Below, in pieces: positions 1 to 64,000 of a DNA stretch of 64,000 nucleotides. Both the position numbers and the translations under genes were made by a program. Numbering within the stretch: position 1 is the stretch's first letter; each line of letters begins with the position of its first letter. The stretch spans positions 4,302,231 to 4,366,230 of the forward strand of contig NC_134033.1 in assembly GCF_964204645.1 (NCBI RefSeq), written 5' to 3'. This DNA is from Tubulanus polymorphus. Taxonomy: Eukaryota; Animalia; Nemertea. Below the pieces are notes generated by a model that saw nothing but the letters and a program-made list of their open reading frames with translations, was not told the DNA's origin and ran no database searches.

Positions 1-3000
1 GTTCGAGTCTTCTACAAACAGGAAAACCTGTCGGCATTCTTTCTAAAATACATCTATCTCTTCTCGCGTAACAATGAGGAGAATCGAATGAACATCTTTG
101 TTCATTCGATTCTGTACAGAGTGAAGTGAAATTCGTCGTGCAGTAGTTCTCTGTAGTGCAGTGAATTTGTGGTTTGATTGTTATATCGGTAGTTACTATT
201 TCATCTTCTTCGAGGTCCCCGCCACAATCTACAACGCCATCCCGAAACAACAGAGAACTGATACATTCGCCATTTACGCACAAAAACCCGTTACATTCGT
301 CCGAAGAGCAGTCGATCTCATCGGATTTATCTTGACAGTCAACCAGTCCATCGCATCGTTCATATTTATCCACACATTGTCCGTCGTTACACTTAAATTG
401 ATCAGAGGAACATAAAATATGATAGCACGAGTTCTCATCCGAGCCATCGACGCAATCTCTCATAAAGTCACAGAAACCGCTAATCGATATAACCTGTCCA
501 TCGTTACAGCGGAACTGACTGTGTAAATTGATATCCGTACAATCGAGTTCATCTTCACCGTGTTGACAGTCGTTTCTGGTATCACATACGCGATGGTCGC
601 TGATACATCTTTGATCGTTACATTCAAACTGCCACGATTTACAACCTCTTACAGAAACCAACTCTTCACCAGTTACATCATAGGAACATAGCACGGAATG
701 CGCTTCATCTTTGACATTATTGAAGGCAGTCACTGACCATTTCACTGTTTGAAAATATGTTATCCAATCTCTAATTACAACTGGTTTTATTGCCATAATT
801 CTTCCGCTTGTATGATTAGTCAGTATAGCGCCATATTGATGCTGATAGTGAAAAAAATTTATCAAATGCTGAATTTCAATACTAGCTGATGTTATTATAC
901 CTATGTTTCCACCGATCACATTCAAAGTCACATTTCTCTAGCTGTTTGGATTGTTAAACTTTCAGTGTGGAGCGTTTGCCAGGCTGTAAGTATCTGATAG
1001 CAATGCGCTTCTATATGAATCCATCCTCTTAGACACGTGGAGTTAAATCGTTCAAAGTTGTTCCGAGTTATTTCAGTTGTATCGTTTTGTGAAGATGTAT
1101 TTAAATCGTTTCTTTCTGTTTCACAAATGAATGTCGTGTGCGTCTCCTCGATTTGACACGGGAATCGAACCCAGTTCGCCGATCCTCGTGGATTATTCAG
1201 CATCATCGCCGTACACGGCATATTGACGTCATTTATCGGTTGTTTTCTTAGCGGAGATATCAATCCTCGAATAACTTCTGGTATCGTTTCATTAACGGCA
1301 GCAGGTTCAAACCATTCTGCGTAACTGAACGGTTTTCCATCAGACCACGAGTAATAACCTTTGGACTCCTTTAATTAAAAAACAAACAAACACTTGTTAT
1401 ACAATATTGCAGAAAACTCTTTTTGGATTTTTTTCTGGTCTTCTAATCATTTCTTGAATAGCTTCATATCTTGACACATGACAAGAACATAAATCATTAT
1501 ATCAAAGCTCAATTGGATGATTAATATTTGATATGCATTTTACCTGCCATTTCAATCCTATCATCACAATAAGCGCCGCCTGTGAATATGCCTCAAGAAG
1601 CAGTTTTGTAGCGAACAGCTTTTTCACGGCCATCATTTCACGTTGAGAATTGATACTGAGAAGATGTCCTCCATATTTCTGTTGACAGTAAATTTCAGCG
1701 TTCTCCCAATTCAGAAGTTCGTGTTTAATGTATCTAATACACGAAACGCCTGAATCTAGAAAATCTGATCGGCAGCCATTGATTCGGTGTTTCAGTAAAG
1801 GCGATTGTTCTAAAGTGTATTGAATTCGAAATATTGGCATGAACTGTGACAACTCAAAATATAAGTCATACCCGAGTAGACTGTACAACACAAGTCCTGC
1901 TACTGCGTTATTTTCACATATTGTTGTTGTATGACGGGTTTCTATAAACGTGGAAAATAAATTGTTCGGATCGTCAAATATTTTGAAAATTTGTCTTAGT
2001 AATATTGATCCCCTTGTGCGGGGACTAACAGATTCGGAGCATGATGTTTGTCCGATAAATTTAAACAAGAATCTGATGTAATGATTTATATTTTTGTCAA
2101 TAGGGAAAGAGAAACCGAAGAATATTGTTGAGGAGGTTGATAATCCAGGGAAGTTCGGTGACTGCACGAGTCCACAATCTACAGCATCCCTTCCACCTCT
2201 GATCCCTGAACCCGGAAGACTTTGTTTTAATTTCTGACATTTACGTCGTAATATAATCATTAGTGGTGACCTCCAGAATTCATATTTAGTGCTTAATAAT
2301 ATCACATGGTTTAATACGAGACTGGTATTAAACACGTGACTATTGAGACTTATCGCTGAACAGGGAGTCGTAGCTCCACGATAGCAACTGTCAATTTGAT
2401 ATTCGTATTCAGATAATACATCAATGCTTTCTATCGGAAGGCGTCGATTTTCAGGTGTGATCATTAGACAGTATGACGTCATAGTGATTTGACGTTCTCC
2501 TTCCTGTACAAGATACCCGTCACAATCAGTAGGAACTAATTTTAGTCTACCAGTTATTAGTAGATCATGCCAGTTGTAAGCGTATGCTACTACAGTAACC
2601 GGTCCACCTGATGTAATCAGGCTGACGACAGATCGACCGTAGTATGAACCAGGACAATACGGACCATAGCGTCTAGCTGTGAAATTACTACCATCAAATA
2701 TATAAAAACCATCTCGATCACAATTCTCTGATGAATCTGTTAGTTTTATGTCTTTCTCATAGATGTCGATTTTCGAACTGAGTGCAAATCTACTGATACG
2801 ATATTGTAACTTCCGTTTCGAATAAAGGGGAAACAGACTGGTAAGTTGCACTGAATGAGTATTTGCAACCTACAATAGATGCAAACATAGAGTAAATCAT
2901 CGGTATTCAATTAATATTCATGCCCTATTTTCGTTTGTCAATTAACCGAGAAATATTGCGATTCTGCCGTTAACGGGTCAATGACTCGTGTTCGATCAAT

Positions 3001-4336
3001 TAAAAAAATTGCGATTTTTGTGAATTTTACACATTATTTCATCGTTATCAAACAAATTCAAATTAATACATTAAATCTAAAATATATTTTCATGCTGTTT
3101 TAACTCACTTTTTTATCTTCCACTTTGACGTCTGTTTCCTTCAATGATTGTATTTTGTATTCGATCGATGTTGAATTCCTCAACGATTTTCCGAAGAGAT
3201 TCTCTGATAACAGTAAACACAATATGACGAGAAATCCGTCAGATTTTACGCCGAACGATTCCAAGTAGTTTTCGCCGAGTAAAATATCAGTTCCGACAAC
3301 CGTTAAACCGTCCAGTTTATAACACCGATGACGTCACCGGAAGTGACGAGATCACGTGACCAGTTGAAGACGACGTACTGCAGTATTTCAGCTGTGATAG
3401 ACCAGCAGTATAAGCGTTTAGACTGAGTTATTACGTGCGGCCTATCACCAGGAATGAGCAATCCGGATTTGTTTTTCCAGATCGGAATCGATGGATTCGA
3501 AATATTCCAATCTGATATCCTATACATATTTACAAATAGATTAGTTTTGAGAGATAATCCGGCTTGTTTCATTGAAAAAGTGATGATAGCTCTGTTAGTT
3601 TTCGTGTAAATAGAGATGCCTTGGGCGGATGTCCGGTTTGTTCCCGTATATTCATTATAGGTTCACTTGTGTTCCATCCGTCATAAATTTGAACGGTCAA
3701 ATATAAACCTTGTTCTAATCTTAAGTCTATTTTCTCAAAAGTCAAATTCATTCCGAAACCCTCTGGTAACCCGGACCACTCCAACTGGAAAAGGTGACAA
3801 AATACATTCATGAAAATGGCATATTTGTAACCATTTTCAAAAGTTTGTAATTGTTTTATCCTATTTGAGTAACAATCGTGAACAGTTTTCAGATGTTTTT
3901 CCTCCAAACGATAAAATACATAAACTCGACTTCCTTTCACAACGTCATTTACATCACTCTTAAACATCAACGATAATGAATTACTGCGGTAAATATCTAA
4001 TTGTTTTCCAGCACCGCACAGTAAGTTATCAGAATCGCTGATGCGAAGATAGTTTTCCCTACAGAATATCGACGGCTCGATGTCGTAGTAAACTTGTACG
4101 CGAAAGGTACCCGGTAAAGAGCTGTTGACGAACCAACGACATTCAACCCCGCGCGTAAACGACGGATAACTCGGTGAAACGATGTAACCGGACGTAGAAT
4201 CGAGTGAAAACCACGTATTGTTACACCGTGAACTGACAGTTACAGACGGTTGATCGGTAGAGATCCGATCAGTCGTCTGAACCGACGACAGTTTCATTAG
4301 TAGAATGAGTAATAACGTTAAGAGACTGCGCGTCAT
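1..4336 (-). pseudogene. GRL101-like CUB/CTL/LDLa/LRR GPCR, copy A (pseudogene; 3' part runs off window start)
   Basis: Exons 4336-3109, 2869-1544 and 1368-<1 have the same GT/AG sites as the intact copies. Lesions relative to B/C/D: 5-bp insertion (gcctt, ~3618), 1-bp deletion (~3321), and a +5 replacement creating TGA at ~928. Confidence 0.9.
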
Positions 4337-5477
4337 GTTGACTTTCTCCTCGATCAGTTTAACTCTAACCACAGCGAATAGATTTTAATCCAATTAATGT
4401 TGGGCGCTTCCGAGTGAGTGAGAGAGAGAGCGGTAGAGAGGATGAGTCAGACTACACGGCGCTCATTAAAAATTAAATTCGATAATCTACGAAACCGAGT
4501 GATGATTAACGAGATTAAAAATCTTATTCGATATTCAGTGCCTCGTCATTTCTATATTTATATATCTACATACAATTTTAAAATGTCCTTCGTCCAGTGG
4601 TAAACCGACAACGCTACTGCGGCAAGCGAGGATTCAGAGATAATCCTCCAGGTGTCGCTAGTGGCAATGGGTTACCGCACTGCAAATTTATTTTTCACAA
4701 GAGACCCGCGCATGCGCTGTATTAAAAACCACGACTATCAGACGATCCTAATTTTGATTGTTGATAGAAACTGGCGGCTTTTTTGATAGTAGTTATTCTA
4801 TCTATAGAGAGTCCGGAACGTAAGGGCATGAGGTTTATAACACAGGGTCGAAAGGGTCAGAGTTAGGTTTGGGTTCGAGAAGGCTTAGGTTTAGGATTAG
4901 GGTTTTAACGGGAAAAACAATAGGAACAAATGTAATAAATGTAGATATAGTTAAAAGTTGCTTAGCCGGCACTCGAGCTTCTGTGTTCAAATCCCATTCT
5001 GATCTGTCAACTTCGAATTTTCCAAGACGACTAAACACACTGAAAAACTGATAAAGATAATTATCTAAGAACTATTTTATTATGTTAATGTGATGATACC
5101 TTATCTGCTGAAAAGTGAACTGCAATAAACCATTAAGCGGTTTCTAGCCGACATTTTGTTAGGGTACTTTTGTCCCGTATTGTTGGTCATTTTATTCTCT
5201 TTTTTAAAATCCATTTGTGACGCGTGTTTTATCACGTTTTTTTGGTCCATTGATGGAATTTGACAGTTTTAACAACATTTAAACCGTATGAATCTATAGT
5301 TTTCAGTGATGCAAAAGTCAGCTCCCGAATTTGAAACAATGCGACACGAAAATGAAATGAAAAACGGTGGTCAGTTTTTGACACCGACATAAAAATCTTT
5401 TTTTTGAAAAGTGAAGGGGTTATCACTAAAACAGCATTGTAGAGGAAATAAGTTATAATCATTCATCAATACTATCA

Positions 5478-8400
5478 TCATTTTATTGGTTGTCGTTTTC
5501 TGCGTTTATTTCGAGCTCGTATGGATTTCATATCGATAGTTAGAATAGTGTAAAGAAGTGGGTTCAGAGTTGAGTTTATCGGCAAGAAAAGAACGGCCAG
5601 CCAAGCGGCAACCTGGTTCGGTATCTCGACCGAAAATACGGCGCAAGACTGAACGATTATCAACGGTAACCAGCAAAATAAATTACAAAGATTGATGACT
5701 AAACTGCGTCGAGCTAGAACGAGTTCTGTAGGATCAGCTCTACCCGAACCGGACCTGCTTCCGGATACATACTTGTACATCTGCGCGTACGACATCATTA
5801 TCAGAGTGAGAATGATCGCGTTTAATACAGCAAATATAGCGAACGAATATTGCCAACCATTGACATCTATAGATATTAGATTCATAGGTAAACAGATACC
5901 CGTACTACCGTAAAAATTATCACCGAAATAAGACGACCGAGACAGCGGCAGAAAGGCGATTAAACTCAGAAATATCCAGCATAAACAAGACAGAATCATA
6001 ATGATATTTGAGGATAAAACCGGGTTACCGGAAAATGGGTCGATTATATTCGAATATCTGAAACGCGTGAGGAGAAGGAGAAATGTTAAAGAGCCTTCGC
6101 AAGATATCGTCACCACAATTCCGGCGACACCGCATAATGAACTACGAGTCCAAGTTTCAGAATTCAGAAAATAAACACCTTTATAAACGTGATCAGTTGC
6201 AGCGATCAGAAACAGATAAACAGACATCAGGAAATCACAAAGCGCGGTATTAATGATGAGGATATCCGACGATTTATTTTGCGTTTCTGACGAAACTCGA
6301 ATCGACCTTAATCGAAATAAGATAACGGTAATATTGGAAGTGCAAGTAAAACAAGCGATGATCCAGATAACAGCTGTGAGGACAGTGTTCTCAATGAGGT
6401 CTGAACACGATGAGAATTGATCAGGATCCGGGAGACACCGTTCAATATTCGGCGCCATACAACAGAATTTATACGCGTCCGAAGCGAGAAAATATAAAGA
6501 CGTCAGATTATCGAAGATATTATTTTCCGTAGAAATGATCCGAGAATTGTTGGTGAAATCTAGAACTCCCAGTGAACTCAACCCAGTAAACGCGTATCTG
6601 GATATTGATTCGATTACGTTACTGCTGATATTCAAATATTTCAGCGCTGGTAAACCTCGGAATACGTTACGAGTAAGAAAAGAAATTGAGAGTTCACGGA
6701 GATCCATAGCCGGAAGTGACGTCAAACCATTGAAGCTTCCATCGTTCAAATATCTCAGCGGATTTCCGGCGAGTAAAAGTTGTTTCAAACTGTTTAAACC
6801 AGTGAATGTATTAGCATGTAGTGATACTAGGCGATTATACGACAGATCTAATGTATTTAGATTGCGTAGATTAGAAAACGCGTTGGAGACAATGTCAGAT
6901 AAATCATTACGGGAAATATTGAGTAAGAAAAGATACAGAAAAGAGGAAAATGTCGATTCATTGAATCTAACTCGGTTATTCGATAAAATCAAAACTCGAG
7001 TCGACGCGGCAAAAATTCCAGAAATGTCCGATAAAAAAGTATTTTCACAATCGATGAAACGACCTTGACATTTACAATAGTTAGGACACGTGACGTCGCA
7101 GTAAGCCTCGTCATCCGAGTTACGTTTGCAATTAACGACACCATCGCAAACTTCCGACTGAGGAATACATCGATGTTCGTCAGCGCATTTAAACATTCCC
7201 GGACACGAAAACGTTTCGCAATTGAATTCATCTTCTGAATTAGGACAATCTGATCGACCATCGCACACGTGTCTAATCGGTATACAGTAAGACGATGGAC
7301 ATTTCACTGTACCAGCTGGACATTTAAACTCATTACAATTCAGTAAATGTTCGAGTCTTCTACAAACAGGAAAATCTGTCGGCATTGTTTCTAAAACACA
7401 TCTTTCTCTTCTCGCGTAACAATGAGGAGAATCGAATGAACATCTTTGTTTATCCGATTCGTTACAGAGTGAAGTGAAATTGGTCGTGCAGTAGTTCTCT
7501 GTAGTGCAGTGAATTCGTGGTTTGATTGTTATATCGGTCGTTACTATTTCATCTTCTTCGAGGTCCCCGCCACAATCTACAACACCATCCCGATACAACA
7601 GAGAACTGATACATTCATCATTTACGCACAAAAACCCATTACATTCGTCCGAAGAGCAGCCGATCTCATCGGATTTATCTTGACAATCAACCAGTCCATC
7701 ACATCGTTTATATTTAACGACACATTGTCCGTCGTTACACTTAAATTGATCAGAGGAACATGAAATATGATAGCACGAGTTCTCATCCGAGCTATCGACG
7801 CAATCTCTCATAAAGTTACAGAAACCGCTAATCGATATAACCTGTCCATCGTTACAGCGGAACTGACTGTGTAAATTGATATCTGTACAATCGAGTTCAT
7901 CTTCACCGTGTTGACAGTCGTTTCTGGTATCGCATACGCGATGGTCGCTGATACATCTTTGATCGTTACATTCAAACTGCCACGATTTACAACCGCTTAT
8001 AGAAGCCAACTCTTCATCAGTTACATCATAGGAACATAGCACGGCATGAGCTTCATCTGTGACATTGTCGAAGGCAGTCACTGACCATTTCACTGTTTGA
8101 AAATATGTTATCCAATCTCTAATTACAACTGGTTTTATTCCCACAATTCTTCCGCTTGTATGATTAGTCAGTATAGCGCCATATTGATGCTGATAGTGGA
8201 AAACATTTATCAAATACTGTATTTCAATACTAGATTTTATTATACCTATGTCTCCGCCGATTGTAAGACACATTTCTCTAGCTGTTTGGATTGTTAAACT
8301 TTCAGTATGGAGCGTTTGCCAGGCTGTAAGTATCTGATAGCAATGCGCTTCTATATGAATCCATCCTCTTAGACACGTGGAGTTAAATCGTTCAATGTTT

Positions 8401-11400
8401 TCCCGCTTTATTCCAATTGTATCGTTTTGTGAAGATGCATTAAAATCGTTTCTTTCTGTTTCACAAATGAATGTCGTGTGCGTCTCCTCGATTTGACACG
8501 GGAATCGAACCCAGTTCGCTGATCCTCGTGGATTATTCAGTATCATCGCCGTACACGGCATATTGACGTCATTTATCGGTTGTTTTCTTAGCGGAGATAT
8601 CAATCCCCGAATAACTTCTGGTATCGTTTCATTAACAGCAGCAGGTTTAAACCATTCTGCGTAACTGAACGGTTTACCGTCAGACCACGAGTAATAACCA
8701 CTGGACTCCTTTAAAAACAAACAAACAAATATTTGTTATACGTTCATTGCAGAAAACCCTTTTTGGATTATTTTCTGTGTTCTAATCATTTCGGGAATAA
8801 TTTAATATCTTGACACATGACAAGAATATAAATCGTAATCATCGAAGTTCTATTAGATGATTAATATTTGATATGAATATTACCTGCCATTTCAATCCAA
8901 TCATCACAATAAGCGCCGCCTGTGAATATGCCTCATGAAGCAGTTTTGTAGCGAACAGCATTTTAACGGCCATCATTTCACGTTGAGAGTTGATACTGAG
9001 GAGATGTCCTCCATATTTCTGTTGACAGTAAATTTCAGCGTTCTCCCAATTCAGAAGTTCGTGTTTGATGTATCTAATACACGAAACGCCTGAATCTAGA
9101 AAATCTGATCGGCAGCCATTGATTCGGTGTTTCAGTAAAGGCGATTGTTTGGAAAATAAATTGTTCCGATCATCAAATATTTTGATAATTTGTGTTAGTA
9201 ATATTGATCCCCTTGTGCGGGTACCAACAGATTCGGAGCATGATGTTTGTCCGATAAATTTAAACAGGAATCTGATGTAATGATTTATATTTTTGTCAGT
9301 AGGAAAAGAGAAACTAAAGAATATAGTTTTCGGGGTTGATAATCCAGGGAAGTTCGGTGACTGCACGAGTCCACAATGATCAGCGTTCCTTGAAATTCCA
9401 CCCATAAACCGTGGAGCCGGTTGACTTGGTTTTAATTTCTGACATTTACGTCGTAATACAATCATTAGTGGTGAACTCCAGAATTTATATTTAGTGCTTA
9501 ACAATTTCACATGGTTTAATACGAGACTGGTGTTTAACACTTGACTATCGAGACTTATCACTGAACAGGGATTCATAGCTGTACGATGACATCTGTCAAT
9601 TTGATATTCGTGTTCTGATAATACATCAATATTTCCAATCGGTAGGCGTCGATTTCCAGGTGTAATCACGAGACAATATGACGTCATTGTGATTTGTCGT
9701 TCTCCTTCCTGTAGAACATACCCGTCACAATCAGTTGGAACTAATTTTAGTCTACCAGATCCCAGTAGATCAAGCCAGTTGTAAGCGTATGCTACTACAG
9801 TAACCGGTCCACCTGATGTAATCAGGCTGACGACAGATCGACCGTAGTATGAACCAGGACAATACGGACCATAGCGTCTAGCTGAGAAATTACTACCATC
9901 AAATATATAAAAACCAGCTCGATCACAATTCTCCGATAAAATGTTCAGTTTTAATCTGCGTGATAAATGCTCATAGATGTCGATTTTCGAGCTGAGTGCA
10001 AATCTACTGATACGATATTGTAACTTCTGTTTCGGATAACGGGGGAACAGACTGTCATGGTACAGTGAATGAGTATTTCTAACCTACAATAGATGCAAAC
10101 ATAGAGTAAATCATCGGTATTCAATAAATGTTCATTCCGTATTTTCCTTTGCCCTTTAACCGACAAATATTGCAACTCTGCCGTTAAAGGGTCATTGACT
10201 TATGTACGATCAGGTTTGATTTCAAAAAATTACGATTCATGTGAATTCTACACATTATTTCATCGTTGATAAAACAATTTCAAATCAATACAATGAATTG
10301 AAGATATATTTTAATGCTGTTTTAACTCACTTTTTTATCTTCCACTTTGACGTCTGTTTCCTTCAATGATTCTATTTTGTATTCGATCGATGTTGAATTC
10401 CTCAACGATTTTTCGGAAAGATTCTCTGATAACAGTAAACACAATATCACGAGAAATCCGTCAGATTTTACGCCTAACGATTCCAGGTAGTTTTCGCCGA
10501 GTAAAATATTAGTTCCGACAACCGTTAAACCTTCCAGTTTATAAACACCGATGACGTCACCGGAAGTGACGAGATCACGTGACCAGTTGAAGACGACGTA
10601 CTGCAGTATTTCAGCTGTGATAGACCAGCAGTATAAGCGTTTAGACCGAGTTATTACGTGCGGCCTATCACCAGGAATGAGCACTCCGGATTTGTTTTTG
10701 CAGATCGGAATCGATGGATTAGAAATATTCCAATCTGATATCCTATACATATTTACGGATAGTCTAGTTTTGAGAGTCAATCGGGCTGAAAAAGTGACGA
10801 TAGCTCTGTTAGTTTTAGTGTAAATAGAGATGGGCGGATGTCCGGTTTGTTCCCGTATATTCATTATAGGTTCACTTGTGTTCCATCCGTCATAAATTTG
10901 AACGGTCAAATTCAAACCTGGTTGTTTTATTCTGAAATCTGTTTCCTCAAAAGTCAAATTCATACCTAAACCCTCTGATATCCCGGACCACTCGAGCTGC
11001 CGGAAATTACATATTCCATACATGTCGATAGCAAATTTATTACCAGTTTCAAAAGTTTGCAATTGTTTTATTCGGTAGGACGAACAGTGGTGAACAGACT
11101 TCAGATGCTTTTCCTCCAAACGATAAAATACATAAACTCGACTTCCTTTCACAACATCATTTACATCACTCTTAAACATCAACGATAATGAATTACTGCG
11201 GTAAATATCTAACTGTTTTCCATCACCGCACAGCAAGTTATCAGAATCGCTGATGCGAAGATAGTTATCTCTACAGAATATAGACGGCTCGATGTCGTAG
11301 TAAACTTGGACGCGAAAGGTGCCCGGTAAAGAACTGTTGACGAACCAACGACATTCAACACCGCGCGTAAACGACGGATAATTCGGTGAAACGATGTAAC

Positions 11401-11548
11401 CGGACGTAGAATCGAGTGAAAACCACGTATTGTTACACCGTGAACTGACAGTTACAGACGGTTGATCGGTAGAGATCCGATCAGTCGTCTGAACCGACGA
11501 CAGTTTCATTAGTAGAATGAGTAATAACGTTAAGAGACTGCGCGTCAT
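5478..11548 (-). CDS. GRL101-like LDLa/LRR GPCR with N-terminal CUB-like and C-type lectin domains, copy B (intact, ~1882 aa, 3 exons)
   Basis: Exons 11548-10331, 10083-8884 and 8708-5478, all phase 0 with GT/AG, join into one open frame. Motifs: signal peptide MTRSLLTLLLILLMKLSS; CUB (GYIVSPNYPS..CRW); CTL split by intron 2 (MIGLKWQ|ESSGYYSWSDG..FICE); second CTL (CLRGW..CYQI); ~7 LDLa (CDxxxDCxxxSDE); LRRNT CPNYCKC; LRRs; hinge FCC..DQFSSCSDL; 7TM with CWLP and NPLLY. Confidence 0.92.
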
Positions 11549-11919
11549 GTTGACATTCTCCTCGATCAGTTTAACTCTAACCACAGCGAATAGATTTTAA
11601 TCCAATTAATATTGGGCGTTTCCGAGTGAATGAGCGAGAGAGAGAGAGCGGTAGAGAGGATGAGTCAGACTACACGGCGCTCATTAAAAATAAATTCGAT
11701 AACCTACGAAACCGAGTAATGATTAACGAGATTAAAAACCGTATTCGATATTCAGTGCCTAGTCATTTCCTTATTTATATATTTATACATACAATTTTAA
11801 AATGTTCTTCGTCCAGTGGTAAACCGACAACGCTACTGCGGCAAGCCAGGATTCAGTAATAATCCTCCAGGTGTCGCTAGTTGTACTGGGTTACCGCACT
11901 GCAAATTTATTTTTCATAA

Positions 11920-12000
11920 GAGACCCGCGCATGCGCAGTATTAAACACCACGACTATCAGACGATCCCAATTTTGATTGTTGATAGAAACTGGCGGCTTT
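11920..12000. promoter_or_regulatory. Conserved upstream block with NRF1-type palindrome GCGCATGCGC and YY1-like (A/C)TGGCGGC
   Basis: cgcgcatgcgc lies ~370-380 bp upstream of the ATG in copies A-D (~4707, ~11926, ~42639, ~50438). The conservation may simply reflect recent duplication. Confidence 0.3.
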
Positions 12001-12364
12001 TTTGAAAGTAGTAATTCTATCTATAGAGAGTCAGAGTCCGGAGCGTAAGGGCATGAGGTTTATACTAAGGTCCAAAGGGTCAGAGTGAGGTCAGGGTTCG
12101 AGTAGGCTTAGTTTTAGGATTAGTATTTTAACGGGAAAAATGATAGGTACATCTAATTAATGTAAGTATAATCAAAAGTTGCTTAGCCGGCACTCGAGCT
12201 TCTGTGTTAAAATCCCATTTTTAAAATATCAACTTCGAATTTTCTAAGACGACTAAACATACTGAAAAACTGATGATTATCTAAGAACTATTTTATTATG
12301 TTAATGTGATGATATCTTAACTGCTGAAAAGTGAACTATCTACAATAAACTATTTTGCAGTTGC

Positions 12365-13034
12365 TAGCCGCCATTTTGTTAGGATACTTTGTCCTGTATT
12401 GTTGGGTCAATTTATTCTCTTCTTTAGAATCCATTTGCGATGCATGTTTTATCATGTTTTATTGGTCCATTGATGGAATTTGACAGTTTTAACAACATTT
12501 AAACCGTTTGAATCTCTAGTTTTCAGTTATGCAAAACTCGTATCTCAAATTTGCAACAATGCGACATGAAAGCGATATGAAAATCGGTGGTCAGTTTTTG
12601 ACGCGCTCATAAAAATCCAGGGTGTTGAACTTCGATGTTCGTTATTTTCAGAAATAATTTTCTAAAAATTTCATATCAGGAACTGTGCGCATAAACGCCC
12701 CATTTCAAATGAGAATAACACCCATATACTGGAATACAGGCATAGAAAACAGCGCCGAAACTAAGAATGATAAGATGCGCTGCAGTTAAATGGCTATAGG
12801 ATGAAAACTAGCGAAGATATCTTGAGATTGTAAATTTCGTTTGTAAGGGGGCATTTATGCACACAGTTCCTGAAATGTTTGAATTTTTTAGGAAATCATT
12901 TCTGGAAAATAATACAGTTAAGTACCCTGGATTTTTATGCGCGCTTTAAAAAACTGACCGCCAATTTTCAAATTCCATCAATGGACCAAAGAAACGTGAT
13001 ACAGGACAAAAGTGCTCTAACAAAATGGCGGCTA
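12365..13034. mobile_element. Foldback/MITE-like element with long imperfect terminal inverted repeats
   Basis: Left arm (tagccgccattttgttag...tggtccattgatggaatttga...ggtcagttttt...cataaaaatccagggt...caggaactgtgcgcataaa) is mirrored by the right arm (tttatgcacacagttcctg...accctggatttttatg...aaaaactgacc...aaattccatcaatggacca...ctaacaaaatggcggcta). Single-arm remnants at ~5143-5398, ~43381-43625 and ~51181-51325. Confidence 0.75.
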
Positions 13035-13074
13035 TAGTAACTGTACGTTTTTTGAACCTTGTTATCACGAGTTC

Positions 13075-15050
13075 GTATCCCTTGTGAATGAGAAGTCGAG
13101 AGAAGCGGGAGGTCCTGGTACTGAAATAAATACCACAGACAAATTACTTATAAAATACGAATTGACATCTACTTGAAGACGACAACTAACAGCATTTCTA
13201 ACTGTTTAATGGATCTACAGTAAAAAAACATGTTTATCACAATATTCCTGTGTTTGAATTGACGATTAAGAGTTTATTAGATTGAGGGATTTTACCTGCA
13301 CACAAAGTCTGTATAGTTAGTCTCGGACTAGTCAGACTCGCAGTTGATATAAGTCGACTGTTCACTAATTTCTGTAGTCTAACAGCTATCCGATACCCGG
13401 TATTAGGAGTTGTAACCGTTACAACAGGTTATCAAAGCCAGATGGCTATAGTGCGCGTGGACCTGGTTACCACCGAGATCCCGTGTGAACTCGCGTATCA
13501 TAATCGTTAACACGTTTATAATTTTTGTTTTTAACTAGTTTAAGACTGTGCCTGTTCTCTCGTTTGTATATTTTTTTCCTTTTTATAGTAACATTTTGAC
13601 AGTTTGTAACATTCTCAACAGATTGAGTAATCATAATTAGTTCCCAGCCTGATTTTGGATAAAAGCCGTAACAAATTTCCTGTAAAATCAGTTCATCTTT
13701 GTAAGCCTGATGGTGCACGTCTCTCCGCTAAATAAATCGATATAGTCTGAAGAAAGGCCTTGCAGTAGGTCATTGCATGACAAAGGGACAGGACGACGAC
13801 TCTGCCTCGCTTTTGCCGCTTCAACCAGGGAACGCTGTTGACTCTGCCCGACTCGCTAATTTTGCCTCTGCCCGGTGACCCGCCTGGCTTTGCTTCTACC
13901 TTGACGACCCACCTGGCTTCTGCTTCAGCCCGGCCCCTTGCTTTGCTTCTGTCCGAGAACGAATACAGTCCTCCTCGCTCAATGGCTTCCTCACTCCCCA
14001 TCGACTGTCAGTGGAGTGAGCCCGAAACCCCGTGGTGTTGGACCGAGAACTCTCCCAACATTAGGAGTTAGACCAGTAATTGTGTGATGTGTAAGGACTC
14101 CTGCAGTTTCCTGTTTAGTCCTAGTGTTTTCTGATATCTTACGATAAACGACTTGATACTGAACGCTGACAGTACCCCGTCTTGAATCTACTACAGAACC
14201 CGAGTAAGCTGTCCAACTGACTTTTACACTGTTATCTGTCAGCGCAGACCTTGTTAATTGAGAAAACAACTTCAATTCTGAAAAAGAAATCGATGTTAAT
14301 ATCAGGTGAATCAAACAAAATAAAGGGTAAGGATCTTTTACTTTGGGTTTTTTTGACTTGATACATTTTGTATTCATATTGGTTACTATATTCAGGGAAT
14401 AGGGAGTGAGATTCTTAGGAATCTATGATTCAGTGTAATATATACCTGACTCGCACCATTTTCCGATGTAATTCTGTGAACAGCCAGATTCACAGATACC
14501 ACTCAAATAGTTACAACTTTCACTGTTGTAACATCTACATTCAATCATACATCCAAATGAGTTCGATCCCTTACTACAATCACAATCTCGCCTACCCCTG
14601 TTCTTGTGTTGAACGGTGACGTATTGTCCAACTAGAGGACCTGGGCTGCATGCTAATGTTTTATGTTTACCACAGAGGGGGGCCCTGGTAAGCACGTTTC
14701 TGGTTAGAAATAAACATATTCGGGTTATTTCCGACTCGAATTTCCAAATTGCGCGCACGTTTTTCTGAGAAAAATTAAGAAGCTTTGAAATATGACAGAT
14801 TACTCCATGAAAAGAGGAAATTAATGCACGAAATCAGGGAAGTTGAAGATTGCTTTGTGTGCAAAACAATTTTGTTCAAATTCTTTTGAAGAAGAAATAT
14901 GAAAATGAATTCATTGTTTTCGACAGGCGCACGGCCCCTAGAAATTTAAAGTTATCGACTGAAAATGTTGACACGTTGAAAAAGTTGATTCAAATTTTCC
15001 AATAACGTATTTTTTACAATGTTTTCATCCTTGGATACCACAGACACACA
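13075..15050 (-). pseudogene. Partial duplicate of the RPTP ectodomain exons (F-lectin exon 4, EGF exon 5, FN3 exon 6, start of exon 7)
   Basis: Colinear and highly similar to ~22912-24750. The FN3 exon is interrupted by a solo LTR, exons 4 and 5 are fused by a deletion at ~14585, and there are no signal, TM or PTP exons. Confidence 0.9.
13408..14060 (+). mobile_element. Solo LTR (TGTT...AACA-type termini, 5-bp TSD; BEL/Pao- or copia-like)
   Basis: TSD ttagg at 13403-13407 and 14061-14065. Termini (a)gttg...caaca; the twin copy at 51702 starts tgttg. Internal aataaa at ~13730. The empty site is visible in the intact gene at ~23186. Confidence 0.8.
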
Positions 15051-18000
15051 TATATACTATTTCTTTTAAAGGCTTATATATCGAGTCATCAATAATTGAT
15101 AAAATCAAACAGTTCGACAACAATGTAGAATTAAATCTGTAGCACGACCCGGCTTCGGGATTATATTAACTAAACGCACGTATCAGTGTTTCCAATTGTA
15201 TAGAAAACTATTAAGATGCTGCCTCTGATAATTAACTATTATCAACAATACCGGTACGTGGTCCTTATCTGCCACAGTCTGTTAATCTTAAACCAATGAA
15301 AACTGAATTCAGAGTCTGAATCGACCCACAAAATGTAGGTGCTAATCCTTACCTTCCTATGCATATTGTATACGATTGCTTCTCATAGAACCGCACAAAG
15401 CCTTTAATAGAAATAGTATACATACAAACATCATGGATGATAATACCGTGATGTCTAGGGGCTACTAGTGGTCAGTTTAGGATCGTTAACGGGGAAAACG
15501 AACCCATTGGCCATAATCATTATGATAAAATACTGTACCTTCGATTCTATGATAGCCTACCAGACAAGCTTTTCAGTAACTTCAACAATTAAAAACAACA
15601 ACTGGTTCAACCGAATAAGCCCTAATTTACACTGGCTAAAAATTCATACCTTGTTTCTCATTTCTGCTGAGCTTAACCGAAATGGTTAATTTACTAGAGT
15701 CCGTGGTCTATACCCCTCCTTTCAGTAATGATCTATCTATAAAGGTTCGCATTTTAGGCTAAAAAAATTGATACCTTGTTTCTCTCATTTCTGCTGAGCT
15801 TGTAAATTGACCGTCTATCTACCCTGTACATAACTGTTTTTTTTTAAATCATGATCAATCTAATAACAATAATAGACCCGACAGTTATAGAAATGAACTG
15901 ATTACAAATTTGATCATATTTTACGAATGTGACCCTCAGCCGATTAGGAGAAACAAAGTATAAATGTTCTATATTAGCCTAACTATAGTGAATTGTATAA
16001 CATAATGAAGAATAGAATGTGTTTTTCTTACCTTTAGCAATGGAGATACGTGACCTTCGTTACGCAGATAAAAACAATAGGAGAGCGAAAATAAACCTTA
16101 AGGAAGTAAATCTTAACGCCGCAAAACGATGTTACAATGTACAATCCAACTGCTTTCTTATGTATAATACTCGAATGTTCTGTCACATGAGTTTGAAAAA
16201 AAAACGTCTTCCTATTCAGGAGTGTATTATATAACTGACAATATAAAAGGTGCACGGTGTTAAATGAATATATGCGTCGCATCTGTGAAATCCGCGAAAA
16301 TGTCGCCTACCGGTCTACCAGGAAGTAAATTACGATTTACGTTATATATGTTTGAAAAAGAAAATAAAACTTCGCCGTTCAAAGGAAGACGTGTCTGAAC
16401 GGCGATCATTGAAAAACTCTGCGACAACTTCCACTTTTCAAAATGATAGATATGTTTTATTACGAAGAAAATTTTGGAAAAAATTAAAATGGGAAAATGA
16501 ACATTGGACGCGTCAAACGTGTGCGGTTCGTTACTCTTATTACAGTCAACAAGATGAGAAACCTTGCATTATCAAGTACAGACACCCATTTGAATGATTT
16601 TTATGTCGTTTAGAAATTATTTTGCTTCGAAAGTTTTTGATCCGCGATGTTTCATTTTGTAAAACGTGCTGTAAATCTTTGTAAATATATGTAGTGCGAT
16701 ATAAGAATAGAATGTCTTAACTTGACAACAAAAAATCACCACAATATTCTAAAGCATGTAATGAGCCACAAATGCTCAAAAGTTGGTGACAGATATGTTA
16801 GCTATCCACTGATTATCTCTAACCAACTGATCCCCGGAATCGTAGGTCATTACATGTTTCTTAATCGCTGTGATTATTTTTTGTTGATCCAAACACAAAA
16901 GAAAACTCCATTCCTAATAAACTAAATTCATTGTTAACAAAGTTTATCATATGAATCATATTGTTGAAAATTCAAAAATGGCTAATCGTGTCTTTTGTTC
17001 AACATCAGAAAAAGAAGACTTTTTGATAAACTATTTCCTAAAATAAATCTATGAGTTCATGAAAGACTTTCCTTTTGTAAAACAAATCAAGAACAAAATA
17101 AAACAAAACAAAACAGAAAGCACCGAATGTATTTCCGGAAATGAACTTTCTTTTGTAAAACAAGACAAAAATAAAAACATTAAGTGCAAACATAAACATC
17201 AAATTCAAATCAGTAAAAAGCCTACATATTGTATTCTAGATTATGTACAATATTCGAGTTCATTATGAATGTAAAATAATCAGTGATATTCATATGAGGA
17301 CTATGCGTTTAATCAGTATACGTGACGACAGGTAACAACTTACTGTTAGTAGTTAACTTGATTTTATATCAGAAATTACGAGTTTTAGCTACTAGTGTAA
17401 TATATGTATAGTTTAAACTTTACCGGATGAAAATTATGAGTAATTAGATTAATTGAAGATAGTTAATTAAGAGTGACTGAATTGATAATCACAGTATTAC
17501 ATTGTCATTATGAATTATTTTACGGTAACTTACTGTCAGTAGTTATCTTGATTTTATACTAGAAATTACGAGTTTTCGCTTTTACGAGTGTATATAAATG
17601 AAAGGTGGATAGGTGGATAACAGTGAGGGAAGGAAGTGGATGATACACGATGTGAACGCGGTGATTGCAAAAATGAGTGATGAGATTAAGATTAATTAAG
17701 AATATCTAATTAACAGTGATAATTACATAAATCATCTTTATATTATAATCTATTTCTAATGATAAATATCTAATATAATAATCTGTATTCACATTGAAAT
17801 TATAACATGATATAACACTCAGTTTTATAGATACATAATTAAATAGATATTTAAATTATATATTCATGAACAAGAATGTAATCGTGAAGATGTACAAAAT
17901 AAAACCGTTTCTGGAGTAGACCTAAGGTTCCTCAATACGAAAGCTACGTTAATCTTTATGTCCAAGAGATCGAGCAATATTTTGAATAAAACAATTTTAA

Positions 18001-18150
18001 AAGATACATGATTAAACTAGTAAGTGAATTTCGTTGCTTCATGTTCCAGCTAGTGGCGCCATCACTCGGTTAATGTCCGGTGTAAAGTAGCAGTTCAGGT
18101 GCCGTTTCTCAGATTCCCTTTTTTAATTGTTTGCTTTTCTTGTCATAATT

Positions 18151-21100
18151 CTAACTAAGGTTCACATAAGTGTCGAATCTTTGTAAATAGAATATCATCA
18201 AATCATGTAGAAACTTGTACTGTTCCTATAAATACGAAAACAAGAAAAATACATCAATAACATTACTCGTGAGAATACAAAGAAAATCGATTAATTTCTT
18301 ACCAAATTGGGAATGAATTGAGGTCGAGTCATTCGTAGTTTTTGTATGCAGTGATAAATGTCGATTTGTTCGCTAGATGGTGCCTTGGTGATCAGATCAA
18401 ATGCCGCGCAAAATAGTCCAGTTCTCGTTGTGCTGTCCCTGTAAAATTTACATTATCGTTGAAATATGTGATATTGTTTTGAACAATTGACTGTTGTTGC
18501 TAAGATACGAACATGCAATGTACAACAATAGGACTGGTCACATGTTCACTTGTAACTAATTTCACAAACTCGAATAGATATTGTACATCAGGAATTGACT
18601 CATCCTCAGGCCATCCTAAAAACTGGATCTGACGAATCTGACGCGATTCCTGTGAAATCAAAGAAATACAATTGATCTGATCAGGTCATAGTAAATAGCA
18701 ATGTCGAAGGAAATTCCGAAAAATACAGCCACCTATCTTTGAAAGGATGATACCGAAAAAAACTCAACATACATTCTGTTTTTGGAGGATCAGATCCCGG
18801 CGACCGATGGTCTTACAGAGCAGTGAAACTTCCTCCACAGTGATCGTAAAAGGATCGAATTTGATGCTTCCAAATGCAGGACTATAGCTTGCATATGTCT
18901 GAAATCAGAAGATGTATTTAGGAGATATCTAGCTAAGGCAGTGCTATACAATAGGAGTAGCCTTACTGGATCTATACTAAGCAGTGCTGCACTTAAGAAT
19001 AAGCCTTACCGGATCTTGTGGATATTCTTGATGCATCATTACGATAAGTTCACAGTTATAATCAAAGATCATTTGCCAGAAATCAGTAATTGTCTTTTGT
19101 AGTGGACTTTGTGTTGCTATAAACACACTGGCATCTGTGATCGTCTGTAAAAAGGAAAGTATTTTCCATTAGATTCTTACAAGTTATCGATGTCTCACCT
19201 AAAGAATATCTTGACTTAATGCCCCTCCACCAGAACTGCCCAGATATTCTACGGATGGCTATCAAATCAGAATCAAACTCACGTGCACAAATGAAGCATT
19301 AATGAACCCTTTTTGTGAGAGTTGCGGTTGATACTGTGCCTCAGGAAGGATGTCTTTGTATCGGGACTTGTTAACATTGTTGAGTAGTTTGGCCACTGCT
19401 AGTGATTCCTCGTCTTGAATTGGAGTCGACGCCTTCAAAACCTGCATTAGAAACCAACTCATTGAGAAACCTTTCTCCTTAAAACCAAATCAAGGTGACA
19501 CCATTTGGACACAAGGAAAAACGCTTCGGTTAATGATTTAATTGCTGCCATCCTAACTTTTGGCCAGGATCGAATCCTGCATCTCATTTTGGCCGATCTT
19601 AATACGTACTAGAAATTGTTCCTCTATTTTATCGGATACGTTTTTAGATACAGGACGCGTTGCCTTTCTTTCCTCGTATGATTCTCTGAAACTCGTGGTC
19701 GGGTATGCCACCGGTCCCAGTACCAGTTCCTCCAGTAGGATCTGGTGCACGAGAATGTACTGTTTCTAAAGTAGATAGTAATAAAGGAACACGTTGAAGT
19801 TTTCCATTTTGGAAGCGTGAAATGAGAGGCAGTAACTTTATTAAGATTTACCATATTTTGGATCATTTCTGGTCTTTGTTGTCGCAATTTCCTAGACATG
19901 TCGAATACGTTAACGAGTCCATCTTTCTTAGCTTTTTCAAGAAGCTGCTCCGTTGCGATATAACAACCTGTCCTTCCAGCACCAGCACTGAGAACACAAC
20001 ACGAACAATAACATTTCTCAACTTGTCCTTAACGGTAAAGGACTGGAAGATTTTCGAATTAATATACCTGCCATGAAGCAGCACAAGTCCCTGATCCGGG
20101 TCGGTAAGACGCTGTTTGATGAACTGTTGCATACGAACAAGAGATGAAGCCGGGAACGGTACATCATGATCCGGCCATCCTCGATAGTGACAAACTAACA
20201 GATTATGTGCTTGTTTGTGGCCACGCTATAACATTAATGAAACGTTACTCATCGGGAGAGATTAATCATTTGTAATACTAATGTGATACAAGGTATTGAA
20301 ATAGAGCCTCGTCAGCATGTTGTCAAAATCGATATCTGAACCAAGCTTATATAGATAGCAGAAATACCAACACCTTAGGCCACTCAGGGTAAAGCAATGG
20401 CATGATCATTACCTTTGTAATGGACAAGAAATGTACGGCAGCCGGAGGTTCAGTGTGTTTTTCCATTTTCTTTGCAACTTTTACTGTTATATCTCCATAT
20501 CGACCTTTCGTGTTCAGTTTTGTTGGCCAATATAAATGACACTTCACCTGCAAGTTAAAAATCAAAGGTACTTATTTTTCTACATTTTGCCTGTTTACGC
20601 TTCAGCATCTTAGATTATTTGTACAACCTTCTTATCTTTGCCTTGTCCTTCAGTCAGATCAGTGAGTACAATAATAGCTGGACATTTCTCTTGCCAAATC
20701 ATCCGCCAATGGTCATTGATTGTAGATGGCAATGGAGCTGAAAGAGCAAGTAAGATGGGTGAGCGCACAAGTAACACGAAACAATTGAATCATGAGACTT
20801 ACCCTGGCAAGCAATACATATCACATGACCAGCTAATCCCTGAAAAATGAAATTCAGAATTTCGGTTTATATACAATAGGAGGACAGGAAAACCATTGCA
20901 AGAGCATAGAAGGATTGATTCCTTACCCGAATATAATTGGCATTGATGTAATCTGATGATGGATCTTCACCGGTTTGTTCCAGAACAACTCTAGTCGAAT
21001 CATCTAGAAAAAACCACTCAAAGTCAATGAAAGTCAATAGAGATGTTTCACAAGGAAACTCTTGTATTTACGAAAGAACCTATGTCTATATGATGAACAG

Positions 21101-24100
21101 GCAATACTTACAGGCCAATATGTTTGGAAACCTGTTTTTCTCAGCATTTCCCACTTTCTCAGCGCAGACGCTCAATCCTCGTCTCAACGTAAGAACACTC
21201 TAAAGACAAAAGAGATCCAGAATATAATCATATGTCTTACCCACCAGCAGTCCCAACCTCCCTACAATTCTACCTGAAATTCTTCATTCATATTCTTCCA
21301 CGCATCAGAGCTCTTCATTAAGGTTTCTCCCAACAGGTCACAAATCATAGTAGCGCCTTTAGAAGCGATTTCGTAATGGTGATCCTCGCCATCTTGCGTT
21401 TCATCTACAGCATTCGGATCGTCATAGATATTGGAATCCATGGAGCTTTCTATATAGACAGGAATCATAGTGTTAAAACATAATTAGGCTTCAACTTTAC
21501 AAAACCTCACGGTCTTGAGACAAACCTCTTGAAAATGCAGAGTTTGCATTAGCTGTATTTTCTTGCCTCGATGATTTAGGACAATTCACATAAACAGCCT
21601 CTGCTTCTTCTCTCGCCAAAGGTTTTTCAATATTTTTATCGGAAGGTGAAATATTCCCCATCGATATTTCTACATTGTGCGATGTTCCTTTTGTTTTGAA
21701 TCCACCACGTCTGAAGAGTTAAGGCGTCCATATAATAATGAGTAACTGAATGAGGGGGTTACTTTTGTGAGAATAGGGGCATTGGGCGATTGTCAAATGA
21801 TTTGCATTGGACTATAGAGGTCGCCACTATTAACTCGTACCTCCAAACAATACATAGAGCAACAGCAACCAATAATAGTATTAAAACAACTGTCACAATG
21901 CCACCTATTATCCCTGCCTTACTAGACGGTGCTTTAACAGTGATTCTCTCTTGCTGTTGTTGTATTGGCGGATAATGCTGAAACGTTTCCTGAAAGATCA
22001 AAGAGAAATGGCTGGAGACACCTCCAATTTGTAAAATCCAATTTCCATTAAAAAACACATGAACTCACTCCGTTATAATTGACAATGATTCCTAAAATAA
22101 AACTGTAAGATTTCCCAGTTTCTAGAGGAGCATTAAAGTAACCACTATAGTTACGCGCATCGCCAACCATAAACTCAGAAGGGACTTCCGGTGGTAGAAC
22201 TGCAGTAATATAAACTGATAATCCTCGCTGTTTAGCTTCTCCGTACGAGACGTACTGTGATTGGTTGACTGCACGATTCCGGCGACGGTTGATTGGTCCA
22301 TCGTGTTTCTTCACGATCACCTCGAAACCGCTGAAAATCAGAGAAAAATTGTTTTATAAGATCATGCGTTATTTATAAATGAAAAAAAGAGGACACTTAC
22401 GTGATGTTACCAGTATTAACACGTGTTATTTGAAGTGTAACAGTCGTGTCTGTTACCGCTGCTTTCTTGACAACCAGTAGGGGAATTGCTATTTCACCTG
22501 AAATATCAGTAAGCGACAATGTTGACAAGTGACATCAATGAATACTTGAGGTCATTGTGTTCAAATTACTCACCTGTCCAAAAGCTTACACTGGCAGGCG
22601 ACCCTTCACCTTTTCTATTCAAGGCAAACATTGAACAGTTGTATCGAGTAAAAGGTATCAGTGACGTCGTTATGTCTAAAGTTGTGATGGAGCCTACGAT
22701 TTTAGGTTTGTTGATTGTTTTTATGTCTATTAAAGGTGTTGTGGAAGTTGTACTGATGGGTTCACACGTGAGCTGAAAACAGATAGGGACATGTAACAGT
22801 ATAGAGCAGGTGGTGCCCTCTACTGGACAGGACAAGTTAATTCCTACCCGATAATAGATGACATCACAATTTGGACTATTTGGTGCTGTCCCTGTCAATG
22901 TTGTTTTCAATGTATCCCTTGTGAATGAGAAGTCGAGAGAAGCGAGAGGTCCTGGTACTGAAATAGATACCACGGACAAATTAAGTAATGCGATGTGAAT
23001 TGACATCTACTTGGTGACGACAGCAACATCTTTAACTCAGTTAACAGTTTAAGAGTTAATTAGAATGAGGGGTTTTACCTGCACACAAAGTCTGTATAGT
23101 TAGTATTGGACTAGTCACAATCGCAGTTGATATAAGTTGACCGTTCACTAATTTCTGTAGTCTAACAGCTATGTTATACCCGGTATAAGGAGTTAAACCA
23201 GTAATTGTGTGATGTATAAGGTCTCCTGTGGATTCTTGATTAGTCCAAGTGTTTTCTGATGTCTTACTATAATCGACTTGATACTGAACGCTGATATTAC
23301 CATCACGTCCTGAATCTACTTCAGTACCCGAGTAAGCTGTCCAACTGACTTTTACACTGTTATCTGTCACCGCAGATTTTGTTAATTGAGAAAACAACTT
23401 CAATTCTGAAAAAGAAATCGATGTTAATTTCAGGAGAATTAGATAAAATAAAGGGTAAGGATCTTTTACTTTCGGTTTTTTGACTTGGTGTTATTTTGTA
23501 TTCATATTGGTTACTATATTCAGGGAATAGGGAGTGAGATTCTTAGGAATCTATGATTCAGTGTAATATATACCTGACTCGCACCACTTTCCGATGTAAT
23601 TCTGTGAACAGCCAGATTCACAGATACCACTCAAATAGTTACAACTTTCACTGTTGTAACATGAATAACATTCAATCATACAACCAAATGAGTTCGATCC
23701 CTTACTACAATCACCGGGTGCTAAACAGAAATTCAAATTTGATACGAAAAATATGAATCGTTCGATCTTTCGGAAATATATTCTCATTACAAGTCACTGA
23801 ATGTTTTTATGAATCGATCTAATTTTAACAATAATATAATCCATAAATGAATGGGTGCTTAAAACAAAATTTTGGTAATAAAGGGAGACTTCTTTTCATT
23901 TCAAAATTTTTCGACCGGGGGTAAATTCTATATACAAGTCACTGAATATTTTCGAGAAAAGCAAAATCTATTTCCATACTCTTTATAGTTTACACACATA
24001 TATAGTCATGTAAACTTACCGATATATTTGAACCCGATAACTTCTATTTCTGCCAGTACGAGATACTCCGCCTTACCGATGTTCTCGTGTTGAACGGTGA

Positions 24101-27100
24101 CGTATTGTCCAACTAGAGGACCTGGGCTGCATACTAATGTTTTATGTGTACCACAGAGAGGGGGGCCCTGGTAAGCAGATTTCTGGTTAGAAGAAAATAT
24201 ATTCGGGCTATTTCCGACTCGAATCTCCATGTTGCGCGCGCGTTTTTCTGAGAAAAAATTAAGAAGCTTTGAAATATTGCAGTTAACTCCGTGAAAACAA
24301 AATTATGCACGAATTCAGGGAAGTTGCAAATTGCTTTGGGTGCAAAACAATTCTGTTCAAGTTCTTTTGGAAAATAAGTTAAGGGGCCGTGCATAAAGTA
24401 CGTTCGCTTGACTTCCGGCTATTTTAACCCCTCCACTTCCACCCCCCTGCGTACATATAAGAGACCCCCTGTGAAACTGAATTAGACAGGATTCATGCTC
24501 TAAACAAGGAAAGCAGAGAATGGGAAATTCCCAGGAAATTTTACGAAATATAGGCCTATAAATAAATAGTAAAACCTTAAGAAAAAGCATGTACACTACC
24601 CCCCCCCCCCTCCCTACAGGCGCACGGCCCCTATCACAAATTTATAGTGATCGACTGAAAATTCTGGCACGTTGGAAAAGTTGATTCAAAATTTTCCAAT
24701 AACGTATTTTTAACGATGTTGCCATCTATGGATACCACCGACACATTGTTGTGGACAGATTATTGATCATTGACGACTCAGAGTTTGATATTTCGGTAGA
24801 GTTCAATATTCCAACTCATCTTGGTTAAACGTAGGGTAACTGAAAACAGTGAGAAACTGAGTCCGGGATATTTAGAATCCATCTATGATTGGTTAGTTTT
24901 GAAGATATTCCATCTACAAGACGGAATTTATATTCAACGAGACTTTTCCAGCTAGTTGAAAGTAGTATTTTTTCAGATTTGACCGAAATAATCAATGAAA
25001 TAATCAACAATAATAATTTGTACTCACTCCACGCGTCTCCAGGGTTATCGGTGCAACCAGTCGCGTCTGATCTATCCCAAAGTGTAACTTCATGTATCAC
25101 GTATTGAGTTCCGAGATCAATTCTAGTCCAGGCGTCTTGATGCTCACCAGTGAGACACAGATCATGATAAGCTACCGTTTGACCATCTGTACATTTACTA
25201 CCGTATGACCCGGAGTAAACGGATGACATCGTAACTGTTTTACCACGAGCCACGTTACCTACACAACACATTTTGTGAATGATAGATTTGAATTATTTCA
25301 CGATTTTTCAAAACATACAAAAACTAGAAAGAAACTTTTTAATAGGACGACGACAGAGAATAGAAATTATAAGTGGCACTCAGGTTGAATAGGTTGGTTG
25401 CTAAGGCTTACACACTGTAGTGCTTTTCAAACACATTTACAAGTCAGGTCCAAACGAAGTTCCACTGTTAGACAAAGAGTCTAACATATAATGCAAGTTT
25501 AAGGTATTACAGAGATTTAAGGCAAAACGGAGCAGTTAGCATCCTGCAAGTTTGAAAACTAGAGGGAAAAAGGTTCCGAGGCTCGATATATTGTAAGCTC
25601 GATCAACAAAATCGTTGTCGGTATGGATTGATATTGCCTTACATACAATTAGAGGGGTTGAGAAACGAAGGTATCATTTTAGCCATCGGTGCATGTTTAA
25701 TTAAAGTTATACTTACCATGACCACCGGACACAGTCGCCTCGGCACAATCGCCAAGAACCCGTGACATAGGCCAATGACCATGCAGTTCATGGGGTACAA
25801 GCTTCACATGCATGAAGCTGTTCTCAGACTGAACCATAGGCCAACTGCTAACTGTACTCTTAGGGCCTGGAGCTAGTCAAACGATCGACCAAGTGGAACA
25901 GAATGAATATTTACCAGCAGTCTCATAAGAATTCTTACATGATATCTTAAAGATTGATTATGGGAATCTTTCACTGGAAAAACTTTTGATAGATCAAGGA
26001 GAATGATACAAAACAGTGCGACGAGGGTGTAGGCCGGTTACTGACGAGTAGTTACCTAATCGTTGGTGGTTAAAGCTTTTATAATCGGATGTTTGTGAAA
26101 ATATCCGAACGTGAGACTAATATGGCTACAGTCGAAATTAAAACTAGTTACTGACGAAATAAAATTACCGACTTAAAGGTTTTAATGGTTTCACAAAAGG
26201 AATTTTTTCTAGTAAAAGTTATCGTGAATAATATTTCTTTTGCTAATTCAAGACCTTTTTGATATAACGAGCGTGTGGATTGTAGCCTACGCGCGACCCG
26301 CTCCATAAAACACTAACTAATACTGATACATAAACGGTGATCGCCGCGTATGTAAGTCGATATTGCCTACGGGACTGTAACTAATGTTATCGACGCGCGA
26401 TTTCATCACTGTGCCGCAAACTAGATACACATAATCGGGCTCTAAAAACGGATCGCTGACGCGAAAGTCCAAAAGAATTAATGACGATAAATCATTTTAC
26501 TCTCTTTGACACTTGAGGTATGTTCTGATTTACATCGAACAGGGATGACGGTCTATCAATACGCATAGAACTGTCTGACAAGAGGAAAAAAGAAAAAAAA
26601 GAGAGAAATAAAAAAAAAAAAATAGTAAGATAGTTATCAGCGTTGCTCGACGTACGAGTATCGATTCAACAGCAGCTGATGTTGAATCGATGTAGCACGT
26701 GTACTCGCCGAGTCCATATCACCAATGCGTAAACATTCAATTAATCCGCTGACACACATACACTATGAAAATACCGAACTTTCTGGCAATGATGACAAAA
26801 TAAATGCCCCGATATTTATCTACGGAAATATAGAGATTTAAATCATTATAGGCCTATGTAAAGTGTCATTTTAAAAATGTATGCGTGGCACTATTTTAAG
26901 CGCGGACTAATACAGATTTACGCCTAGACAGGGTCGGCACTACTTCAGAATTTCAATTTTTTTATTTCGGCAATATTTAATTAACCAAGTAACAAAAATT
27001 CTCCACAAACGAACTCAACCTTCTATGTTTCAAATTTAAGCGACTGTGAAAGTTTCAGACGCGTACGTTAAACGGACGTAATCGTTTGACGTGACGGATT

Positions 27101-28095
27101 TTACTATAACAATAGGACGACGTGTACTATGTACCGTCGTCCTAACAAATTAATTCAAAGTTATATCATTGATTTCATCTAGTATGATCTAAATCATCAA
27201 ATGGGATGATATTGTATCCCTTTTACCACGAGCCACGTATTCACAAAACACATTTTGTGACTAAAAGAGTTGAAATTATTTCACGAATTTTCAAAACGAA
27301 CAAAAACGAATTGATTCAAAGTTATTTCATAATTTCAACTAGAATTAAACAAAACTAACATATTTTTTCTTTACGCGATGAAATAATTAGAGTTGATGTC
27401 AGTTCGTTGACAGTTCCCGGGTGTTTCATAAATCAATGATATTTTTACTAACATATTTTTTCTCGCTTATGGATTAGTGACGTTAATCCGTATACGGATT
27501 AGTTTTAGTGTTATTCGGTTAATCTGAGATAAATCTAATGAAATTTACATCATTCGTTCCTATTTCTTTTAGATTAATTTTTGTAAAGGCTTTTATGGAG
27601 CTAATCCGTTAATTTGATATAAGGCAGAGATATTTGACCTGATTCCGGTTTACTGGAGCAGAAACAGTTGATATAGAAAACTTACCGATTTGACAAGCTG
27701 GTCCGGTCCAATATGACTCACATGCAGTGTTAGTATTTGGACACTTTAAAGCGCCATCTATATTCTGTCCCTTTATTGGACATAGGTCCACGGCTGTATT
27801 ACTGCAATGACACTCCCAACCAGTACAACTCTTCCCAAAACATTTCGCTGAAATGACAAAAAGAAGATTATTTTACAAAAATAATCTCCTAATGCTGTTC
27901 TCCAACAATAATTCTCTTCTTTCTCTGGTTATCATCGGTGCTCTCTTATGGATTGAAATCGTACAATTTACGATTTCCGCATTTTTTACAACTCTGGAAC
28001 CAACGATTATTGATACACTCACCTGATGTGTTTGTGATGAATAAACATAGAATCAACAACAACAAAAAACGAAAGATGTTTCTTTTACGGTACAT
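18151..28095 (-). CDS. Receptor-type protein tyrosine (pseudo)phosphatase: SP, Cys-rich module, F-type lectin, EGF-like, 3 FN3, TM, PTP D1 (C>G), PTP D2; 26 exons, 1366 aa
   Basis: Exons: 28095-28023, 27847-27686, 25258-25028, 24247-24020, 23720-23574, 23405-23079, 22957-22574, 22497-22401, 22330-22069, 21989-21841, 21710-21511, 21449-21274, 21199-21112, 21003-20927, 20839-20803, 20737-20628, 20547-20413, 20225-20068, 19987-19852, 19765-19610, 19441-19283, 19144-19010, 18898-18773, 18649-18513, 18438-18303, 18225-18151. All GT-AG and phase-compatible, 4101 nt. D1 motifs: KNRF, DYINANY, WRMIWQE, KCHLYWP, WPDHDVP, HGSAGAGRTG, RQQRPEMIQ. D2 motifs: FINASF, DFWQMI, WPE, VHCMDSTTRTG. Furin-like RRRNR in the third FN3. 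Confidence 0.92.
24383..24631. mobile_element. Small MITE with GGGGCCGTGC TIRs (PIF/Harbinger-like) in RPTP intron 3
   Basis: ggggccgtgc at 24383 and gcacggcccc ending at 24631, flanked by taa/tat. The family assignment is by TIR resemblance only. Confidence 0.55.
25324..27144 (-). mobile_element. Non-autonomous Helentron/Helitron-like insertion (~1.8 kb) in RPTP intron 2
   Basis: Sub-terminal repeats taggacgacg (25343, 27113) and the inverted copy cgtcgtccta (27135-27144). CTAG terminus at 25324-25327. Inserted in an A/T run with no evident TSD. The uninterrupted paralogous site is at 27219-27345. Confidence 0.6.
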
Positions 28096-28941
28096 TTTGT
28101 GTGTCTGAACGATGCAGTATGATATCGCTTATTTTATATTCATGTGATTAACTTCCTTTTGATTTTCAAATAAATCATTTTAAAGGAAGTTCGAACAAAT
28201 TTCAGATTTGCTAGTTTATTTTGCTCTGTGGGGGGAGGTTAGGAAGGAGGCCAGAACAGAACATCAAAGGTCACCGCCACCTGAGTAGGAAAAAATAAAT
28301 AAATTAAAGAAAAAGTAAAAAGAACAAATTATCAAAATATGAAAAAACCAGTTTAATTAGTTAACGGATTAACTCCACTTTAATCCTAAGCACGATAGAC
28401 AGGACACCCCTTTCGTGTACAATGAGACAAACCATTGGTTTTCCCCGTATCAGACAACACAGGCATCAGCTGAATAAGTACATACCAAAAAGGACGTGTA
28501 AATAAGAAAGTATAGATTATTTTTTAAACATGCTATTTGATTATCAATTAAAATCATGAATCATTACTTCCTAAATGATCCAGCCCATCTGCGTCAAACC
28601 ATCATCTGATAATAACTGATCTTGGAGAGACGTGTAAATAAACGATTATTTCTATAAATACTAAATGATCAAACAAAGTCATAATTTACTGCTTCCTAAA
28701 CCTCTTCTGCGTTTAAACTATCCTCGGAAATGTCTCCTATTGTGGATCTGATCGTTCTTAACGACGTGTAGAATAGAATCCTTCCATTAATTCCTAAATG
28801 ATTGCATTAAAACCCCTGCACTAATCATCAAATAATCACTCATAGCGGATGTGTGATTAATGAAAATCGTGATGGCAGCCATCTTTTTCTCTAATAACGA
28901 TGAAACGATTCTTCATTGGAACGCAAATTACTAAGTCTTCT

Positions 28942-29052
28942 AGGACCGGTTTTATAGACTCGTATTACCTTTAACCTGGGGACTAACTTAATTAATTTTT
29001 AATTGAGTTAACCCCGGGTTAAAGGTATTACCGGTTTATAAAACCGGGCCCT
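28942..29052. mobile_element. ~110-bp palindromic MITE
   Basis: aggaccggttttata...tacctttaacctgggg is mirrored by ccccgggttaaaggta...tataaaaccgggccct. Confidence 0.7.
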
Positions 29053-29936
29053 GAATCACAAGAATTCATTCATATATTTCTTAATTTGATTTAATTTGAA
29101 ATAACCATTCAAAGATGAGTTATGTAATGCAGATTTGAGATTGTAGTCGAGGAAGTAACTTTTAAGAGAAAAATTCAACCTCAAGACTTATTACAGTCAA
29201 CAAAATCAGGTCCACTTTGAAATATCACGAACTAAAATGAATAGATTTAAATGTTCGTATATCAAAATTGAAATCATACAATATAACAATTTACAATATA
29301 TTTTCGAATTAGACAGATTCGATATGGCAGAATGCGTTTCATTCCAACATTTTCTTAAATAAGCACAAAAATCATTTACGGATTTTTCTATCATTCTCAA
29401 AACATTTTCCTTATTTTGGTAACCCCTGGTAGTAAATAGCTCCCAAGCCTCACTACTTATATTGGTAAAAATTCTTATGAATTATTCTTACCTTCTTTAA
29501 CTCTATCCATGCGATTTACTTTATCCATGAAATTTACTCCTGAATTGTGTCGGATGCCGAGGCGACAGCGGCGTCACTAACCGCATGTTAAGTGAGTATG
29601 TACTGAATTGTATTCAGAAAAAAAAAGTCAACTATTTTCATTCTCCAAATTAAAGAAATGTTTCGTCTCTCTCACTCCGACTGTCCTTAACGCCAGACAG
29701 CAGACTCTGACAGCAGACTCTGACAGTCTCCTCGTACCAACTGGTTATAGACTTTTTGTACGTGCCGCCATCTTGTCCTAGAATTTATCTAATACCTTAC
29801 AATAACCGATCGATATTTTCATTCAAACATTCGGAACGAACGATAAACACACTCAAACGTGGTGAACGGATAGTAAGATAAAATCCCACTATTAACAGAT
29901 TAAAAGAATTTAAAACCCGGAATTTATTTATTCAAT

Positions 29937-30890
29937 CTAAAATATATAAAAGACACGACGTTTCGATCTCACCCTAGAGATCATCGTCAGGTGTGAGATA
30001 AAGACTAAAAACAGGGTTATATATACAGAGGAGGACAGGTTAATTGAGTAAATTGGTGAGTGAATAAGTAATTAGTGTTTGGCAAGGCATGAAGTAATAT
30101 ACTTAGAAAGAAGGGAATTGTCCGGAGAAAAGCCATTATCTAGATTGGTATTTATAACTGAGTGACGAGTAATTAGGGCAGACTCAACTATGGGGCATTT
30201 AGTGTAATTGCTGGAAGTATAAATAATTTCGGCTTTATCAAAATTAAAACGATGACCAGTGTTCCAAACGTGATTGGCTACGCCACTAGCCGGTTTTTTG
30301 ATTTATCATATCCTTTTTGTGTTCCGAAATTCTAGTTTTTAAATCACGACCAGTTTCTCCAAAGTAAATTTTATCACAGCCAAAACAAGGAATTTTGTAA
30401 ACTCCGCAGTCCAAAGGTTTAGATTGATTGTTTTTAACCAAAATCTTACTAATTTTGTTTTCATACGTGAAAATGATTTTTTAATCCAATAAAGGGAGAC
30501 AGTGACGAAACTTTTGCAAAACAGGTACATACGGAACTACAATGAACTCTGAAATGTGTTTTTTATTTTCTGGAGGTTTAGAATTGAAGAAGGTACGTTT
30601 AGCCTTAGAAATAGCGATTTTCAAAATGTGATCAGGGTAAGCCAATTTTCTAAGAGAGTTGGATATATGGTCAAATTCAGCCGAAAGGAAGGTTTCATCG
30701 CAGATCCGCAGTGCACGGAGAAAGAGGCCTTGAGCGAGACCAATTTTGATTGATTTAGCAACAAACGAAAAGAAGTGAAGGTATGCCTCGGCGTTGATAG
30801 GTTTGCGGTAGACTGAGAAAATCAAATGAGAAAATGTATTGTGAATTAGAACATCTAAAAACGGAATTTGGTCATTTTGTTCCCATTCAA
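29937..30890 (-). mobile_element. Penelope-like retroelement, 5'-truncated (RT C-terminus, GIY-YIG endonuclease, 3' end)
   Basis: Translation EWEQNDQIPFLDVLI..FSVYRKP..YLHFFS..LFLRALRIC..LAYP..VVPYVP, then in a shifted frame GVYKIPCFGCDKIYFGETGRDLKTRISEHKK..HVW..GHRFNF..VESALI, followed by a hammerhead motif. Confidence 0.9.
29953..29995 (-). ncRNA. Minimal type I hammerhead ribozyme in the Penelope-like element 3' region
   Basis: Minus strand reads cACAC CUGACGA U GAUCUC uagggu GAGAUC GAAAC GUC^ GUGU: conserved core CUGANGA/GAAA/UH, 6-bp stem II, 4-bp stem I and a loop-less palindromic stem III (ACGU). Confidence 0.85.
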
Positions 30891-32530
30891 TAAATAAAAT
30901 TCACTTTTGAATGGGAACAAAATGACCAAATTCCGTGTTTAGATTTTCTAATTCACAATAAATTTTCTCATTCAGTTAAAGACAAAAGGCACTTTTTTCT
31001 TATTTCGAAAGGCGTATCAGTAACCACCCACTACAGCGCAGGTGAAGACTGCATAAGGGGAACAGGCGATCGAACGAAAGCGACATATTTTATGATGATG
31101 ACAGTTTTATTTATCGGGAGAATTTTCCATGTTAAAAATCACCTTCTTCGCTTTGTTTCAAGATCGTTCGAACAGGGAAGCAGTTGATGGGAAAGTAGCC
31201 GAACCATCGTCGTATTTTATTCCAGCCTTCGCTGGTTTCGCCGCCATCTTGTATAGCCGTAACCAAGGAAACGGTGATATAAAGGAAGTTTGCAGCACCG
31301 TACGGTTAAATTCAATGTAAATGCGCTATATTGAACAATGCATTGCATTAAGGTTCGCGCCGGATGCTGAGTGCCTAGTGGCTAAAAACTTAAAATTTAG
31401 TTCTAAAACCAATCTTATCCCCCGCATTTGAATGTGCATTTCTACTGCTTATCGATTCATGAAAAATTTTAAAATCACTGCAGCTACGCTAAACCCTTGT
31501 CTCTACTGGCCCGAACGGAGAATGCCTTTGACCGGCGGCCTGTATTAATCCCTCCTTAGTCATATTTCGGTTATTGACGATGCAGCCAATCATCACCGCG
31601 TACGAAATTTGAGAGGTCAGTTAAAAGTTGTTGGGCGCTCGCACAAGTCGTCATTGAACTTTTAGAAATTCTATCATGTGAAGTCTATGTATATGGCACT
31701 GTGTACGAAAGGATATACGTTTACTAAAAAGCGAATTATCATGGAATATTAGACCATTCGCAACTGAGCTCATGCGAACTATTTATGAAAATACAATTCT
31801 AGTTTTAACTCAGGGACACGGAATTTAAAAATGACTTCAAAATTGACTCAAAATCGAAGGATTAAATTGACTTAAATCGGAGGATTATTAATCGAGTTTC
31901 TGGAATCGCTGGTTCATTGCTTCGCAAGGTCGCTGTAAGGTAAGTGGAACTTTATTTAACATTAGCGGCTGAAATTATGTTTTATAGGTTTAGATTTAGG
32001 AAAAAATAGCCTAGGTTAGGTTGCAAAAATATATAGGTCATTGGTTGACGGCTCTACATGGACGATACGACAGACTCGCTTCACCGCCGAGCGACGAAAA
32101 ACAAAGTGTTCCGAATTGAATAAGGTAAAAAATAAACCAGCGTGGACTTATCAACTCCGAGTTGATACGTCCATGATTTCAGTGAGAAGAACAAGACCCC
32201 CGGGCCACGGAAGATTGAATCAGAAGTTGAATGACGAGATGACAGAGTGGCTTGAAAAACTCCGGTACGACCTGTATGATATGTCTTCTTCTATTTGCAC
32301 TGATTCATAGAATAGAATCGATGTTAGTAATTTAGCTAGTTAGTCGATCCTCAATTAAAACATAATTTCAGTTGTTAATTATTTTCATGCCAATTGTATA
32401 AATGTACTTTACAATTGGTTCCCACTAAAAACTAGAATTAGTTAACAGTTTGTAAGTTAAGTGTTACTTTGGTCAGATTTAATGGGTTGAACTTAGAACA
32501 TTTAGTTACTCATACGCCTGGATAAGTATA

Positions 32531-32695
32531 GGTATTAGGGCTTAGTGGTGGATTAGAGACCCAACATCGAACAGGGCCTGGTGACTGGTATTTAGTCAAT
32601 CGGTTACTGGTATTAGGGCTTAGTGTTGGATTAGAGACCCAACATCGAACAGGGCCTGGTGACTGGTATTTAGCCACTAGGTTACTGGTATTAGT
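32531..32695. repeat. Tandem duplication, ~78-bp unit, ~2.1 copies
   Basis: ggtattagggcttagtg(g/t)tggattagagacccaacatcgaacagggcctggtgactggtatttag occurs at 32531 and 32609. Confidence 0.85.
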
Positions 32696-33249
32696 CAACC
32701 ATCCAACTGACTGCATGACGTCTAGAAATCAATCTTTGGGCATTTTTGGGTAGAGCTTGCCTGAGTTTGACAAAACATATCGGAAACGATTCATGCATAA
32801 GCGTATACATGTGAAACCATGCTATGCTGACGTACAATAGATCAAAAACCTTTTAAGGTAAATTTGCAATATATTTGACGATTTTCCTTCTAAACGAATA
32901 CCCCGTATTTAGCGCCCCCTATAGGCTCAAAGTGAAAAATCCCAGAGTGGCAGACAGGTGTTTCAAGGTGATTTGTTGGGCTCCGGTTGAGAACTGAGAA
33001 CCTTGTATATTCATGTTCGCCCCGTCGCCCTGTCCCGCTTTTTTTCAGTTTTTGGGTGTAATATGGAGATACGGTGTTGCCAGTTTGATACTAGTGCTCT
33101 CTTTTTCAACTCTACACAGCTTCGTCTGGTTAAACTCTTAAAATGAATCGACAAAAACCGCTTGCTAAAAGGCGTCGATTTTTCCCAGATTGGTTTTGAG
33201 ATTCTTGCGCGCGATGTCTTAATCGAGCCATTTAGTTCACGTTGAGCCG

Positions 33250-34325
33250 TTTTAGTCATCTCGCACCATTTTACTTTCTGAAGTCATCTCGTGCCGTTTT
33301 AATTTTTGAAGTCATGTCACGCCGTTTTATTATGGAGTCATGTCACGCCGTGTTACTTTTTGAAGTCAACTAACGCCGTTTCATTTTCAAGTCATCTCAC
33401 GCCGTTTCATTTTCAAGTCATGTCACGCATTTTGAAGTCATCTCGCGTCGTTTTATTTTGAAGTCGTCTCGCACCGTTTTGTTTTGAAGTCATTTTCACG
33501 CCGTATCACTTTGGAGTCATCTCGAGCCATTTCATTTTACCAGCTAACGACAGGTACCACAAAATAACCCTTTCGGGTCTTGCGCGATACGGAGTATAAA
33601 CTGCGAGAGAGAGAGAGAGCGCGTGGATGACTTCTTCCTGAGTTATAGCCACGAAACATATATATTCACAGTAAGTTATTAAACTACGGAGTGCCATGTA
33701 GTACACGATGCGATTGCTTTTAACCCGGTACAAGTCCTTTACAACGCTTATCCAGCTTTAAAACAGTCGACTGATGTGTGCTTATTGCGACCTGGTTTGG
33801 CAAACTGTTCCATTGGCAGAAAAAAACATAGCTCGGAGTGTGTCAGTAGCTTTAACGAGTTAGCTGTAGTTCTGGTTCGATTATCTAGTATTAGGTGAAC
33901 TATCGGTCATTGGAGACTTGTAGTAGTTTCGAGTGAGGTTGTGAAGACTTCGATGAGGTCTGCCCTACATCGGCGTAAGAAGAGACTAAGTAACTTTGTC
34001 TACTTTTTAAGTCGTCTCGCGCGCCGTTTCATTTTGAAGTCATTTCGCGCAGGAAGTAATCTCGCGCGCCGTTTCATTTTGAAGTCATCTCGCGCGCCGT
34101 TTCATTTTGAAGTCATCTCGCGCGCCGGTTCATTTTGAAGTCATCTCGCGCGCCGTTTCATGTTGAAGTCATCTCGCGCGCCGTTTCATGTTGAAGTCAT
34201 CTCGCGCGCCGTTTTATTTTGAAGTCATCTCGCGCGCCGTTTTATTTTGAAGTCATCTCGCGCGCCGATTTATTTTGAAGTCGTTTCGCACCGTTTTATT
34301 TTGAAGTCATTTCGTGCCGAAGTCA
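33250..34325. repeat. 28-bp minisatellite (gaagtcatctcgcgcgccgtttcatttt), split into a degenerate block (~33250-33540) and a homogeneous block (~34008-34325) by ~465 bp of unique sequence
   Basis: Period of 28 read directly (34081, 34109, 34137...); no spacers between units. Confidence 0.9.
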
Positions 34326-34327
34326 TT

Positions 34328-34522
34328 TAGAACACCGCTACCACAACCGACTAGAACACCGCTATCACAACTGACTAGAACACCGCTACCACAACTGGCT
34401 AGAACACCGCTACCACAACTGGCTAGAACACCGCTACCACAACCGACTAGAACACCGCTACCACAACCGACTAGAATACCTCTACCAGCAAAACTGACTA
34501 GAACACCGAGATCTGACTAGAA
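34328..34522. repeat. 24-bp minisatellite (ctagaacaccgctaccacaaccga), ~8 copies
   Basis: Direct tandem repeats; this is the source of the spurious (RTPLPQPT)n ORF. Confidence 0.9.
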
Positions 34523-34864
34523 CTGACTCACTCTGAACTTAAGACGGATGTATTACAGTGAAACTTTGGACTTAAACCAGTTAAAATAGTCTTAAGACCA
34601 CTTTGGGAGTTTGGTTATTGACAATTCTGTGATCATATCTGATGATAACTTTTTGGTTATTTTATACATCTTCAGCTCCAGCAAACGAGACATATCACAG
34701 ATGACTGCATCATCACTTCAGCATTAAAGACTCGAAGGGAGCTACATTCTGATATTCGATGTTAAATCGTGTCGCTAGGTGGCGGTTGGGAACGAAATAA
34801 ATTATATTGATTTCGATTCGTCTGTTCTATTGTATTCCTGATTAGGACTATGTATGTTGCAGCC

Positions 34865-35430
34865 TTTTTGGACGTCAAGGAACACTTAGGATTCGAACCC
34901 TCGCAAGCCCAACTCTCTTGGACGCCTAGGATGATTTAGACTTCAAACCCTTGCAAGCCTACCTCTCTTGTGAGGCTGGGGAAAACAGGAACTCTTGGAC
35001 GCTGATGATGATGTTGGATTGGAACCCTCGCAAGCCCACTTCTCTTGAACGCTGAAGATAATGTAGGATTCGAACCCTTGGACCTCTTGGACACTTGGGG
35101 AAAATGTAGGATTCGAACCCGTGCATTCCCACTTCTCTTGTACGCTGAGGATAAGATTCGAACCCTCGCAAAAGGCCGCTTCTCTTGGACGCTAAAGATA
35201 ATGTAGAATTCGTACCATTGCATGCCCAACTCTCTTGGACACTGAGGAAAATGTATGACTCGAACCCGTGCATTCCCTTATTTTTCTTATTCGCCGAGGA
35301 AAATGCAGGATTCAAACCCATTTCTCTAGGACGCTGAGAAAAAAAAACAGGAGGATTCGAACTTTTACGAGCCCATTTCTCATGGATACCAGGCTTAAGA
35401 TTTAAAACCTTACAGACTTCTTGGACGAAT
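34865..35430 (-). repeat. Degenerate ~55-bp tandem repeat carrying a Pol III B-box-like motif (GGTTCGAATCC on minus strand)
   Basis: About 10 units of ctcttggacgctgaggaaaatgtaggattcgaaccc..gca..ccc on the plus strand. Confidence 0.75.
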
Positions 35431-35554
35431 GAGACTTGAATGGGACATATGATAGCAGATTTTCTGCATGCAAATTGATATCTAGTATCGTAGTTAATTT
35501 CAAGAGAAACAATATCATGATTTAGAATTTGAAATTATACACCGATTAAGTTAG

Positions 35555-35610
35555 TACAGTGGAACCTTGTTATAACGAGCTCGGATATAAAGATTTATCA
35601 GTTATAACAA
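35555..35610. mobile_element. pogo/Tigger-like TIR remnant in the 3' flank of the GPCR repeat unit
   Basis: TA-CAGTGGAACCTTGTTATAACGAG. Truncated copies (gaaccttgttat.acgagttcg) at ~13054, ~43643 and ~51344. Confidence 0.5.
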
Positions 35611-36040
35611 ACCTACGATGCCCACCATTTTAGGTTCGTTCTCCACTATTTTAGGGTCTCGACCATTTTAGCAACATAATTTTTAGTTGCTTTTTTCCAA
35701 GTATGAGAATGTGAACGATTTCACCAATTTATTTCTATTTTACGTAGTTTATTTCCGTCCTAATCGAACGAGGAGCAGGTGCAGAGTGATCGAAAACTGA
35801 GTTTATTTAGAAAAGAAAAATCCCAAATAGGACAATTTCAATAATTGTAAACTGGATATACCGGGATGACGATCATCAGAAGCTACGTTTGGAAGGCGCA
35901 GTCTTTACTGTGGTTCATCGTAATATTTTCAAATGTCGTATTAGGTGTAAAGTCTGATCGTGATTTTTGTAAAGTGAAGCGGATATCTTTTAAGCTGCAT
36001 TGTAGAGGAAATAAGTTATAATCATTCATCAATATTATCA

Positions 36041-39000
36041 TCATTTTATTGGTTGTCGTTTTCTGCGTTTATTTCGAGCTCGTATGGATTTCATATCGAT
36101 AGTTAGAATAGTGTAAAGAAGCGGGTTCAAAGTGGGTATTATCGGCAAGAAAAGAACGGCCAGCCAAGCGGCCACCTGGTTCGGTATCTCGACCGAAAAT
36201 ACGGCACAAAACTGAACGATTATCAACGGTAACCAGCAAAATAAATTACACAAATTGATGACTAAACTGCGTCGAGCTAGAACGAGTTCTGTAGGATCGA
36301 CTCTACCCGAACCGGACCTGCTTCCGGATACATACTTGTACATCTGCGCGTACGACATCATTATCAGAGTGAGAATGATCGCGTTTAATACAGCGAATAT
36401 AGCGAACGAATATTGCCAACCATTGACATCTATAGATATTAGATTCATAGGTAAACAGATACCCGTACTACCGTAAAAATTATCACCGAAATAAGACGAC
36501 CGAGACAGCGGCAGAAAGGCGATTAAACTTAAAAATATCCAGCATAAACAAGACAGAATCATAATAATATTTGAGGATAAAACCGGGTTACCGGAAAATG
36601 GATCGATTATATTGGAATATCTGAAACGCGTGAGGAGAAGGAGAAATGTTAAAGAGCCTTCGCAAGATATCGTCACCACAATTCCGGCGACACCGCATAA
36701 TGAACTACGAGTCCAAGTTTCAGAATTCAGAAAATAAACACCTTTATAAACGTGATCAGTTGCAGCGATCAGAAACAGATAAACAGACATCAGCAAATCA
36801 CAAAGCGCGATATTAATGATGAGGATATCCGGCGATTTATTTTGTGTTTCTGACGAAACTCGAATCGACCTAAACCGAAATAAGATAACGGTTATATTGG
36901 AAACGAACGTAAAACAAACGATGATCCAGATAACAGCTGTGAGGACAGTGTTCTCAATGAGGTCTGAACACGATGAGAATTGATCTGGATCCGGGAGACA
37001 CCGGTCAATATTCGGCGCCATACAACAGAATTTATACGCGTCCGAAGCGAGAAAATATAAAGACGTCAGATTATCGAAGATATTATTTTCCGTAGAAATG
37101 ATCCGAGAATTGTTGGTGAAATCTAGAACTCCCAGTGAACTCAACCCAGTAAACGCGTATCTGGATATTGATTCGATTACGTTACTGCTGATATTCAAAT
37201 ATTTCAGCGCTGGTAAACCTCGGAATACGTTACGAGTAAGAAAAGAAATAGAGAGTTCACGGAGATCCATAACCGGAAGAGACGTCAAACCGTTGAAGCT
37301 TCCATCGTTCAAATATCTCAGCGGATTTCCAGCGAGTAAAAGTTGTTTCAAACTGTTTAAACCAGTGAATGTATCAGCATGTAGTGATACTAGGCGATTA
37401 TACGACAGATCTAATGTATTTAGATTGCGTAGATTAGAAAACGCGTTGGAGACAATGTCAGATAAATCATTACGGGAAATATTGAGTAAGAAAAGGTACA
37501 GAAAAGAGGAAAATGTCGATTCATTGAATCTAACTCGGTTATTCGATAAAATCAAAATTCGAGTCGACGCGGCAAAAATTCGAGAAATATCCGATAAAAA
37601 AGTATTTTCACAATCGATGAAACGACCTTGACATTTACAATAGTTAGGACACGTGACGTCGCAGTAAGCCTCGTCATCCGAGTTATGTTTACAATTAACG
37701 ACGCCATCGCAAACTTCCGACTGAGGAATACATCGATGTTCGTCAGCGCATTTAAACATTCCCGGACACGAAAACGTTTCGCAATTCAATTCATCTTCTG
37801 AATTGGGACAATCTGATCGACCATCGCACACGTGTCTAATCGGTATACAGTAAGACGATGGACATTTCACTGTACCAGCTGGACATTCAAACTCATTACA
37901 ATTCAGTAAATGTTCGAGTCTTCTACAAACAGGAAAACCTGTCGGCATTCTTTCTAAAATACATCTATCTCTTCTCGCGTAACAATGAGGAGAATCGAAT
38001 GAACATCTTTGTTTATCCGATTCGGTACAGAGTGTAGTGAAATTCGTCGTGCAGTAGTTCTCTGTAGTGCAATGAATGTGTGGTTTGATTGTTATATTGG
38101 TAGTTACTATTTCATCTTCTTCGAGGTCCCCGCCACAATCTACAACACCATCCCGATACAACAGAGAACTGATACATTCGCCATTTACGCACAAAAATCC
38201 GTTACATTCGTCCGAAGAGCAGCCGATCTCATCGGATTTATCTTGACAGTCAACCAGTCCATCACATCGTTTATATTTACCCACACATTGTCCGTCGTTA
38301 CACTTAAACTGATCAGAGGAACATGAAATATGATAGCACGAGTTCTCATCCGAGCCATCGACGCAATCTCTCATAAAGTCACAGAAACCGCTAATCGATA
38401 TAACCTGTCCATCGTTACAGCGGAACTGACTGTGTAAATTGATATCCGTACAATCGAGTTCATCTTCACCGTGTTGACAGTCGTGTCTAGTATCGCATAC
38501 GCGATGGTCGCTGATACATCTTCGATAGTTACATTCAAACTGCCACGATTTACAACCGCTTATAGAAGCTAACTCTTCACCAGTTACATTATAGGAACAT
38601 AGCACGGAATGCGCTTCATCTGTGACATTATCGAAGGTAGTCACTGACCATTTCACTGTTTGAAAATATGTTATCCAATCTCTAATTACAACTGGTTTTA
38701 TTGCCATAATTCTTCCGCTTGTATGATTAGTCAGTATAGCGCCATATTGATGCTGATAGTGGAAAACATTTTTTAAATGCTGAATTTCAATACTAGATGT
38801 TATTATACCTATGTCTCCGCCGATTGTAAGACACATTTCTCTGGCTGTTTGGATTGTTAAACTTTCAGTATAAAGCGTTTGCCAGGCTGTAAGTATTTGA
38901 TAGCAATGCGCTTCTATATGAATCCATCCTCTTAGACACGTGGAGTTAAATCGTTCAAAGTTGTTCCGCGTTATTTCAGTTGTTTCGTTTTGTGAAGATG

Positions 39001-42000
39001 CATTAAATACGTTTCTCTCTGTTTCACAAATGAATGTCGTATGTGTCTCCTCGATTTGACACGGGAATCGAACCCAGTTCGCCAATCCTCGTGGATTATT
39101 CAGTATCATCGCCGTACACGGCATATTGACGTCGTTTATCGGTTGTTTTCGTAGCAGAGATATCAATCCTCGAATAACTTTTGGTATCGTTTCATTAACA
39201 GCAGCAGGTTTAAACCATTCTGCGTAACTGAACAGCTTCCCATCAGACCACGAGTAATAACCACTGGACTCCTTTAAAAATAAAAAAATACACACTTGTA
39301 ATACAATCATTGAAGAAAACTCTTTTTGGATTATTTTCTGTGTTCTAATCATTTTTGGAATAACTTCTTATCTTGTCACATGACAAGAACATGAATCATA
39401 ATCATCAAAGCTCAATTAGATGATTGATATTTGATATGTATTTTACCTGCCATTTCAATCCAATCATCACAATAAGCGCCGCCTGTGAATATGCCACATG
39501 AAGTAGTTCTGTAGCGAACAGCTTTTTTACGGCCATCATTTCACGTTGAGAGTTGATACTGAGAAGATGTCCTCCATATTTCTGTTGACAGTAGATTTCA
39601 GCGTTCTCCCAATTCAGACGTTCATGTTTAATGTATCTGATACACGAAACGCCTGAATCTATGAAATCTGATCGGCAGCCATTGATTCGGTGTTTCAGTA
39701 AAGGCGATTGTTCTAAAGTGTATTGAATTCGAAATATTGGCATGTACATGGATAACTCAAAATACAAGTCATACCCGAGTAGACTGTACAATACAAGTCC
39801 TGCTACTGCGTTATTCGCACATATTGTTGTTATATGACGGGTTTCTGTAAAGGTGGAAAATAAATTGTTCGGTTCATCAAATAATTTGATAATTTGTGTT
39901 AGTACAATTGATCCCCTTGTGCGGGTACCAACAGATTCGGAGCATGATGTTTGTCCGATAAATTTAAACAGGAATCTGATGTAACGATTTATATTTTTGT
40001 CAGTAGGAAAAGAAAAACTAAAGAATATAGTTGAGGAGGTTGATAATCCAGGGAAGTCCGGTGACTGCACGAGTCCACAATCTACAGTGTTCCTTGAAAT
40101 TCCACCCATAAACCGTGGAGCCGGTTGACTTGGTTTTAGTTTCTGACATTTACGTCGTAATACAATCATTAGTGCTGACCTCCAGAATTCATATTTAGTG
40201 CGTAATAATTTCACATGGTTTAATACGAGACTGGTGTTTAACACGTGACTATCGAAACTTATCGCTGAACAGGGATTCATAGCTCCACGATAACATCTGT
40301 CAATTTGATATTCGTGTTCTGATAATACATCAATGCTTTCTATCGGTAGGCGTCGATTTCCAGGTGTAATCACGAGACAGTATGACGTCATTGTGACCTG
40401 ACGTTCTCCTTCCTGCAGAACATGACCGTCACAGTCAGTCGGAACTAATTTTAGTCTACCAGTTACTAGTTTATCGTGCCAGTTGTAAGCGTACGCTACT
40501 ACAGTAACCGGTCCACCTGATGTAATCAGACTGACGACAGATCGACCGTAGTTTCCCAAACCACCAGCAGGACAATACGGACCATAGCGTCTAGCTGTGA
40601 AATTACTACCATCAAATATATAAAAACCAGCTCTCTCACATTTCTCTGATAAAACTGTTAATTCCTGAGTTCCTAATACAGACTCATAGATGTCGATTTT
40701 CGAGCTGAGTGCAAATCTACTGATACGATATTGTAACTTCCGTTTCGGATAACGGGGGAACAGACTGGTAAGTTGCACTGAATGAGTATTTGCAACCTAC
40801 AATAGATGTAAACATAGAGTAAATCATCGGTATTCAATAAATATTCATTCCGTATTTTCCTTTGCCCTTTAACCGAAAATATTGCGACTCTGTCGTTAAA
40901 GGGTCAATGACTTATGTTCGACCAGGTTTGATTTAAAAAAATTACGATTCATGTGAATTTTACACATTGTTTCATCGTTGTTAAACAATTTAAATACAAT
41001 ACAATAAATTGACGATGTATTTTCATGCTGTTTTAACTCACTTTTTTATCTTCCACTTTGACGTCTGTTTCCCTCAATGATTCTATTTTGTATTCGATCG
41101 ATGTTGAATTCCTCAACGATTTTCCGAAAAGATTCTCTGACAACAGTAAACACAATATCACGAGAAATCCGTCAGATTTTACGCCTAACGATTCCAGGAA
41201 GTTTTCGCCGAGTAAAATATCAGTTCCGACAACCGTTAAACCTTCCAGTTTATAAACACCGATGACGTCACCGGAAGTGACGAGATCACGTGACCAGTTG
41301 AAGACGACGTACTGCAGTATTTCAGCTGTGATAGACCAGCAGTATAAGCGTTTAGACTGAGTTATTACGTGCGGCCTATCACCAGGAATGAGCACTCCGG
41401 ATTTGATTTTACAGATCGGAATCGATGGATTCGAAATATTCCAATCTGATATCCTATACAGTTTTACAAATAGATTAGTTTTGAGATATAATCCAGCCCG
41501 TTTCATTGAAAAAGTGATGATAGCTCTGTTAGTTTTCGTGTAAATAGAGATGGGCGGATGTCCGGTTTGTTCCCGTATATTCATTATAGGTTCACTTGTG
41601 TTCCATCCGTCATAAATTTGAACGGTCAAATTTAAACCTGCTTGTTCTAATCTAAAATCTATTTTCTCAAAAGTCAGATTCATACCGAAACCCTCTGGTA
41701 TCCCGGACCACTCGAGCTGCAGGAAATTACATATTCCATACATCTGGATGATAGTAAATTTATAACCAGTTTCAAAAGTTTGCAATTGTTTTAGTTGGTT
41801 GGACGAACAGTGGTGAACAGTTTTCAGATGTTTTTCCTCCAAACGGTAAAATACATAAACTCGACTTCCTTTCACAACATCATTTACATCACTCTTAAAC
41901 ATCAACGATAATGAATTACTGCGGTAAATATCTAATTATTTTCCAGCACCGCACAGTAAGTTATCAGAATCGCTGATTTGAAGATAGTTATCTCTACAGA

Positions 42001-42271
42001 ATATAGACGGCTCGATGTCGTAGTAAACTTGGACGCGAAAGGTACCAGGTAAAGAGCTGTTGACGAACCAACGACACTCAACACCGCGTGTAAACGACGG
42101 ATAGTTCGGTGAAACGATGTAACCGGACGTAGAATCGAGTGAAAACCACGTATTGTTACACCGTGAACTGACAGTTACAGACGGTTGATCGGTAGAGATC
42201 CGATCAGTCGTCTGAACCGACGACAGTTTCATTAGTAGAATGAGTAATAACGTTAAGAGACTGCGCGTCAT
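36041..42271 (-). pseudogene. GRL101-like GPCR, copy C (single premature stop, otherwise open)
   Basis: Exons 42271-41042, 40796-39447 and 39271-36041. CAA>TAA at 41936-41938 (GAGK* where paralogs have GAGKQLD). TM7 reads LPIIPTLNP instead of LPINSTLNP. Confidence 0.85.
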
Positions 42272-43054
42272 GTTGACATTCTCCTCGATCAGTTTAACTC
42301 TAACTACAGCGAATAGATTTTAATCCAATTAATGTTGGACGTTTCCGAGTGAGTGAGAGAGAGAGGAAGAGAGGATGAGTCGACTACACGGCGCTCACTA
42401 AAAATTAAATTCGATAATCTACGAAACCGAGTAATGATTAACGAGATTAAAAATCTTATTCGATATTCATTGCCTAGTCAGTTCTATATCTATATATCTA
42501 CATACAATTTTAAAATGTCCTTCGTCCAGTGGTAAGCCGACAACGCTACTGCGGCAAGCGAGGATTCAGAGATAATCCTCCAGGTGTCGCTAGTGGCACT
42601 GGGTTACCGCACTGCAAATTTATTTTTCACAAGAGACCCGCGCATGCGCAGCAATAAACACCACGACTATTTTATGATCCCAATTTTGATCGTCGATAGA
42701 AAATGGCGGCTTTTTTGATAGTATTTATTCTTTCTAAGGGCATAAGATTCACACTAAGGTCCAAAGGGTCAGAGTTAGGTTAGGGTTAGAGTAGGCTTAG
42801 GTTTAGGATTAGCGTTTTAACGGGAAAAATGATAGGTAAAAATGTAATAAATGTAAGTATAGTTAAAAGTTGCTTAGCCTTCACTCGAGCTTGTGTGTTC
42901 GAATCCAATTTTCAAAATATCAATTTCCAATTTTCCAAGAGGATGAAACATACTGAAAAACTGATAAAGATAATAATTATCTAAGAAATGTTTTATTATG
43001 TTAATGTGATGATATCTTAACTGCCGAAAAGTGAACTATCTGCAATAAACGACT

Positions 43055-43322
43055 TTACACTTGCTCATTCTTACCAGTAAGATCTGGGCGTATTGTAGAT
43101 TCGTAATCATCTTTGAAATAAAGAACAACGCCACCGCCCTTTACATCATTCGAGCGGCTTTTGGAAATACTATTGTAGCCAGGTAGTTTATAAAGATTAT
43201 TGTTATGGGCATTATTATTACTCCAAGTCTCAGTAAGTCCTTTGATAGAAAAATCGGATTTCATACAATTGATATAGACAGTGAAAGAATCAAAATTTTT
43301 GTTGCAACTTCGAATATTAAAA
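43055..43322 (-). mobile_element. CR1/L2-type LINE fragment (APE endonuclease N-terminus)
   Basis: Translation FNIRSCNKNFDSF..DFSIKGLTETWS..LPGYNSISKSRS..KGGGVVLYFK matches the pattern of non-LTR APE domains. Confidence 0.8.
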
Positions 43323-43948
43323 GTGAAAATTGAAAATTGACTTTTATCGAATTCAAATTTATTTTCCTCTTACTGACAATTAGAAAATCATTTCTGAAAA
43401 TAATGCAGTTAAGCACCCTGGATTTTTATGCGCGCTTTAAAAAAAACTGACCACCGATTTTCATATCGCTCCCATGTCGCATTGTGGCATATCGGAGACA
43501 TGTTTTTGCATCACTGAAAACTAGAGATTCATACGGTTTAAATGTTGTTAAAACTGTCAAATTCCAACAATGGACCAAAGAAACGTGATACAGGACAAAA
43601 GTGCTCTAACTAAATGGCAGCTATAGTAATTGTACGTTTTTTGAACCTTGTTATAACGAGTTCGGATATAAAGATTTATCAGTCATTACGAACCGTGAAT
43701 TTCATCCCAAATCGAATAATTTCAATATATTCACACCGGATGAGCCGGGCTGGCGATGGTTTGCAATCTCGGGGTACGCGATAAAAGAAGCCCCGTTTGG
43801 CAGGCGCTGTCTTTACTGTGGTTCATCGTAAAATTTTGAAATATCGTATTATGTGTTATATCTGAACGTGATTTTTGTTGAGTGAAGCGGTTATCTTTTA
43901 AGCTGCATTGTAGAGGAAATAAGTTATAATCATTCATCAATACTATCA

Positions 43949-46900
43949 TCATTTTATTGGTTGTCGTTTATTGCGTTTATTTCGAGCTCGTATGGATTTC
44001 ATATCGATAGTTAGAATAGTGTAAAGAAGCGGGTTCAGAGTTGAGTTAATCGGCAAGAAAAGAACGGCCAGCCAAGCGGCCACCTGGTTCGGTATCTCGA
44101 CCGAAAATACGGCGCAAAACTGAACGATTATTAACGGTAACCAGCAAAATAAATTACACAAATTGATGACTAAACTGCGTCGAGCTAGAACGAGTTCTGT
44201 AGGATCGACTCTACCCGAACCGGACCTGCTTCCGGATACATACTTGTACATCTGCGCGTACGACATCATTATCAGAGTGAGAATGATCGCGTTTAATACA
44301 GCGAATATAGCGAACGAATATTGCCAACCATTGACATCTATAGATATTAAATTCATAGGTAAACAGATACCCGTACTACCGTAAAAATTATCACCGAAAT
44401 AAGACGACCGAGACAGCGGCAGAAAGGCGATTAAACTCAGAAATATCCAGCATAAACAAGACAGAATCATAATGATACTTGAGGATAAAACCGGGTTACC
44501 GGAAAATGGGTCGATTATATTGGAATATCTGAAACGCGTGAGGAGAAGGAGAAATGTTAAAGAGCCTTCGCAAGATATCGTCACAACAATTCCGGCAACA
44601 CCGCATAATGAACTACGAGTCCAAGTTTCAGAATTCAGAAAATAAACACCTTTATAAACGTGATCAGTTGCAGCGATCAGAAACAGATAAACAGACATCA
44701 GGAAATCACAAAGCGCGATATTAATGATGAGGATATCCGACGATCTATTTTGCGTTTCTGACGAAACTCGAATCGACCTAAAACGAAATAAAATAACGGT
44801 AATATTGGAAGTGCAAGTAAAACAAGCGATGATCCAGATAACAGCTCTGAGGACAGTGTTCTCAATGAGGTCTGAACACGATGAGAATTGATCAGGATCC
44901 GGGAGACACCGGTCAATATTCGGCGCCAGACAACAGAATTTATACGCGTCCGAAGCGAGAAAATATAAAGACGTCAGATTATCGAAGATATTATTTTCCG
45001 TAGAAATGATCCGAGAATTGTTAGTGAAATCTAGAACTCCCAGTGACCTCAACCCAGCAAACGCGTATCTGGATATTGATTCGATTACGTTACTGCTGAT
45101 ATTCAAATATTTCAGCGCTGGTAAACCTCGGAATACGTTACGAGTAAGAATCGATATAGAGAGTTCACGGAGATCCATAACCGGAAGTGACGTCAAACCG
45201 TTGAAGCTTCCGTCGTTCAAATATCTCAGCGGATTTCCAGCGAGTAAAAGTTGTTTCAAACTGTTTAAACCGGTGAATGTATCAGTATCTAGTGATACTA
45301 GGCGATTATACGACAGATCTAATGTATTTAGATTGCGTAGATTAGAAAACGCGTTGGAGACAATGTCAGATAAATCATTACGGGAAATATTGAGCAAGAA
45401 AAGGTACAGAAAAGAGGAAAATGTCGATTCATTGAATCTAACTCGGTTATTCGATAAAATCAAAACTCGAGTCGAAGCGGCAAAAATTCGAGAAATATCC
45501 GATAAAAAAGTATTTTCACAATCGATGAAACGACCTTGACATTTACAATAGTTAGGACACGTGACGTCGCAGTAAGCCTCGTCATCCGAGTTATGTTTAC
45601 AATTAACGACGCCATCGCAAACTTCCGACTGAGGAATACATCGATGTTCGTCAGTGCATTTAAACATTCCCGGACACGAAAACGTTTCGCAATTGAATTC
45701 ATCTTCTGAATTAGGACAATCTGATCGACCATCGCACACGTGTCTAATCGGTATACAGTAAGACGATGGACATTTCACTGTACCAGCCGGACATTCAAAC
45801 TCATTACAATTCAGTAAATGTTCGAGTCTTCTACAAACAGGAAAACCTGTCGGCATTCTTTCTAAAATACATCTATCTCTTCTCGCGTAACAATGAGGAG
45901 AATCGAATGAACATCTTTGTTTATCCGATTCGGTACAGAGTGAAGTGAAATTGGTCGTGCAGTAGTTCTCTGTAGTGCAGTGACTTTGTGGTTTGATTGT
46001 TATATCGGTCGTTACTATTTCATCTTCTTCGAGGTCCCCGCCACAATCTACAACACCATCCCGATACAACAGAGAACTGATACATTCACCATTTACGCAC
46101 AAAAACCCGTTACATTCGTCCGAAGAGCAGCCGATCTCATCGGATTTGTCTTGACAATCAACCAGTCCATCACATCGTTTATATTTAACGACACATTGTC
46201 CGTCGTTACACTTAAACTGATCAGAGGAACATGAAATATGATAGCACGAGTTCTCATCCGAGCTATCGACGCAATCTCTCATAAAGTTACAGAAACCGCT
46301 AATCGATATAACCTGTCCATCGTTACAGCGGAACTGACTGTGTAAATTGATATCCGTACAATCGAGTTCATCTTCGCCGTGTTGACAGTCGTTTCTGGTA
46401 TCGCATACGCGACGGTCGCTGATACATCTTTGATCGTTACATTCAAACTGCCACGATTTACAACCGTTTCTAGAAATTAACTCTTCAACAGTTACATCAT
46501 AGGAACATAGCACGGAATGAGCTTCATCTGTGACATTATCGAGGGCAGTCACTGACCATTTCACTGTTTGAAAATATGTTATCAAATCTCTAATTACAAC
46601 TGGTTTTATTGCCATAATTCTTCCGCTTGTATGATTAGTCAGTATAGCGCCATATTGATGCTGATAGTGGAAAACATTTATCAAATACTGAATTTCAATA
46701 TCAGATGTTATTATACTTATGTCTCCGCCGATTGTAAGACACATTTCTCTGGCTGTTTGGATTGTTAAACTTTCAGATTGGAGCGTTTGCCAGTCTGTAA
46801 GTATTTGATAGCAATGCGCTTCTATATGAATCCATCCTCTTAGACACGTGGAGTTTAATCGTTCAAAGTTGTTGAGTGTTATTTCAGTTGTATCGTTTTG

Positions 46901-49900
46901 TGAAGATGCATTAAAATCGATTCTTTCTGCTTCACAAATAAATGTTGTATGCGTTTGTATGATTTGACACGGGAATCGAACCCAGTTCGCTGATCCTCGT
47001 GGATTATTCAGTATCATCGCCGTACACGGCATATTGACGTCATTTATCGGTTGTTTTCTTAGCGGAGATATCAATCCTCGAATAACTTCTGGTATCGTTT
47101 CATTAACAGCAGCAGGTTTAAAACATTCTGCGTAACTGAACGGTTTCCCATCAGACCACGAGTAATAACCACTGGACTCCTTTAATTAAAAGCCAAACAC
47201 TTGTTATACATACATTGCAGTAAACTCTTTTTGTTCTAATCATTTATGAATAACTTGATCATTATCTTCACACATGTATTTTACCTGCCATTTCAATCCA
47301 ATCATCACAATAAGCGCCGCCTGTGAATATGCCTCTTGAAGCAGTTTTGTAGCAAACAGCTTTTTTACGGCCATCATTTCACGTTGAGAGTTGATACTGA
47401 GAAGATGTCCTCCATATTTCTGTTGACAGTAAATTTCAGCGTTCTCCCAATTCAGACGTTCATGTTTGATGTATCTAATACACGAAACACCTGAATCTAG
47501 AAAATCTGATCGGCAGCCATTGATTCGGTGTTTCAGTAAAGGCGATTGTTCCAAAGTGTATTGAATTCGAAATATTGGCATGTACATTGACAGCTCAAAA
47601 TACAAGTCATACCCGAGTAGACTGTACAATACAAGTCCTGCTACTGCGTTATTTTCACATATTGTTGTTGTATGACGGGTTTCTGTAAAGGTGGAAAATG
47701 AATTGTTCGGATCATCAAATAACTTGATAATTTGTGTTAGTAATATTGATCCCCTTGTGCGGGTACCAACAGATTCGGAGCATGATGTTTGTCCGATAAA
47801 TTTAAACAGGAATCTGATGTAATGATTTAATTTTTTGTCAGTAGGAAAAGAAAAACTAAAGAATATAGTTGAGGACGTTGATAATCCAGGGAAGTTCGGT
47901 GACTGCACGAGTCCACAATCTACAGCGTCCCAAGAAATTCCACCAAATGACCTTGGATACAGTTGACTTTGTTTTAATTTCTGACATTTACGTCGTAATA
48001 CAATCATTAGTGGTGAACTCCAGAATTCATATTTAGTTCGTAATGATTGCACATGGTTTAATACAAGACTGGTATTAAACACGTGACTATTGAGACTTAT
48101 CGTTAAACAGGGAGTCCTAGCTGTACGATAACATCTGTCAATTTGATATTCGTGTTCTGATAATACATCTATGTTTTCTATCGGTAGGCGTCGATTTTCA
48201 GGTGTAATCACGAGACAGTATGACGTCATCGTGATTCGACGTTCTCCTTCCTGTAGAACATACCCGTCACAATCAGTTGGAACTAATTTTAGTGTACCAG
48301 TTACTAGTTTATCATGCCAGTTGTAAGCGTATGCTACTACAGTAACCGGTCCACCTGATGTAATCAGGCTGACGACAGATCGACCGTAGTATGAACCAGG
48401 ACAATACGGACCATAGCGTCTAGCTGTAAAATTTCCACCATCAAATATATAAAAACCAGCTCGATCACAATTCTCTGATAAAACTGTTAGTTTTAATCCA
48501 TAACCTGATAATTCATACTCATGAATGTCAATTTTCGAGCTGAGTGCAAATCTACTGATACGATATTGTAACTTTCGTTTCGAATTACGGGGGAACAGAC
48601 TATAATATTGCACTGAATGATCATTTCTAACCTACAATAGATGAAAACAGAGTAAATCATCGGTTTTCAATTAATGTTCATACCTTATTTTCCTTTGCCA
48701 TTTAAACAAAAAATATGACTCATGTTCGATCTGATTCGATTGCAAAAATTACGTGAATCGTACTTTCATCGTTGATAAAACACTTTCAAATCAATACAAT
48801 AAATTGACGATTTATTTTCATGCTGTTTTAACTCACTTTTTTATCTTCCACTTTGACGTCTGTTTCCTTCAATGATTCTATTTTGTATTCGATCGATGTT
48901 GAATTCCTCAACGATTTTCCGAAAAGATTCTCTAATGACAATAAACACAATATCACGAGAAATCCGTCAGATTTTACGCCTAACGATTCCAGGTAGTTTT
49001 CGCCGAGTAAAATATCAGTTCCGACAACCGTTAAACCTTCCAGTTTATAAACACCGATGACGTCACCGGAAGTGACGAGATCACGTGACCAGTTGAAGAC
49101 GACGTACTGCAGTATTTCAGCTGTGATAGACCAGCAGTATAAGCGTTTAGACCGAGTTATCACGTGCGGCCTATCACCAGGAATGAGCACTCCGGATTTG
49201 TTTTTACAGATCGGAATCGATGGATTCGAAATATTCCAATCTGAAATTCTATACAGTTTTACAAATAGATTAGTTTTGAGAGTCACTCGGACCTGTTTCA
49301 TTGAAAAAGTGACGATAGCTCTGTTAGTTTTAGTGTAAATAGAGATGGGCGGATGTCCGGTTTGTTCCCGTATATTCATTATAGGTTCACTTGTGTTCCA
49401 TCCGTCATAAATTTGAACGGTCAAATCTAAACCTGCTTGTAACAATCGAAGATCTATTCTCTCAAAAGTCAGATTCATACCTAAACCCTCTGGTATCCCG
49501 GACCACTCGAGCTGCAGGAAACTACATAATATTCCATACATTTCGATGATAGCAAATTTATAACCAGTTTCAAAAGTTTGCAATTGTTTTAGTTGGTTGG
49601 ACGAACAGTGGTGAACAGTTTTCAGATGTTTTTCCTCCAAACGATAAAATACATAAACTCGACTTCCTTTCACAACATCATTTACATCACTCTTAAACAT
49701 CAACGATAATGAATTACTGCGGTAAATATCTAATTGTTTTCCAGCACCGCACAGTAAGTTATCAGAATCGCTGATGTGAAGATAGTTATCTCTACAGAAT
49801 ATCGACGGCTCGATGTCGTAGTAAACTTGGACGCGAAAGGTGCCCGGTAAAGAGCTGTTGACGAACCAACGACATTCAACGCCGCGCGTAAACGACGGAT

Positions 49901-50069
49901 AATTCGGTGAAACGATGTAACCGGACGTAGAATCGAGTGAAAACCACGTATTGTTACACCGTGAACTGACAGTTACAGACGGTTGATCGGTAGAGATCCG
50001 ATCAGTCGTCTGAACCGACGACAGTTTCATTAGTAGAATGAGTAATAACGTTAAGAGACTGCGCGTCAT
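43949..50069 (-). CDS. GRL101-like LDLa/LRR GPCR with CUB-like and C-type lectin domains, copy D (intact, ~1936 aa, 3 exons)
   Basis: Exons 50069-48837, 48631-47285 and 47179-43949, phase 0, one open frame. Same domain motifs as copy B. W>C in the CTL1 YAEW motif (~47124). Confidence 0.92.
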
Positions 50070-50853
50070 GTTAACATTCTCCACGATCAGTTTAACTCTA
50101 AATACGGCGAATAGATTTTAATCCAATTAATGTTGGGCGTTTCCGAGTGAGTCAGAGAGAGCGGTAGAGAGGATGAGTCAGACTACACGGCGCTCACTAA
50201 AAATTAAATTCGATAATCTACGAAACCGAGTAATGATTAACGAGATTAAAAATCTTATTCGATATTCAGTGCCTAGTCAGTTCTATATCTATATATCTAC
50301 ATACAATTTTAAAATGTCTTTCGTCCAGTGGTAAGCCGACAACGCTACTGCGGCAAGCGAGGATTCAGAGATAATCCTCCAGGTGTCGCTAGTGGCACTG
50401 GGTTACCGCACTGCAAATTTATTTTTCACAAGAGACCCGCGCATGCGCAGCAATAAACACCACGACTATTTTATGATCCCAATTTTGATGGTCGATAGAA
50501 AATGGCGGCTTTTTTGATAGTATTTATTCTTTCTAAGGGCATAAGATTCACACTAAGGTCCAAAGGGTCAGAGTTAGGTTAGGGTTAGAGTAGGCTTAGG
50601 TTTAGGATTAGCGTTTTAACGGGAAAAATGATAGGTAAAAATGTAATAAATGTAAGTATAGTTAAAAGTTGCTTAGCCTTCACTCGAGCTTGTGTGTTCG
50701 AATCCAATTTTCAAAATATCAATTTCCAATTTTCCAAGAGGATGAAACATACTGAAAAACTGATAAAGATAATAATTATCTAAGAAATGTTTTATTATGT
50801 TAATGTGATGATATCTTAACTGCCGAAAAGTGAACTATCTGCAATAAACGACT

Positions 50854-51120
50854 TTACACTTGCTCATTCTTACCAGTAAGATCTGGGCGTATTGTAGATT
50901 CGTAATCATCTTTGAAATAAAGAACAACGCCACCGCCCATTACATCATTCGAGCGGCTTTTGGAAATACTATTGTAGCCAGGTAGTTTATTAAGATTATT
51001 GTTATGGGCATTATCATTACTCCAAGTCTCAGTAAGTGCTATGATAGAAAAATCGGATTTCATACAATTGATGTAGTCAGTGAAAGAATCAAAATTTTTG
51101 TTGCAACTTCGAATAATAAA
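50854..51120 (-). mobile_element. CR1/L2-type LINE APE fragment (duplicate of 43055-43322)
   Basis: DFSIIALTETWS..LPGY..GGGVVLY with the same flanks as the first copy, so it was co-duplicated rather than independently inserted. Confidence 0.8.
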
Positions 51121-51364
51121 AGTGCAAATTGAAAATTGACTTTTATCGAATTCAAAGTTATTTTCATCATACTGACAATTAGAAAATCATTTCTGAAAAT
51201 AATGCAGTTCAGCTACCTGGATTTTTATGCGCGCTTTGAAAAACTGACCACCAATTTTCAAATTCCATCAATGGACCAAAGAAACGTGATACAGGACAAA
51301 AGTGCTCTAACAAAATGGCGGCTATAGTAACTGTACGTTTTTTGAACCTTGTTATCACGAGTTC

Positions 51365-53629
51365 GTATCCCTTGTGAATGAGAAGTCGAGAGAAGCGGGA
51401 GGTCCTGGTACTGAAATAAATACCACAGACAAATTACTTATAAAATACGAATTGACATCTACTTGAAGACGACAACTAACAGCATTTAATTTCTAACTGT
51501 TTAATGGATCTGCAGTAAAAAAACATGTTTATCACTATTCCTGTGTTTGAATTGATGATTAAGAGTTCATTAGAATGAGGGATTTTACCTGCATACAAAG
51601 CCTGTATTAGTTAGTCTCGGACTAGTCAGACTCGCAGTTGATATAAGTCGACTGTTCTCTAATTTCTGTAGTCTAACAGCTATCCGATACCCGGTATTAG
51701 GTGTTGTAACCGTTGCAACAGTTTATCAAAGCCAGATGGCTATAGTGCGCGTGGTTGCCACCGAGATCCCGTGTGAACTCGCGTATCATAATCGTTAACG
51801 CGTTTATAATTTTTGTTTTTAACTAGTTTAAGACTGTGCCTGTTCTCTCGTTTGTATATTTTTGTACTTTTTATAGTAACATTTTGACAGTTTGTAACAT
51901 TCTCAACAGATTGAGTAATCATAATTAGTTCCCAGCCTGATTTTGTATAAAAGCCGTAACAAATTTCCTGTAAAATCATTTCATCTTTGTAAGCCTGATG
52001 GTGCACGTCTCTCCGCTAAATAAATCGCTATAGTCTGAAGAAAGGCCTTGCAGTAGGTCATTTCATGACAAAGGGACAGGACGACGACTTTGCCTCGCTT
52101 TGCTGCTTCAAGGGACAGGACGACGACTCTGCCTCGCTTTTGCCGCTTCAACCAGGGAACGCTGTTGACTCTGCCCGACTCGCTAATTTTGCCTCTGCCC
52201 GGTGACCCGCCTGGCTTTGCTTCTACCTTGACGACCCGCCTGGCTTCTGCTTCAGCCCGGCCTCTGCTTTGCTTCTGTCCGAGAACGAATACAGTCCTCC
52301 TCGCTCAATGGCTTCCTCACTCCCCATCGACTGTCAGTGGAGTGAGCCCGAAACCCCGTGGTGTTGGACCGAGAACTCTCCAAACATTAGGAGTTAGACC
52401 AGTAATTGTGTCATGTGTAAGGACTCCTGCAGTTTCCTGATTAGTCCTAGTGTTTTCTGATATCTTACGATAAACGACTTGATACTGAACGCTGACAGTA
52501 CCCCGTCTTGAATCTTCTACAGAACCCGACTAAGCTCTCCAACTAACTATTACACTGTTATCTGTCAGCGCAGACCTTGTTAATTGAGAAAACAACTTCA
52601 ATTCTGAAAAAGAAATCGATGTTAATTTCAGGTGAATCAAACAAAATAAAGGGTAAGGATCTTTTACTTTGGGTTTTTTTGACTTGGTATCATTTTCGAT
52701 TCATATTGGTTACTATATTCAGGGAATAGGGAGTGAGATTCTTAGGAATCTATGATTCAGTGTAATATATACCTGACTCGCACCACTTTCCGATGTAATT
52801 CTGTGAACAGCCAGATTCACAGATACCACTCAAATAGTTACAACTTTCACTGTTGTAACATCTACATTCAATCATACATCCAAATGAGTTCGATCCCTTA
52901 CTACAATCACCGGGTGCTAAACAGAAATTCAAATTTGATACGAAAAGTAAATATGAATCATTTGATCTTTCGGAAATATATTCTCATTACAAGTCACTGA
53001 ATATTGTTATGAATCGATCTAATTTTAACAATGATATAATCCATAAATGAATGGGTGCTTAAAACAAAATTTTGGTAATATAGGGAGACTTCATTTCATT
53101 TCGAAATTTTTCGTTCGGGGGTAAATGCTATATACAAGTCACGGAATATTTTCGAGAAAAGCAAAATTCATTGCCATACTCTTAATAGTTTACACATATA
53201 TATAGTCATGTAAAACTTACCGATATATTTGAACCCGATATCTTCTATTTCTGCCAGTACGAGATACTCTCGCCTACCCCTGTTCTTGTGTTGAACGGTG
53301 ACGTATTGTCCAACTACAGGACCTGGGCTGCATACGAATGTTTTATGTTTACCACAGAGAGGGGCCCTGGTAAGCACATTTCTGGTTAGAAATAAATATA
53401 TTCGGGTTATTTCCGACTCGAATTTCCAAATTGCGCGCGCGTTTTTCTGAGAAAAATTAAGAAGCTTTGAAATATGACAGTTTATTCCATGAAAAGAGAA
53501 AATTAATGCACGAAATCAGGGAAGTTGAAGATTGCTTTGTGTGCAAAACAATTTTGTTCAAATTCTTTTGACGAAGAAATATAAAAATGAATTCATTGTT
53601 TTCGACAGGCGCACGGCCCCTAGAAATTT
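51365..53629 (-). pseudogene. Second partial duplicate of RPTP ectodomain exons 4-7
   Basis: Near-identical to 13075-14947 but retains the exon 4/5 intron. Carries the same solo LTR. Ends abruptly at gcacggcccctagaaattt. Confidence 0.9.
51702..52386 (+). mobile_element. Solo LTR (twin of 13408-14060)
   Basis: tgttg...aaaca with TSD ttagg (51697-51701, 52387-52391). tataaaag at ~51946, aataaa at ~52019, and a short internal tandem duplication at ~52070-52150. Confidence 0.82.
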
Positions 53630-55459
53630 CCAATCAGTACTGTCAAATGCTTATCGTCTTATTGTATCCCGGTGAGATCGGTTTGTGATGGACAGCCCGA
53701 TTGCCCTGATTCAGAAGATGAATTAAACTGCGAAGAGCTTTCGTGTCCAGGAATGTTTAAATGCGGCGATGAAAAACGATGTATTCCTCAGTCAGAAGTT
53801 TGTGACGGTGTCGTCAACTGCCGATACAACTCCGATGATGAATCTTTTTGTAACAACACGTGTCCAAACCGTTGCAAATGCCAAGGTCATTCTGTAGATT
53901 GTGAAGACGCTAATTTGTTTGATATGACTGGCATTTTTGCGGCGACCACTCGAGTCTTACTACTGTCCAACAATCGGATTCTATTCAACATTTCGACCTT
54001 CTCCTATTTCGTCTATCTTCGTATTCTTGATATTTTCCGTAATAATTTGCCCGACCTTGTCTCCAACGCGTTTGATCCTCTTCATAATCTAAACACATTA
54101 GATTTGTCCTTTAACCACATCGCATCATTACCCGCCCATATATTCACTGGTTTGTTTCGTCTGAAAGAATTGATTTTTATTGGAAATCCGCTGAGGTATT
54201 TGGAAGCCGGTTGTTTTAAAGGTCTAAGGTCTTTAAATGTTCTTGACCTTCGCCAACTTTCTCTTACAGCGCTTGGTGATAATATTTTTGAAGGTCTAAC
54301 GGCTTTACAGTCGTTGAATATCAGCAGCAACCAAATCAAATATATTTCGAACCACGCTTTTTCTGGATTATTCTCTCTCAACGTCCTGGACATAACGAAC
54401 AACTCTGACATGATAAATGTAGGAAAGACGGTTATGAATAATCTTACTGCATTGAACTCCCTCGCATCAGACGCATACAAATTTTGCTGTATGGTACCAA
54501 ACATCGAGAAGTGCTCCCCGAAAGCCGATCAGTTTTCATCGTGTTTTGATTTAATGGCTAATACTGTTTTGAGGGCTATTATTTGGGTTATCGCGACTTT
54601 CAGCTTTATCGCCAATGCTCTGGTCGTTGCAATGCGAGTAAATCGCTTCTCATCGACTGAATCTCATAGAAAATCATCCGATATCCTGATAATTCAAATT
54701 GCAGTGTGTGATTTCCTGATGGCAGTTTATTTGTTTTTGATTGCGGGGGTGGATTATGTTTATAAAGGAGTCTATTTTCTTAATTCGCAATCCTGGACAC
54801 GTAGTTCATTATGCCGTCTCGCCGGAATTCTGGCGACTCTATCGTGCGAGGGTTCTTTAACTTTCCTCTTGATTCTTACACGCCTGAGATATTCTAATAT
54901 AGTTCATCCACTTTCTGGAAACCGAACTGCATCTCCAAAACATGTCTTCTGTATCTGTTGTCTTTGTTCGATCATTCTAGGCTCAATTGCTGTCCTACCA
55001 CTATCGCGGTTCTCTTATTTTGGAAACAATTTCTATGGCACTACTGGCGTTTGTCTTCCTATGAACTTACTTTCAATTGACGTCAATGCCTGGCAATATT
55101 CATTTACCATTTTCGCCGTGCTTAATTCCATATTACTGTCTACGATAATGGTGACATATGCGCAGATGTATGTAATTGTATCCGGAAGCAGGTCGGGCTC
55201 GGGTAGAGCCGATCCTACCGAACTGGTTTTAGCTCGAAGGAGTTTGGTGATAAACCTTTGTAATTTATGTTGTTGGCTACCGATAATAATCGTTCAGTTT
55301 TGCGCCGTATTTTCGGTCGAGATACCGAACCAGGTGGCCGCTTGGCTGGCCGTTCTATTCTTACCGATCAACTCGTCTCTGAATCCGCTTCTTTATACAA
55401 TACTGACGATCGATATGAAATCAATTAGAACGAGATATAAACGTCAACAAAAGAAGTAG
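53630..55459 (+). pseudogene. Divergent GRL101-like GPCR, copy E: 5'-truncated (last 2 LDLa, LRRs, 7TM; open frame, no signal peptide or upstream domains)
   Basis: The frame reads PISTVKCLSSYCIPVRSVCDGQ.., homologous to PAGTVKCPSSYCIPIRHVCDGR. It starts exactly where the RPTP duplicate stops, with an in-frame TAG at 53621, and stays open to the stop at 55459. Confidence 0.8.
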
Positions 55460-56960
55460 ATTAAGAACACTTCAGTAGCAATAAAGGAGCTTTTAAACGA
55501 ATCTTCTTAGTGTTCATGGTTGCGCACCAAACTCTAGTAATGAATCTAAAGAACAAATGACAGATATTAACGACGACCTTTGGGCCCATGGTCCATTCAG
55601 TTTTGTTTTTCATCACTTCTTTATCTAAACAATTCATATGAAATAGTGTTCTTCGTAGCTATTAGATTCATTGTAGATTGTTTGTTAAATGCAAGAGTAT
55701 TTACTTAAGGTGTGGATTTAAGGTGCTCGGTGAGGTCTTTACTGACCAGTGTAATTTAGATAGACGATTACATAGATGACGACTTATTAATCTATGAATG
55801 TATTCACTGATGTAGTGTGAGCGTGTGTGTAAGAGTGATTGGTTTGATTTTTCTTTTAGGGCGGCACGGCTCCGATAGACCTAATCTATTAATCTATGAA
55901 TGTATTCACCGATGTAGTGCGTGTTGCGTGCGTGCGTGCGTGCATGCATGCGTGCATGAGTGTATCAAAAACTGGTATGCACTTGGGTAATATGATCGCT
56001 ACCGATGAGACAGACTCTCAACGACCCACGCGATGTGTGATTTAAACAGAATAGTAGATTTATTTCTCTCACAATCTAATCATGTTAACCCCTTTATCAG
56101 ATTTAATTTCGAAAGTTGACTGTATTCGAGTATATTGGGGTGTTGCTCGCTATACAGGTATATAGTTTATGACTATTTTTCCTAGTTTTATTCCGGTCAC
56201 GATACAGTTGGATTGACAGATACTTCCGTTTGATCACGCTTAATCAGTTATCAGAAAAGAACACTAACTCTCCATCTATCCACTTATTCTGGAAAATGAA
56301 CAATTTGAAATTTGTTTTTTAATGGCTCACAGAATTGAGTCAAAACCTCCCTTAGTTTTTCTTCTTACTATCGATGTGTTTATCAACTAACAGTATGAAG
56401 AGTTAGCCTATAGATAATGCTTTGATACGATCCTCAGGAAATGACAGAAATCGTTTTTCTATATCAACCACTTTTGTGGGTAGGTGCCGAATGGATGCTC
56501 CATCTTTTAGTTTTATGTAGGACCCAGTTTCGTTAACTGAATTTATGGTTTAATCGCTTTCAATGCGGAAAAAAATTCAAACTCAACCGCGATTTAAAGT
56601 TAAAACTTTTTCATAAATATTTTGCCGTTTTCGTATAAGCAAGTAAATTCCTTTAGGTAAGCGATGTTGTTATTCAGCCATATGAACTGTTCAAACCCGT
56701 CAGTTTTACGGTACCGAGTATCCATTGTATTACGTACGCTTAATGCGGGTATCAGTTTGTATCCATGGAACCACATCGCTTCAAGCGATCACGATTGAAA
56801 GGCTGCTGATTGAATGCAACTTATGTCTGGTGCAGTTAATTTTTTCCGGGGTGAACTCGGTTCAAAAATATATTAGATTTTAAATTTTAGAAATATAACA
56901 GATTCGAAGTTCTAAATTCTAACATTCATTTGTTCATTGTTTTGATGATAGCAATAAGCA

Positions 56961-57131
56961 CCTGCCCCTGCCCCTGCCCCTGCCCTTGCCCCTGCCCCTG
57001 CCCCTGCCTCTGCGCCTGCTCCTGCCCCTGCCCCTGCCCCTGCCCCTGCCCCTCTCCCTGCCCCTGCCCCTGCCCCTCTCCCTGCCCCTGCCCCTGCCCC
57101 TGCCCCTGCCCCTGCCCCTGCCCCTGCCCCT

Positions 57132-57163
<32 letters not shown>

Positions 57164-57175
57164 CTCTGCCTCCTC
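56961..57175. repeat. (CCCCTG)n/(CCTCTG)n hexamer microsatellite
   Basis: Read directly. The minus strand is (GGGGCA)n, which can form G-quadruplexes. Confidence 0.97.
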
Positions 57176-57655
57176 TCCCTTTCCCTCTCCAATAATAAAT
57201 ATGACAGCTAGTGATAAACATCACGGTTAGACACATCGTTTCATAGCGATGTATAAATATTACAAGAATTTTCGTCTCGCATCCAAATATGTGTAAAATC
57301 TAATGGTTTTAGTCTCAGACAATAGAGCGGGTTACAACAAATACATGTAGTTTGTAAGATCTAATATTCAAAGTCAAGTTGTTTATATACCGATAAAACG
57401 TAAGACTCTTCTTTACTCTTTGAAATAAACAATTCGAACACAATAATTAGAATCATTACATCCAATGATGCCAGTCAAATTTCTATGGTTTAGCTTAAAT
57501 TCAAACGCAAATCGCTGGTCACATTTGATCCGAGTTCAGATTGAGTCTACTGTATCCGAGTGTTGCTATTACGAGGGTCCATTTGTTTAAAACTAAGATC
57601 AAACCAAACCTAACCTCAGTCTCCTAAAGAGAAACAATTCAAAATCTCTACTCAC

Positions 57656-58337
57656 CGGTTTAAATCAGCAGTTTTTCGATTATCTTTTCTTTGAAGAAAT
57701 TTCAGCTCACAGGAGTTATCTATCAGATCAGGTTGTTTTAGTCAGCACACACTTGATGCAATCAGGTCCTGATGAAGTGATGAAGGTCTGGAATCTGGAA
57801 ACTGTATTTGTCGGTTTAGTCAACACGCATTGACAGCAATCAGATCCTGCACAGGAAGATCTTCTCTGAAAAAGCAACAAAGTGTTTAATTAAACTTGAA
57901 TCAGCTTGAATCCGACCTAAGTTAAGTTTGACATTTAGATTTGAAGTTAAATTGTCTGCTCACCAAATCATGAGTGGAACTTCATGGATTATTTCGATCA
58001 GTTATCGTTTCCTTGGGAGATGTGACGCCAAAACTACAGCACTAATATCTGTCCGGCCTTGTTGGTTTAGTCAGCAAACATTGACAGCAATCAGATCCTG
58101 AGAGAAGTAGAGCTTATCTGAAAAACAGTACTGATCTCAATGATAATTTTTAATTCGCCTCGATACATGCACATTGTAATCTGTTATAGCCAGTATTAAA
58201 AACCTACAAATCTACTCACCACCAATTTCTGTGTGGAGCATCATGGATTATCTCAAAAATGTCTGGAGTTCACAGCGTCGGTTTAGTCAGCCTTGTGGTA
58301 TTGGCAGCAATCAGGTCCTGAGTGAGGAATGGCTGAT
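57656..58337 (-). other. Putative spliced non-coding unit with three homologous exon-like blocks
   Basis: Blocks 58337-58220, 58117-57964 and 57865-57656 are each bounded by tttttcag and G|gtgag. Each contains CAGGAYCTGATTGC-N13-17-TGACTAAA and has early stops. TATAAAT at ~58451-58445. Confidence 0.5.
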
Positions 58338-59239
58338 CTGAAAAACAACAATTTCATATTTCAGTTCTGACTGAAAGAATCAATGTTTAAGTTTAGGTTG
58401 GATGCCTGAGTGAGATCCCAGAGGCAGGGAGTCAACTAGACTAATTTATACACGAGATGTGAACTGTCGAAAGCATCCCTCGGCAACTTCCCAAATAAGT
58501 CTTTAAATTAGTGGAAAAAAACTTATAGATCTCCCTTTTCACTAACCAAACCTCACGTAAGGACTGGACATATATGCGCGTGTATAGTGAGTTCAACGTG
58601 TTTTAAGAATTAATCCTATGAACTGGTTCAATTCAAATCGAAACGTATTCATTGATTTCAAAGACCGAGGACAATAGCAGGACACAATATGAACTGAGTT
58701 TGTCATAATGCGGTTCAATGGACACGAGAACCACTGGCTAGATAATACCGGACTGACCCCGTTAATATTTTATCTTCAGAAACCTAATTAATATATGAAG
58801 TAGATATAATATCAGATATTCTCTAACAGTCCTCGTTAAAATGATAGTTCTATGCAGTAATTTAAATCCTTTCAAAATCGAATTGAAAGAAAAATCAGTT
58901 TGCAACCCAATTTATCAATCACATTTCAATTATTGAATTGTCACTCGAATTTTCACAGGAATCAAGCACGAATCTTAGAACTATTTGCAATTGATTATCA
59001 CCTAGAATAAATTAAGATGATATCATCATAGGAAATATGCAATAAATTCAATTTATCAAATCTTCATTGTCTGTAATATAAATAACATTTTCATTGTCTA
59101 TAACTCGAATCGTCACTGAAATTAAACACGTATCTTATCATAAACAAATAAAATTAAGACGATATCATCATAGTAAATATGCAATAAATTCAATTAATCA
59201 AATGTCCATTGTCTGAAACTCGAATTTCTTAGAACTATC

Positions 59240-59341
59240 GCAGCAGCAGCAGCAGCTAGCGTATATATCTAAATATCGTCAGCAGCAGCAGCGGCAGCGG
59301 CAGCGGCAGCGGCAGCGGCAGCAGCAGCAGCAGCAGCAGCA
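59240..59341. repeat. (GCA)n/(GCAGCG)n microsatellite
   Basis: Read directly. Confidence 0.9.
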
Positions 59342-59419
59342 CAGTTATTTTCATTTATTGATTCAAATCATCAAGAGTGATGAATAGAGGCTGCTTTAAC
59401 ATATCTCTCAATTCTAAAT

Positions 59420-59625
59420 ATCGTATATATCTAAATATCGTCAACCCGTTTTCTAAAAGTCCGATGATAACACCGAAATACGTTATCGGTATTTGCTGCA
59501 TTTATTGGCTCGTTATAAGCACAGTTTCTATTCTACCACTGTCATCGTCGTCTTACTTGGTTGGTGTTGGTTCTCCGTGTCAGCACCGAACAAGTCCTCA
59601 CCCGCCACAATCAGATATCGATGCG
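59420..59625 (+). pseudogene. Relic of another GRL101-like 7TM segment
   Basis: YLNIVNPFSKSPMITPKYVIGICCIYWLVISTVSILPLSSSSY aligns to YSNIIDPFSGNPVLSSNIIMILSCLCWIFLSLIAFLPLSRSSY. It is followed in another frame by FSVSAPNK, resembling FSVEIPNQ. Confidence 0.7.
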
Positions 59626-60044
59626 CTTCACTTAGCTTCAACTCAGTTATTATATTGACTGTACAGAGACGCAGAATATTTTGAGGTAAAGATAGAAAAT
59701 GTCATAGAATATTATCACAAACTGAACGCAGTTCGGGAGCGACAGTAAATATTTTTAGAGAAATAATTGCACATGATTATAAACACGATATATTAAAACA
59801 CGTCTAAATTTAGAAACCGCGGTAATTACAGCGAAACCGAGAACAGATGAAAGTTTTACAAATACGAGACTGGCGCCAGTTTGATGGGCGGATTTTTTTA
59901 CAAAATAATTGGACTCTGGATCAATTCGTCAACTTCTGCCATTTGCGAATTCGTCATTACTTTGCAGCGACTCTTATGAGAAATGTCGCGCAAACTTGGA
60001 AATAGTGAGAAACGGTTTGTTTTGAAGCGTGAATTGTGTTCAAT

Positions 60045-63000
60045 ATGCAGCGAATGAAAGCGTTGTTCGTAGTTTTACTGATCGCTTGCGGAGACTGTAT
60101 ATTTACGCGGGCTGATCGCGCAAACTCTGTCGAGGAAGCCGCGTCTGTTACAGTCAGTTCATCTTGTAACAACACTCAATACTCCGTCGATTCTACGTCT
60201 GGTTACATCGTTTCACCGAACTATCCGTCGTTAGTGCGCGGTGTCGAATGTCGTTGGTTCGTCAACAGCTCTTTACCGGGAAGTTTTCTCGTTCAAGTTT
60301 ACTACGACATCGAGCCGTCGATATTCTGTAACGAAAACTACCATGTCGTCGGTGAGTCCGACAACAAACTCTGCGCTACCGGAAGAAAACAACTAGATAT
60401 CCGCAGTAACGGGTTGATTTCGTTGTTGTTTAGGAGTAACGTCGATGGAGCGCGAGGTAGTCGGGTTTATATCATATATCGTTTTGAAGAACAGAGTCGC
60501 TTGAAGATCTTACATACATGTTCAAAACATGCAGTTAACAAAATACCAACTGAAACAGGTTATGAATTTATGATTTCTGTCTGGCGATGTAAATTGTTGT
60601 TAGAATGGATCGGGATGCCAGACGGGTTTGCAATGAATTTAACGTTTATACAGATAGATTTCAGATTATATCCAGGTGAGGATCCGATGAAAACTCGTCC
60701 TCAAATTTACGACGGATGGAACAGCACCAGTGAACCTATAGCTCTTATACGAGAACAAACCGGACATCCACCTTCATCGTTTTATACTAAAACTAATAAA
60801 GCACGTATTGAATTCATTTCAAATGGACACACATCTTTTCAGTCGCATTTACTCGTGCAAGTTTACAAAATATCAGATTGGAACATCTCTAACCCGTTAA
60901 TTCAAGTCTATAATAAATCAGGATTGCTCACTACAATTGATGGAATACCACATATAGTAACTCAGACTAAACACTTATACTGCTGGTCTATCACAGTCGA
61001 TGTTCTGCAGTACGTCGTCTTCAACTGGACACGTGATCTCGTCTCGTCACCAGGTGTCGTTGGTGTATATACACGGGAAGGGTTACGTATTGTGAGAACT
61101 GATATTTTACTCAGTTTTAACCATCTTAAATCTCTGAGTGTAAAATCAGACGGATTTCTCGTCATTCTGTGCGTTTTAAAGACATCGGATTTTTTAAGAT
61201 CGAATTTGAAAATAGAATTTGAAATGAAATCAATGACAATATCAGACGTCTACGTCAACAAGCCATGGATATCGGTAAGTTTATAACAATGATTTGTAAA
61301 TTATGTTCGCGTAATAGAATCATTATAATTATCTATGATCTTGATTACGATTTTGACCAGTGAAACTTTACCGAGAAACTTGGAATAACAACGTTATGTG
61401 TGACCCAAATTTCAATATAGTTGGACGCACTTGTTGTTTACGCAGAGTAATTATGATGATTTGTGGAAGAATTTAAGTTAAGATTTGATTGCAACATTTT
61501 GAACTGTTATCAATATATCGAGGTCGTACAGAGTTTGAAATTGTTGTATTGTAAACGTTCAATGTTGTAATCAATTCTCTTATATTTCAGCATTCAAACA
61601 CAAGGAAATCGATATCAGCTAATCACTTGTTCCAGAGATCAAAGAATACATTGTATCGTGTAACTACATTACAACTAAACTGGAAAGTGAACATCTATGA
61701 AGAACAGTTGAAACGAACAGTGTTATCAGAAAACTGTGATCGAGCTGGTTTTTATATATTTGATGTTAGTAATTTCACAGCTAGACGCTATGGTCCGTAT
61801 TGTCCTGGTTCATACTACGGTCGATCTGTCGTCAGCCTGATTACATCAGGTGGACCGGTTACTGTAGTAGCATACGCTTATTACTATAACAATCAGTTAA
61901 CAGTTGATAGCTCATATCTTGTATTTGCTCCTACTGATTGTGATGGTTATGTTCTACAGGAAGAAGAACGTCAGATCAATATGACGTCACACTGTCTCGT
62001 GATTACACCTGAAAATCGACGCCTTCGCTTGAAAAATATTCACATATTATCAGAACACGAATATCAAACTGATAAATGTTTTCTCAAGGTGACATTATTA
62101 TGTGAACAGTTTCTGAGATTAAGTAATCGGTTTCTTAATAACAGTCTCGTAAAAAACACTGTAGATTTCACAGGTAATGAGTTTGTATTCTGGCAAGAAC
62201 CACTAATAGTTAAACTACGTCGTAAATGTCTAGGAGTGAAAAAAGCGGTTAGTTTTGGATTTCTTGGATCCCGTCTTCCAGTTACTACTAAAGATGAATG
62301 TGGACTCGTTCAGGCACCAAACTACCCGGGTTTGGCAGACCCTACATCAAAATCTATTTCCTATAAATTCGAAAACCCGATACAACAAAAAATATTTCAA
62401 TATTACAGATTTATTGTCAAATTTATTGGATCAATTTCATGCGAAACAAACAGCAGGGTCGAGAATGATCCGATCATTTTGATACAAACAATAAATTACG
62501 CCCTCTTTCTAAATGGAAAATATTACAAAACCATTTTAACCCAACATGAAACTAAAATATGTGATAATAACGCGGTTCGTGGACTTATATTTTATAGTTT
62601 AACAGATAATACTCTGCGTTTTGAAGTAAAAAATGGTATACCCATCTTTCAAATACAATACACTTTACACGAGTCGTTACCGATTAAACATTTCGATGAT
62701 TTCTACTGTAAACAAGGATTTCTGGATTCCGGAATTTCCTGCATCAAATTCATCAGAGATGAACGTCTGAATTGGGAGAACGCTGAAATATACTGTAGAC
62801 AGAAGTACGCGGGACATCTACTCAGTATCAACTCAGAACAGGAAATGATTTCCATCAAAAGATTATTCGCTACACAACTTCTCCGAATGGCGTACTCATT
62901 AAAAGCGCTCATAATGATGATTGGATTGCAATGGAAGGTAAGACTAATATATTTAAATATGAATTAGAATAGGATGATTTTCAAAGAAATGATATATTTC

Positions 63001-64000
63001 ATTTTCTTCACGAAACAGAATGATGGTTATTACACGTGGACTGACGGTAAACCATTGAGCTACACAGAGTGGTATAAACCTGTTATTAATGAAACGATAC
63101 CAGAAGTTATTCGAGGATTGATATCTCCGCTAAGAAAACAACCGATAAATGACGTGTACGGCAATGATACTGAATAATCCACGAGGATCGGCGAACTGGG
63201 TTCGATTCCCGTGTCAAATCGAGGAGACGCACACGACATTCATTTGTGAATCCGAGAGAAGCGACTTCAAAGACAAACACAATTCAACGATAGACGATGC
63301 GAACAATTCAACAAATACAGACTTAAATAAAACCATATATCAAATGATTCCCGATATTACTTTGATTAATTCAACCTGTCCAAGAGGTTGGGTAACTATT
63401 TCTGGACAATGTTATCAAATACTAACCGACTGGAAAACCAATCGAGGTTTGAATATTCGGAGTGCTAGAGAAATGTGTCACAGCATCCGCGCCGAAATAG
63501 TAAGAATCACCTCAAATACAGAAAGCGACTTGAAAAATTTGATCAACGAATTTCAATATCGACATCAATATGGCGCCATACTGACAATGGACCGCGACGG
63601 ATTTATAGTTATCAAACCATTGGTGACCAGAAATGAAATTACTTATATTCAATCAGTTAAATGGTTATTGAAACCTTTCGATATTAGAAAAGATAAAGTG
63701 CATTCCGTGTTATGTACCTATAATGTAACTGGTGAAGAGTTAGCTTCTATAAGCGGTTGTAAATCGTGGCAGTTTGAATGTAACGATCAAAGATGTATCA
63801 GCGACCATCGCGTATGCGATACCAGACACGACTGTCAACACGGTGAAGATGAACTCGATTGTACGGATATCAATTTACACAGTCACTTCCGCTGTAACGA
63901 TGGACAGGTTATATCGATTAGCGGTTTCTGCGACTTTATGAGAGATTGCGTCGATGGCTCGGATGAGAACTCTTGCTATCATCCACCGTGTTTATCTACG
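60045..64000 (+). pseudogene. Divergent GRL101-like GPCR, copy F (frameshifted in exon 3; continues beyond window)
   Basis: Exons 60045-61274, 61591-62937 and 63019->64000, with the same phase-0 intron positions as A-D. An 11-bp deletion at ~63155 gives a stop at 63177. The original frame stays open through CTL2 and LDLa1-2 to the window end. Confidence 0.85.

Follow-up and report, generated by a model that had tools for sequence, protein, structure and literature searches.

A tandem family of GRL101-type receptors with clustered ectodomain variation on a conserved LDLa-LRR-7TM core in the nemertean Tubulanus polymorphus

Our comparison of gene structure, predicted fold and substitution pattern across a 64,000-nucleotide stretch of the Tubulanus polymorphus genome (the window) leads us to favour, with modest confidence, the reading that the giant receptors encoded there belong to a germline-encoded repertoire of recognition receptors of the GRL101 type (multi-LDLa LGRs), with loops kept different by selection. 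The first-pass annotation of this DNA had proposed a variable-ectodomain repertoire on a conserved LDLa-LRR-7TM core, and this part stands: purifying selection on the core is shown (omega 0.24 for LRR and 7TM and 0.09 for CUB1), and the variable patches recur in a second subfamily. We propose that the family evolves as genes duplicate in tandem, convert one another and die, and that conversion would hold uniform a scaffold of CUB1, domain 3, lectin 1 and the LDLa array. Ligand specificity would then lie in exposed loops of domains 2, 4, 5, 6 and lectin 2, with differences probably maintained by selection at few codons and by in-frame indels, and the ligand signal would pass through the LRR and hinge peptide to the 7TM, as is known for other LGRs. 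The alternation of variable and constant ectodomains and the recurrent loop changes in two subfamilies indicate the probable site of specificity, and domain swaps would be a direct route to the ligands and to the immune-versus-sensory question. Searches of the open-access literature turned up neither an account of this nemertean family nor one of selection acting on the ectodomains of GRL101 receptors.

Gene copies and the conserved core

Copies A-D are three-exon genes with two phase-0 GT-AG introns each (Table 1), and their products of ~1,935 aa run in the order six CUB-like domains, two C-type lectin domains, LDLa, LRR and a GRL101-type 7TM. The intron 1 junction of D agrees with a spliced paralog contig, found once in a sequencing run of unrecorded type and tissue, which shows that at least one paralog is spliced and hence expressed; none of the RNA-labelled runs searched for the window's stretch contains it. 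B and D had been taken as intact, and D is indeed complete, but B has a 141-nt in-frame deletion near 9150 that costs domain 6 47 residues. The breaks of copies A, C, F and H were read from the assembly sequence; they include a premature stop at codon 112 of C (41938-41936), three frameshifts in A (two of them in exon 1, the third in exon 3) and a frameshifting 11-nt deletion near 63150 in F; altogether five of the nine copies examined are broken and one further copy is deleted in frame. Assembly duplication is rejected because exons differ by 3-9% between copies, introns by more, and another sample's reads contain many copies. Read depth suggests roughly 270 copies in the genome.

Table 1. 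Coordinates of receptor copies, exons, domains and variable patches in the window
Feature	Position	Strand	Remarks
Copy A	1..4336	-	Pseudogene, extends past window start
Copy B	5478..11548	-	Frame open; exons 11548-10331, 10083-8884, 8708-5478
Copy C	36041..42271	-	Three exons as in D: 42271-41042, 40796-39447, 39271-36041
Copy D, whole gene	43949..50069	-	Only fully intact copy in window; about 1,936 aa
D exon 1	50069-48837	-	Signal, CUB1, CUB-like 2 and 3
D exon 2	48631-47285	-	CUB-like 4-6 and first half of lectin 1
D exon 3	47179-43949	-	Remainder of lectin 1, lectin 2, LDLa array, LRR, 7TM
Copy E	53624..55459	+	3' fragment (last LDLa, LRR, 7TM); third, diverged subfamily
Copy F	60045..64000	+	Diverged subfamily; exons 60045-61274, 61591-62937, from 63019; extends past window end
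D conserved core (LRR, hinge, 7TM)	43949..45559	-	Omega 0.24
Domain 2 variable patch, loop L3 position	49512..49562 (D coordinates)	-	Loop placed by sequence landmarks
Domain 2 variable patch, loop L5 position	49425..49463 (D coordinates)	-	
Domain 2 patch, loop L9 position	49275..49307	-	Variable in sequence and length; varies also in F subfamily
Domain 4, L3 region	48575..48631	-	Variable start of exon 2; strongest selection signal
Domain 4 length-variable patch, strand 5 / loop L5 region	48479..48523	-	Three lengths in A-D, two in F subfamily
Domain 4, loop L7 position	48383..48403	-	C has a 3-residue insertion
Domain 4, loop L9 position	48293..48322	-	Variable in both subfamilies; length-variable in F subfamily
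Variable segment between domains 5 and 6	47921..47971	-	May be linker
Second C-type-lectin-like domain	46466..46909	-	11-15% aa variable, both subfamilies; identity by sequence pattern, without its own Pfam hit

GRL101-type receptors are orphans. The copies here have the GRL101-like or type C2 LGR architecture, with a rhodopsin-class 7TM (Pfam 7tm_1 E 6e-18, spanning 2-260 of 260), an LRR (LRR_8 E 2e-25) followed by an LGR hinge (FCC...FSSCxDL) alignable with annotated GRL101s, and multiple LDLa repeats (five Pfam stretches at E<0.1, 123 bits, and further degenerate ones by eye); the hinge FSSCxDL, TM3 Arg, CWxP and NPxxY motifs are kept. In a 7TM tree whose deep nodes are unsupported the nemertean copies group together as a single clade with a long branch (100/100), and the nearest outside matches are annotated GRL101 proteins at 39% identity in the 7TM. 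Similar to Lymnaea GRL101 and type C2 LGRs they combine multiple LDLa, LRR, the FSSCxDL hinge and a rhodopsin-class 7TM, although those receptors are usually single-copy and without a CUB or lectin region (PMC8286064, PMC6267866). As GRL101 has been proposed to be an IGF receptor (PMC8286064) and LRR and LDLa are conserved inside subfamilies, insulin/IGF-like peptides might bind the constant LRR-LDLa part with the CUB region an incidental appendage; we hold this endocrine role to be very improbable, given that the IGF proposal concerns single-copy orthologs, that the nemertean clade is long-branched and not placed as a GRL101 ortholog, and that a family of hundreds whose distal domains vary would not be expected. 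The combination of CUB and C-type lectin with an LDLa-LRR-7TM core is not unique, because Branchiostoma CUB-LDLa-SRCR-CTL-LRR-7TM proteins (the P0029 cluster, annotated GRL101-like) share it. Unlike the nemertean receptors, however, these carry SRCR and a C-terminal kinase-like part, with 32% 7TM identity; the tree gives no support for joining them to the nemertean clade, and no large array was seen.

Distribution of variation across the ectodomain

Close paralogs differ at 11-21% of residues in domains 2, 4, 5 and 6 and lectin 2, against 2-7% in CUB1, domain 3, lectin 1, LDLa, LRR and 7TM. Mean differences among A-D are 1.6% (signal and CUB1), 16.6% (domain 2), 5.8% (domain 3), 17.3% (domain 4), 20.3% (domain 5), 10.7% (domain 6), about 4-7% (lectin 1), 11-15% (lectin 2), 4-6% (LDLa), 2-4% (LRR) and 3-4% (7TM), the LRR and 7TM being compared in B, C and D only because those of A fall beyond the window. 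The sequence patches quoted in the first-pass annotation were all found, each in the copy named, and its description of short variable patches with in-frame indels on a near-constant module is confirmed, since variable codons, far from being spread evenly, are strongly clustered in exons 1 and 2 (permutation p<0.0005). Near-constancy of the 7TM holds within a subfamily but not across subfamilies, where E, G and I are ~73% identical to D. The domain 4 L3 region has one more variant in the spliced contig. Variability of lectin 2, in exon 3, had been missed earlier.

The same alternation of constant and variable domains is present in a second subfamily, represented by F and three copies from outside the window and 55-60% identical to the first. 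Variable columns common to both number 55 where 34 are expected (p=0.008), and patches defined in one subfamily have a dN 3-4 times that of the rest when measured in the other. Pseudogene decay as the sole source of variation is rejected because the same loops also vary among the intact copies (D, G and I) and B, whose frame is open.

Searches and fold predictions, run exon by exon, support a CUB fold for domain 2 (ESM 0.95 to CUB clusters; VIA Z 9.6, rmsd about 3 over 102-109 residues; Foldseek tandem-CUB matches at E 5e-7 from a model of pLDDT only 55-65), for which no PDB match was found by sequence. Domain 4 scored 68% (E 6.5e-6) in hhalign against a weak profile of only two sequences, one that missed even the Pfam-confirmed CUB1, and exon 2 as a whole gave ESM 0.91 with an AF2 model of pLDDT 29.5 and no close relative among 50%-cluster representatives; domains 3, 5 and 6 are called CUB-like on sequence landmarks. 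A length-limited search for full-length models via the lectin region found none, which is no evidence of absence. Spermadhesins are top fold matches, and CUB domains take part in gamete binding. These could suggest allorecognition or gamete-recognition receptors whose loop variants pair with a polymorphic partner protein, but a fold match is no proof of function, no partner was found, and the variation lies among hundreds of paralogs and not among one locus's alleles, so that we give this reading very little weight.

Ca-binding CUBs bind ligand through their odd loops (PMC8051872), and a low-confidence mapping, based on the pLDDT 55-65 model for domain 2 and on landmarks for domain 4, would place the patches of both domains at these positions; patches thus map to predicted ligand loops too, and not to disordered linkers only. 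In the alignment the acidic Ca2+ ligands of domain 2 loops L5 and L9 are absent, the Glu and Asp positions being replaced; on this alignment domain 2 is not a canonical Ca-binding CUB, and it may use the same face.

Selection, gene conversion and drift

The proposal that the ectodomain is under diversifying selection fared less evenly. No domain among all those checked has omega above 1. Using our own implementation of the site models (F3x4, empirical Bayes) and not PAML or HyPhy, a joint M2a versus M1a test that allowed for multi-nucleotide changes and mixed topologies gave LRT 30 (p=3e-7), placing roughly 3% of codons in a class of omega 5.5 (5-8 overall), and a site test with regional dS classes on star trees gave p=2e-10; exon 3 gave no signal, and tests on the four copies alone were significant only without controls. 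Standard and several corrected tests are thus significant, but the signal is mostly indel-adjacent (masking out to 3 codons from an indel leaves p=0.025, out to 6 codons p=0.10) and is lost once site-rate variation is added (p=0.18-0.3). Positive selection on the ectodomain is therefore only suggestive.

Gene conversion is evident and mosaic ancestry is shown, with D-versus-F islands at pS 0-0.11 against a background of 0.6-0.9, informative sites clustered (p=1e-4), and upstream divergence of 1.4% for C-D against 7-10% for other pairs. Cross-validated omega averaged over the patches lies at 0.6-1.2 and in no case exceeds 1 significantly, dS climbs together with dN (rho 0.53), and dS by patches is 0.168 against 0.101 elsewhere (p=0.013). 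Because of this patch omega and raised synonymous divergence, part of the variation is accounted for by patches escaping conversion and by a loosening of constraint. One could go further and see a redundant tandem family with no selection for diversity, in which conversion homogenises the framework and tolerant loops drift, gain indels, stop pairing and escape conversion. The patch omega of about 1, the raised dS, the failure of site tests once rates vary and the numerous pseudogenes all speak for this, as does a patch dN near the divergence of introns, which is 7-22% pairwise between copies. However, the same whole-domain alternation appears in two subfamilies (though every CUB-like domain has surface loops), the joint test holds under multi-nucleotide, topology and regional-dS controls, and core omega stays low in a family expanded to hundreds of copies; we judge drift without selection unlikely, if a serious competitor to a repertoire maintained by selection.

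Birth-and-death arrays with gene conversion, in which the ectodomain varies and the signalling part stays constant, are familiar from FREPs, sea-urchin TLRs and SpTransformer, none of which is known to signal via a 7TM. The nemertean variation lies in CUB-like loops, and the comparison would be a working analogy, not membership. The term 'CDR-like' is likewise an analogy: the variants seen are separate germline genes, with no sign of somatic diversification and no cassette structure within the window.

Recognition role and the snail parallels

GRL101 expansions in spiralians have been taken as chemosensory in some snails and immune in others. In ampullariids (apple snails; PMC6573481), lineage-specific tandem expansions of 29-132 genes, exceeding 100 copies, are expressed in tentacle and palp, and the accessible text describes no CUB/lectin variable-loop design; Charonia and Acanthaster likewise show tentacle expression. 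One form of the repertoire reading, sharing in its probability, would accordingly place the same design in the head sensory epithelium for a prey, mate or settlement cue. This we think doubtful taken singly, the lectin and CUB ectodomain, the lectin receptor phosphatase interleaved with the array and the likeness to the Biomphalaria resistance locus (PMC12297450) all standing circumstantially against it.

The window holds both gene types together, GRL101-type receptors and interleaved lectin (galactose-binding/EGF) receptor phosphatases. In the Biomphalaria sudanica study (PMC12297450), a tandem GRL101-like cluster, SudRes2, with a C-type lectin, LDLa and LRR ectodomain, truncated and present/absent copies and a proposed recognition role, and EGF/galactose-binding receptor phosphatases mark two schistosome-resistance regions. 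Within the preferred repertoire reading we lean slightly towards the recognition of non-self (parasites or microbes) and away from chemosensing because of the lectin/CUB ectodomain, the turnover and this snail parallel. The stronger version, a germline immune repertoire of ~270 genes with CUB domains as antibody-V-like parts, direct 7TM signalling and clustering with lectin phosphatases like the snail resistance loci, we advance tentatively, as less likely than not; if true it would point to a recognition system common to spiralians. The nemertean array itself may bear on the snail GRL101 cluster linked to schistosome resistance. SudRes2 differs in having 12 genes where the nemertean has roughly 270, and the accessible text reports neither a CUB array nor loop-level variation or selection analysis, whereas the nemertean genes have six CUB-like domains and three giant exons.

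The receptor array and its copies

We found four copies of one gene in the window (A, B, C and D), all on the minus strand, together with E, a 3' fragment of a third subfamily, and F, a diverged plus-strand copy. Every gene is built of three large exons separated by two short phase 0, GT-AG introns; homology searches and structure predictions were run per exon. Pfam places a CUB domain in exon 1, exon 2 ends in a weak C-type lectin match, and exon 3 matches LDLa, LRR and 7tm_1. By this architecture the array receptors are GRL101-like type C2 LGRs. Large tandem GRL101 expansions and GRL101 clusters bearing lectin domains have already been published, and relatives with CUB and lectin domains occur in amphioxus; the GRL101-like Branchiostoma protein P0029 combines CUB, LDLa, SRCR, lectin, LRR, 7TM and a C-terminal kinase-like region. 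Neither the nemertean family nor diversification at the level of loops turned up in the open-access literature. The array is real, and its new element is a variable-loop design replicated in two subfamilies, A-D and F with its relatives G, H and I.

Copies B and D had been taken as intact, which holds for D (~1,936 aa) but not for B, whose open frame lacks 47 residues of domain 6. Copy C has a premature stop at codon 112, A three frameshifts, F one, and H a frameshifting 13-nt deletion in exon 3. Of the nine copies seen (A-I), three are intact and five broken, and the remaining one carries an in-frame deletion. P0057, named GRL101-like by NCBI and placed on OZ123234.1 of the Tubulanus polymorphus assembly GCA_964204645.2, comes from a locus 90% identical to F over 4.5 kb, flank and introns included, which assigns the window to this ribbon worm or a very close relative. 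Considering that the public gene calls for the intact G and I (P0036 and P0057) cover only 689 and 525 residues, the family seems to be under-annotated, with the CUB region missing from the protein sets searched.

Raw DNA reads from another sample (1,934 Mb), mapped to D at 86% identity, gave a depth of ~1,450 at CUB1 and part of the LDLa array, ~300 across the 7TM and ~120-140 across the variable domains, which at a genome size of 358 Mb (PMC8468679) convert to rough estimates of ~270, ~55 and 22-25 copies. At least one paralog is transcribed and spliced, since a contig from run X4 fuses exons 1 and 2 precisely at the predicted intron 1 junction and in frame; at the first patch of exon 2 this contig shows one further variant.

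Variable loops in two subfamilies

All sequence patches quoted for A-D in the first-pass annotation were found in the sequence, and variable codons are clustered (p<0.0005). We extended the second subfamily with three fetched F-type copies (G and H from L001, I from L002); it is 55-60% identical in protein to A-D and shows the same alternation of domains. In both, amino acid differences are 2-4% in the constant CUB1, 15-17% in the variable domain 2, 6-7% in the constant domain 3, 11-21% in the variable domains 4-6 (all CUB-like), 3-7% in the mostly constant lectin 1, 11-15% in the variable lectin 2, and 2-6% in the constant LDLa, LRR and 7TM. The variable ectodomain on a conserved core that had been described is thereby borne out, although the near-constant 7TM holds within subfamilies and not between them, as the read depths also show, E, G and I being 73% identical to D there. 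Moreover, 55 variable columns are common to both subfamilies against 34 expected by circular shifts (p=0.008), and in domains 2 and 4 the loops that vary in length in the first subfamily do so again in the second.

Domain 2 has no Pfam match but comes out as a CUB fold by language-model features (0.95), Foldseek matches and a VIA-align Z of 9.6, with a structural model of modest confidence. Alignment to an amphioxus CUB puts its three patches at the L3, L5 and L9 positions, and those of domain 4 at L3, strand 5/L5, L7 and L9. In Ca-binding CUBs the odd-numbered loops build the ligand site (PMC8051872); acidic Ca ligands are absent from domain 2, which may therefore use the corresponding face without Ca. 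Judged from sequence landmarks, the patches of domains 2 and 4 would lie at ligand-loop positions, and the one lying between domains 5 and 6 could belong to a linker.

Selection and gene conversion

Omega is 0.09 in CUB1, 0.24 in LRR plus 7TM and 0.4-0.9 in the variable domains, exceeding 1 in no domain. In A-D, M2a was preferred over M1a for exon 1 (p=0.004) and exon 2 (p=3e-5) and was no better for exon 3, and the advantage was gone once multi-nucleotide changes or rate variation were allowed. With both subfamilies together the signal stands under multi-nucleotide changes and regional dS classes, and a per-site topology mixture gives an LRT of 30 (p=3e-7; omega 5.5 at 3% of codons). It weakens to p=0.025 and 0.10 on masking codons up to 3 and up to 6 positions from an indel, a step that strips out alignment error and also the loops themselves, and to p=0.18-0.3 when site-rate variation is added as well. 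In a non-circular test, with patches defined in one subfamily and rates measured in the other, patch dN was 3-4x and dS 1.3-2.4x that of the rest (omega 0.6-1.2). The diversifying selection originally claimed thus finds support in the joint test but not under site-rate variation or in the patch rates, and positive selection acting on a small number of loop codons is plausible without being proven.

Gene conversion accounts for part of the pattern. Synonymous and nonsynonymous differences covary (pS-pN rho 0.53), and the informative sites fall in clusters (p=1e-4). Islands common to D and F have a pS of 0-0.11 against an otherwise saturated background of 0.6-0.9 and mark conversion between subfamilies on opposite strands. 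Over 800 nt upstream, C and D diverge by 1.4% and other pairs by 7-10%, suggesting a recent promoter conversion or crossover; the C and D coding parts are as divergent as any pair. Codons 1-55 are identical in A-D. The constant/variable contrast is thus in part the result of conversion that makes the frame uniform and spares the loops.

Possible function and neighbouring sequence

The most likely reading of the family is a recognition-receptor repertoire. In this model the variable CUB-like and lectin domains, carried distally on a long LDLa stalk, would differ in the ligands they bind, and a conserved unit of LRR, hinge peptide and 7TM would pass binding on to a G protein. Such a relay is known in other LGRs, and the hinge and 7TM motifs are intact here. 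The diversity would be of germline origin, through duplication, conversion, loop indels and loss. Data from apple snail, triton and starfish indicate sensory organs, but an immune role appears slightly more likely to us for this repertoire: a lectin/EGF/FN3 receptor phosphatase is located between B and C, and in Biomphalaria sudanica the two schistosome-resistance regions are marked by phosphatases of this kind and by a CTL-GRL101 cluster (PMC12297450).

The multi-exon phosphatase has the domain set of the Biomphalaria SudRes1 RPTPs, and its first PTP signature has Gly at the expected catalytic Cys position. Partial duplicates of its ectodomain exons adjoin B and D on their 5' sides, so that phosphatase pieces have been duplicated together with GPCR units; E starts directly at the end of one.

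Coordinates of array features and neighbouring sequence (window positions unless a locus is named)
Feature	Position	Strand	Remark
Copy D	43949-50069	minus	
Copy F	60045-64000	plus	runs off window end
F exon 3 islands	~63080-63140, ~63700-63980	plus	near-identical to A-D subfamily at synonymous sites
F exon 2 island	codons ~60-90	plus	as above
Upstream of C	42272-43065		
Upstream of D	50070-50864		
Receptor tyrosine phosphatase	~18500-27900	minus	EGF-like, galactose-binding (F-type-lectin-like), FN3, TM, two PTP
Phosphatase partial duplicates	12888-14947, 51179-53629		~92-94% identity
Frame like C-terminal part of Penelope-like reverse transcriptase	30484-30900	minus	by eye; no Pfam match
Tandem minisatellites	33250-35300		
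Simple repeat	56937-57299		
Copy H intron 1	L001 16743-17225		mostly swapped for unrelated sequence with AT microsatellite

What the first reader, a model, noticed from the sequence alone, without database searches (positions are those of the whole stretch)
20060..20080. Receptor phosphatase with catalytic Cys replaced by Gly in D1: an intact F-type-lectin receptor pseudophosphatase
Seen: the codon at 20072-20070 (minus) is GGC, giving LLHGS|AGAGRTG instead of HCSAGxGRTG. The WPD loop, P-loop Arg and Q-loop (MIQ) are retained, and KNRY reads KNRF. D2 keeps CX5R (CMDSTTR) but has WPE and no Q-loop Gln (FIP), as in typical inactive D2 domains. All 26 exons are in frame. Known: Cys>Gly is the substitution in the STYX pseudophosphatase, and Cys mutants can bind phosphotyrosine without hydrolysing it. 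Inference: a catalytically dead pTyr-binding, decoy or scaffold receptor.
Basis: partly seen in the sequence, partly recalled or inferred. Interest (0 to 1): 0.8.

Follow-up and report, generated by a model that had tools for sequence, protein, structure and literature searches.

The report
Ribbon-worm receptor phosphatase without catalytic cysteine
A ribbon-worm cell-surface receptor built like a tyrosine phosphatase has glycine where the catalytic cysteine should be, as do at least 16 sister genes, and selection still keeps the dead domain, so it most likely works as a non-enzymatic binding or decoy receptor.

Summary
On the minus strand, codon 20072-20070 is GGC. It is followed by a GT-AG intron (20067-19988) and gives H-G-S-A-G-A-G-R-T-G in the membrane-proximal PTP domain (D1) of a 27-exon, 1336-aa receptor gene (28095-18151). 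That gene is identical to an NCBI model from the nemertean Tubulanus polymorphus.

It is not an error or a rare allele. Seventeen paralogous loci in this genome carry the same CAT GGC AG|GT, and contigs from three public runs show no other letter there. One 2014 run has contigs spliced exactly at this intron.

It is not a decaying pseudogene either. Fourteen Gly-type genes keep an intact 1665-nt D1-D2 reading frame, with dN/dS about 0.25. The window's own branch is 0.27. Parts of the ectodomain evolve at about 1. D2 (HCMDSTTRTG, WPE, no first Q-loop Gln) also looks inactive. Three paralogues keep Cys.

Best reading: a lineage-specific family of double-pseudophosphatase receptors with F-type-lectin heads. 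It is analogous to human PTPRU (decoy/scaffold) and to STYX (Cys>Gly). pTyr binding is inferred, not shown.

The window's copy is the most derived: lectin His>Leu, WPD-loop Gly>Asp, D2 Trp>Ser.

The scan had already found this family on other DNA (s1-487531, s1-487582).

The parts
18151..28095 (-). Whole coding region of the receptor gene: 27 coding exons, 1336 codons plus stop. It equals public protein P0013 (NCBI 'receptor-type tyrosine-protein phosphatase kappa-like', Tubulanus polymorphus).
   Evidence: Exact threading of P0013 onto the window, all introns GT-AG. Name.
20070..20072 (-). GGC codon = Gly983 at the position of the catalytic Cys of D1 (H-G-X5-R)
   Evidence: Aligned opposite the Cys of solved PTP D1 domains.
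20068..20225 (-). D1 exon 19 (WPD loop to His-Gly-Se..). It ends 2 nt into the Ser codon.
   Evidence: 17 paralogous copies of this exon carry GGC.
19988..20067 (-). 80-nt phase-2 GT-AG intron right after the Gly codon
   Evidence: A contig of run X4 joins 19987|20068 exactly.
19852..19987 (-). D1 exon 20: P-loop AGAGRTG (Arg 19974-19972), helix alpha4, first Q-loop Gln (19860-19858)
19610..21199 (-). D1 pseudophosphatase domain, 8 exons (KNRF 21139-21128; WPDHDVP 20177-20157)
   Evidence: Pfam PF00102 at residues 800-1041 covers the full profile 1-234/234; whole-protein E 2e-117 over two matched stretches. AlphaFold model pLDDT 88.5. Best PDB fold matches PTPRK/PTPRT/PTPRM D1, rmsd 1.4-1.9 A.
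18151..19441 (-). D2 domain, 6 exons: KSRY, WPE (18613-18605), HCMDSTTRTG (18517-18423), RPQFIP. Trp>Ser at 18883-18881 is unique to this copy.
21841..21989 (-). Exon with the transmembrane helix (residues 637-661, 21917-21843)
   Evidence: Hydrophobic stretch followed by RRGGFK, read from the translation
24020..25258 (-). Two exons of the F-type lectin domain (25258-25028 and 24247-24020). The fucose-triad His is Leu here (CTC, 25154-25152).
   Evidence: PDB sequence hits FBP32 3cqo E 1e-8 and eel agglutinin 1k12 6e-5. CHT in all other paralogues, CLT only here.
27686..28095 (-). Signal-peptide exon (28095-28023) and Cys-rich EGF-like exon (27847-27686)
12950..14833 (-). Broken relic of the same receptor's ectodomain (lectin exon 2, EGF, FN3). 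It has a frameshift in the lectin exon and a deletion that fuses the lectin to the EGF module.
51200..53515 (-). Second relic of the ectodomain, with the same frameshift

Best explanation
SHOWN. The gene encodes a type-I membrane receptor. Its parts in order are: signal peptide, Cys-rich module, F-type lectin domain, EGF-like module, FN3 repeats, TM helix, and tandem PTP domains D1 and D2. In D1 the nucleophilic Cys is Gly. This state is encoded at 17 paralogous loci of Tubulanus polymorphus. Transcripts are spliced as predicted. D1 and D2 are the most constrained parts of the protein (dN/dS about 0.25). D1 is predicted to keep a canonical PTP fold.

FOLLOWS FROM ESTABLISHED PTP ENZYMOLOGY. 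Without the Cys thiolate no phospho-enzyme intermediate can form, so D1 cannot hydrolyse phosphotyrosine. D2 lacks the general-acid Asp (WPE), both P-loop glycines (C-M-D-S-T-T-R) and the first Q-loop Gln, so it should be inactive too. It has this in common with CD45-type D2 domains.

INFERRED. The receptor is a double pseudophosphatase. Its ectodomain senses a ligand (glycan or other). Its intracellular domains bind phosphoproteins or substrates without turning them over. It would then act as a decoy or scaffold that competes with, or modulates, the three Cys-bearing, presumably active paralogues of the same family. This is the role proposed for human PTPRU relative to PTPRK. The invariant P-loop Arg, WPD Asp, both Q-loop Gln and the KNRF aromatic residue in all 14 intact Gly-type genes favour a pocket that still holds phosphate or pTyr, as in Cys-mutant substrate traps and in STYX.
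For: GGC and splice sites. PTP identity: Pfam PF00102, E 2e-117, two domains. PDB alignments place Gly opposite the catalytic Cys. AlphaFold pLDDT 88.5, TM 0.80-0.85 to PTPRK D1.

Family-wide state: 17 loci with CAT GGC AG|GT, versus TGC in L016 and in more distant paralogues. RefSeq proteins P0009-P0018 all have HG[S/R]AGAGRTG.

Reads: no other letter at 20070-20072 in runs X1, X3 and X4, which come from two studies. X4 contigs are spliced at 19987|20068, 19765|19852 and 20737|20803. No difference is listed at the window-specific bases 20078 and 20164.

Selection: 14 genes have an intact 1665-nt D1-D2 frame. Pairwise dN/dS is 0.25 for D1 and 0.26 for D2. The window branch is 0.27 by three-point distances, equal to its sister side at 0.29. 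Ectodomain exons range from 0.34 to 1.1. Key pocket residues are invariant in 14 genes.

Precedents: PTPRU as decoy (PMC7320164). STYX HGX5R, with activity restored by Gly>Cys (PMC9464862).
Against: There is no biochemical evidence for this protein. Catalytic-motif sites are only marginally more conserved than other D1 sites (15/73 versus 72/226 variable, p = 0.075), so retention of a working pTyr pocket is not demonstrated. PTPRU itself has an occluded pocket and binds partners independently of pTyr, so a pseudophosphatase need not read pTyr. dN/dS of 0.25 is relaxed for a PTP domain. This particular copy has changed the conserved WPD-loop Gly (WPDHG>WPDHD), a D2 Trp and the lectin His. Expression evidence comes from assembled contigs of a run whose type is not on record. 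Many laid contigs come from paralogues. Gene conversion among paralogues can bias dN/dS and trees.
Confidence: 0.6

Rival explanations
1. Phospho-independent scaffold or adhesion receptor. The D1 pocket no longer binds phosphotyrosine. The protein works only through its ectodomain and through docking surfaces of D2 or the juxtamembrane region, or by pairing with and damping active paralogues.
For: The PTPRU precedent: an occluded pocket and phosphorylation-independent partner binding. Motif sites are not significantly more conserved than the rest of D1. The WPD-loop Gly>Asp in this copy may stiffen or misplace the loop.
Against: The P-loop Arg, WPD Asp, both Q-loop Gln and the P-loop glycines are invariant in 14 genes, and the P-loop/alpha4 exon has the lowest dN (0.019, dN/dS 0.16). 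The model keeps the canonical fold.
Confidence: 0.22
2. The family is functional, but the window's copy is a recently dispersed duplicate on its way to becoming a pseudogene. It would have an intact frame by chance and no function of its own.
For: It is the only intact member on contig C9. It lies among broken relics of the same gene and a retroelement fragment. It has 20 unique non-synonymous versus 10 synonymous changes, including the lectin His>Leu, WPD-loop Gly>Asp and D2 Trp>Ser.
Against: 27 exons are in frame with 26 canonical introns. Branch dN/dS is 0.27, the same as its sisters. A spliced contig shows no listed difference at window-specific bases. The count of unique sites is biased upward by gene conversion among the other copies.
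Confidence: 0.13
3. The receptor is still an enzyme. D2, which keeps Cys-X5-Arg, or some other residue would supply the activity.
For: D2 keeps His-Cys...Arg and the KSRY Tyr. D2 is as constrained as D1.
Against: The D2 P-loop has no glycines and carries an Asp (C-M-D-S-T-T-R). The general acid is Glu (WPE). The first Q-loop Gln is Pro. The same D2 occurs in the Cys-type paralogues, where D1 would do the catalysis. From my own knowledge, comparable D2 domains are inactive.
Confidence: 0.04
4. Artefact: an assembly or sequencing error, or a rare allele of a normal TGC codon.
For: None found.
Against: The same GGC occurs at 17 separate loci. No other letter appears at the codon in contigs of three runs from two studies. 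NCBI models of ten paralogues carry Gly.
Confidence: 0.01

Closest known systems
Human PTPRU (R2B receptor PTP), a receptor with two pseudophosphatase domains (Hay et al. 2020, PMC7320164)
   Same: A receptor with tandem D1-D2 in which D1 is also inactive. It has active paralogues with similar intracellular domains, and a decoy/scaffold role has been proposed. The best structural matches of this D1 are R2B D1 domains, and the membrane-proximal FN3 hits the PTPRU Fn3 family.
   Different: PTPRU keeps the catalytic Cys. It is dead because of a disordered pTyr loop, WPE and an occluded P-loop, and it remains redox-sensitive. Here the Cys itself is gone while the WPD, P-loop and Q-loop are canonical. 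The ectodomain here is F-type lectin/EGF/FN3, with no MAM or Ig domain. The gene here belongs to a tandem family of about 17 genes rather than being a single gene.
STYX (dual-specificity-phosphatase-fold pseudophosphatase, HGX5R)
   Same: The same single substitution, Cys>Gly, in the HCX5R signature. STYX binds phosphoproteins, and Gly>Cys restores its activity (PMC9464862).
   Different: STYX is a small soluble DUSP-fold protein, not a classical pTyr-specific PTP domain and not a receptor. The resemblance is convergent, not family membership.
Membrane-distal D2 domains of receptor PTPs (e.g. CD45, PTPRK D2)
   Same: Non-catalytic PTP folds kept for substrate recruitment and regulation. The D2 here has WPE and a degenerate P-loop like them.
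   Different: In known receptors the inactive domain is D2 and it usually keeps the Cys. Here the normally active D1 is the one that has lost it.
F-type lectins (fish FBP32, eel agglutinin AAA, bacterial fucolectin-related domains)
   Same: The ectodomain residues about 80-232 match them by sequence. Paralogues keep the His/Arg/Arg fucose triad.
   Different: As far as I found, an F-type lectin domain fused to a receptor PTP has not been described in a paper. In this copy the triad His is Leu.

Membership tests
Classical receptor-type protein tyrosine phosphatase (tandem D1-D2) | Two PTP-fold domains (Pfam Y_phosphatase) C-terminal to a TM helix | tested here: met
   PF00102, E 2.4e-117, two stretches. 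The model matches PTPRK/T/M D1 at rmsd 1.4-1.9 A. The TM helix was read from the sequence.
Classical receptor-type protein tyrosine phosphatase (tandem D1-D2) | Catalytic signature H-C-X5-R in D1 | tested here: not met
   H-G-S-A-G-A-G-R; GGC at 20072-20070
Classical receptor-type protein tyrosine phosphatase (tandem D1-D2) | WPD general acid, Q-loop Gln, pTyr-loop aromatic residue (KNRY) | tested here: met
   WPDHDVP, MIQ..KQY and KNRF (Phe for Tyr, also found in Cys-type paralogues)
Pseudophosphatase (pseudoenzyme of the PTP superfamily) | Homologous to active phosphatases but lacking an essential catalytic residue | tested here: met
   Cys>Gly in D1. D2 lacks the Asp, the P-loop Gly residues and the Gln.
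Pseudophosphatase (pseudoenzyme of the PTP superfamily) | A maintained gene, not a pseudogene (intact, expressed, under purifying selection) | tested here: met
   Intact 27 exons. Spliced contigs. dN/dS 0.25-0.33.
Pseudophosphatase (pseudoenzyme of the PTP superfamily) | No measurable phosphatase activity | not testable with these tools
   Needs a recombinant protein assay
STYX family | Small DUSP-fold protein with HGX5R | tested here: not met
   HGX5R is present, but the fold and family are classical PTP (PF00102), in a 1336-aa receptor
R2B receptor PTPs (PTPRK/M/T/U) | MAM-Ig-FN3 ectodomain | tested here: not met
   No MAM or Ig hit; an F-type-lectin-like domain, EGF-like modules and FN3 instead. 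Only the membrane-proximal Fn3_PTPRU family matches.
F-type lectin domain | Sequence similarity to solved F-type lectin domains | tested here: met
   3cqo E 9.9e-9, 4gwi 3.7e-5, 1k12 6e-5
F-type lectin domain | His-Arg-Arg fucose-binding triad | tested here: not met
   The His position is Leu in this copy (CLT), while both Arg residues are kept. All other paralogues have CHT.

The most novel reading that the evidence does not exclude
In a ribbon worm, a classical PTP catalytic domain has been converted by one Cys>Gly change into a phosphotyrosine 'reader' module. It was then amplified into a tandem family of about 15 lectin-headed receptors with fast-evolving ectodomains. This would be a lineage-specific recognition system (immune, self/non-self or gamete) that signals by holding and protecting phosphotyrosines rather than removing them, set against three still-catalytic paralogues.
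Probability: 0.25. Interest if true: 0.65.

Novelty: new variant of a known kind. Interest (0 to 1): 0.45.

Why it matters
Pseudophosphatases are known. So is one receptor with two dead PTP domains, human PTPRU. In those receptor cases the catalytic Cys is kept. Here the nucleophile itself is lost from the normally active D1 while the rest of the pocket stays canonical.

The variant has been multiplied into about 17 copies that selection maintains, next to three Cys-bearing paralogues. That gives a natural series: the same scaffold with and without the nucleophile, and many ectodomain variants. The series could be used to ask what a receptor PTP does when it cannot dephosphorylate, and whether a PTP fold can serve as a pTyr-binding module in vivo.

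The limitations are that the organism is not a laboratory model and that nothing has been tested biochemically.

Tried and rejected
1. Assembly error or rare allele: rejected.

2. Alternative splice site or alternative exon restoring Cys: no TGY is reachable, and there is no second copy of the exon on this contig.

3. KNRF as a sign of inactivation: rejected. The Cys-type paralogues and proteins of other phyla also have KNRF.

4. The close paralogue with TGC (L016/L040, contig C10) as evidence that Cys-type close relatives are functional: rejected. It lacks the TM and juxtamembrane exons and has frameshifts in D2, giving 5 stops. The tree nests it among the Gly copies with weak support. A tree with all Gly copies monophyletic is not rejected (AU p = 0.28), so a single T>G event is enough.

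5. Orthologues in other species: none found. The nearest non-Tubulanus proteins are 38-42% identical in the D1 region searched, and those whose motifs I checked keep the Cys. A search aimed at short transcriptome fragments also found nothing close. Nemerteans are poorly sampled, so this absence is weak evidence.

6. Branch-wise dN/dS by ancestral reconstruction: the machine refuses ancestral sequences. I did not try another route to them and used three-point distances instead.

7. The count of changes unique to the window (20 non-synonymous, 10 synonymous) first suggested relaxed constraint. The distance method does not bear that out.

8. Exon-only queries to the big representative search returned only 7 hits. 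They were useful mainly because they led to the public proteins.
Full report
OBSERVATION. Read on the minus strand, the window has CTG CTT CAT GGC AG followed by gtatatt. After ...ttctcag the next exon begins at 19987 with T GCT GGT GCT GGA AGG ACA GGT. The codon at 20072-20070 is therefore GGC, and the spliced product reads L-L-H-G-S-A-G-A-G-R-T-G. No nearby GT/AG combination can yield a Cys codon. Exon pieces given by reference hit Pfam Y_phosphatase. The WPD exon aligns to PTPRU, PTPRK and PTPRM D1, ending at the His that precedes the catalytic Cys.

GENE MODEL. I defined 17 cytoplasmic exons from the three-frame translation. All have AG/GT borders and a continuous frame from the TM exon to a TAG at 18153-18151. 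A search with the 52-aa exon and then a word search with a full-length relative identified the organism as the nemertean Tubulanus polymorphus. They also returned an NCBI protein, P0013 (1336 aa, 'receptor-type tyrosine-protein phosphatase kappa-like'). P0013 is encoded exactly by 27 coding exons from 28095 to 18151, with 26 GT-AG introns. The difference is a 75-nt in-frame, stop-free intron at 22847-22773.

HOW THE SPLICED MODEL WAS HANDLED. I never typed a joined sequence into any search tool. Whole-protein searches used the public record P0013, which is identical to the model. Exons were concatenated only inside scripts, for a translation check and for codon counting. Read laying was given 4101 letters.

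ARCHITECTURE.
- Signal peptide.
- Cys-rich module.
- A domain matching solved F-type lectins: FBP32 3cqo E 1e-8, eel agglutinin 1k12.
- EGF-like module.
- FN3 repeats, including the membrane-proximal PTPRU-type FN3.
- TM helix.
- D1 (residues 800-1041) and D2.

D1 has KNRF, WPDHDVP, HGSAGAGRTG and MIQ..KQY. D2 has KSRY, WPE, HCMDSTTRTG and RPQFIP. In PDB alignments the Gly lies opposite the catalytic Cys of PTP-epsilon and PTP-alpha. An AlphaFold model of D1 built on a 52-sequence alignment has mean pLDDT 88.5. It superposes on PTPRK, PTPRT and PTPRM D1 at 1.4-1.9 A.

NOT AN ERROR, AND NOT UNIQUE. A six-frame search of the window's own 268-Mb assembly with the WPD exon found 25 places. Seventeen of them, including the window, read CAT GGC AG|GT. 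Most lie in a tandem array on contig C12 at 1.07-1.47 Mb. Others are at C12 2.51 Mb, C7 and C9 (the window). One close copy on C10 and all more distant copies read TGC. The ten closest family proteins below the two Cys-type ones (P0009-P0018; P0013 is the window's own protein) all have HG[S/R]AGAGRTG. P0003 and P0008 have HCSAGAGRTG.

READS. Contigs of three runs from two studies cover the codon and show no other letter there. Run X4 (2014) has contigs that skip exactly 19988-20067, 19766-19851 and 20738-20802 with GT..AG ends, which means spliced RNA. Many 'other letters' in the laid contigs are paralogue states. However, no difference is listed at two bases unique to the window's copy (20078 and 20164), so at least some spliced contigs come from this locus. 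This is contig-level evidence, and the run type is not on record.

SELECTION. Projecting the window's exons onto 10-kb stretches of 20 paralogues gave 14 Gly-type genes with an intact D1-D2 frame of identical length (1665 nt) and no stops.
- Two further Gly-type copies (L026, L028) could not be projected over every D1 exon.
- The C7 copy is truncated after the P-loop exon.
- The Cys-bearing C10 copy lacks the TM and juxtamembrane exons and has frameshifts in D2, so it is a pseudogene.
- Pairwise Nei-Gojobori dN/dS among the 14 genes is 0.25 for D1 and 0.26 for D2, range 0.13-0.53.
- Ectodomain exons run from 0.34 to 1.1. The first lectin exon and the first FN3 are at about 1. The phosphatase-like domains are therefore the most constrained part of the protein.
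- The window copy has 20 unique non-synonymous and 10 unique synonymous changes. Three-point distances give its branch dN/dS as 0.27, like its sister side at 0.29.
- The WPD Asp, the His before the Gly, the Gly itself, the P-loop Arg and glycines, both Q-loop Gln and the KNRF Phe are invariant in the 14 genes. Motif sites as a class are only marginally less variable than other D1 sites (15/73 versus 72/226, p = 0.075).

HISTORY. The Gly copies plus the C10 pseudogene form a clade with 100% support, separate from the three Cys-type genes at C12 0.27-0.31 Mb. The C10 copy nests inside with weak support. Monophyly of all the Gly copies is not rejected (AU p = 0.28), so one T>G change suffices. 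Between the Gly and Cys clades, the block from the last 14 codons of the WPD exon through the P-loop exon has dS about 1.36. Flanking exons have 0.12-0.38. The genes are therefore mosaics. Either the flanks were homogenised by gene conversion or the block was imported, so the two active-site haplotypes may be much older than the array.

MECHANISM. Class I Cys-based PTPs need the thiolate to form the phospho-enzyme, so a Gly at that position abolishes catalysis. This is established enzymology. D2 lacks the general acid, the P-loop glycines and a Q-loop Gln, and is shared with the Cys-type paralogues, so it is not a replacement catalytic domain. The receptor is thus a predicted double pseudophosphatase.

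The closest functional precedent is human PTPRU. It has two dead domains, binds the substrates of its active paralogue PTPRK, and is proposed to act as a decoy (PMC7320164). The closest chemical precedent is STYX, with HGX5R and activity restored by Gly>Cys (PMC9464862).

I therefore favour a non-enzymatic receptor that binds phosphoproteins or substrates and competes with, or modulates, the three Cys-type paralogues. pTyr binding by D1 is plausible from the retained pocket but is not shown. A phospho-independent scaffold is the main rival.

THIS COPY. It is the only intact member on contig C9. It sits between tandem copies of an LGR-like gene and two broken relics of its own ectodomain. It alone has Leu for the fucose-triad His (CLT versus CHT), Asp for the WPD-loop Gly, and Ser for a conserved D2 Trp. 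It may have a shifted or reduced function, but its frame, splicing and branch dN/dS give no sign of decay.

NOVELTY. Literature searches found no description of a classical receptor PTP D1 with Cys>Gly, of an F-type-lectin receptor PTP, or of an expanded family of such receptors. No close homologue exists outside Tubulanus in the protein collections searched. I class it as a new variant of a known kind (pseudophosphatase receptor).

The scan had already reported the same family from other pieces of this genome (s1-487531, s1-487582). I reached the same reading independently before seeing those notes, and they are not independent evidence.

Noticed in passing
Proteins P0021/P0022 (T. polymorphus, contig C12; near loci L022/L023): More distant paralogues of the same receptor family keep the D1 Cys but have Trp in place of the invariant P-loop Arg (HCSSGCGWTG). 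This is a second, independent way of killing D1 in this species.
   Followed up: partly
window 19852-20111 (minus) versus loci L043-L045: The block from the last 14 codons of the WPD exon through the P-loop exon has dS about 1.36 between Gly-type and Cys-type genes. Flanking exons have 0.12-0.38. The family is mosaic, through gene conversion of the flanks or an imported active-site block.
   Followed up: partly
window 12950-14833 and 51200-53515 (minus): Two relics of the receptor's ectodomain (lectin exon 2, EGF, FN3). They share a frameshift, and one also has a deletion fusing the lectin to the EGF module. Each lies upstream of a copy of the LGR-like gene, so the relic was duplicated together with that unit.
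   Followed up: partly
window 1-11600, 36044-42320, 43952-50120 (minus): At least four tandem copies of a large gene with CUB-like, C-type-lectin-like, LDLa, leucine-rich-repeat and 7TM parts (LGR/relaxin-receptor-like), as long intron-poor ORFs. Domain names are read from the translations and were not searched. Another first-stage note (s1-500509) covers one of them.
   Followed up: no
window about 30000-30900 (minus): An ORF fragment with a GIY-YIG-like motif next to reverse-transcriptase-like sequence, which suggests a Penelope-like retroelement remnant just upstream of the receptor gene.
   Followed up: no
window 56915-57300: A long GA/GR-type simple repeat that translates as (GR)n, (GA)n or (GQ)n in the three frames.
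   Followed up: no
Proteins P0008, P0010, P0014, P0018: Some family members carry two F-type lectin domains and more FN3 repeats (1690-1836 aa versus 1336 aa here). The first lectin exon and the first FN3 evolve at dN/dS about 1.
   Followed up: partly
locus L040 (contig C10, 9.377-9.387 Mb): The only close paralogue with TGC (Cys) is a broken copy: no TM or juxtamembrane exons and frameshifts in three D2 exons. NCBI still models a 353-aa fragment from it (P0002).
   Followed up: yes
window 20141: The reference base here (giving Leu for Val, unique to the window copy) is replaced by the paralogue state in all three runs that cover it. Neighbouring window-specific bases are not. It is probably a private allele of the assembled individual, or a small conversion tract.
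   Followed up: partly
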